Source of the DNA: Catajapyx aquilonaris
Taxonomy: Eukaryota
Direction: 5' to 3'
Length of the DNA stretch: 40,223 bases
Assembly (NCBI GenBank): GCA_000934665.2
Contig: JYFJ02003556.1
Location: 1-40,223 of the forward strand
Shown here: piece by piece, positions 1-40,223 of the stretch
How positions within the stretch are numbered: the stretch's first letter is position 1
Layout of the letters: the number at the start of each line of letters is the position of its first letter
The notes under the pieces: model-generated
Databases searched by the model: none
The model's input: only the letters and a program-made list of their open reading frames with translations
What the model was told of the DNA's origin: nothing
Translations under genes and position numbers: made by a program

Positions 1-51
1 CTGCACACTTCTGAATTCGGACTGCACAAAGTGTGCGGATTACACGCTTAA

Positions 52-1461
52 ATTAGGCCCTGCTCCACAGCTACTTAAAATGCTCCTCTTAGGGACTATC
101 GGGTTCAAATACTTTTGACCACTTTATCCTGGTCTAGAAGCAACCCTTCACATACACACACCTCCTTAACGTCGGGCTGTGCGAAGGGTTGCTTCAAGAC
201 CAGGAGAAAGTGGCCAAAAGTATTTGAACCCGATAGTACATCACCTAATAATTCAGAACATTTCCTGAAGACCATCGGAAATTACAATTCGGCCTTCCAG
301 ATGACATCTTTTGGGGCCAACGTTGCTAGAGAAGGGGGCTTCATGCCTACATTCAACCCACCTCCTACATGCCGCTTTCCACTACTCAGCAGCAGACATG
401 GACTATTCTTCTGTCGGTGTTGTTGCAATTGGATCTCTGTCAGAGGTATATAGCCACCATTGTCAGGCAAAGAAGCGGAAGAGTGAAACAAAAACGATCT
501 GTTGCTCCATTGGAAAGGTTAGCCTTCCTCTACTGGCTGAGCCCCCACAGCTACTTAAAATGCTCCTCTCAGGTACATCACCTGATTCAAACATTTCCTG
601 AAGACCATCAGAAATTACAACTCGGCCTTCCAGATGACATCTTTTGGGGCCAGCGTTGTTAGAGAAGGGGGCTTCATACATTCAAAGTGCAAGGCCAAAT
701 TTACCATCCCATGGGATCACTCCTTTCCTCAGAAAATGAGAGTCCGCAGTTTCTGCAGCTTTACTTCGTGGGGAGCATGCAACAGCAGGCGGAATACCGT
801 TCCACCTACTTAAACGGCACATGCCTCGACATCATGCTACAACTTCAGATGATCCATTCCACTCACACGTTTACGTCAAACTTGCTTCAAGCTTGCACTT
901 GAGAGTCCTCCACCTCTGGAATTTGACTTGGTCATCGATGCAGACAAGCGACCACAAGGCGAGCATCGTGGTCGATTCAATCAACCTTCTTGCAATGATA
1001 ATCGCTGTCATCATGAGTGGTCAGGAGCATGGTAATAAGAGGGATATTGTGTTCAGTGAAGCTTCCAGACAACACGCTTCATCTATGGAATTATGAACGT
1101 AATTGGCTATATACCAAATATTGCATGTGCATCAATCCAAACAACACACTATACGGATGCCAGATTCTAAGCTCTGCTATGTTGGAGCTTCTATACATAC
1201 ATTTACGTCTACATTTACTGCACAACCTTCAATTTTTCACTACATACTTTTGCTGGATTTTGAAGGTGTATTGTGTATTTTCTTACAATCCGACATCCGC
1301 AGTGCGTTGTTTTGACTTCATGCACATGCATGTACAGGCTCCATGTTACAGGTATGCCAACATGGTATAGCCATAATTATTACAAAGGTAACTACCAAAT
1401 CAATGAGTCACTCCTATGGAAAAGTCTTTCATAACCCGAGCAACGCCGGGTATCCTGCTAG
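52..1461 (+). mobile_element. Decayed, internally deleted Helitron (RepHel N-terminal remnant plus intact 3' terminus)
   Basis: Frameshifted fragments read HC.AKK..SETKTICCSIGKVSLP, KHFLKTIRNYNSAFQMTSFGA, FKVQGQIYHPMGSLL...PQFLQLYF and RPQGEHRGRFNQP...KRDIV, which I recognise as the N-terminal region of Helitron RepHel proteins. The 3' end has the hairpin CCCGAGCAACGCCGGG (1435-1450), then CTAG (1458-1461), then T. The 5' boundary is not visible. Confidence 0.85.
96..236. mobile_element. 141-bp MITE with ~57-bp TIRs, inserted at TA (Tc1/mariner-type)
   Basis: CTATCGGGTTCAAATACTTTTGACCACTTT... pairs with ...AAAGTGGCCAAAAGTATTTGAACCCGATAG. The right flank is TA and the left flank is GA (probably a mutated TA). 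The duplicate Helitron segment at ~568-580 shows the empty site CAGGTACATC. Confidence 0.85.
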
Positions 1462-2195
1462 TGTAAGATAATTATGTTTGTCTTGGTCCCCTCTATTACC
1501 CATGAAAGTCTTTACAGATTTACAGGAAACAGCCTGTAGATTATCATTGAATTCGATTGCATTTGCTGAAGGGAAAATGATTAATGTTGTGTTTGTGGTT
1601 ACCTCTCAGTCAGATGCAACCTTTTGGAGGCCTAGTGCGGTTTTTATGCAGTGAACACGCGATTGGGATTAGCAACAGCAGCACTGCATTGTGTAGGAAT
1701 AATGAGGGCCATGGAATATGTTATCAAGTCTCATTCAGTCAGCATGCAGTAGGCCCTAATACTTGGCAAGTATCATACCGAGTTATTTTATTTTGTCTTA
1801 TTTATTGTATTAGCATATCTATGTTTATTAGATCATGTTCCTTTATTTTTCTGTTCCATATATTTTAATCGGCCAGGCTAATTATTTTGTGACGTCTTCT
1901 AATTTGACTGAATGAAACTTGCTACACTTTTCGAAAAAACAGGTTTTACACCTGACCACAGGTTACTGTGACAGAATGATTGTGACTATTCAGTTTCAAC
2001 ATTCCACAGACAACTAGAAAATAATACTTTTCTCTAATCGAAAATTGCAAGAAAATTGGAAACAGAGAGAGTGAAGAAATCAGCGTGTTCCCTACACATG
2101 CATTCACAATAATAATCATAAAAAGGTCGTATAATTTTGATATAATTACGACCCTCACACAAGCGTAGATTCATTGTGAAGCCACATGCCTATTA

Positions 2196-2375
2196 AGGCC
2201 GGTATCCACGTACACGATTCTCGCATACGAGGAGCCGCGAGGAGCCAACTGCGCATGCCCAGATACAAGGAAAGGGGGAAAAGTTGAAAATTTTCAACTT
2301 TCTCGTATCTGGGCATGCGCAGTTGGCTCCTCGCGGCTCCTCGCATGCGAGAATCTCGTACGTGGATACCGGCCT
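2196..2375. mobile_element. 180-bp fold-back MITE, PIF/Harbinger (Tourist-like)
   Basis: Near-perfect palindrome AGGCCGGTATCCACGTAC...GTACGTGGATACCGGCCT, flanked by TTA on both sides (2193-2195 and 2376-2378). Confidence 0.85.
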
Positions 2376-2759
2376 TTACCCCGGAAATCAGCAGTCTACT
2401 AACTGCAGATGAGTGAGTGTAGCCTATGTATTGAAGCCATCTTTTATAAAATAAGGTACAGTGAAACTGATGAACTTCTTTTTGTATAATATTAAAATCC
2501 TTGCGGTCTCTGACCGAGCCCTCTGATTGGTCCGCCGTCACGTATTGTTGCCCCCACCTCCCCATTGGCCCGCGTTCATTTTCCCTGGACCTGGAGGCAT
2601 TGTTACCATGACGCCTCCAATTGGCCCCCCTTCCGAGCATGCGCAATGGGTGGAAGAACGCCACAGTCGCTTGCTGGACGTCAACGAGGACGCATCTCCT
2701 CTCCCGCGAAGACCCCTCCAACCCGGTCCCCTACATGGTTGCCTCCCCCACCCTAACCC

Positions 2760-3593
2760 GGGTATTGTCTTCACTAGTCCTGATGCAATCTAGCTCCAAT
2801 ATGGCCGCCCCATGCTGCTGGATAGGGAATGGGGAAGTAGCCTTGGTCTGGGATTTGGGATTTTTGTTCATAACTAGCTAGCCCATGCCTGTAAACATAC
2901 ATTCCATCACTCTGTTGCATCAAAATGACATTACTGGATAAATAACGGCACATTTAAAAGTGCCTTCAAAATTGGCGGGAAAAATGCCCCGGCCGGGTGG
3001 TGCCAATCGAAAGGGTACTCTGAAATGCCTGGTTGACTGCGAGATATGAGGAATTTGACTTTGAATTAACCGCGGACACGACGGAAAGCATTCGCAAGGC
3101 GGCTGTAGGCCATCGAGGAGGAGAAAAGGGGCCTTCATGTGCCGAATTCGGGTGACAGATCATTCCTACCAGTTGGCACCACTGTCAGCCCAGAAGCGAT
3201 TGGAGCGGCCTGGAATAAATACGCGCCCCGGCCGCTATCTTGCTCACGGAATGGGACGGTTGCTAACAACAGCGAAGCATTTTACAACAATGATGGGGCG
3301 CGTTCTATAACACCATTTTTGCGTTCATTTCACTTCGCGTGACGTCAACATTTTCTAGGGAAACAGTGACGTCACCATTTCCCTACATAAAACCCCCAAT
3401 TACTCCGGAACTGAAACTGATATCTTAAAACGGAATATGCCAAAAAAATCCAAAAAACATGGGCGAATTTATTATGTAGTTTCCAAAATGAAGGCTACTT
3501 CCCCATTGGCATTTGTTTTTTTTCAATTGTTTTTTTTTTCCTATGCAATTTTCCTATCTGATTTAGCTCCAATATGGCGGAGAGACAATACCC
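2760..3593. mobile_element. Putative degenerate TIR DNA element
   Basis: Inverted pairs GGGTATTGTCT (2760) / AGACAATACCC (~3583-3593) and AATGGGGAAGTAGCCTT (~2828) / AAGGCTACTTCCCCATT (3491). TAGCTCCAATATGGC occurs near both ends. No clear TSD or transposase. Confidence 0.4.
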
Positions 3594-3989
3594 TGTCTAG
3601 GTGGAGGAGGCACTCATGTAGGTGACCCTGCTCCAACCTTCCGCTTTCCTCCACCCACGGGGAGGGGGAGAGGAGGGGGAAATGGAAATGTAAACAAACC
3701 GAATCGAATATTGGCCAAGGTCGGAATCTGTTGTTTATCAGTGGTGCCAATAACGCCATGGACGTTTATGAACAAAGTAAAATAATTTCGGTTTTTTAAA
3801 CGAGGTCCTTACTAACTGGCATCCCCCAGTGGGAAGAGTTGGTGAGCAGGATTAGCCGCGATATTCAACACTGAACCCGGAGATAGGCCGAGAACGTCAA
3901 AAGAAAGTGGCGGGAAGAATGAAACCATATTTTGATCATCTTAATATAATTTTTTTAATTGCAGTTATTTTTTTAATTTATAAATATAA

Positions 3990-4049
3990 TCGCGGCCACC
4001 CTCGACCCCCACGGAGAAGGCTTCGCGACCCCCAGGTTGGGAACCACTG
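3990..4049. mobile_element. hAT (Charlie-like) element terminus remnant
   Basis: Ends in GGTTGGGAACCACTG, the reverse complement of the typical CAGTGGTTCCCAACC TIR, followed by ATCTAAAA. I could not find the matching left end. Confidence 0.5.
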
Positions 4050-4451
4050 ATCTAAAACAGACACTTCCAAGTTCCATTGGCTGTTTATAACACAGGGAAG
4101 TTATGAGCAGTTAGAAAAACGTGGTCCGAAAGCATATAATAATTATTTAGATACATGTGTGCGAGTGCATGCGAGTACAGGGGCCGGTAGAGGTTGTGAA
4201 TTTCTGTTCATAGAATAATAAATTGTGTGTTTTTTTTAAATTGCAAATGTATGGGTATGTTGAGGTGGGCAAATGCATATTTCCCAGCAAATGCAAAGGT
4301 GGGATTGCAGATTGGTCGCAGGGTATAGGGAATCACGGATATGTGAATGCATAGAGGAACGGATGAGGGTGGGGGGGTGTGGATGTGATTGGCATCATCA
4401 CTGGCAATAAGTCTGAAGCGATTGAAAATATGGTGGGCACTGTATGCCGCA

Positions 4452-4533
4452 GGCCTAGAAAAGAGCGAGCGAAGCGAGCGGTTTTCTAGGCCAGCGCCCT
4501 AGGAAAATGCGAGCGGAGCGAGGATTTTCCTAG
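4452..4533 (+). mobile_element. Two tandem Helitron-like 3' terminal hairpins
   Basis: GGCCTAGAAAA-GAGCGAGCGAAGCGAGCGG-TTTTCTAGGCC is followed by CTAGGAAAAT-GCGAGCGGAGCGAGG-ATTTTCCTAG and then T. The GCGAGCGAAGCGAG core plus CTAG|T resembles Helitron ends. Confidence 0.55.
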
Positions 4534-4734
4534 TATTTTATTTAAATCGCATGAATTATGCTGGCCGCGGCATATCCATTGTCCACAAAAGGTGCACGTG
4601 CATTCATCTTTAAGAAGTTTTAAAAATCGCAACGATAGCGACCGTATTTTTCACCAAAATCTTTAATAAATGAGCTACTCTGATACCCCAGCCCGCAGCC
4701 TGAATTTTTAATGTTCACAGGTACCGTATTCGAC

Positions 4735-7700
4735 ATGACCCCAAGCAATAAGTCGCCGGAAGCACAAGAACTAGTCAGCAAGTGGAGATGGGTCATTCTC
4801 TTCCTGTACATTGTATCCAACGTTTGCAACTGCTTCCATTGGATAATGTTTTCTGCAATAAGTGACACTGTCATGAAGTACTACAGCGTGACGGCGATTG
4901 CCGTCGAATGGCTTTCTATGGCTTACATGCTATCCTACACGCTTCTCTTTCTTCCCATGACCTACGTCATAGAGAAAAAGGTAATTAATCCTTAACGCGA
5001 TCATGCTATTTTGCCAATTTTGTACAGCTAATTTTGGTAAGGGTTTGAGATTCACGGTGTTGACTGGCACCTTTCTGACTGCCGTGGGAGCCTGGATTAA
5101 AGTGGTGTCGGTGTCTCCGGACCTGTTCTACGTCACTGCCATCGCTCAGTCGGTGGAGGCAGTTGCAGAGGTTTTCCTGTACGGTATTCCTCCCTACATT
5201 GCTGCGACATGGTTCGGACCAGACGAAGTGTCCAGGGCCTGCGCTTTGGGATGCTCGTCCACATTGGTCTGTACAGTACGTAGCAGTCAAGAAATAAAAT
5301 AATGACAGTCAATAATTTTAATTCAGATAGGAACAGCCCTTGGAATGCTGGTCCCCTCAATGATTGTGGCTGACAGCGACAACCACAGGAGCATCGCCAC
5401 GAGATTAAGCACAGTGTTTTACATCGGAAGCGTTCCGCCAACAATCTTCTTTGTGCTGATGGTATTTTGTACGTTGAGATTAACCGAACTGCCTCATTGC
5501 GTAGCACGCTCATCTAATTTATTTTTCCTAATTATATTTTCAGTATTTGACAATGCGCCACCGAAACCGCCGAGTTCGTCAGCGGCAGGTTTGCTCTTGT
5601 CCGGTGTGACCAAAAGATATAAGGATTCGCTGAGAAGCGTCATAAGAAACAAGCACTTTGTTCTGCTCCTGATCACTTACTCTATTGCAATGGGAGTAAG
5701 CGAGGCGGTTCTGACCCTTCTGAATGACTTGGTGCTTCCTAGTTTCCCGGTATGACTTTAACTACTCTTATGCAAGTACAAGGACAGCATTATACAGTTG
5801 TTCCGCATGATTTTTTTCCGGTTTGTTATTCGAAACAGTTTAAAAGCAAATTTCTGCAGGATTTACATTCTAATGTGCAAAAATGCAATTTTTTGTAACT
5901 TTTAGTAGCGAGGGAATTTGTAATTAATTATAATTATTGTATATTATCTACATTTGACTCCAGGTATTTGTATTTCAGATGTACCCTGAAAGTGCAGGAT
6001 GGCTAGGATTCATATCCATGATGGCTTCTTTATGTGGAGCATATATAACGGGAATTTTAATGGACAAGACTCACCTCTTTCGGTCAGTGAAATTAATCAG
6101 TGTGTTTTGGAAACTTGTGTAGAATCCTTAGTAAAATCAGTTGTCTTTTATTTGACGTTACTTTAGAGTACAGTGCCGTGCACAATAGCATATAACAAGC
6201 AAATAACAAGTGTAAACAACGACTTTGGCGTTACCTGGCAACTGGGCGTGTTCGGACATCGGCATGTGGAGAGTGCTTAGCGATCTTTCTGTCATTGCCA
6301 CTGTTTACAGGTAGCGATTGATGCTGGGCGACCTATAGCGAAGGGTGTGTGCATGCTTACCAATGCATGGCATCGGAATAAGCGGGCTGAGGAGATATTA
6401 TTTTGAGAAGGCGCTTCGTTATTATCACACTATCGTCACTGTCTTATTCCCACGATGATGGAGTTATTATCAATCGCTACCTGTAAACAGTGGCAACGAC
6501 AGAAAGAGCGCTGAAGCACTCTCTACATGCCGATGTCCGAACACGCCCAGTTGCCAGGTAACGCCAAAGTCGTTGTTTACACTTGTTATATGCTATTGTG
6601 CACGGCACTGTACCAGCACACATACAGGGTGACTTTAACACATGTAATTGGATCGTATTGTTGATTTCCAATTGTGCCAACTAGCAGATTGTTGTCAGTC
6701 AGTATAGGATGAGTTGGTATACGGTTCAATTGTAGTTGGCACAACTGGAAACCAACAATATAATCCAATTACATAATTATACGTATATCATGACTTTATA
6801 TAGTGACCCTGTAGCATAATACACGGTGATCCGTTTGGGTATAGGGATAGTTTTAAAATGCTGTGGTATGTGTTGTAACAGACAGAATTGATCCAAATTA
6901 GGCGGAGATTACCACTATGAATGGGAGTAATGTTTGTCTAGGTCTCCGCATGACCCCCTTTACGTACTCGGTAGAGTTGCTTTCGGGTGCTTAATTCCTG
7001 CCACGTGTTTTGTAACATTCCCGGAGTGATTTTTGCGAATGCTACAGAAATTTTCACCTCCAGGTCATCCAGGCTTTGAGGTCGTTTTCCGTAGATGATA
7101 GTCTTCACAAACGACACACAATGAAATCGGGGGGAGTTAGATCCAGGGAGTTTGCAGGCCAAGGAATAGGGCCACTACGACCACACCAATATTAATAGAC
7201 AGTGTTGTTGATCTTCCTGACTTCCAGTTCAGCTTCCAGTGACCAGTAGAGTGGGACCCCGTCTTGCTGAAAAATGACATTGTTGTCCAGTTGTGGTACC
7301 AAAATAAGATCTTAGAATGTCAAACTATGGACCTGCTCGTATTGTGTCCTCCAAGAAGGTAAAAGGTCCGTACAGCTGGTTACGCCACATCCAGCCTCTT
7401 TGGTCACAATGTATAGGGCCAATGCAGGCGCACTGAGTGCAGTGCACGACCCTCCCATCTTACCTCGCCAAACTGGCAGAATTTCAACTTGGTACGGCTT
7501 ATGTGTTGATTGTGTTACATATTTTTAATTGTCCCTACCCAAACGGATCACCCTGTAATGTATACATAGTACAGTACATGTGCCACTGAATAAATTACTG
7601 CGCTTTTTACCTGCAGGGAGGCAAACATATTTTTCAATGTCACGAGCGTAGCTGGACTTCTTAGCTTCACCTACGCCCTTTACTGCCAGAACATCAATTA

Positions 7701-8126
7701 TGTTTATGCCTCTGTCGTTTTATATGGGTGAGTTGCAGCCACAAACGTTGAGTAAAATTACCAACAAGACCGCATGTTACATTCTACTTTGCCTCCAGGT
7801 TATCCGTGGCTTACGTCACCTTTGCCTTCGACTATGGTGCTGAATTATGCAATCCCAAGGAAATTGTGATCATGGGAAATATCGTCTGTGTCGTCGGCCT
7901 TGTAGGCGGGATTGGTGTAGTGAATGTTGCAGGCTGGATACTGCAAGACTATGGCAGCCTTTCTTCGCTCCTGTACTTATGCGCGCTGTTAGTTGTAGCT
8001 ACGTTGATAAGCTTCTTCACACGAGGAAAGTACCAGAGGTGTAGTACATCCGAGTCTCCTGCTCGTCCGCGTGAAGAACCCGAGTCCCTTGATGCAGGCA
8101 TGCAGCCCTTTACTTGTACCGTGTAG
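4735..8126 (+). CDS. FLVCR: FLVCR/SLC49-like MFS transporter, array copy 1 (453 aa, most divergent)
   Basis: Exons 4735-4980, 5042-5266, 5327-5468, 5544-5749, 5979-6082, 7617-7727, 7799-8126 splice in frame. Motifs: RWVILF, NCFHWI, GAWIKV, WFGPDEVS, PPKPPS, DKTH. An acceptor at 4720 implies a 5' UTR intron. The symbol is a family label, not an orthology claim. Confidence 0.88.
6171..6610. mobile_element. 440-bp MITE with ~140-150-bp TIRs and TA TSD (Tc1/mariner-type), in intron 5 of copy 1
   Basis: TA|CAGTGCCGTGCACAATAGCATATAACAAG...CTTGTTATATGCTATTGTGCACGGCACTG|TA. The arms remain complementary through CAGGTAGCGATTGAT / ATCAATCGCTACCTG. Confidence 0.9.
6625..6811. mobile_element. 187-bp MITE with CAGGGT termini and TA TSD
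   Basis: TA|CAGGGTGACT...AGTGACCCTG|TA. Internal inverted arms are ATGTAATTGGATCGTATTGTTGATTTCCAATTGTGCCAACTA and TAGTTGGCACAACTGGAAACCAACAATATAATCCAATTACAT. Confidence 0.75.
6822..7555 (-). mobile_element. Internally deleted Tc1/mariner-superfamily transposon (rosa/maT-like) with transposase remnant
   Basis: TA|CACGGTGATCCGTTTGGGTA...TACCCAAACGGATCACCCTG|TA. Minus-strand fragments read VIFQQDGVP, WPANSLDLTP and VKTIIYGKRPQSLDDLEVKISVAFAKIT...GGH, matching the FQQDGAP and WPARSPDLTP motifs, with frameshifts. Confidence 0.85.
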
Positions 8127-10811
8127 ACTTGAGTACAAGTGAAAATAATTCGTGACATTTTTTTCCTGCTTAAAGCAAAAGAAATGCGTGTGAATATTAA
8201 TATGATCGCAAAATAAATTATTATATTCTGAAGAAGGGCCTTTCTTTTCCATCGCGCATGATCCATTGGCTGGACCGTTTTGTGTGTATAGGCATATCGA
8301 TCCAGGCTTCATTCGTCCCTCGGCCTCTCCAAGAACTGGAACCATGTCCTGTCAGGTAGGTTATTTGGTAACACAAGGTATTAAATAACTCACCTGTCGG
8401 ATGGTACGTGGCTGTCCGATACGTGTAACTTTAATAAAAAACTATTCTCCTCCTCCCCATAGATATTTAAAAGGTGTATAGCTCTACCTTTAATGTCTAT
8501 ATGCTCCTCCCGTTTAGCATCAGACATATATAATTATGAATTAACTTCCTTATTGACACAAATTGTGGTTTTGTTGCGCTACTAGAAAATAATCAGAAGT
8601 TTTAGGCGGCAGCTGTACGTACAGACGTACAGTATATTATTATGACAACTATGTATAGCATTGATGTTGTGGCAGGTCATGATGTGGAACGAGACTTTTT
8701 ACCACGAATCTTGGCATCCCGGCAAGGTACTATTAATATATATACACTGTACTTCCGCTTATCCGGGTTAATAACTGCACGGGTGTCGCCAGATAATCGG
8801 AAATCATTGATAATCGTAAAATGGTCCTAGACATCGTAAAAATGAGCTATTCGCAGGATTTTAATGTACTACTGTATAGATACTGCATAGAGTATAGACT
8901 ATGCTAATTCTACACAGGACGATGTAACATTAGGGAGCGAGATAACTAAATAACTCTTATGCGGCCACAAGTGATGCGCAAATATTATTTTATAAATATA
9001 ATGTGGCATATTGTAACTCTTGTGATAATTTAAAAAATCAGCACGCCTAAACTCACACACACTATCACTATAACCTGTAAATCTATAATTCAGTATGCAA
9101 ATAACCACAACCTTGCTAAGAGACCTTGAATTTGTTACGTAATCCTATAGCCGGCAACAGCTGAACCAACACTCATATCCTACAGTCTCGCAATCGAACA
9201 ACAATGTTTATTACTGCATATTTCCAGGTGAATCAGTATGAGCCAAAAACAAAGCAAGTGCACTTCCAAGAAGCGTCAATGACACCACCTGAGGCTATTT
9301 CAAGTCAAGGAGTGACGTAAATTAGGATACGTGAAGGTCATCATCCCAGAAAAAGTCACCCCAAAGTATCACACACAAGTTCTCTGGTTGTGCTGATTTT
9401 GCAGGGGAACCCCCAAACCATGGAAAGTGACCCGACAAGTGACCGCATCTCCGGCCACGTAAGTAATTGCCGATTCAACTGACGTCAGAATTATTCCTAA
9501 AACCATCAATGAACTTTCCCTTGACGGAAGGCCGAGGTTTTTTCTTCTAGCGGTTTAAGATCACGTAGGCCCCAAGACTACGCAATGCATGACCTCCTTG
9601 CGCACACTGTTTTACCGGGAAAATAATTGGACGGAATAATTTCAGCAGGTTGGAGTGGAAACATGTGCCATTCAAGAAGAGGAACTTCTGGCGGCACTTC
9701 AGTATTTATTTTATACCAACATCATATAGTAGAAGGCAGGAAAGGAAGCCAACTTATTGGTTTTTATTCTACGATTTTCCGGTAAGTACTATTCCTGTAG
9801 TTGCAATGACACCATTGCTTCCTGTCAGTAGTAGGCTAGTTGCAGTACAGTACAGTGTAACTGTTTTTTTTTTGTTCCTGTTTTGTAATTTGAAAATGGA
9901 CAGATGTGTCCTATTATTGCTATTCATTCAGGGTGTAATGATTTTTGACACAGATTATCAGAATAAAAATCGATTGCTATTTTTAGATTAACACAAATAA
10001 TACAATAGCTGGTAATATTACGATGATTGAAGGCAATCATTTGCGCGGTATATCGGGAAAACTGAGGGAAGACACGCAAGGCAAGGCGCTATTTTTGTCG
10101 TGGTTTCGCTATTATTCAATGAAAGTTAGAGACTTTCGAGAGCTTACGAGTTTAATAACTAAAAGGCAGTGGTGAGCTGGTTATTAATGACTCCCTCTGT
10201 CGTAAATAAGATGTTAGGTTGTCAGGATTTGGTATTTCATGCGTTTTCGAGACATATTGACATTTTTTGGACTTTTATTTCTAACTTAACTTTTTGCCGA
10301 CGCACGGATAATCCGCAACACGGATAATAGGGAGTGCAATGTACATACTCTTCCAAAACAGGCATAAAATCATCAGTGATAGAGTGAGCCAGACTCGGAC
10401 AAAATCCAGAACCTCCATCATACCGGAAAAACTGGTTTAACAATAAAAATAATAAAAATAAATAAATGCAGAAAGAAAAAATGGGTGTCATAAAATGGAC
10501 AAGAATAAGTGTCATAAATTGGGTTGAGGTATCACAAAAGCGAAATGTTTTCTCCACATTTTGATTGTTTATTGTTTATCCTATAGTCAAAAATCTGATG
10601 GCCGTTGTATGTCCAGATTAACTCCGTCAACATTAATACAGTACAACACATAAGTTATCCAGTATTTACCAATAACATTTGTGGTCTGCTATTGTTGCAT
10701 AACTGCAGGTAGACTATACAGTACGCATGTATAATTCTTGCCTTATACAGAATGGGTTGCATTACTATTTTGGTGTCACATTATTCTTCAACCTCCACAG
10801 GAAGTTAAAAA

Positions 10812-12913
10812 ATGGCAACCCCGCAGAGTCCAACTGAACCAATGGAACTGGAGGATAAAGCAGAAATCAAGGTGTACAAGAGGCGATGGGTAATGCTGGG
10901 CCTGTTCTGCGCCTGCAACATGTGGAACTCATTCCATTGGATACAATATTCAATCATCACGGACATCATCGTCAAATACTACTCCGTTCCTGCTTTCGCC
11001 GTCGATTGGTTGTCTTTAGTCTTCATGGTCTCCTACCTCGTGCTCATTTTCCCAATCATGTTTTTCGTCGACAAGCGAGTGAGTTACTCTATACAGTTTT
11101 TAGACACAATCAGTTGCTAACGTTTCCTTTAATGTTCCGTCTCGTTTCAGGGATTTAAACTGACAGTTCTGTTAGGAACTTTAGCCATGGCTGCAGGCAG
11201 CTGGATTAAAGTGTTCTCCGTAGCTCCAGACCGCTTCTATTTAACATTCATAGGACAGACTGTGGCTTCAATCGCTGAAGCTTTTCTGTACCGAAGTCCC
11301 CCTCGTTTTGCTGCTCTCTGGTTTGGTCCTGACCAGGTGTCCACTGCATGTTCCATTGGTGTCATCAGCTCGCAGGTAAGTCGTTAATCCAATAAGCGTG
11401 CCATCTGTAGCTCATGCAATGTCATTTGCAGTTGGGAACTGCAGCTGGATTTCTGGTCCCTACTCTTGTCGTCTCCGATTCTGCCAGCACTGAAGACATT
11501 GGGCGAGATCTGCAAGGACTGTTTTACGTCAGTAGCATTGTTGGAACTGTTCTCTTCGTTTTGGTAGTTTGCTGTAAGTGTAACCTATACAGACATGCGT
11601 ATGGTATTTTACTAGTTCACACGACTAATGAACATTATAATTCCCTTGACAGTCTTCAAAAACGAGCCTCCGACCCCTCCAAGCCCTGCTCGAGCAGCAG
11701 CGCAGTCTATTCAAGAGACAACCAAGTACAAGAAAACCATAAAGAGCATGATGACCAATTGGGGATTTGTGTTGCTGCTGCTGGCCAATTCGCTCGTTAG
11801 CTCTGCGGTTGATGCCGAAAATATTCTTCTGAATCAAATCATCCTGCTTAAATTTCCGGTAAAGCCATTCACAAAAATATAATTTCTTCTATTTCTGACA
11901 AAGTTTATGTGATTCAACAGGGCAACAACCAGAACACGGGCAGAATGGGTCTTGGAAATATCTTATGTGGAATAGTTGGCGCTTTCTTAGTTGGCATCTG
12001 GCTAGATAAGACACACCGGTTCAAGTAAGTGTATTAACGAGTAAACATTACAGTCAAAATATCTCAGTAAAATTTGCAGGATATTTCGTAATACCTGTCT
12101 CTTTCCCATCAACAGAGAAAGCGGTGTCGTCTTAAGCGGTCTTTACTTCGTCGGACTGCTGGGATTTTCTCTGAGTGTATACTACAACTTCTTGCCTTTG
12201 GTCTACGTATTTTTTCTACTCAGCGGGTACGTATTACTGACACTTAATTTTTCCTGGAACGAATTACTTCGTCACAAAAACTTGCAAAAGAATTAGCAAA
12301 AATAAGTTGTACAATCTTCGTCATTCTCGTTGCACTTTAAGCATGCTAAATGTGCCCCAATAATGCACAGGTCATGATCAGATCTAAGCAGTTATGTAAC
12401 CTCTAGAGTGCAGTATTTCCCCGCCCGTATGCAAATTACCCCTGCCGGCCGGCCCATTGGCGCTGCCTGCCTGACCATGACCGGCATGATGCATGCTCAT
12501 GAGACTCTATCACATCCTACTTCCTTTTGACTCATGCCCCGCCCGCACCTCTCTTCGCCAGCCTGTTCTACGGAGCCTACTTGTCCCTGGGGTACGAGTA
12601 CGGAGTGGAGCTGACATACCCAGAGCCGGAAGGGACACTGGGTGGTCTCCTCAACATCGGGACGTTCGTCTTAGCTGTCGGAGTAGTGTCTCTCGGTGGA
12701 TGGATCCTGAGGACATTCGGTGACCTGAGTGCGACCTTGTTCTTCGCTGGCCTTGGCCTGGTCGCCTTCGTGCTTATGTGTCTGATCAAGGGCGACCTGA
12801 AGAGGCTCAACAAGCAGAAGGAGGCAGGCGAATCCAGTTCAAATGCCACTGCCACGGACACCGCTGCTGCAACGGCAGTGAATGGCGTCAAGGACAAGCT
12901 GGCTCTGCCCTGA
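10812..12913 (+). CDS. FLVCR: FLVCR/SLC49-like MFS transporter, array copy 2 (468 aa)
   Basis: Exons 10812-11078, 11151-11375, 11432-11573, 11653-11858, 11921-12024, 12116-12226, 12562-12913, all GT-AG. Motifs: YKRRW, NSFHWIQYSII, WFGPDQVSTACSIGV, PPTPPS, WLDKTH, ELTYPEPEG, DLKR. Confidence 0.93.
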
Positions 12914-13689
12914 TTTCACTTTTGTAAGACTGACTTTGTAATTTGAATCGTTGTAAATATACAGTTATTTAATTCAAGTTGTACGCCTAGTGCATTGTAA
13001 TATTTACCACATCGATGCCATGGTGAAGGAGAAGGAAACTCGTGGCAGAAATTCCGGGAAATTCAGTACGCATGTGTTGCGCACGCCTATCATGACTCAT
13101 GCAGCCTTTTCTTACCAAATATCACCAATTCATGTCAACGTAGGCTAAAAATGAGCCATTGTGTGATGCTAAGAAACATTGAAATGTAGACTTAGGTCCG
13201 GTTGTATTTAATCGATAGTATTGTGCAAAAACATGTGAAAAACATGGACCAACGACTACTTGTTCTGAACCGGCCATCAACCGCTCAAAGGCACCTTAGA
13301 AGCTTTGTAAATTCTCTCCTGCAAATATCTATACAAAATGAAATTATATTATAGGAGCGCAAAAATTATCTTGAGGAAGCAACATGTGTGTAAGGTTATT
13401 GCACCCCAGATAATAAACTGTCTTCTGCACTAGATAATGAGGATAGGCCTGTTTGCTCTACGCATTTCGCTTTTATTCAGGTAGTCTCCGGTTCTGGTAT
13501 CTAAAGCCGGTCAGCAGCTGGACGCCGCGCCGGTGGGGATGGTAAGTCAGTTCAAATGCAATCCACGGGGGTCAAAGTATTTGTTGACTTATGGCCACAT
13601 CCTCCATTTACATAGCGTAGGGCAGATGCTTCTAGTCGTCTCTGATTTCTTGAAGCAGCAGCAGATGAGATATCCCGCAGGAAGTGACC

Positions 13690-15679
13690 ATGGCGGAGAC
13701 TGTGCCTGCGGAGATCACCCTGTACAAGAAGAGATGGGTGATGCTGGCCCTGTTCTGTGCCTGCAACGCCCTCAACTCCTTCCAGTGGTTCCAATATTCA
13801 ATTATCGCCAATATTGTAATGAGGTATTACGACGTATCGGCGGTGGCTGTCAACTGGCTCACTATGATATTCATGGTGTCATACTTGATTCTGATCTTCC
13901 CCACCATGTTCATTCTGGATAAGAAGGTGCTTTGTTTGCGGTTGGCTCTAATCCGCGCAAAATATTTTTACATTGTTTACTTTTTCCGGAATGATGACAT
14001 AAATTTTTCGATTGTTAATGACGTACAGTCTCGCACATGTTTTAGTTCCTAACGTCGACCACGGTGTAACAATTGGAAGCATTATTATGTGCTTAGCTCT
14101 ACTTTCTTGGCTATTGGCCACCTTTAGTAGTGTAAAGTTTGACTGTGCAAGTGTGCATGAGAGTATATCTTAAATCAAAGAAATATTTTGGCCTCACACA
14201 TATTTTGCCTCATTTCCAATAACCTGTCACACTCTATCACATTTTATATATTTCTCCCCCATATTTCATCCCTAGGGTTTGAAACTGACTGTCTTAATCG
14301 GCATATTGTCAATGACCATGGGAAGCTGGATCAGGGTAATGTCGGCTCAACCGGACCGATTTTACGTGACTGTGATTGGCCAGGCTGTCGGATCCATCGC
14401 CGAAGCCTTCCTCTACAGAACTCCTCCTCGACTGGCAGCACTTTGGTTCGGACCAGACGAGGTCTCCACAGCATGTTCCATCGGTGTAGTCAGTTCTCAG
14501 GTACACCGGTCCCAATCCCACACTGCAGGCTAATAAGTAATAATGTTGTTTTAATAGGTTGGAACGGCATTTGGATTTCTTCTGCCTTCAGTAATAGTGG
14601 ACAACAATGCAGAAATTGATGATATTACGTATGATCTGAGAATATTATTCTACGGGTTCAGTATTATTTGCACGGTCCTGTTGGTTTTAGTCGTGATATG
14701 TAAGTTGTTGCATCGCATTCAGTAACTGGTACTACACAATGTCACAAAACGCCTTTAGTCTTTCAGAGTGAGCCAAAAGTTCCTCCAAGTATGGCTCGTG
14801 CCTCAGCCATTACCAGTGCGGACACAGACAATTTTCAAAAGTCGATTAAAAGCATGGTCACAAACCATGGCTTCATTCTGTTGTTCTTATCCAATTCTCT
14901 CATGAGTGCTGCTGTGGACTCTGCCAATGTGCTTTTGAATCAAATCATTCTGAACAAATTTTCGGTAAGTTCAACTTGACTTGTGACGTGTAACATGACT
15001 TAACGCCTTTTCTTGCAGGATCAACAACAAACTCCGGGAAGATTAGGCCTTGGAAACATCATTCTTGGGGTCATAGGAGCATTCTTGACAGGAGTGTGGT
15101 TAGACCGATGTCACAAGTTTAAGTAAGATTCGCAATAAGTATCTTCCAATGCAGGGGAAATTATGCACATTTTACCGGCAGGTTCAGTGGTGTTATGTCC
15201 TGTGGCCTCTACTGCTTCTCTCTCATTGGCTACACATACAGCGTGTACTATGCCTTTCTGCCCATGGTTTACGTCTCATTCTTGCTCACTGGGTAAGTGA
15301 TGTGAAACCGTTGGTCGTTTTTATTACTAATGCAAATTATCGTCGCAGGTTGTTCTACGGTGCATACCTGACCATCTCGTATGAATTCAGTGTGGAACTC
15401 ACCTATCCAGAACCGGAAGGGATGATGGGAGGGCTGCTCAACATTGGAACATTCATAATGGGAGTAGCTGTGATTAACCTTGGCGGATGGATATTATCCA
15501 CGTATGGAGACTTGTGGGCAAATTACTTTTTCTCGGTCATATCCTTCGCAGCCTTGATTCTCATGCTTGGAATAAAAGAACACTTGAAAAGATTGGGAGC
15601 CCAACAGAGTGAAAAGCAAAAGCTGAACGCTAGTAAGTCATCACTTGAGGCAGGGAGCACTCCTCCTCAAGAAATATGA
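13690..15679 (+). CDS. FLVCR: FLVCR/SLC49-like MFS transporter, array copy 3 (451 aa)
   Basis: Exons 13690-13926, 14276-14500, 14558-14699, 14759-14964, 15019-15122, 15182-15292, 15349-15679. Same motifs as copy 2. AATAAA at 15833. A possible upstream ATG exon ends at 13541. Confidence 0.93.
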
Positions 15680-16072
15680 GTCAAAATTTGGGAGTGAATA
15701 GTGTGCTGGTTACTGGTATAGTGTGTGCCATAAACTCCTAGACCATCTGATAGACTGATGACAACTTGATAATTATTATAAGAAACAGATTTTGGTGTAC
15801 TATTTATCGATTAATATTGCTATTATTGTGCAAATAAAAGTACTGTATTTTGAAACATTTTGCGTTGAGGTTGCCATGAAGTATAATGTTACATCGAGCC
15901 TACCGTATCTGACACTCTGCTGACCTTAATAATTCCATCCTCTTAGCTCGGAATGAGACAATCCAATCACCTTGCACTGAAAAAACCGAAATGGTTACGG
16001 TAACCAAAACTATTTGGTTGAGTGAGATTTGGTTGCTTTCACCAAAATCTTGGCTGAATTGAAAAAACAGAA

Positions 16073-16157
16073 TTGGTTGAAGTATAACCAAAACATTTTG
16101 GTTGAAGTATAACCAAAACATTTTGGTTGAAGTATAACCAAAACATTTTGGTTGAAG
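16073..16157. repeat. 25-bp minisatellite, ~3.4 copies (TTGGTTGAAGTATAACCAAAACATT)
   Basis: Units start at 16073, 16098, 16123 and 16148 (partial). Each unit contains a small TTGGTT...AACCAA hairpin. Confidence 0.9.
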
Positions 16158-16243
16158 GGTGAAGGGCCTATGCGATCGTTTCAACCAAAACCTTAGCTAC
16201 TACAACCAAATGTACACCATGTCAACGAAAATTTTGGTTACAT

Positions 16244-16307
16244 CAACCAAATATTTTTGTAGAACGACAACCAAATATTTTTGTAGAACGACAACCAAAT
16301 ATTTTTG
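16244..16307. repeat. 24-bp minisatellite, ~2.7 copies (CAACCAAATATTTTTGTAGAACGA)
   Basis: Units start at 16244, 16268 and 16292. Confidence 0.9.
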
Positions 16308-16719
16308 GTTACTTCAACCAAATTTTTAGCAGGTTCTATATTAACCTTCCTATTTGGTTGAATTAAACATTTTTTTGGTTTGTTCAACTATATATTTTTT
16401 TTGAGTGTGCATATGAACTAAACCTGACAATGGCAACTACATACTAATAAAGTAATAAGTATATATTTTCCTAATGGCCATGCTGCAGAGGCTAGTGCGG
16501 TATTTTCTACTAAAATTATAGTGTTATTAACAGTTTAGAAATTCAGATTCAAGTATCTGATATCGGCTAATCTTCAATAATAATCTGAACATATCTTGAT
16601 AAGTTATTAGTACAATGAACTGATTAAAAGAAGTAGTTATTGTCTATTCCCTTGTACCAATCCTGTACCTATCAGTCGATAAGTAGGCGAACAAAGAGGA
16701 TACACGTGCATACCGAGCA

Positions 16720-19117
16720 ATGGAACTAGGGCAGCAGCAGCATTTCAAGTTATACAGAAGAAGATGGATAATGCTGGGACTTTTCAGTGCTTGTACTCTG
16801 TTGGAAGCATTTCAGTGGTTCCAGTACTCGTCTATTGCCAACCTCATCGTTAAGTATTACGGAGTGTCGTACCTGGCGGTCGGCTGGTTATACACGATAC
16901 TCAACTGTGTGTATATGACTTTCATTCTCCCTGCTGTATTTTTCATTGACAAAAAGGTAACTTCAACTGTTTCCTAATATTTTCTGTCTCATTATATACG
17001 TATACTACATAAATTTATCTCTCACAGTACCCATTTTTTTCAGAGTCTCAAGACGGCCATAATTCTGGGGATCTTGTCTATAACTATTGGAAGTTGGATC
17101 AGAGTCATAGCGGTGTCTCCCGATCGCTTTTACTTGACAGTAATAGGTCAAGGTATAGGGTCACTGGCTGAGGTATTCTTAGGCAGGAATATACTCCGAG
17201 TTGCGGTGCTTTGGTTTGGCCCCAAAGAAGTGGCTACTGCTGCAGCCATTGCCAGTCTGTGTATGCAGGTAATGTTGCAAGTTTAACGAAGTCATCAAAA
17301 CCGCAAATAAACAAATGACAAATTAATGACCTACTGTACATGTCAATCACGTTCTTGATATAATCTATAGCAATCCTTGTAAACGATCGTAAAGAAAGTT
17401 ATAATAGGAATGCACAGTATATTTATTGCCATAATATGTTTCCTACACGTAAAATTTTGTCATGTGTTAATAATAATTACATATTGAATGAAAGCATTTA
17501 GCTGTTAGTATATTCAGAGTAATTTCAGCACAGTATATTAATTTCTTGTTACATATAGGTTGGAGTATCCATAGGCATGCTATTGCCATCGGTAATGGTC
17601 AAAGATCATAAACGCATCGATGAAATAGGACACGACTTGAGAATATTCATGTTCACTTACAGCATCGCCGCCTCTGCAGTACTTATCTTGATTTGCGTAT
17701 GTAAGTTACATGAAACATCACACACCATTGGTGATACTTGCGATATGCAGAGTAATTTTTCTCTTGCAGTTTTCCAAAGTGTACCACCAACTCCTCCTGG
17801 TGTCTCAAGTGAAACCGAGGTCGAAAAAGGAAAGGAAAGGAACTACAAGAAGTCCCTATTGAGAATACTGACCAATCGTCACTTCATGCTTCTTATTCTT
17901 TCGAACTCGTTGGTGACTGCCACGTCAGACACTCAAAATGTGATGATTAATGAGATTATTCTGAAGAAATTTGGCAAAGTATACGATTTTGAATTACCTC
18001 AATAAATGTCGGTTTTACTAGTCTTTCTTATTGCCATCAAATCCATACTATATGGTCCACCAGAAAATTATGAAAAATATGACACAATAAAATAATAGTG
18101 ATTCACCTCTTCACACTGGTTTCTATTCCCGGACCAGTGTCTAGCATGTGTAAATACGGTACATGCTAATACCCACTCGGATTGCTCGACCACTTGTGTC
18201 GAACTGACTAAAGTCATAATTATGTTATTGTACAGAGGTGTGACGTCTGCAACTCTATACATCCCTCTATATATGTAAATCATTATAATCTTGCTTTCAT
18301 TTCCTTTCAGGACTATCAACAGACACCTGGTAATTTGGGACTTATAACACAAATATGTGCAGCAGCAGCCCAATTGCTAATGGGCTTGTGGCTGGATCAC
18401 ACCAATACTTACAAGTACGCTGCTGCGTGTTAGGGAAACATGGCTTATAAGTATGCACGTGTCCCCGACTTTATTACGGTTTTATTGGGACATATGTCCT
18501 TCCATAATTTAAATAAGTGGGAAGAAATGTTAATTTCTTTCCACTTTTTGAAGTGGAGATGCCGAAAGTGTACCTGCTCATTATTTTTAAAGATCCAGCT
18601 CAGCAGTTGTTAGCAGCATACTTGTCTTCTCTCAACTGGTCTACACTTACGGCGTTTATTGGGCACAAATGCCGATGGTTTATGCTGGTTGCGTGTTCTT
18701 CGGGTAAGTGTTGGTTGACATGAGCACAATAATTAAAAATTAATCAAATTATCCGGTAAATTATTTCTTTACAGATTGAGCTACGGCATGTTCCTATCTG
18801 CTTCCCTTCCGTTTGGAATAGAACTGGCCTTTCCAGAGCCGGAAGGAATGGTCGGAGGATTCTTCAGCGTCGGAGTTATGGTGGTGGAAATAGTTTTCAT
18901 AAACATCGGAAATATGATCCTGTCGAACATTGGAGGCATGTGGGCCAACACCTACGTGTGTGGTATGGCAGCCTTTGCATTTTTTTCACTTATGGCTGTG
19001 AAAGAAGACCTGAAAAGAGTAGCAGCCAATAAAGAATATCAGGCCTCATCAAACCGATTGATCAACGCTAATGGTAATGGAGGCGTCTCTGAAGAGCGAA
19101 TTGTTAGCCACATGTGA
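16720..19117 (+). CDS. FLVCR: FLVCR/SLC49-like MFS transporter, array copy 4 (456 aa)
   Basis: Exons 16720-16956, 17044-17268, 17559-17700, 17770-17978, 18311-18414, 18593-18703, 18775-19117. Motifs: YRRRW, EAFQWFQY, WFGPKEV, ELAFPEPEG. AATAAA at 19242. Confidence 0.92.
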
Positions 19118-19313
19118 AGAGGCACGCACACTAGCATTTTCTAAAATTTAAATATAGTCTACTGTGTAAGAGGTGGTTACCACGATGCGATTATTCAAAC
19201 GCTATTAAAGACGATACTGGCAGAAATACTTTCAATGTGGAAATAAACGAACACTTGTCACTTGTTTTGAAATTTTCACTAATATTCTCTTACACAACCA
19301 CCTCTAATAGATG

Positions 19314-19928
19314 AATCTGTCTAATGGCACCTACCTAGCATTATACTGCACCAATCCTGCATTTTAATCACATTATAATATCAAGTATTTTCACCCATGA
19401 TGATAAATGCACAGGAGTGATGCAGATACACGTGTCTGATTTTGCCATGTCAGCTATTATTATTAAATTACTACCCGTAGCTTTAGTCCTGGACCTAAGC
19501 GCAAAACTCAGGCCTAACTTTGGACATTGTGGTAAGAAGGTGCCACTTGGTACTGTACACATGTTCCCTAAGCTTATAAGAGCCATTTGAGAGTTTGCAC
19601 CACCTGATCGGCCCCTTAAGTCACGAGTAATACGGTATTGCCAACCTGGTCTGGGTTGTTAACTTTGCACTTTGTTATAAGAAGGTATCACTTGGCACAC
19701 TTGTTCCCTAGATCTGTACGAGCCATGTAAGAGATGGCGCCAGACCAGCCTAATAAGTGAATCTCTCTAATGGTAACAACCCAACATTACACCAGACCTG
19801 CATTATCCTCATCATTATAATATTCAGGTGTTTTCACCAATGATGATCAATGCAGGTGAGTGATGCATATGCTTGATTTTGCCATGTCAGCCATTAATAA
19901 TGCCTACCCGTAGCTTGGCATTAGTCCA
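19314..19928 (+). repeat. Diverged ~170-bp direct repeat between copies 4 and 5
   Basis: ~19314-19490 aligns with ~19760-19928 (GAATCT.TCTAATGG, CATTATAATAT, TTTTCACC.ATGATGAT, TGATTTTGCCATGTCAGC, CTACCCGTAGCTT). Confidence 0.75.
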
Positions 19929-20033
19929 ATGAACTGATAGGAAACAAGGCATTGTCTGCTCCCTCAGTGCACTAAACTTGTACACATCAGTTGACAGTAG
20001 ACTGACAAGCAGAATACGAGCGTATATCGAGCA

Positions 20034-22993
20034 ATGGAGCATTTCAAAGTATACCGGAAGCGATGGATAATGCTGGGACTTTTCAGTGCTTGTACTCTGT
20101 TGGAAGCATTTCAGTGGTTCCAGTACTCGTCAATCGCCAACCTCATCGTTAAGTATTATGGAGTGTCGTACCTGGCAGTGGACTGGTTATACACGATACT
20201 CAACTGTGTGTATGTGACTTTCATTCTGCCTGCTGTATTTTTCATTGACAAAAAGGTACGTATCTTCAACTGTTTCCTAATATTTCGTGTCTCATTATAT
20301 ACGTATACGGCATGAAACTTATTTTACAATAGTAATTATTTGCAGAGTCTGAAGACTTCCATAATTCTGGGAATCTTGTGTATGACTGTTGGAGGTTGGA
20401 TCAGAGTCATAGCGGTGTCTCCTGATCGCTTTTACTTGGCAGTCATAGGTCAAGGTATAGGGTCACTGGCCGAGGTCTTCATAGGCAGAAATATACTCCG
20501 AGTTGCGGTGCTTTGGTTCGGCCCCAAAGAGGTGGCTACTGCTGCTGCCATTGCCACTCTATTCATGCAGGTAATATGTTGCTACGAAATTAGCGTTATT
20601 CTCTGACGTCTTTCCCTTAAAGTAAACATCTCGTTTTGAAGTGCAGTATACATTCTGCAGATATCGCCGAACCTTCACTATATCAACAAATTTATTGCAG
20701 TATCAGTGAAACACCCCTTAATCTATTTGACAAGGGCACATGCATTGTAATACGGTGCCTCGTAGCAAATTTGTTTTCATTTAATTTATGGGGTGACTAT
20801 AGCAGCGGAACCCGTTCTTTGCACGGGGATTGAATGAATGAATGAATGAATGAGCTAAGTCAGAGGTGTCAAACCCCAACCCGAAAGGAGATGACCTGCA
20901 CCCAGCCCCCGAACGGAATATATCGAATGCGGGGTCTGATCGCACGCCCAGCTGTTGGGATTTGGAACCGTTTGTTGACCTCTATATCAAACCCTAGACA
21001 ACCGGCTGTTGGTCTATTATTTTAGAAGGTTTGTTTCGGTTTATTTGTAAGTGAAGAGGGGAAGGAGGCGGATAGGGTATTGTCATGGCAACAGTTTTTG
21101 TAGATGAGACAGCAAGATAAAGAAGACGAGACATCCTGAATTGTTGGCGTTCAGACTCCAAAAGTTAGGATTTCGGACTTTTCCCACAATCGGGGAAGAA
21201 TCATATCAGTGTGCAAAGTTTGAGCTCTGTCAGAGGTGTGGAAGTATAGGTTAGGTAGCCCGGACATACAAACCAACAATTCAAAAAATCTTTGCTTTAT
21301 AATAATACTGATTGTGCAGTTATTCATATGCTGGCATTTTCATACGATCTGCGTTTAGATTGACTAGACAGTACTAATTTCACGTAATAGCTCAACAATA
21401 ATTTTCTTTTCTATACTTAAATGAGTTATGACCGTTTTCTCATATTCCCCACAGTTCCTATTATTCCTAATAATAAAAATGAGATACTGTACGCTCAAAT
21501 TTTTCCTTAGGTTGGGCAATCCATTGGCTTCATATTGCCATCGGTAATAGTCAAGGATCATAAGCACATTGATGAAATAGGACACGACTTGAAAACATTC
21601 ATGTTCACTTATAGCATCACCGCATCTGCAGTACTTATTTTGATTTGCGTATGTAAGTTATATGAAACACCATTTGTGATACTTGCGATATGCAGAGTAA
21701 GTTACTAACGTAATTTTTCTCTTGCAGTTTTCGAAAGTGTACCACCAACTCCTCCTGGTGTCTCAAGTGAAACCGAGTTCGAAAAAGGAAAGGAGAGAAA
21801 CTACATGAAGTCCATATTGAGTATACTGACCAATCGTTACTTCATGCTACTTATTCTTTCGAACTCGTTGCTGAATGCCACGTCCGACGCTTCAAGTGTG
21901 ATGATGAATGAGATGATTCTGAACAAATTTGGAAAAGTACGGTTCTGTTTTACATAAACAAATCCCGGTTTTACCTCTGCAGACTGATTTCGATTATTGG
22001 GCTAGATATCCGTCATTTGATGTAAAGATTTTATGCTACTCGCATTTCTTGACCATTTCCGCTTCGTTACATTTTATGCATATAAGGAGTTGTGGAGCCT
22101 AGGTATCCCTTCAATCTGCATACATAAAAATTATTATTCTCTGTTCATTTACTTCCAGGAATACCAGCAGACACCTGGAATATTGGGACTTATATCCCCA
22201 ATTTGTGCAGCAATAACACCACCTTTAATTGGCTTGTGGCTGGATCACACCAACGCTTACAAGTATGCTATACATGGAACATGGCGAACACATTATTGTG
22301 TGCACGCGTCCATGATTTTGATGAATTATTTACCTCTGAGCAGAACTCCATGATTGCTCAAGTATTATGTCGTGTTATGTAGTACTACTGAAATCGCAAT
22401 ATAAGACCATCTTAGACATGAAGGCATTAAACAAGAAACTAATGAAACATACAACTGCTTATTTTCAAAGAACCAGTGCAGCAGTCGTTAGCAGCTTCTT
22501 TTTCTACTCTCAAATGATCTACATGTATGGAATTAATTTAGTACAAATGCCGCTGGTTTACGCTGGTTCTATATGCCTCGGGTAAGTGTCGGTAAGCATG
22601 AACACATTTCAAGAGTGATAAAAAATAATATTGTGAGAGAAATGGTTGTATTGCAGATTGAGCTACGGTATGTGGGCGTCTGCGGCCCTTCCTTTTGGGA
22701 TAGAGCTGGCCTTTCCCGAGCCAGAGGGAGTGATCGGAGGATTCGTCAGTGTCGGAATTATGGCAGTGGAAATAGTTGTCATTAACATCGGAAGTTTGAT
22801 ACTGTCAAACTTTGGAGGATTGTGGGCCAACACCTACTTGTGTGGTGTGGCAGCCTTTGCATTTCTGTCACTTGTGGCTGTGAAAGAAGACCTGAAAAGA
22901 GTGGCAGCAAACGAAGAATATCAGGCCAGAATATCAATCAACACAACTGGTAATGGAGGTGTCTGTGAAGAGCATATTGTTAACCACACCTAA
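20034..22993 (+). CDS. FLVCR: FLVCR/SLC49-like MFS transporter, array copy 5 (449 aa; closest paralog of copy 4)
   Basis: Exons 20034-20255, 20346-20570, 21511-21652, 21728-21936, 22159-22262, 22471-22581, 22657-22993 splice in frame. Confidence 0.92.
20797..21311 (-). mobile_element. Non-autonomous Helitron in intron 2 of copy 5
   Basis: The minus strand starts A|TCAGTATTATTATAAAGC and ends with the hairpin CCCGTGCAAAGAACGGG followed by ...CTATAG|T. It contains (TGAA)n. It has no counterpart in the shorter intron 2 of copy 4. Confidence 0.65.
20831..20853. repeat. (TGAA)n microsatellite
   Basis: About 5.75 perfect units. Confidence 0.9.
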
Positions 22994-23934
22994 ACAGACT
23001 CTTGCACTTTTGCGTCTTGTGAAGTTTCATATTGTATATATGATGGGGTTGTTAAACTGCTGTTTAAACTGCAACCTTAGCATAATACTCGTATGTCTCT
23101 ACAACAGATATGCTCGTTCCCAAGGTTCATTTGCCTCCATACGTATTCGTTAATTCAATTTTATTCCACGCTAACTGCTACGGTATACTAATATGAAGAT
23201 ATCATTCAAATCCGTTGAACGAGGGAATCGCGAGCTTGGGACCTTGGCAAAATCGATGTTTATGCAATAAATATTATCTAAATCACTTTTAAGTAAGATG
23301 ATGTTGCATTTTAAAAACTGTGAAATAAATTCTGTGATTTGAAGACAAGTTGTTACATAACCATTGGGGGAGTCAGCATCTCCTCTAACTACTGCCATTC
23401 ATTTCCCACATGAAGAGGACGTAAGTCACTCTCATAATAGTGACGTACTTACAGTCCTTCCCGGACAAAACTACTACAATGCCTCTCTGAAGATAATAGC
23501 GTGACAGATCTGTGCTACCCATGCAATTACTCGAGAGCTACTGTGCGTATTCAGGTAGTCAAGGGCACCATTCCCTGGGAGAATTGGAGGCAATCGCATG
23601 TTGCTGCACAGACGCTCTTATCGCGCTCAACGGTACCAATCGACCTGATAATAATTTTGTTGGAGCTTCAACTTGAATGAGGTGGGTTCGTTGACACAAT
23701 ATTTTACTGAAATTCCACCCGTTTTGGTGGCCTAAAAATGAACGTAATTCGCTTAAACGTGCGTGTTAATGATCAGAATTCGCCCATATCTGTAAGCTTT
23801 TATGGCAAATCTGGAATCAACCTGTGTCTCATCATTTGGCACTCGTCCAAATTATTATCCTGCATATATAGGAATCCTCTCGTGATAGGTAGTACCCACA
23901 CGTCGATGAGGTACAGGCAAGATCATAACGAACA

Positions 23935-26585
23935 ATGGAGCTAGACCAGCAACAGGATTTCAAATTATACCGGAGGAGATGGATTATGCTCGCACTTTTC
24001 TGTGTTTGTGCTCTTTTGGAAGCGTTTCAGTGGTTCCAGTACTCGTCTATCGCCAACCTCATCGTTAAGTATTATGGAGTGTCTTACCTGGCGGTGGACT
24101 GGTTATACATGATGTTCACCTGTGTGTACATGACGTTCGTATTGCCAGCGATATTTTACATCGACAAAAAGGTATGTGGCCCATTATGTTATTAGTACAT
24201 TCACTCGAGCAATTGCAATTTACAAATGCTGTGCCTATAAAATATTTATGACGCGCCACATGAAGTGAAACATTGAAAAGTTCTGAATCAAATTGCACAA
24301 ACTGCACCATGTTTGCTCAAGTGATGCCCACATTAATTTCTTTCTGTGTTTCTGTGTGTAGTTATGACTACTTAATTTTTAGAACCTCAAGGTAACCATA
24401 TTTTTGGGAATCTTCTGCATGGCTGTAGGAGGCTGGATAAAAGTTGTAGCTGTGTCTCCTGATCTTTTCTACGTGGCGGCCATTGGTCAAGGTATAGGGG
24501 CGCTGGCTGAAGTTTTCATATTCAGAAGTTTGCTCAGGGTTGTGGCGCTTTGGTTTGGCCCAAAAGAAGCTTCTACTGCGTCTGGTATTGGAGTCCTATT
24601 CATGCAGGTAACACCTTTCAACTTACGTACGTACGTACGTACGTATATTCCGCAGTAACTCTTTTCAATTGTGCTGTCTATTATGAGACCAACATTTCCT
24701 TTATACGACGTACGTTTATACGTACAATACGTTAATTATATACGTTTATATATATATTAATTATCCGTAATATCTTTGATGCCTCCCATTTTTATCATTA
24801 TGCTATAGTGTAACTTATTTGCTATTTATTGTAGAAGAATTACATGACACGTATTTTATCACCGTCATTGTTCATGACATTTTTAAAATCCTCATGGAAA
24901 CTTTTGATGTAACGGGTCAGCTTTTCAAGTGCAATGTAACATGTGGCATTCTAGAGCACTTCACCGTCCAGCACTACAAATTCCGTTATCATCATCAGAG
25001 CTATCGGACAGACAGCGTTTCGCAAATCCAGTCATAATGGCTGTATGTGATTTTTGAAGTGGAAATCACTGAGCAAATTGATATCATTATTGATATCAAT
25101 GCAAGTAGGAAAATCCGTGTTTCAACATAAAGCAATGCTTAACAAGGATATCCCGCGTCAATTACAGAGCACATATATATGATATAAAATCGGAACATTA
25201 TTATCTTGTATACTGAACGCTACACGAACTTAATATATCCTCCTGAGACCTGATGTCCAATATATTGGACATCAGCAAAAATAAAAAGGTGTCAACTGAA
25301 ATTGACGCATTTTTTTTGCTGATGTCCAATATATTGGACATCAGGTCTCAGGAGGATATAAATTTTAGTAGAGATATTATAATTTCAGTAATTTGCAGGG
25401 TGGCCAAGCCATAAGTTTCATCTTACCAACGATAATAGTCAAGAATCACAAAGACATCAATGGAATAGGACACGACCTGAGGACATTGCTATACTCTTAC
25501 GCCATAGCAGCCTCTTTCGTCCTCCTCTTAATTTGCCTCTGTAAGTTGTAAAGACTGAAACATGACCTCATATAGAGCATGACAAATTTTTGTTGCAGTT
25601 TTCCAAAGTGCACCACCAACACCTCCTAGTGTTTCAAGTGAAACAGTAGGCAAAGAGGATGACCCTCGTAACTACAAGAAGGCCCTATGGAAAATGCTCA
25701 CCAATCGTGACTTCATGCTCGTTGTACTCGCATACTCTCTAGTTAATGCCACAACCGACTCTGCAAGTGTCATGCTCAATGAAATCATTTTGGGAAAATT
25801 TGGAACCGTAAATATCACATGTGCATTGTTGCAATTATTATGACGTACAATATCAACACTTAAGGTGTACAATCCGATATTGTCGTATTTCAGGAGTATC
25901 AAGAGACCCCTGGCAGACTAGGACTTTTATCAACAGTATGTTCGTTAATAGGCCCACTAGTAATGGGCTTGTGGCTGGATCGCACACACACTTTTAAGTA
26001 AGTCACGTGTCACCACTTCTTATAATAGAAATGGGTCACAAAATTACACCAATTTTCTTTAAGGTCCAGCGCAGTAGCAGTTGGAGGCCTACTTTTCCTT
26101 TCTCAACTGGGATACACTTACAGTGTTTACTATGCACAACTGCCTCTCGTGTACGTCAGTTACTTATTCCTCGGGTACGTCCACAGGCTTATTTCATTTA
26201 GTACGAGTTAAAATGATGATTTCAAATTAAGCCGAATTTTATTTTCAGATTCTTCTACGGATTTTTTGTGACTGTGGCACTTCCTTATGGCGTAGAACTT
26301 AACTTTCCAGAACCGGAAGGAATAGTTGGAGGGATATTCAATGTTGGACTGCAGTTGACTGAAGTTGTGGCAATCAACACGGGAAGCTGGATTCTAAGGA
26401 CACATGGTGACTTGTGGGTGAACACATTTGGATGTTGTTTGGCGGGCTTTGCTGTTGTGGGTGTTGTGATGGGAAAAGAAGACTTGAAGAGGTTGGCTGC
26501 TAGCAAAGCGAGTGCGGTTGCTTCACAGAAAATTTCGACCAATGGATCTGTCTCTGTAGAGGTCGTTTCTAATGGAAGGTTGTAG
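23935..26585 (+). CDS. FLVCR: FLVCR/SLC49-like MFS transporter, array copy 6 (454 aa)
   Basis: Exons 23935-24171, 24383-24607, 25399-25540, 25599-25807, 25894-25997, 26064-26174, 26249-26585 splice in frame. Contains ELNFPEPEG. Confidence 0.92.
24624..24645. repeat. (TACG)n microsatellite
   Basis: About 5.5 perfect units just inside intron 2 of copy 6. Confidence 0.85.
25239..25355. mobile_element. 117-bp fold-back MITE, CC...GG termini with ATAT flanks (piggyBac-like)
   Basis: ATAT|CCTCCTGAGACCTGATGTCCAATATATTGGACATCAGCAAAAA...TTTTTGCTGATGTCCAATATATTGGACATCAGGTCTCAGGAGG|ATAT, with perfect arms. The superfamily assignment is inferred. Confidence 0.8.
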
Positions 26586-27434
26586 AATAATTTTTTATTG
26601 AAACAAGCCAACAAGAACCATGTGATCACAACTAGGAAAAAGACTGAAGGTATTTCGCCATATTTTATACGCAGATTGACTCATTTTATCGTAAATGCTC
26701 CTCACTCACAGTCACAATATATTCATTTCATGTTCCCAGTGACGCTGCCATTTGTTCGCATATCTTGGTATGTGTCTGCCACAATGAAAACATTATTTTT
26801 GATACCGTTGTTTTTGTCCGGATACATGACCACAATATGTATATCTTATCTTATTCAACCAGTAGGAGGAGACCATAATATATCTCACCCATTTAGCCTA
26901 AACAACTTTCTACTTTTGTGAGACCCATTCGAGGCAGTCTAGAGTTTACACACAATAGAGGGTAAGGGTTGTAATACTATTATATTATTTTTATAAAACA
27001 TAACCATCGGGCCTTTTTGGTTGAGATAAAATTATTAGAGACTAATGTTATTATTTCCATTATAATTGAATACAACTGAATATGTTGTCAGGTACTTTGG
27101 CTGCTTAAGATATCTGGGGAGGGTTATGTGTCAGGTACAGGAAGAGCAAGGTGAAATTCATTCTGCGTTTTGCACCTTACCACATATTCCCATGCTGCTA
27201 ATAATATCTCATTTTTAATTACGACTGCATGATGAAGAGGCTTCAGTGACGTACGTGATACACGTTACGTATCGTGGTAAGAAACTATTTCTAATAATAC
27301 CAGCACACTACGGAAACGTTTCTCAGAAAATGGACCCGCACGACATAGTATTTCATTTTTTCTACGACGGAAACAGACTGTGAAGTAGAAATTCGTCGCA
27401 TATTTAACCGGATGGTCGTAGAAACTCTGGAAAT

Positions 27435-27499
27435 TTGTTGTTGTTGTTGTTGTTGTTGTTGTCGTCGTCGTCGTCGTTGTTGTTGTTGTTGTTGTTGTT
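27435..27499. repeat. Compound microsatellite (GTT)n(GTC)5(GTT)n
   Basis: Directly visible in the sequence. Confidence 0.95.
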
Positions 27500-29299
27500 A
27501 ATTTATCTGCATTTCATGACAACTGCTTTCTACATGACTTGCTTAAATCAAATTGCTATTGTATTATTTTAATCATGATATTTACAATGCCAGTGGAAAT
27601 ACATTGGAGCTGCAACGAAATCTCTCAATGTCGGATAATTTTTCCGTAATAAACAAGTTTCGATATGTACGACAGAAATACTGTACGGTACTGTACATCG
27701 AAATTCTGTGTTACGTCGGGTCCGATCAAAAGCTCCGTGACAAGTTTTCTCTATATCTAGGGTCTATTCGAGGCTAGTTTTACTGTGTAATGTTATCATG
27801 TTCGTATTTTACTCAGAAGTGATATTTGACGAGATTAAATACGAGACTACAATTAAATGTCCTACACTATTCTCGTGCATCACCGTCGTACAAATTCTAG
27901 TACCATTAACAAAGCCAAGAGCCATTAGCTCTTGACAAAGCTCAAAAACTGTGAATAGTTTCACGTGAACGGCCAGTTCCTCTCACGTTTCGCCTTGCAG
28001 ATGCTCCTCGATTCACAGCACGTTGTAAAGAATATAAAATTACCAGATCCTACAAGTACATACTCGTACATTATACAGAAAAAAACGAAGGTCGTCCGAT
28101 TTTCCATCCTCTAGCCGGAGTTTAGCACAATAATTCCGAATCCTGCGACGGCATCGGAGGATCACCTTCATTGTGTAATCTAGTGGTAAGTTAGTTGGCT
28201 CCTGTCACCTTCACGGTGTCAACCTTGTCACGATTCATCTTTAATGTGATTTGATGTTATTCCAGTCACAATCCTAGAGCTTCAACTGCTTCCAATGCCT
28301 TGAGTGTGCAAATTGTGCGCAAGTAACTCCCATATCATCACGGTTTCATGCACTACTAGTCTACTTGATGTCCCCCTGGGAAAACCCAAGAGGGAGATCT
28401 GGGAGCGTCAAGACTTTTCACAAGTAAACAACTGTCACAGGTAGACTACAGCAAAAAGGTGATGTTGGCAGATGGTGGCATAATAACGCATGTTATTTCA
28501 AGGTATGCATATGGGATGAAGCAGTAAGGGATAAATATGGTATGGTATCAATTGCCTGTAGTGTCTTGAAGACAGAAAAATGAGCTACTTTCATGAAATT
28601 GATTGACGCTGAACTCATTTATATATTGATTAACATTTACTGCATAGCATTCAAACCACAGAAATGTTCAATCAAATATTAGTCCCCGATATGTTAAATG
28701 TTTTTATGCAGTCACACAACTCCCAATGTCACGGTCATACGCTGCCATACAAGTCATGGCTAACATGGTTTGTGGTCGCGGCCACCAGAGTAGGCTCAGA
28801 AAGTTCCCCCACAATAGAAAATAAAGGAAAGGAAGAGCCAGACGAGCCTACGTTGGCTTCAAGGACAGCAGCTAACGGTTGTCTTCCCCAGCCATTATTT
28901 TCCTCCACACTCTCAAAAGCACCAATCAATTTGTGATCTACTTTCCGGAAGAATCGGTAGTTTAGCGGCTTACTCATTCGCCGGCCAACAATGGACCACC
29001 TGTCTCTGAGCATCACGTGACTCTCACTCTGTGTAAGAACTTCTCATACATTCATTATGAGTTATTGCATACAGTCTGTAATCTGAACTGAACCAGTTTC
29101 ATACGATTTTACAACGGTATTAATTTCTTTATATTAGCCATAATCATCAAAGCACTCTTAACTCATAAATTAGGTTTCCTTGTGTGCACCTCAGTGGCCA
29201 ACAAGTACTCCATCCCCCCATACGCAGCCTGCTTGAATCCCTTGGCCTTGGACCCCAACTTGTATTGCTTATATGCAGATACGAGGCAGCAGCGACGGC

Positions 29300-31740
29300 A
29301 TGGGCGGCCAGGCCACGGACCTCGAGGACACTGCTGATGCGATCAAATCAGAGGTGCCAGATATCATTGTGTACAGACGAAGATGGCTGGTGCTGTTCAT
29401 CTTTTGTGCTTGCAACCTGTGCAACGCCATGCACTGGATGCAGTACGGGATCATTGCCAACATAATGTCTCATTACTACTCGGCGTCAATCTGGGCAGTG
29501 GATGGACTCACGGTGCTGACTGTCATCGCCTACGTGGTATTCATACTGCCTGTCACTTATTTCATGGATAAAAAGGTATGGTCTCCTTATACGTATGTTT
29601 GCATTGTTTGTATTCTTAAAGTTATTGTAATTGGCTGCTTCCTGCACATAATATGATACGTCCGCATGAACTTGTTTGAGGCAGTATTTAGATTACGTAA
29701 ATTTCTTAATTAATGACGAGAATACAGGAAGTTCTGGTTTATACGTAACGCCGATTGTGACCCTTGAATTTGCATTATTCAAGACAAAATTGATCTTTTC
29801 TTGGATAGATCTGTAACAAATTAACTCTTACTATAGATACTCCGTAGCTCTTCACATGGAGTTACTATGAAGCAGTTGAGCAGACAGTAAAACTATGTCC
29901 TACCTAACAGAGCATATAAATTAAACTTCAACGCTGCATAATTTACCAATCACGTACGTCATTCACACCCCATCATTGTTTGATACATCACGAGTCTATA
30001 TGCAGCACAAAATATTACATCGCGTGTCCTTAAGTGCAATAATCAGTCAAGCATCTGCATAAACCTGACACGTTCCCGGAACATCGGTGCAAAAATTGTG
30101 CCATATACTGATATCAAGCTACTTCCCTTCATTTTCAGGGTTTAAAATGGACAGTGTTAATAGGAACTATCCTCACAACGGCCGGAAGCTGGATCAAGGT
30201 CGTCTCAGTGGGACCTGACCTCCTTTACGTGGCTTTTATCGCTCAAAGTTCCATTGCTCTGGCCTGCGTGTTTTTATTCGGAGTACCTCCTAGACTGGCT
30301 GCAGTCTGGTTTGGACCAAACCAAGTGTCCACCGCCTGTGCAATTGGAGTGGTGTCTGCTCAGGTATACGACATCGACGTGAATATCCATGCACTTACAA
30401 CTAATACTTTTACCTTTTAGGCAGGAATAGGTTTGGGTCTTCTGGTACCACCTTATGTGATTCATGACAGTGACAACCTGGAGAGCATTGGTAATCAACT
30501 TCAGCAGATGTTCTATGGAGGCGCCGGAATTTCAACAGCGTGTCTTCTGCTTGTAATATTCTGTAAGATAATTTTAGCATGTGTGAATTAAGGTTACTTC
30601 ACTGACATTTCTCTCTTTTATGGCAGTATTTACAAGCGAGCCACCGACTCCTCCGAGTACATCTCAAGCAGCTGCCAAAGCCTGGGGTGTAAAACAAAAC
30701 TACAAAAGTTCTCTGAGGATATTCTTAACTAACAAAAATTTTGCATATCTGCTCATAGCACACGCACTGATAAACTCAGCAGTCAACGTTTTTGGAATTT
30801 TCATCAACCAAATTTTTCTGGAAAAATTTCCGGTAAATATTCCTGCAGAATGTCTTGTACAAAAATAAGTATACTAATGCAATATTGTTTAAGTCATCCA
30901 TTTGAAAACTCTTATAATAATTACGTTTAAAATGTAGATATGACTCGAAACATTCTGAACCACTCACTTTTAGACTTTTTTAAAATACTTGTGCTCCTGA
31001 AAATGTTCTACAAAGTGTAGGGTAGACTACTGACAAGTGAGTGGAGGAAACTACTACGTGGTAGAACAAACAGATAATATAATCATTCTTGAACTAATAT
31101 TTTCAGGGTCATGTTGAACACGCTGGTCAGTTGGGAAACCTCAACATTTACGTCGGCATAGCTGGTGCTTTCCTACTCGGGGTCTGGTTGGATAAGACTC
31201 ACATATACAAGTAAGAGAGTGAATGACGTGGATGATCTGCTGATAGTTCTAATTGCTGGACATTTCAGGGCAACAGGTGTGTTCATCTATGCAGGATCAT
31301 GTATTGCTTATTTCGGAGCCATGCTCACTCTCACATACCAATCATTACCAGGCACCTACGCCGTGTTTGTGTTCATCGGGTGAGTGTGTACAGTACATGC
31401 TGTCGACAGTGCAAGAGTAACATATTCTCATTTCAGATGTTTTTATGGAGCTTACTTGGCACTGGGATACGAGCAAGGGGTGGAACTGACCTACCCGGAA
31501 TCGGAAGGCATGATGGCCGGACTCTTGAATATGGTCACGTCTCTAGTTACTTTAATCACTGCGGTTGTTGGGGCATTGCTACTAAGTTCTTTCAAAGTTA
31601 TAGGAATCATTTCTTTCTTATGCAGCCTTTTAGTACTCGGGCTTTTACTCACTATTTTAATTCGTGACGATCGAAAGCGATATGATGCGCAAAGGTGCAA
31701 TGCAAATGACCAGATTCCTGAAAGTGCTCGCATGATGTGA
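29300..31740 (+). CDS. FLVCR: FLVCR/SLC49-like MFS transporter, array copy 7 (455 aa)
   Basis: Exons 29300-29575, 30139-30363, 30421-30562, 30627-30832, 31107-31210, 31269-31379, 31437-31740. Motifs: NAMHWMQY, GVPPRLAAVWFG, ELTYPESEG. Likely 5' UTR acceptor at 29278, so the start codon is uncertain. AATAAA at 32005. Confidence 0.92.
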
Positions 31741-32452
31741 ATTTGACAAAATATGCAAAATAAGGCTCGTGCAGGTTTCGCCGTTACCAGAATTCCGCTT
31801 TGTTTCAAACAATGTGGAATCTTCTAGCAATAGCAATACCGTTCCTTACAAACAAGGTTCAGAGTCCAATCAGAGTCTCCTTTCTTATTTATGAATTGAG
31901 CACAGCGCATTCCTATACACGTGGGTGTGGCAAGTTTTCGTACGGTGCATTATTTTGCACTTGAATATGTGCCAAGTTTGATAATTATTGTAATTTGCTG
32001 AGCCAATAAAATGTTACCCTATCCGGTCGTATGGCTATATTTGTACAAGCTCAACTCGTTATCAGTCATTTATATTTTATAGGATTGAACAGGAACAATC
32101 GTAACACTGACGTCTCATAAAAGGTGTTTCATAATGGTTCAGGTACATTTATAAAATGACCTTATTAAGCCATTACATACAAAGATGTGCATTTCACATG
32201 TCATAATTGTCTTACTGTGATCGAGCAATGTCGAGCAATAAAATCATTTCCTTGAAGTAAAGTAGAAATCACACCATAAAATGATCTGCTTCCTTACAAC
32301 CGTCCTTCCAGAATTTGTTCCCCAATATCATGCAAGAAAAATCCCGAATGCCTCATTTATTTTGTCAGGGTCAGGCAGACCACAAATTTCCACAAATTGT
32401 GTAATCAGAGGCTCTTGACGTCATATGTACAACTTCCAAATCCCCTCAATTG

Positions 32453-32740
32453 TTATCTTAAACAAGGCAGTCTTATCTTAATCAGTGACACTAACATTTT
32501 GGCTCGTCTTATCGAACGACTTCTGTGACACGTTGAATTTCCTTTCAACGTGACTCGCATTCTGCTGACAAAACACCTTAATGAACAAGTAATTCATAGC
32601 ACGCATATTATGTCCATATGCACATGCTGCAGTAACACGTGTGTCAATATTTACCCACGCATTTCCCCTGGCAAATCTTTACAAACATATTTATCTCGTT
32701 TCTCTTTGATAAGACGATGACGAATAGCATGGCGTTATCG
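32453..32740. promoter_or_regulatory. Cluster of GATAA motifs upstream of copy 8
   Basis: TTATC/GATAA cores at about 32453, 32473, 32509, 32691, 32708 and 32735. Function is inferred only. Confidence 0.35.
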
Positions 32741-32861
32741 CTACAGCTTTTACCACCGAGCGTTACGCCCCATGTGCAGTGACACAACCTGCCTATTATT
32801 TCCTGCCAGCGCCTCGTGACAGACCTGACAGTGTGCTAGACCGTAGTGCTCTGAGACATCC

Positions 32862-35085
32862 ATGATGGAAGAAGGCAGAAGTGTCGACGTCGCTGTCGTA
32901 GGTGTTGATTACCCGAAGGACACGGGCAAGGACACGTACGTCGTGTATAGAAGACGGTGGTTGGCTCTGTTCATCTTCAGCGCCTGCAACTTGAGCAATT
33001 CCTTGCACTGGTTTCAGTACGGCGTCATTTCCAACATTGTGTCCCGTTTCTATTCGGCCTCTGTTTGGGCAGTGGATGGACTCACGCTGCTTACAATGTT
33101 GGCCTACGTGCTGTTCATACTGCCAGTGACATATTTCGTGGATAAAAGGGTAAAGTTGTGCAGGTTTGCATTTTTGTTCGGGTCCTCCCTCAATGGCCAT
33201 TCCTCATACGTATGTATCAAGGACTTGTATTGCATAGGGCCCACAATTAAGTCAAATAATGCGGATTCATTTGGGCTAATAATACTACACGTTGCGAAAG
33301 CTATGCAATTGAGCACAGAGCCGGCAGGTATTGTGACGATACATCCCATGTTAGCAAGGTTGTAAGTTTGAAGGTCTGTGGTAGTGATGCATGGTATATC
33401 ACCACGTGAAGTAATCGGACCTCATCTCTGATACGTACCATTAAGTACAATAAACCAGTTCATATTTTAATAACAATTTGTTTATCCTCAGGGTCTAAAA
33501 TGGTCAGTGTTATTGGGAATTATTTTGACAACAATCGGCAGCTGGATCAAGGTCGTTTCGGTTCAACCTGGCCTCCTTTATGTGGCGTTTATCGCGCAAA
33601 GTTGCATAGCCTTGTCATGTGTTTTCCTATATGGAGTACCTCCTAGACTGGCTGCAGTGTGGTTTGGACCTGATCAAGTGTCCACAGCATGTGCCATTGG
33701 AGTCGTGTCTTCGCAGGTACGGTATGACAACAGTCATTATTTACTGCATTTATTTAACCCTAAAGTCAAAATGAATTCAGCCTTCTTGTGGCAAAAAGGC
33801 AAGCCAAAATATTTCAACAATATGTCAACAAACTAATGTTACCTCTCAGGCAGGAGTAGGCTTGGGTCTCCTGGTACCACCGTATGTGGTACACGACAGT
33901 GACGACCTGGAGAGCATTTCTAATCAACTGCAGATGATGTTCTATGGATGCGCTGGAATTTCAACAGCTTCTCTTCTGCTTGTAATATTTTGTAAGTTTT
34001 CTTACTCGTCACAGTGGTGAAGCCACGTGGTGTTTACTTCTGAGGAGGCTTAATAACCTGAAATTATTTCATCCTTGACAGTCTTCAAAAGCGAGCCACC
34101 GACCCCTCCTAGTTCATCTCAAGCCGCAGTCAAAGCCTGGGGCGAAAAGCAAGACTACTTAGGTTCCCTTAAAAAATTCTTAACCAACAGAGACTTCGGC
34201 ATACTCCTGGTGTCATATGCAATAATTAATGCTTGCATCAACTCGTTTGGAGTTTTTATCAACCAAGTTGTTCTGGAGAGATTCCCAGTAAGTGCAATGT
34301 TTTTTGAAATTTAACAAATATATAAAAAGTCATTAAGGTAGATTGTAAGTCTATGGCATAGTTTCGTCATAATGAAGATGGATAACTAAGCAACATGTCT
34401 CCTGCAGAAGCTCAAGGATAATACTCAGTTCCTTTATTCAGAATCACATAGAAGATGCTGGTCAGTTGGGAAACCTCAACATTTACGTCGGAATAGCCGG
34501 TGCTTTTATACTGGGAATCTGGCTGGATAAAACACATATATACCAGTAAGGGTTAACGGGAACACGTCGTCAATTTTTTCTAACTATATACTAAATTTCA
34601 GGTCTGCGGGTGTGTTCATATATGCAGTGTCATGCGTTGGATTCCTGGGAGCCATGTTCAGTTTCGCATACAGATCATTACCAGGCACCTACGCCACGTT
34701 TGTGTTCATAGGGTGAGTATTTAATAAATTGTGGTGCTTTTCTTATGCACGACGATTTACAACTGTTCATTTCAGGACTTTCTACGGAGCTTACATGGCA
34801 CTGGGATTCGAGCAAGGAGTGGAGCTGACCTACCCGGAATCGGAAGGAATGATGGCTGGGCTCTTGAACATGGCCACCTATTTGGGAACCTTAATCACTT
34901 CGGCCATCGGGGCAGTATTGTTAAGTTATTTCAAGTCTATGGGATATCTTATTTTTCTGTGCTGCATCTTAGTCCTGGGGCTTATCATGGCTACACTAAT
35001 TCGAGATGTGCGAAGGAGATATGACGCGCAACAAGAAAATCAAAAGAGTGAATTTGTTCATGAAAATCTGTCAGTGAATACCTAG
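32862..35085 (+). CDS. FLVCR: FLVCR/SLC49-like MFS transporter, array copy 8 (461 aa; closest paralog of copy 7)
   Basis: Exons 32862-33149, 33492-33716, 33850-33991, 34082-34287, 34442-34545, 34602-34712, 34776-35085. AATAAA at 35119 and 35156. Confidence 0.93.
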
Positions 35086-36387
35086 TGAATTGCTCATGCA
35101 GCCAGCACAGTATTGTATAATAAAATATATATTTATTGTTCATAATATATTGATAAATAAATGTTTTTTTACCACAATCCGACCAAGATTTGATTGAAAT
35201 ACGATCTCACATCTTACGGTGCCTTGTAAAGCTTGCTTGACATGAGTGTAATTGGCTTTATAATCATCAGAAAAATACAACAGAACTCTTGCGCCGACAA
35301 CTTCAAATGAGACTAGTGAATTTTATTACCAATGCAAATAACATCACTTATACGATTACCATCAATATTATAATATTCAACATTTCAACTGCACATATTT
35401 CAGGCAAAAGAAAAAAGAGACGCCCAGCAACCCAGAATATTATCATTCTTTCCTTGTACCTGCATAGTGTAATATAAACATAAATATTACTACCAAAAGG
35501 CATATTTAAAGCCTGAATAGATGGGGCCTTTTCTAAATAACTTAGTGTATAACTGACTCATCAGTAGAAGTGTTATTGCGTTTGATTTTATCGTGCTGTA
35601 TAGAACATGATCGCTACAACTCAGGTCCCGAAACATATCAACTCTTGCAGAAGTTAATCCCCACTTTCTTCATGGTAAAGCATGAATTGAATTGGTTCTT
35701 GGTCAGAAATATATTGCTCAAATGACTATTGCTACGTACTGTATACCACCGATTCACAATCATTCCTTAGATTTCGATTCTCTGTACTTGCTGTTCTTTA
35801 ATTTATACGGTATATTTTCTGCCAAAATATATTTCACAACGTGTAAGACAAAAGAAATATTGACACCTTTTTGACACGAAGAAGTCGTTCACTTAGCTGA
35901 AATATATGAAGCTGCTCACGTCACTAGGCTAATAAACAAAATTGATTTATAAATTCCAAACAATATCAAATTAATTAATTAATATTCAATTATTGAGTTA
36001 GGTAGTGATAGTTGCAATTTTTGGAAGTTTGTGCAGAAAGTTTGATGGCAGTACAAAAAGTTATAACCCATAATCATTATGATACCATACTGTATTGTAG
36101 GCTATCCTTAATCATTGTAATGATACTGAAGACGGTTAGAATAATAATTTGGACCATATCAGCAGAGAAGTTAACTGATTTAGAAAATCTGCACAATCAG
36201 TTAGTAGAACCCAGATATCTGTCTGATTTCCGATAGCCTAAATCGATTGTATTGGCTTCGTATCACCTTCTCAAAATGATTCGTGCAGTGCTATGGTTGC
36301 TATTGTCCTTCATGGAACACCTGTATCACATTCGCTCATCAGGTGACCCTGATGTGCAAATAGTTGCTATACATTGCACTACGAGAC

Positions 36388-38440
36388 ATGGAAGTCGAAC
36401 TGAGCAGTGTCGTTAGTAACGATTCCACAGAAGGTGCATCTAAATCCAGTTACAGAGTTTACAATAGAAGATGGGTGACGCTGGCTATTTACTTCGCCTG
36501 CAACTTTTGCAACTGCATGCAGTGGATGCAGTACAGCATCATTTCCGACGTTGTGTCTCGCTACTATTCGGCATCGATATGGGCAGTGGACGCATTGTCA
36601 TTCATGATCATGGTCCCCAGTACAGTGCTCTTGTTACCAATTTCTTATATCATGGATAAGAAGGTGAGGTTTACCTGGTCTAATGAGACTGGAATTGAAA
36701 TACTGTTTTTTGTTTGTTTGAAAAGTGCAGTAAGAGCGCCATTCTATCATTAAAGCATTTGGTTGTATCAACTCAAATTAAGGAGAAAATGAAAATGTAT
36801 AGACATAATCTGATATTTTCCATAATTTGCTTCAGTACTGTACAACCAGCCCTTACAACTGACTACAGCATTTCTTTTTCCCTGCTGTACAGGGCTTGAA
36901 GTGGACAATACTCACAGGTATTCTTTTGACCGCGATTGGCAGCTGGATCAAAGTTGTTTCGGTGAGACCCGACCTGCTGTACGTGGGGTTCATTGCTCAA
37001 GGCACAATAGCAGTAGCAAGCGTCTTTTTGTACGCGAGTCCTCCTCGACTAGCTGCCATTTGGTTTGGACCTAACCAGGTTTCAACAGCCACTAGCATTG
37101 GTGTCACATCTGCGCAGGTAGTCTACATTGTCTCATTTCACCTATCTCTTTCTTGTTTTGATAATGAGGTTCAGTAGGCTACATATCTTCATCTATGTCT
37201 ATATCTTCAGGCAGGGATCGGCATGGGTCTTTTGATACCACCTTACGCAGTACACAACAGCGATGATTTGAACATTATTGGACACCAACTGCAAATGATG
37301 TTCATCATATACGCTGTCATTGCCACAGCGTGCCTGCTTCTGGTCGTATTTTGTATGCTAAGTTGTTGTTTATCAGTGCGTAACATCGCAGATGCCCAAA
37401 CATTATTTTGTAACTTGCACTTTACTTATTGCAACTTGTCCTTGGCAGTGTTTCAAAGCGAACCTGCTACACCTCCCAGCGCAGCTCAGGATGCAGCCAG
37501 AATCTTCCGCAATGAAAAGCAAAAGAATAAAAACTCTGTCAAGAAATTCCTCACTAATAGAAGTTTCGTTCTACTTCTTTTGTCGTACGCAATTGTTAAC
37601 TCGTCTAACAACGTGACTGGGACCTACCTGAGCCAAATAGTTCTCGAGAAATTTCCAGTAAGTAACGAGTTCTGGAAGAAAGGTTCAATATCACTTTTTC
37701 AAAAATTTATTTACTTATACGAATAGACTACTATTAATTACAGTATCATTAGCGGCTGGCTAAACCTAATATTAAAATCTGTCAGTGTTTGATAAGCCAA
37801 TTGATATTTTTAATTGACAACTCCAATTTTAGGGCCACGAAGAAGATGCAGGGGAGTTGGGTAACCTGTTCAACTACTCAGGAATACTTGGATCCTTTCT
37901 CATTGGCATTTGGTTGGATAAGACGCATATATACAAGCAAGTATTCCTGTATTTTATCATAGTTATTAACTAAAACCATTTTAATTATCTACCACTGTTT
38001 TCAGGGAAAGTGGTATATTCATATATGCCGTTATATGCACAACAACCCTGGGCATAATGTTCAGTCTAATTTTCCGATCTTTGCCAGCCATTTACATCTC
38101 TTTCGCAGTTTCAGGGTAAGACACATAACTAAACTTTTCTAATCAGTTTGACTACACTCTTTTTAATTTCAGAATATTTAACGGATCATACATGTCATTC
38201 GGATACGAGCAAGGACTGGAACTGACGTATCCAGAATCAGAAGGCGTAATGTCTGGCCTTATGAACACGCTTACTTGCTTACTAACTTTAGTCATGGCGA
38301 TCGTTGGAGCATTATTGTTCACGTATTACAAATCTTTTGGATTCATTTCCTTTACATGTTGCCTTTTAGCAACTGGCCTTGCATTATCTACTCTTATTCG
38401 GGATGAGAGAAAAAGATTTGATGCCGCTCCCAATAAGTAA
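36388..38440 (+). CDS. FLVCR: FLVCR/SLC49-like MFS transporter, array copy 9 (444 aa; GC-AG intron 5)
   Basis: Exons 36388-36663, 36893-37117, 37211-37352, 37449-37657, 37833-37936, 38005-38115, 38173-38440. The frame requires the donor AA|GCAAGT. AATAAA at 38472. Confidence 0.9.
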
Positions 38441-38747
38441 ATTAATGTCACCCAGATTGTTTTGTCATAAAAATAAAAGCACATTACTGATTGACATTTC
38501 TCGATATCAAACCACAATGTGGTTATCCCATCAATAGCATAATGATGTAACAGTTATTGTTTTCTGACACGGAGATGGGATCACAATATTCTACGTTGCC
38601 TTCGCTAACACACATTTCCATTTTTGCCATTCTGACCGTCATTAGCCTGACATAATATTGACTGCTAAAGTAGCAACTCACATGGGAACAATACCAGCAA
38701 CCTTGAGTAAAAACAGGTCAGTCCACATTACCATTGCAAGCAGGCCA

Positions 38748-39503
38748 ATGCAACAGTCCAAGATGAGCAAGAACGACGCCAACACTACTTGCGAACCTAC
38801 CCCAGAGACCAAACTGTACAAAAGGAGATGGATCATCTTATTCTTGTTTTCAGCCTGCAATTTCTGGAACTCATATCACTGGATCCATTACTCGATCATA
38901 TCCGACATTGTGGTCAAATACTACGAAGTACCACCCTGGGCAGTGGACTCCCTTTCCGTCGTGTACATGGTATCATACGTCATTTTCGTACTACCAGCCT
39001 TGCACGTGCTAAACCGAAAGGTATGTTACCAACTTTGCGACTACTAAAAAAGTACTAAGGCGTACTTCTTCTTCACAGGGATTACGTGTCACTGTCCTGC
39101 TTGGAATAACTGGAGTGACGTTGGGAGCGTGGATGAAGGTTCTGTCGGCGTCTCCAAATAGATTCCTTGTCACATTTGTGGGTCAAACACTGTCTGGAAT
39201 TGCTCTCACGTTTCTTTTCGGAGTGCCTCCCAGGTTGGCAGCAGTCTGGTTCGGCCCTAATGAGGTGTCAACTGCTTGCTCTATCGGCGTATTCGGGGCA
39301 CAAGTAAGTGATGCATAGCCTCCTTCTGCTTACATAGGACTAACATTAGTTCTATCGCCAGCTTGGAGTTGCCCTAGGATTCATGCTCCCACCGTGGGTT
39401 GTCACGGATCAGAATGAAGTAAAAAGAACCACGGACGACCTTTCCAAGCTGTACTATGTTGGAAGCATTGCACCTACCGTTTTCCTCTTGGGAATTATCT
39501 TAT
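38748..39503 (+). CDS. FLVCR: FLVCR/SLC49-like MFS transporter, array copy 10 (first three coding exons; presumably continues beyond the window)
   Basis: Exons 38748-39020, 39079-39303, 39362-39503. Motifs: YKRRW, NSYHWIHYSII, GVPPRLAAVWFGPNEVSTACSIGVFGAQ. An alternative in-frame ATG lies at 38682. Confidence 0.88.
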
Positions 39504-39544
39504 GTAAGTTTGTTGCAAAATTACTTAATTCGCACAGGGTGTAG

Positions 39545-39712
39545 CATTATGGGCAGTATTTAAATACAAATGTATTTAAATACGTATTTAAATACTTCTT
39601 GGTATTTAGATATGTATTTATAACTACATTGATTTTCCTGTATTTAAATACTGTATTTCAATACATTTCTGAGTATTTAAATACAGAAGTATTTAAATAA
39701 TATCGTAAATAC
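39545..39712. repeat. Cluster of palindromic GTATTTAAATAC motifs, probably the subterminal array of a MITE
   Basis: Perfect copies at 39556, 39572, 39584, 39640 and 39673, plus variants, following CATTATGGGCA. Confidence 0.7.
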
Positions 39713-39824
39713 TTTCCCTAATTCCCTTTTAATATTATTTGCATAATTCTTAATTCTGATTCCTATAATGAAATAAAAGCAGCTAATTGGCAGCTTTTTC
39801 TCCTAGGCAGCTTGCAGCATGATA

Positions 39825-40020
39825 CAAGGCGCATCCAGAAAGTAAGTTCCGCTTTTTTTAAATTAGACGAATTCCAATGCACCCCCAGAATTTTTATTTT
39901 TACACATCTGAAATCGACAACTGTCTACATTTTTGCAAAATAGTTTCCAGCCAAATCGAGGCATTTTTCATTGAGTTACACACGATTTTGTATGTCTTCT
40001 TCTTCTACCCTGCGATAGAG
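39825..40020 (-). mobile_element. 3' end remnant of a mariner transposon
   Basis: TA|CAAGGCGCATCCAGAAAGTAAG resembles a mariner TIR. The minus strand reads EDIQNRV*LNEKCLDLAGNYFAK, similar to the mariner transposase C-terminus (GIxKLVxRWxKCxxxxGxYxEK). Confidence 0.6.
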
Positions 40021-40223
40021 CCAGTGGTTTTTTTAGGGGAGGTGGGATACCACCATATTTTCTTAATTATTTTTGGTTTTTATTCAACTCCGGTGCAGGG
40101 AAATCAAGGACATTGGGTAAGGGTATGGATTTTTGGGGAGGGAACGTAGGTGCAGGTGCAATGTCTCAAGTTTGAGCCATGTGCATGTCCCCCAGGAGGT
40201 TAGGTGGTTGCCAGACACCTCCA

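Follow-up and report, generated by a model that had tools for sequence, protein, structure and literature searches.

The window, that is, the whole stretch of 40,223 nucleotides of Catajapyx aquilonaris DNA analysed here, carries between positions 4735 and 39503 ten FLVCR/SLC49-like genes on the + strand, nine of them complete and the tenth running past the window end. Gene models were assembled from stop-free exons bounded by AG and GT, with copy 2 as the reference for scoring, and resulted in the following features:

4735..8126, + strand: copy 1 CDS, 7 exons (4735-4980, 5042-5266, 5327-5468, 5544-5749, 5979-6082, 7617-7727, 7799-8126), 453 aa; gene model, pocket alignment
10812..12913, + strand: copy 2 CDS, 7 exons (10812-11078, 11151-11375, 11432-11573, 11653-11858, 11921-12024, 12116-12226, 12562-12913), 468 aa; gene model, 6 of 6 introns in one spliced contig
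13690..15679, + strand: copy 3 CDS, 7 exons, 451 aa; introns 1, 5 and 6 seen as contig joints
16720..19117, + strand: copy 4 CDS, 7 exons, 456 aa; introns 3 and 5 seen as contig joints
20034..22993, + strand: copy 5 CDS, 7 exons, 449 aa; 79% identity with copy 4
23935..26585, + strand: copy 6 CDS, 7 exons, 454 aa; intron 1 seen as a contig joint
29300..31740, + strand: copy 7 CDS, 7 exons, 455 aa; gene model
32862..35085, + strand: copy 8 CDS, 7 exons, 461 aa; 70% identity with copy 7
36388..38440, + strand: copy 9 CDS, 7 exons, 444 aa; intron 5 with a GC donor
38763..39503, + strand: copy 10, partial, exons 1-3, 208 aa; remainder beyond the window

The nine complete copies, each with seven coding exons, encode proteins of 444-468 aa that are all stop-free in translation. 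Exons 2 and 3 measure 225 and 142 nt in all ten copies, exon 4 either 206 nt (copies 1, 2, 3, 7 and 8) or 209 nt (copies 4, 5, 6 and 9), and exons 5 and 6 measure 104 and 111 nt in 9/9 complete copies. Splice sites follow the GT-AG rule in 55 of 56 introns; the single GC-AG exception, intron 5 of copy 9 (donor GCAAGT), is needed for in-frame splicing and lies outside the read-covered stretch. These rebuilt models agree with an earlier note on this DNA, which had described ten same-strand copies sharing their exon architecture, and the nine complete copies are indeed intact and in frame. Exon 4 of copy 10 was looked for in the last 720 nt of the window and is not there. A tblastn search of the ten proteins against the window revealed no extra fragments, pseudo-exons or decayed copies, and only five matches outside exons (E 0.28-0.96).

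The introns and spacers had also been described as full of dead transposons, a picture that the scans did not confirm: Pfam scans detected no transposon families among 20 ORFs (E<=0.01) or among 55 non-exon ORFs of at least 70 aa (E<=1), and every match of the latter was sub-cutoff and unrelated to transposons. Apart from the exons, repeats in the window are limited to a duplication of 95 nt and two structures with inverted repeats. Within copy 1, the 1534-nt intron 5 harbours an element that looks like a foldback or a MITE:

6198..6594, no strand: inverted repeat with two 81-nt arms (98% complementary) separated by 235 nt

Scans for Rfam families and tRNAs gave no matches.

Transcription and splicing of the copies

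Transcript data came from the contigs of one public run (X1), whose type is unrecorded and which covers positions 4700-24699 only, giving no ranking of expression. Twelve predicted introns of copies 2, 3, 4 and 6 were seen in these contigs as GT..AG joints, together with two introns in 5′UTRs. A contig of 1666 nt joins the 5′ non-coding exons of copy 2 to each other (9458|9646) and to the coding region (9780|10800-10801), both joints being GT..AG. In the case of copy 1, a contig begins at 4726 with a loose end of 27 nt that matches positions 2429-2455 with one mismatch (0/100 shuffles matched), and a 5′ non-coding exon probably ends with this stretch.

~9362-9458 and ~9646-9780, + strand: 5′ non-coding exons of copy 2, spliced to 10801
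2429..2455, + strand: 3′ end of a putative 5′ non-coding exon of copy 1; loose contig end, followed by GT

At least copies 2, 3, 4 and 6 are transcribed and spliced as predicted, and probably copy 1 is too. Over copy 5 (20041-23375) there is no X1 contig cover, which says nothing on the expression of that copy, and neither does the position of copies 7-10 outside the covered stretch.

Family membership and known relatives

The assignment to the FLVCR/SLC49 family made in the earlier note is supported by two lines of evidence. When exons 1, 2, 4 and 7 of copy 2 were searched against the PDB with phmmer, the sole matches were human or mouse FLVCR1/FLVCR2 (5/5 distinct sequences per query; E 1.6e-18, 2.1e-15, 1.8e-7 and 9.9e-12). 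Moreover, when the ten spliced proteins were compared with the outgroups by blastp, each copy matched 67/67, and all ten align collinearly and almost from end to end with annotated FLVCR/C09D4.1-like proteins (E 1e-66 to 1e-128). For the nine complete copies the best E-values are 1e-82 to 1e-128, over ~420-450 residues; for the partial copy 10 the best is 3e-70. The database relatives, mostly arthropod and 30-43% identical, bear the names FLVCR, C09D4.1-like, 'choline/ethanolamine transporter' or 'histamine transporter', and carry Pfam MFS_1 (PF07690). Single-exon translations matched this same profile in two of six pieces (E 0.0045 and 0.0012, below cutoff), and a crude hydropathy count, too coarse to rely on, gave 7-12 transmembrane peaks, varying by copy.

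Among characterized members, human FLVCR1 (SLC49A1) and FLVCR2 (SLC49A2) are uniporters of the same family (PDB 8ubw, 8qcs, 8qcx and 8vzn) that align without gaps to the searched exons of copy 2 over TM1, TM5, TM7 and TM11, and are described as carrying choline and ethanolamine (PMC11168923). The array counts at least ten tandem copies against these two human genes (PMC11168923), and its copies are ~29-39% identical to vertebrate-type sequences. In Drosophila, the SLC49 member HisT (CG1358) is described as transporting histamine in a Na+-dependent manner (PMC9604546). It is an arthropod case in which the scaffold carries an organic amine other than choline and can thus change its substrate. 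Orthology of the array to HisT was considered and is not supported: the copies form a separate clade (100/98), on an unresolved backbone, in trees that took in 'histamine transporter' rows rather than CG1358 itself; those rows (Lycorma, Rhynchophorus and Oratosquilla) keep a canonical W-Q-F-Y-Q pocket and group with the arthropod orthologues, not with the array. The commonest names of its nearest relatives refer to C. elegans C09D4.1, as in the insect 'uncharacterized MFS-type transporter C09D4.1-like' proteins.

That the family is usually low-copy, as had been assumed, is an overstatement in view of the velvet mite Dinothrombium tinctorium, for which a published account reports an FLVCR-like expansion in three orthogroups of 47, 27 and 21 members, ~25-30% identical to FLVCR1/2 (PMC6275457). 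Judging from that description, the mite genes too are divergent FLVCR-like members of the MFS in an invertebrate, and their expansion is specific to the lineage (PMC6275457). Fused two-copy FLVCR gene models are present in a centipede, a predatory mite, a firefly and a fish. A literature search returned neither tandem FLVCR arrays nor pocket-remodelled paralogues, PMC6275457 being the only report of an FLVCR-like expansion among its results, and paralogues and arthropods are not treated in the text of PMC13160678 as covered by a term search.

Divergence, selection and phylogeny

Amino acid identity among the copies ranges from 27 to 79%, and NG86 dS was saturated and not computable in 30 of the 45 pairs. 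Across the 15 computable pairs omega was 0.15-0.44, and the four pairs with dS <1 gave values of 0.24-0.36 (NG86) and 0.33-0.44 (YN00); dN/dS was 0.36 and 0.44 by these two methods for copy 5 versus copy 4, and 0.24 and 0.33 for copy 8 versus copy 7. Exons are 59-94% identical between copies, whereas the similarity of introns is at the level of shuffled sequence. After 0.15 substitutions per site of simulated neutral evolution, 0-0.3% of the sequences lacked stops; at 0.3 or more it was 0/1000. The duplications are old, and frame, exon lengths and splice sites are preserved in all copies of the window. Altogether, dN/dS below 1, conservation of exons versus introns and the lack of decayed copies in the window uphold the proposal that the array was kept by selection, and the copies are under purifying selection.

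Trees were built with outgroups from arthropods, nematodes and a mollusc plus vertebrate-type sequences. With 31 outgroups (41 rows) the array is recovered as a single clade (UFBoot 100, SH-aLRT 98) on an unresolved backbone, and with 67 outgroups (77 rows) the array clade reaches an SH-aLRT of 99, although fast-evolving sequences attracting each other could account for part of this support. The larger tree places the array beside C09D4.1-like paralogues of Zootermopsis and Anabrus (SH-aLRT 96), a grouping not recovered in the 41-row tree. Within the array, the branching order is ((((4,5),6),3),2), ((7,8),9), then 1 and 10, which mirrors the gene order and therefore indicates growth by repeated local duplication. 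Regarding the lineage-specific expansion put forward in the earlier note, monophyly (100/98) holds, and, judged against public protein collections only, specificity to the lineage may hold.

A rebuilt substrate pocket

The choline-contacting residues described for human FLVCR1 are W125, Q214, F348, Y349 and Q471, which with FLVCR2 numbering correspond to W125/W102, Gln214/191, Phe348/324, Tyr349/325 and Gln471/447, the TM1 Trp making a cation-π contact with the amine (PMC11168923). According to the same source, the mutation Q191A of FLVCR2 abolishes transport of both choline and ethanolamine, and Q214A of FLVCR1 abolishes that of ethanolamine (PMC11168923). These five positions were mapped through ungapped HMMER alignments (TM1, TM5, TM7 and TM11) and the 77-row alignment, in which the copies read:

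Copy 1: W-E-S-E-L
Copies 2 and 3: W-E-V-D-F each
Copies 4 and 5: W-E-S-D-M each
Copy 6: W-E-T-D-Q
Copy 7: W-C-V-N-S
Copy 8: W-C-I-N-Y
Copy 9: W-S-N-N-C
Copy 10 (partial): W and L at the first two positions

All five residues W-Q-F-Y-Q are present in 39 of the 67 outgroups. The array, in contrast, keeps the TM1 Trp in 10/10 copies and replaces the rest: Q214 is retained in 0/10, F348 and Y349 each in 0/9, and Q471 in 1/9 (copy 6). At the Gln214 position we find E (copies 1-6), C (7 and 8), S (9) or L (10), at Phe348 S, V, T, I or N, at Tyr349 D or E (1-6) or N (7-9), and at the TM11 Gln position, from copy 1 to copy 9, L/F/F/M/M/Q/S/Y/C. Over the nine complete copies, 10 of the 45 pocket cells (22%) are kept, against 59% of the cells in 105 further canonical-conserved columns (Fisher p = 1.5e-6, the cells not being independent). 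Canonical conserved columns are kept in 50-75 of 109-110 cases by copies 1-9 and in 45/50 by copy 10, the least derived, in contrast with the Zootermopsis and Anabrus paralogues, which keep 100-105 of 106-110 and a W-Q-F-Y-E pocket. A Glu at the Gln214 position is also found in the representatives P0154, P0119, P0072 and P0120. With an FLVCR-like expansion already known from the velvet mite, it is the rebuilding of the pocket that is new here.

Alternative explanations

An artefact of assembly or annotation, be it repeats that were collapsed or expanded or ORFs that arose by chance, can practically be dismissed, and nothing was seen in its favour. The copies differ at 21-73% of residues, and independent public-run contigs match 12 predicted splice junctions exactly; in agreement with the earlier note, which had judged an assembly artefact unlikely given the divergence between copies, it is excluded because the copies are far too diverged. 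The array is real and comprises ten or more tandemly duplicated 12-TM-type major-facilitator genes of the SLC49/FLVCR family. Considerably less improbable, though still the less likely case, is that these genes are an ancient family and not a lineage-specific one, with sub-groups (1; 2-3; 4-6; 7-9; 10) that are older and common to many related taxa missing from databases. Identity between sub-groups (27-45%) is about that to the FLVCRs of other animals (30-43%), the tree has an unresolved backbone, and the proteins of the organism itself are absent from the protein collections. However, the copies form one clade (100/98) separate from 31 or 67 outgroups, their physical order mirrors the tree, and among the best 150 representatives of 1.84 billion none exceeds 50% identity with any of the copies.

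A partly decaying array, in which some copies, above all copy 1 and perhaps copy 9, would be young pseudogenes or non-transporting relics with only an intact appearance, is rather improbable. Copy 1 is the most divergent complete copy, and it may be losing function because its ELTYPEPEG motif reads ELCNPKEIV and its terminal branch is the longest (~2.0); moreover, it keeps 61/109 canonical conserved columns, and copy 9 depends on its GC donor. Against this, nine frames are open and their exon lengths have not changed although dS is saturated, neutral evolution in the simulation leaves essentially no stop-free survivors, contigs cover copy 1 and include a spliced exon upstream of it, and copies 4 and 5 keep even fewer canonical columns than copy 1 (50 and 52 of 110), yet show an omega of 0.36-0.44 against each other. 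Amplification for dosage alone, in which all copies would do the same work as choline/ethanolamine (or heme) transporters and be retained to raise capacity, would fit with FLVCR family membership, the TM1 Trp of all copies and the fact that tandem amplification is a common route to dosage. It is nevertheless very doubtful given identities of only 27-79%, a mostly saturated dS and the replacement of 4/5 choline-contacting positions, differently between sub-groups, at one of which the Gln-to-Ala mutations of FLVCR1 and FLVCR2 are reported to kill transport (PMC11168923). Because of the replaced positions, the choline/ethanolamine or heme function implied at the outset is unlikely for these copies.

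Functional interpretation

The reading that we favour, with a probability of about 0.65, is that selection has maintained a set of transporters whose substrates have diversified and are probably organic cations different from choline. On the basis of five aligned positions and homology, the Trp kept in all ten copies and the replacement of the other four positions by sub-group point to cation carriers of diversified selectivity. The copies would be alternating-access MFS carriers in which positively charged small molecules are still bound through the TM1 Trp. In copies 1-6, Glu in place of Gln214 and Asp/Glu in place of Tyr349 would put two carboxylates in a cavity that is neutral in FLVCR1/2, and in copies 7-9 these positions hold Cys/Ser and Asn, so that the pattern of replacement differs per sub-group. 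After duplication, selectivity and possibly coupling may have diversified by neo- or sub-functionalisation, and the outcome would be a wider repertoire of organic cations or amines, choline aside, that the animal could take up or export. A link to diet, excretion or detoxification, as raised in the earlier note, is conceivable. A bolder and quite tentative proposal is that copies 1-6 represent a carboxylate-lined organic-cation carrier that could be proton-coupled, for instance a polyamine- or alkaloid-like amine exchanger or exporter, that copies 7-9 represent a second, uncharged type of pocket, and that together they make up an undescribed, radiating SLC49 subfamily. If so, the natural pocket variants would map how the FLVCR fold sets both substrate choice and coupling.

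The FLVCR/SLC49 family has been re-assigned only recently from heme to choline/ethanolamine transport. Copies such as these would probably receive a wrong label from annotation pipelines in which all members of the family are named 'choline/ethanolamine transporter' or 'heme transporter'. The array constitutes a natural series of at least nine intact, selected paralogues and hence a ready-made structure-function panel for substrate choice in the FLVCR fold, and it points to a specialised need of this animal to move some class of small cations.

Gene models and extent of the array

The window consists of eukaryotic DNA with a G+C content of 36-46% per 2-kb window and numerous short exon-like open frames on its + strand, where a tblastn search with an insect relative as query revealed ten collinear sets of matches. 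Copy 2, whose seven coding exons were delimited by hand, served as reference. For the other copies, the inter-copy intervals were searched for stop-free, phase-correct segments bounded by AG and GT (or GC) and closest in sequence to the peptides of copy 2; at every site, a candidate of canonical length was the best or near-best match. Exons 2 (225 nt) and 3 (142 nt) keep their length in all ten copies and exons 5 (104 nt) and 6 (111 nt) in the nine complete ones, while exon 4 measures 206 nt in copies 1, 2, 3, 7 and 8 and 209 nt in copies 4, 5, 6 and 9. After exon joining, the complete copies encode uninterrupted proteins of 444-468 aa, and the introns of the ten copies (n=56, 54-1534 nt) are GT..AG in 55 of 56 cases, intron 5 of copy 9 being GC..AG with the donor GCAAGT. 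Of copy 10, the window contains exons 1-3 only (38763-39503, +) and ends 720 nt further on. These models bear out the earlier note, which had described at least 10 same-strand copies with a common exon architecture and intact complete members: ten copies are found, and nine of the nine complete ones are stop-free.

Stop-to-ATG spacers span 322-2714 nt. The shortest (322 nt, 38440-38763) separates copies 9 and 10, the others measuring 776-2714 nt, and these two copies may have a common transcript or a very compact promoter. A tblastn search of the window with all ten proteins found no further copy or fragment, including in the 4.7 kb that precede copy 1; since matches outside exons were limited to five weak ones (E 0.28-0.96), decayed copies are absent from the window. 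Downstream, the array may extend beyond it.

Family assignment and phylogeny

Single exons of copy 2 compared with all PDB sequences matched FLVCR1 and FLVCR2 only (E 1.6e-18, 2.1e-15, 1.8e-7 and 9.9e-12). All nine complete copies align over about 420-450 residues to named relatives (30-43% identity, E 1e-82 to 1e-128), and the names of the database relatives include FLVCR-related protein, C09D4.1-like MFS transporter, choline/ethanolamine transporter, heme transporter and histamine transporter. These relatives carry PF07690, and exon-sized pieces of the copies, used singly as Pfam queries, gave an MFS_1 match below the cutoff. Judged by sequence, the copies are members of the FLVCR family.

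The ten copies form one clade in a 77-row tree (SH-aLRT 99) and in a careful 41-row tree (UFBoot 100 / SH-aLRT 98), so that the monophyly that the earlier note had named as a check was recovered with outgroups from public collections. The topology, ((((4,5),6),3),2) and ((7,8),9), followed by 1 and 10, mirrors physical order. In the 77-row tree, but not in the 41-row one, the array is sister to two polyneopteran C09D4.1-like paralogues. Clade support could come in part from shared fast evolution; the physical linkage of the copies provides an independent argument for local duplication. An exon 7 profile run against 1.84 billion representatives retrieved 651 relatives, and none of the best 150 exceeded 50% identity to any copy, so that proteins from the organism itself are evidently absent from these collections.

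Age and selective maintenance

Amino acid identity among copies ranges from 27 to 79% and is highest between neighbours: 59% for copies 2-3, 79% for copies 4-5 (with copy 6 at 58%) and 70% for copies 7-8 (with copy 9 at 56-57%). By the NG86 method, dS was saturated and not computable in 30 of 45 pairs; omega was 0.14-0.36 in the 15 computable ones, and the four pairs with dS <1 gave 0.24-0.36 (0.33-0.44 by YN00). Recognisable repeats across copies within the window are confined to exons: paired copies retain 59-94% exon identity, whereas their introns are similar only at shuffle level, save introns 1 and 3 of the pair 4-5. Moreover, simulated neutral substitution left 0-0.3% of copies stop-free at 0.15 changes/site and 0 of 1000 at 0.3 or more. 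The saturated dS, low omega, conservation of exons over introns and the neutral simulation together show that the copies are old and maintained, in agreement with the earlier proposal of an array kept by selection, for which dN/dS had been suggested as a check.

Exon 1 of copies 4, 5 and 6 (16720-16956, 20034-20255 and 23935-24171) shows 94% (4-5) and 84% (4-6) identity, compared with 75-90% and 66-76% in the other exons. Gene conversion at the 5' end or a stronger constraint on TM1-TM2 could account for this likeness.

Transcription of the array

X1, the sole sequencing run found for a transcript check, is of unrecorded type and not RNA-labelled; its contigs were placed on 4700-24699 and allow no ranking of expression. 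They contain 14 joints, all GT..AG, of which 12 correspond exactly to predicted introns. Such intron precision indicates that X1 contains cDNA-derived sequence, and part of the array is transcribed.

Introns and non-coding exons supported by X1 contigs
Copy 2: all six introns, in one 1666-nt contig
Copy 3: introns 1, 5 and 6
Copy 4: introns 3 and 5
Copy 6: intron 1
Copy 2, 5' non-coding exons (remaining two joints): about 9362-9458 and 9646-9780, +, joined to 10801

In copy 1, a contig beginning at 4726 has a 27-nt loose end that equals 2429-2455 with one mismatch and is followed in the window by GT, so that a non-coding exon upstream is very probable for this copy as well. Copy 5 is covered by no X1 contig, a gap without bearing on its expression. 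Two contigs lie entirely within introns, at 12290-12547 (+, intron 6 of copy 2) and 13977-14258 (-, 6 differences, intron 1 of copy 3), and could be unspliced RNA, antisense or repeat transcripts, or DNA carry-over.

Repeats in introns and spacers

The earlier note had described introns and spacers full of dead transposons, a picture that the Pfam search does not support: none of 55 non-exon ORFs in the window gave a transposon domain, and structural hints are limited to a pair of inverted-repeat elements and a single short duplication.

Non-coding features of the window
79-1100, +: overlapping degenerate ORFs without a Pfam match; a segment of 95 nt occurs twice here (257-351 and 590-684, 93% identical)
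2195-2376: near-perfect hairpin whose 78-nt arms are 94% complementary and enclose a loop of 26 nt; the probable 5' non-coding exon of copy 1 follows some 50 nt downstream
6198-6594: inverted repeat (81-nt arms, 98% complementary, 235 nt apart) in the unusually long intron 5 of copy 1 (1534 nt)
16073-16157 and 16244-16307: perfect short tandem repeats in the spacer that separates copies 3 and 4, with 3.4 units of 25 nt and 2.7 units of 24 nt
27435-27499: (TTG)n microsatellite, 21.7 units long, in the spacer that separates copies 6 and 7

Peptides from 79-1100 (YNSAFQMTSFGA..., ...QGQIYH..GSLL...FLQLYF) may resemble the N-terminal region of Helitron Rep/helicase proteins, and the inverted repeat at 6198-6594 has the look of an inserted foldback element or MITE.

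Replacement of the substrate pocket

Cryo-EM of human FLVCR1/2 places choline and ethanolamine in contact with W125/W102 of TM1 (cation-pi) and with Y349/Y325 and F348/F324 of TM7, with Q214/Q191 and Q471/Q447 hydrogen-bonding the ligand hydroxyl; activity is lost when W or Q is mutated to A, and the authors describe a neutral cavity (PMC11168923). These positions were mapped through HMMER alignments to PDB chains, ungapped around the contacts and in agreement with the 77-row L-INS-i alignment. The canonical W-Q-F-Y-Q occurs in 39 of 67 outgroups, among them insects, crustaceans, springtails, nematodes and vertebrate-type sequences.

Pocket residues of the array copies
Copy 1: W-E-S-E-L
Copy 2: W-E-V-D-F
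Copy 3: W-E-V-D-F
Copy 4: W-E-S-D-M
Copy 5: W-E-S-D-M
Copy 6: W-E-T-D-Q
Copy 7: W-C-V-N-S
Copy 8: W-C-I-N-Y
Copy 9: W-S-N-N-C
Copy 10: W-L (other positions beyond the window)

By alignment, the pocket of the copies has been replaced. Over 110 columns, each at least 90% conserved across canonical rows, copies 1-9 retain 59% of cells outside the pocket versus 22% (10/45) within it (Fisher p = 1.5e-6, the cells of related copies not being independent). In 26 conserved columns the residue is lost from eight or all nine of the copies, and many of these columns are near those of the pocket (end of exon 2, exon 4 and start of exon 7, in copy-2 positions). Copy 10 is the least derived (45/50 conserved columns retained), and copies 4 and 5 the most (50/110 and 52/110). 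Glu at the Gln214 position is not unique to the array, since four of the 67 outgroups, the database relatives P0154, P0119, P0072 and P0120, have it in other clades.

Other FLVCR expansions

That the family is usually low-copy, the premise of the earlier note, is too strong. The velvet mite Dinothrombium tinctorium has FLVCR-like expansions of 47, 27 and 21 members, compared with 0, 1 and 3 in a chigger (PMC6275457). Several database entries join adjacent copies into one fused model (Strigamia P0005, Galendromus P0274, Lamprigera P0163/P0001 and Lepidogalaxias P0275), and paralogues number two to four in several insects, so a large FLVCR-like cluster has precedent. P0005 (Strigamia maritima, UniRef, 474 aa) contains exon-2-like and exon-7-like segments twice each, nearly identical, and is either a model wrongly fused across a very recent tandem pair or a duplication introduced in assembling the centipede genome. 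In the literature searched, neither a comparable tandem FLVCR array nor FLVCR paralogues with a remodelled pocket are described.

Proposed substrates

Because the Trp is retained, the substrate of the copies would be cationic or an amine, and choline and ethanolamine are disfavoured since both hydroxyl-binding Gln and the Tyr/Phe pair are replaced. The pair of carboxylates seen in copies 1-6, set beside the polar uncharged residues of copies 7-9, would point to two or more new selectivity classes. Proton-coupled MFS cation carriers typically contain buried carboxylates, for which reason altered coupling in the carboxylate-bearing copies may be entertained as a speculation. Heme is the substrate historically ascribed to the FLVCR family. 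Choline and ethanolamine are among its known substrates, and the Drosophila member HisT transports histamine (PMC11168923, PMC9604546). Given this family range, it is plausible that the copies have diversified among small cations.

Follow-up and report, generated by a model that had tools for sequence, protein, structure and literature searches.

Ten tandem FLVCR-like genes of Catajapyx aquilonaris with a diverged choline-binding pocket, predicted to be acidic in six copies

The 40,223-nt stretch of Catajapyx aquilonaris contig JYFJ02003556.1 analysed here, which we call the window, contains ten head-to-tail FLVCR/SLC49-like genes of the MFS class, modelled by aligning arthropod FLVCR homologues to the DNA with splicing allowed (Table 1). 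Copies 1–9 are intact and encode 445–469 aa, and copy 10 is cut by the window end. The genes share a structure of seven coding exons (exon 2 of 225 nt, exon 3 of 142, exon 4 of 206 or 209, exon 5 of 104 or 101 and exon 6 of 111), with open reading frames and conserved exon lengths and splice sites in all nine complete copies. Introns are GT-AG throughout, the sole exception being a GC-AG intron in copy 9, whose exon 5 donor is GC at 37937; with this donor the exon lengths of the paralogs are preserved. The limits given for the pocket variation in the initial annotation, 5042 to 37657, agree with the models, being the start of exon 2 in copy 1 and the end of exon 4 in copy 9. Copies 4 and 5 are 80% identical, and the least diverged copy is copy 10, with 36 of 39 canonical invariant non-pocket residues retained.

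Table 1. Gene models of the array, with codons of pocket and neighbouring residues (FLVCR1 numbering)
Copy	Span	Strand	Product	Coding exons	Codons
1	4711..8126	+	462 aa, acidic class	4711-4980, 5042-5266, 5327-5468, 5544-5749, 5979-6082, 7617-7727, 7799-8126	W125 4840-4842; E214 5168-5170 (GAG); E349 5702-5704 (GAG)
2	10812..12913	+	469 aa, acidic class	10812-11078, 11151-11375, 11432-11573, 11653-11858, 11921-12024, 12116-12226, 12562-12913	E214 11277-11279 (GAA); R219 11292-11294; D349 11811-11813 (GAT)
3	13690..15679	+	452 aa, acidic class	13690-13926, 14276-14500, 14558-14699, 14759-14964, 15019-15122, 15182-15292, 15349-15679	E214 14402-14404 (GAA); R219 14417-14419; D349 14917-14919 (GAC)
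4	16720..19117	+	457 aa, acidic class	16720-16956, 17044-17268, 17559-17700, 17770-17978, 18311-18414, 18593-18703, 18775-19117	E121 16804-16806; E214 17170-17172 (GAG); R219 17185-17187; D349 17928-17930; E474 18887-18889
5	20034..22993	+	450 aa, acidic class	20034-20255, 20346-20570, 21511-21652, 21728-21936, 22159-22262, 22471-22581, 22657-22993	E121 20103-20105; E214 20472-20474; R219 20487-20489; D349 21886-21888; E474 22769-22771
6	23935..26585	+	454 aa, acidic class	23935-24171, 24383-24607, 25399-25540, 25599-25807, 25897-25997, 26064-26174, 26249-26585	E121 24019-24021; E214 24509-24511 (GAA); R219 24524-24526; D349 25757-25759; Q471 26352-26354; E474 26361-26363
7	29273..31740	+	465 aa, uncharged class	29273-29575, 30139-30363, 30421-30562, 30627-30832, 31107-31210, 31269-31379, 31437-31740	C214 30265-30267 (TGC); N349 30785-30787 (AAC)
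8	32862..35085	+	462 aa, uncharged class	32862-33149, 33492-33716, 33850-33991, 34082-34287, 34442-34545, 34602-34712, 34776-35085	C214 33618-33620 (TGT); N349 34240-34242 (AAC)
9	36388..38440	+	445 aa, uncharged class	36388-36663, 36893-37117, 37211-37352, 37449-37657, 37833-37936, 38005-38115, 38173-38440	S214 37019-37021 (AGC); N348 and N349 37607-37612
10 (partial)	38682..39503	+	235 aa, exons 1-3 only, rest past window	38682-39020, 39079-39303, 39362-39503	L214 39205-39207

Run X5 bears out the modelled splicing of copies 2, 3 and 7. All ten exon joints listed from the X5 contigs coincide with predicted introns of these copies, and none of the ten is present in DNA run X1. For copy 2, a single contig of 1666 nt spans the joints of exons 4-5, 5-6 and 6-7; for copy 3, exons 5-6 and 6-7 are joined; and for copy 7, the joints of exons 2-3, 3-4, 4-5 and 5-6 are found. 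The exon 6-7 joint of copy 7, listed as 31376>31436 with two letters between, is read as the predicted 31379>31437 junction with C>A at 31377, a synonymous substitution. X5 contigs also cover 18824-19252 at copy 4 and 26498-26890 at copy 6. Eleven coding differences were found relative to runs X1 and X5, eight of them synonymous and none in a key codon. The copies are under purifying selection, with dN/dS of 0.13–0.35 in the seven copy pairs whose synonymous sites are unsaturated (0.35 for copies 5 and 4, 0.24 for copies 8 and 7). Synonymous sites between copies are mostly saturated, and the copies are old.

To anchor the FLVCR1 numbering, single exons were aligned directly by phmmer with solved FLVCR1 and FLVCR2 chains, and kiwi FLVCR1 with human FLVCR1. 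The TM4 and TM7 alignments are gap-free with conserved flanks; in direct alignment, exon 4 of copy 3 matches human FLVCR1 296-362 and puts its D against Y349, and exons 1 and 7 of copy 4 match FLVCR2 chain 8vzn, their E residues falling at N121 and at the G that follows Q470, respectively. The FLVCR1 site named in the initial annotation (W125, Q214, N245, Y349, Q471) agrees with the available portions of the structure papers, and the residues singled out in the array fall at choline/ethanolamine-binding positions as these portions describe them. When the residues at positions 214, 349, 348 and 125 were re-read in the gene models, they were as first reported in every copy. Position 214 is E in copies 1–6 (AVAEVF, SIAEAF twice, SLAEVF twice, ALAEVF), C in copies 7–8, S in copy 9 and L in copy 10. 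Position 349 is E in copy 1 (GVSEAV), D in copies 2–6 (AVDA, AVDS, TSDT, TSDA, TTDS) and N in copies 7–9, and lies outside the window for copy 10. Position 348 (S, V, V, S, S, T, V, I and N in copies 1–9) is aromatic in none of the nine. W125 is retained in all ten, as a TGG codon in copies 1–9 and as W in copy 10; N245 is substituted in all ten (A245 in copy 10), Y153 is kept in copies 1 and 10 only and Q471 in copy 6 only, with S, Y or C at 471 in copies 7–9 (Cys in copy 9). Each complete copy (n=9) thus retains one or two of seven pocket residues and none keeps the canonical site, which supports that part of the initial interpretation.

The division into acidic and uncharged copies is real, and stronger than was first noted, since E121 and E474 are found in copies 4–6, E210 in copy 1 and E351 in copy 2. 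Copies 1–6 have two to four carboxylates at or adjoining pocket positions (three to four in copies 1 and 4–6, four in copy 4), and R219 was gained in copies 2–6. From homology to published FLVCR1/2 contacts we infer that E214, D349, E121 and E474 face the cavity; no published contacts were found for the positions of E210, E351, R219 and E474.

These changes are concentrated at the putative pocket. We took the 153 columns at which at least 13 of 15 canonical references agree and scored a column as changed if 8 or more of the 9 complete copies differ there; this holds for 7 of the 11 columns of the published pocket versus 30 of the 142 others (Fisher one-sided p = 0.0045); for strictly invariant columns the counts are 3/5 and 10/93 (p = 0.016). 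In this comparison of sequences the substrate pocket has diverged preferentially, and the TM1 tryptophan lid, W125, alone survives in all ten copies. The 15 canonical references, from vertebrates to nematodes, show no variation at residues 125, 214, 245, 349 and 471, and no mid-membrane charges were found in their TM1, TM4, TM7 and TM11. The full set N121, W125, Y/F153, Q214, L218, N245, F348, Y349, Q357, Q471 and G474 occurs in 72 of 115 further insect proteins, and the E/D pair at 214 and 349 in none of 184 + 115 database relatives. Only 12 columns are invariant in copies 1–6 and absent from copies 7–9; E214 is among them, and no other of the twelve brings in a charge. Copies 2–6 are separated from copies 7–9 by 15 fixed differences, D/N349 included.

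In trees built by a 'quick' method with SH-aLRT support only, the ten copies form a single clade (99), copies 2–6 a subclade (99) and copies 7–9 group at 99–100; monophyly of copies 1–6 is not rejected (p-AU 0.679). The pairing of E214 with D/E349 therefore arose once or twice in the history of the array, which is what the initial annotation suspected in allowing for shared ancestry. Its description of the rewiring as coordinated is not supported, as only two contrasts are phylogenetically independent, and in one of these, P0060, E214 occurs with Y349 and the two sites do not co-vary. The array nests within insect FLVCR-like proteins, and its link to a clade of N349 paralogs has support of 96 in one tree and 81–82 in another. 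N349 looks ancestral, since Q214/N349 is the state of related paralogs from cockroach, termite and katydid; parsimony then favours Q>E and N>D changes, with the N of copies 7–9 inherited. The proposal that carboxylates replaced an aromatic partner thus probably misreads the path. As the trees place it, the array is lineage-specific and derives from one ancestral gene, grouped with an insect paralog clade in which Y349 had already become N. E214 and D349 persist across synonymous codon turnover (GAA and GAG; GAT and GAC), with amino acid identity of 38–46% between copies 2–3 and copies 4–6. Overall, the original observation is confirmed and its interpretation partly supported.

Since almost all choline-binding residues are lost and acids have appeared in six copies, the array probably serves other substrates, perhaps positively charged amines. 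Judging by homology, the copies would no longer be canonical choline/ethanolamine uniporters, and cationic-amine or proton-coupled transport by the acidic copies is plausible. Our preferred reading, to which we give a probability of about 0.45, is that the copies are neofunctionalised carriers, copies 1–6 with an anionic pocket binding a cationic organic amine and copies 7–9 carrying a different small solute. According to this reading, two substrate-facing amides of copies 1–6 would have become carboxylates, Q214>E in TM4 and N349>D/E in TM7, and the further acids of copies 1, 2 and 4–6 would be later and lineage-specific, turning a cavity that is uncharged in FLVCR1/2 anionic. The most likely mechanism would be binding of a positively charged organic amine, gripped through salt bridges with E214 and D349 beneath the cation-pi lid of W125; biogenic amines, diamines, polyamines and basic xenobiotics are candidates. 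The buried carboxylates would be expected to titrate and could link transport to protons or membrane potential, and R219 may pair with one of them. In MFS proteins buried carboxylates have many roles, including proton relay, ion sites and gating salt bridges. In copies 7–9 the pocket is predicted to be uncharged, smaller and more polar (C/S214, N349, S/Y/C471, no TM charges), and the substrate is probably another solute, small and either polar or weakly basic.

It is unlikely, on our assessment, that the carboxylates (E214/D349, E121/E474) are mainly an H+ or Na+ coupling site that turned a uniporter scaffold into a symporter or antiporter, in which case the substrate need not be cationic. Mid-membrane carboxylates in cavity helices are the usual proton sites of MFS proteins. 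In the available portions of the papers, SLC49A4 is H+-coupled and HisT Na+-dependent, whereas FLVCR1/2 are uniporters independent of Na+ and pH, so the coupling mode varies within SLC49, and a figure legend mentions ion-like densities adjoining the choline site in FLVCR2. However, the acids occupy the exact substrate-contact positions described there for FLVCR1/2, so that even a pure coupling role would reshape substrate binding, and up to four acids in copies 4–6 exceed what a proton relay needs. Coupling and amine binding can both hold.

That the copies still carry choline, ethanolamine or a close analogue with shifted affinity or selectivity, the pocket changes being tolerated drift, is improbable. 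As far as the accessible mutagenesis excerpts go, no residue is more critical than W125, which all ten copies have; choline uptake by FLVCR1 is the same with Q214A as without it, and the effects of N245A and Q471A are smaller. Moreover, a carboxylate can bind quaternary or primary ammonium. Yet in the same excerpts Y153A and Y349A strongly cut uptake of both substrates and Q214A abolishes 94% of ethanolamine uptake, and the array lacks Y349 in all copies readable there and Y153 in all except copies 1 and 10. Tolerated drift also fits poorly with pocket columns changing far more often than other conserved columns, and with the fixity of the canonical residues in the references and of the full set in most of the insect proteins.

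Still less probable is a switch from organic solutes to inorganic or metal cations in the acidic copies and to soft metals, bound through Cys or Ser, in copies 7–9. Ferroportin exemplifies an MFS metal carrier type that uses Asp/Glu/Cys/His sites, and the clusters of three to four carboxylates in copies 1 and 4–6, with Cys at 214 in copies 7–8 and at 471 in copy 9, would suit such a role; but the strictly kept W125 lid better fits an organic cation, a His cluster was not seen in the TM segments, and the parts of the literature available to us yielded no metal-carrying SLC49 member. Least probable is that constraint has relaxed on some copies, which would then be duplicates in decay whose odd residues have no function, since the very long branch (1.45–1.62), degenerate ELTYPEPEG motif (ELCNPKE; conserved in most copies) and 1.5-kb intron of copy 1, the most divergent copy, the GC donor of copy 9 and the retention in copies 4–5 of just 48% of canonical invariant residues are set against the intact structure of all nine complete copies, their low dN/dS, the splicing of copies 2, 3 and 7 and the persistence of E214 and D349.

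Among known systems, the solved structures that exons 1, 2, 4 and 7 match best are those of FLVCR1 and FLVCR2 (SLC49A1/A2; 8ubw, 8qcs, 8vzn, 8qcx), carriers of choline and ethanolamine in the papers as available. The array has in common with them the 12-TM MFS layout, W125 and the flanking motifs WFGP..VST, LLNQ and, in most copies, ELTYPEPEG. It differs in that Q214, N245, F348 and Y349 are replaced wherever readable, as are Y153 and Q471 in most copies, and in the carboxylates of copies 1–6, where the accessible parts of the FLVCR2 and FLVCR1/2 structure papers describe uncharged or neutral cavities. The nearest named relatives are the polyneopteran Q214/N349 paralogs, annotated 'flvcr2b-like' or 'C09D4.1-like' (Diploptera P0111, Blattella P0183, Periplaneta P0181/P0187, Zootermopsis P0001, Anabrus P0217/P0201), for which no function was found reported in the literature consulted. 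Like copies 7–9 they have N349, several are non-canonical at 348 and some have S474; unlike the array they keep Q214, N245 and Q471, and at neither 214 nor 349 does any of them carry an acid.

Drosophila HisT (CG1358), an SLC49 member that its paper gives as 51–52% identical to FLVCR1/2, is reported, in the portion of its paper available, as a Na+-dependent histamine transporter. By that description it resembles our proposal as an insect SLC49 protein with a biogenic amine substrate and ion dependence, and it suggests that the family can carry amines other than choline. The acids may then not be needed for amine transport; insect database proteins labelled 'histamine transporter' (Lycorma P0210, Arctopsyche P0292) have Q214 and Y349. 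SLC49A4/DIRC2, in the available text a lysosomal exporter H+-coupled for pyridoxine and cited as H+-coupled for pyrilamine, is a distant paralog that resembles the behaviour proposed for copies 1–6 in its proton coupling and organic-cation substrate, a likeness of described transport. In OCT1 and OCT2, of the MFS family SLC22, organic cations lie between walls of aromatic residues and carboxylates of the cavity, and a TM4 lysine pairs with one of these carboxylates. Their acids lie on TM8 and TM11 and theirs is another MFS family, so that the analogy is one of mechanism only, but the arrangement resembles that which W125, E214 and D349 may form with R219 in the array.

The array comprises ten FLVCR-like units, all on the forward strand, which a tblastn search with a termite homologue places from about 4.7 kb to the end of the window. 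Gene models were built by spliced protein-to-DNA alignment with five arthropod FLVCR-like proteins, and all splice sites, starts and stops were checked. The copies share a seven-exon structure with exon 2 of 225 nt, exon 3 of 142, exon 4 of 206 or 209, exon 5 of 104 (101 in copy 6) and exon 6 of 111, and all introns are GT-AG apart from intron 5 of copy 9, whose donor is GC. This donor, at 37937-37938 (ATACAA/GCAAGT), stands where copies 7 and 8 have GT; the intron is of the GC-AG type, or else its splice site mutated recently. Nine copies, of 445-469 amino acids, are complete with open reading frames, and copy 10 consists of exons 1-3 and runs past the window. The limits given in the initial annotation agree with these models: exon 2 of copy 1 starts at 5042, and exon 4 of copy 9 ends at 37657. 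Copy 1 has an intron 5 of 1.5 kb (6083-7616), as against 56-335 nt for the same intron in most other copies; its ELTYPEPEG motif is degenerate (ELCNPKE) and its branch is the longest. This copy may be drifting or strongly specialised.

No extra FLVCR-like exon was found in 1-4600, 8130-10800 or 26600-29200, and seven non-FLVCR open reading frames of 106-188 amino acids, located in the flanks, in the spacers and antisense to exon 1 of copy 8, matched no Pfam family. The spacers look non-coding. Against a background depth of about 30, the DNA sequencing run X1 reaches about 4100 at 25232-25362 (intron 2 of copy 6), with many loose ends there, and about 280-300 at 16021-16408, in the spacer between copies 3 and 4. 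These peaks are probably high-copy repeats or transposon fragments.

When exons 1, 2, 4 and 7 were used as queries against PDB sequences, FLVCR1 and FLVCR2 chains were the only matches (E values over the four exons 2.5e-16, 1e-06, 5.5e-10 and 2.2e-12). The complete models can be aligned with FLVCR homologues over their entire length, and the homology spans the whole core of 12 transmembrane segments (TM). The MFS_1 family (PF07690), present in all related database proteins, gave two matches of 16.3 and 20.1 bits, under the 33.4-bit cut-off, in a scan of single exons. Exon 7 of copy 3, used as a query, matched one distant protein only. In quick trees with SH-aLRT support alone, the ten copies form a single clade nested among FLVCR-like proteins of insects, and the FLVCRs of crustaceans, nematodes and vertebrates fall outside.

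Of the five sequencing runs that a search yielded, four are of DNA and the kind of the fifth, X5, is unrecorded. Contigs of X5 were compared over 11800-31799, a stretch that excludes copies 1, 8, 9 and 10. In copy 2, a single X5 contig of 1666 nt joins exons 4-5, 5-6 and 6-7 at the predicted introns; in copy 3, exons 5-6 and 6-7 are joined in the same way; and in copy 7 the joints run from exons 2-3 through 6-7, the last having two letters between its sides, which we explain by a synonymous change next to the predicted junction. All ten X5 joints listed, out of 19, match predicted introns, and none of them occurs in X1. Because its contigs skip introns at GT..AG where X1 does not, we take X5 to be transcript-derived, and therefore copies 2, 3 and 7 to be expressed, with the splicing that the models predict. 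For copies 4 and 6, X5 contigs cover the 3' ends; within 11800-31799 X5 has no cover over copy 5, which carries no weight on expression. Compared with X1 and X5, copies 3, 4 and 7 show eight synonymous and three non-synonymous coding differences, and the key codons are untouched. Between 14732 and 15172 (exon 4 to intron 5 of copy 3) an X1 contig differs from the window at 12 bases and has a 10-base insertion after 14732. Among the differences are R>P and L>F changes in the TM6-TM7 loop and where TM7 begins, and they represent variation between haplotypes or strains.

The initial annotation held that the choline-binding pocket had been rewired, that copies 1-6 form an acidic class and copies 7-9 a neutral one, and that no complete copy is a canonical choline carrier. 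To place the residues, we anchored the human FLVCR1 numbering by phmmer alignment to solved FLVCR1/2 chains (copy 2 exon 2, copy 3 exon 4, copy 4 exons 7 and 1) and by a comparison of kiwi with human FLVCR1. The exon 4 alignment of copy 3 sets its D opposite Y349. The pocket columns were then read from a MAFFT alignment with 18 named homologues, and our own models give, in every copy, the residues first reported at 125, 214, 348 and 349.

Residues of the ten copies at pocket positions, human FLVCR1 numbering (empty cells lie beyond the window)
Copy	121	125	153	214	218	245	348	349	471	474
1	N	W	Y	E	Y	T	S	E	L	G
2	N	W	F	E	Y	S	V	D	F	A
3	N	W	F	E	Y	S	V	D	F	G
4	E	W	L	E	G	M	S	D	M	E
5	E	W	L	E	G	M	S	D	M	E
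6	E	W	F	E	F	M	T	D	Q	E
7	N	W	T	C	F	A	V	N	S	T
8	N	W	T	C	Y	S	I	N	Y	T
9	N	W	I	S	Y	A	N	N	C	T
10	N	W	Y	L	F	A				

In FLVCR1, W125 and Y349 contact the substrate at the same time by cation-pi interaction, F348 forms part of the lining, the hydroxyl is bound by Q214 and Q471, and the interior of the cavity is described as neutral (Ri et al., PMC11168923). Son et al. (PMC10557757) define the pocket as W125, Y153, Q214, N245, Y349 and Q471, and report that uptake is abolished by W125A and greatly reduced by Y153A and Y349A, and that Q214A costs 94% of ethanolamine uptake while sparing that of choline. Cater et al. (bioRxiv 10.1101/2023.10.05.561059) list N121, A122, W125, Y153, Q214, L218, N245 and I249 as the outward-facing lining and W125, Y153 and Y348, with M154, Q214 and Q470, as the inward-facing cage, in a preprint numbering that differs from human FLVCR2 numbers. 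Judged by alignment to the solved chains, the rewired positions correspond to published choline and ethanolamine contacts of FLVCR1/2. The aromatic cage of W125, Y153 and Y349, with F348, is incomplete in the array: W125 is kept in all ten copies, Y153 in copies 1 and 10 only, and Y349 and F348 in none of nine. The polar network for the hydroxyl is not kept intact either (Q214 and N245 in none of ten copies, Q471 in one of nine, copy 6). In cage, polar network and, for the acidic copies, cavity charge, the predicted pockets depart from the canonical choline/ethanolamine residue set, which no complete copy keeps.

This departure stands against strong conservation elsewhere. The 15 canonical reference proteins, from vertebrates, crabs, krill, bees, wasps, moths, nematodes and a bryozoan, are identical at 125, 214, 245, 349 and 471. 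Of 98 columns invariant in the references, 13 are altered in all nine complete copies, and these include three of the five invariant pocket columns (p = 0.016). With the published list of 12 pocket positions and columns conserved in at least 13 of the 15 references, 7 of 11 pocket columns are altered in at least eight of nine copies, as against 30 of 142 others (p = 0.0045). The copies keep 48-75% of the non-pocket invariant residues. On all these counts together, the pocket has diverged preferentially. Position 357 (the Q of LLNQ; E in copies 4-6 and D in copy 1) varies freely among canonical insects and was dropped as a pocket change.

With TM segments set by hydropathy, the canonical proteins have no mid-membrane charge in TM1, TM4, TM7 or TM11. 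Copies 1-6 combine E214 with an acid at 349. By alignment, their other acids, at most two per copy, lie at or close to pocket positions known from the literature: copy 1 has E210, a turn ahead of E214; copy 2 has E351; and copies 4-6 have E121, itself a published pocket position, and E474, three residues past Q471. Copies 2-6 also have R219, where canonical proteins have G, S or N. None of these charges occurs in the hydropathy-defined segments of copies 7-9, and the division into an acidic and an uncharged class holds. Among 424 ungapped columns, 12 are invariant in copies 1-6 and absent from copies 7-9, with E214 the only one to add a charge; the D/N difference at 349 is one of 15 fixed between copies 2-6 and copies 7-9. 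As 214, 349 and 121 are published pocket-lining positions of FLVCR, their acids are predicted to face the cavity. For copies 7-9, the aligned residues describe a putative pocket that is uncharged and more polar, and from which the aromatic cage is gone.

How this division arose was followed in two quick maximum-likelihood trees of 65 and 41 rows, supported by SH-aLRT only. All ten copies form one clade (99), within which copies 2-6 branch as (2,(3,(6,(4,5)))) at 99 and copies 7-9 as (9,(7,8)) at 99-100, with copies 1 and 10 unresolved at its base. In an AU test monophyly of copies 1-6 was not rejected (p-AU 0.679), the constrained tree being 5.23 log-likelihood units better. The gene order on the chromosome tracks the tree, as tandem duplication predicts. 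Because the array groups with insect paralogs that have Q214 and N349, from Diploptera (P0111), Blattella (P0183), Periplaneta (P0181 and P0187), Zootermopsis (P0001), Anabrus (P0217 and P0201) and several others (SH-aLRT 96 in one tree, 81-82 in the other), parsimony makes Q214/N349 ancestral to the array. By parsimony, N349 of copies 7-9 would be inherited, D349 would derive from N (AAC>GAC), and E214 from Q, a single nucleotide away from either Gln codon. The proposal that carboxylates replaced an aromatic partner does not fit this history, in which an ancestral N, rather than Y, gave D. Nor does this history show the change to be coordinated, though it may have been: given the tree and the ancestral Q214/N349, the covariation of the two positions is one event, or two if copy 1 is separate, and the whole data set holds only two independent contrasts, one of which, P0060, pairs E214 with canonical Y349.

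Most paralog pairs are saturated at synonymous sites (pS of about 0.8), and the seven measurable pairs have dN/dS of 0.13-0.35. E214 is encoded by both GAA and GAG and D349 by both GAT and GAC, in copies as distant as 38-46% amino-acid identity (copies 2-3 versus copies 4-6), which argues that the two acids were kept through long divergence. The array is constrained and lineage-specific, with a changed pocket in an anionic and an uncharged version, and expression is read from copies 2, 3 and 7.

Exon 2 of copy 3, searched exhaustively with HMMER against 1.84 billion representatives, gave 645 matches at E <= 0.001, and the best 150 of these, together with 28 named proteins, gave 184 domain fragments. 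None of the 184 has acids at both 214 and 349; P0060, P0175, P0095 and P0154 have E or D at 214 only. No acid was found at 214 or 349 in 115 further, mostly insect, proteins. An E at column 348 in P0180 lies at a broken fragment end and was taken as an alignment-edge artefact. In several top matches (P0031, P0033, P0034, P0035, P0039) two or three FLVCR-like units are fused in one prediction, and their pockets are non-canonical in other ways. The FLVCR family has thus undergone tandem expansion with pocket change more than once. Tandem FLVCR arrays with a pocket change are seen also in other genomes, including two beetles (Asbolus and Lamprigera). Entries P0029-P0035, P0039, P0178 and P0185 are either fused, with two to four units and 902-1263 amino acids, or chimeric, with 299-474; non-canonical pockets among these entries read, for example, W-M-Y-S-T-Q, Q-L-L-C-Q and W-S-V-G-C-Q. 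In the open literature searched we found no description of arthropod FLVCR gene expansions or of such paralogs, and a paper on the FLVCR and CTL families gave nothing on invertebrate paralogs or acidic residues. The N349 paralogs of Periplaneta, P0181 and P0187, are labelled 'choline/ethanolamine transporter flvcr2b-like' though the cation-pi residue Y349 is missing from both. Labels of this kind, passed on by similarity, may mislead, a caution for annotation.

What copies 1-6 carry may be considered in this light. On the sequence evidence, a role as carriers of positively charged amines has a probability that we put at roughly 45%. According to this reading, the W125 lid would be kept while two substrate-facing amides become carboxylates, so that a protonated amine would be held by a salt bridge together with a cation-pi contact; the buried carboxylates would be expected to permit proton or voltage coupling, and the greater pocket charge of copies 4-6, compared with copy 3, would suggest differing valencies, for example mono- versus polyamines. 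Other readings overlap with this one. The acids could form a pure coupling site, with a substrate that need not be cationic, or could bind metal or inorganic ions, though the retained W125 lid fits an organic cation better. Choline transport could have been retained, as W125 is kept and Q214A spares choline uptake in FLVCR1; this has against it the missing Y349 and, in most copies, the missing Y153. Decay sits poorly with nine open copies and the low dN/dS.

A bolder form of the amine reading, which we consider unlikely, would make copies 1-6 a new SLC49 subfamily, in which a choline-type uniporter scaffold became a set of proton- or voltage-driven carriers of polycationic amines through the single-nucleotide changes Q214E and N349D, followed by E121 and E474. 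Polyamines, biogenic amines and basic plant alkaloids would be its candidate substrates, and the valency of the substrate would be set by the pocket charge, which goes stepwise from about -1 in copy 3 to about -3 in copies 4-6. Were this subfamily real, the array would be a natural series in which to study how an MFS pocket gives up cation-pi recognition for salt bridges.

FLVCR1 and FLVCR2, whose uptake is described as independent of Na+ and pH, were established as animal choline/ethanolamine carriers only recently. The array keeps their scaffold and tryptophan lid and swaps the rest of the pocket, one branch putting predicted buried carboxylates into an otherwise uncharged cavity. It is a new pocket variant within the known FLVCR family; the initial observation is confirmed and extended, and its interpretation partly supported. 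Every known substrate of SLC49 is a vitamin or a small cation that bears an amine: choline and ethanolamine for FLVCR1/2 (Ri et al., PMC11168923), histamine for the Drosophila member HisT, and pyridoxine and pyrilamine for the proton-coupled SLC49A4. Should cationic amines prove to be the cargo of the acidic copies, or should these be coupled to protons, SLC49 would gain a wider range of substrates, Q>E and N>D would outline a minimal route by which recognition chemistry can switch, and there would be candidate insect transporters for the handling of amines, polyamines or alkaloids. The pocket chemistry proposed here has an analogue in the MFS transporters OCT1/2, where carboxylates and aromatic walls hold organic cations and one acid is paired with a TM4 lysine.
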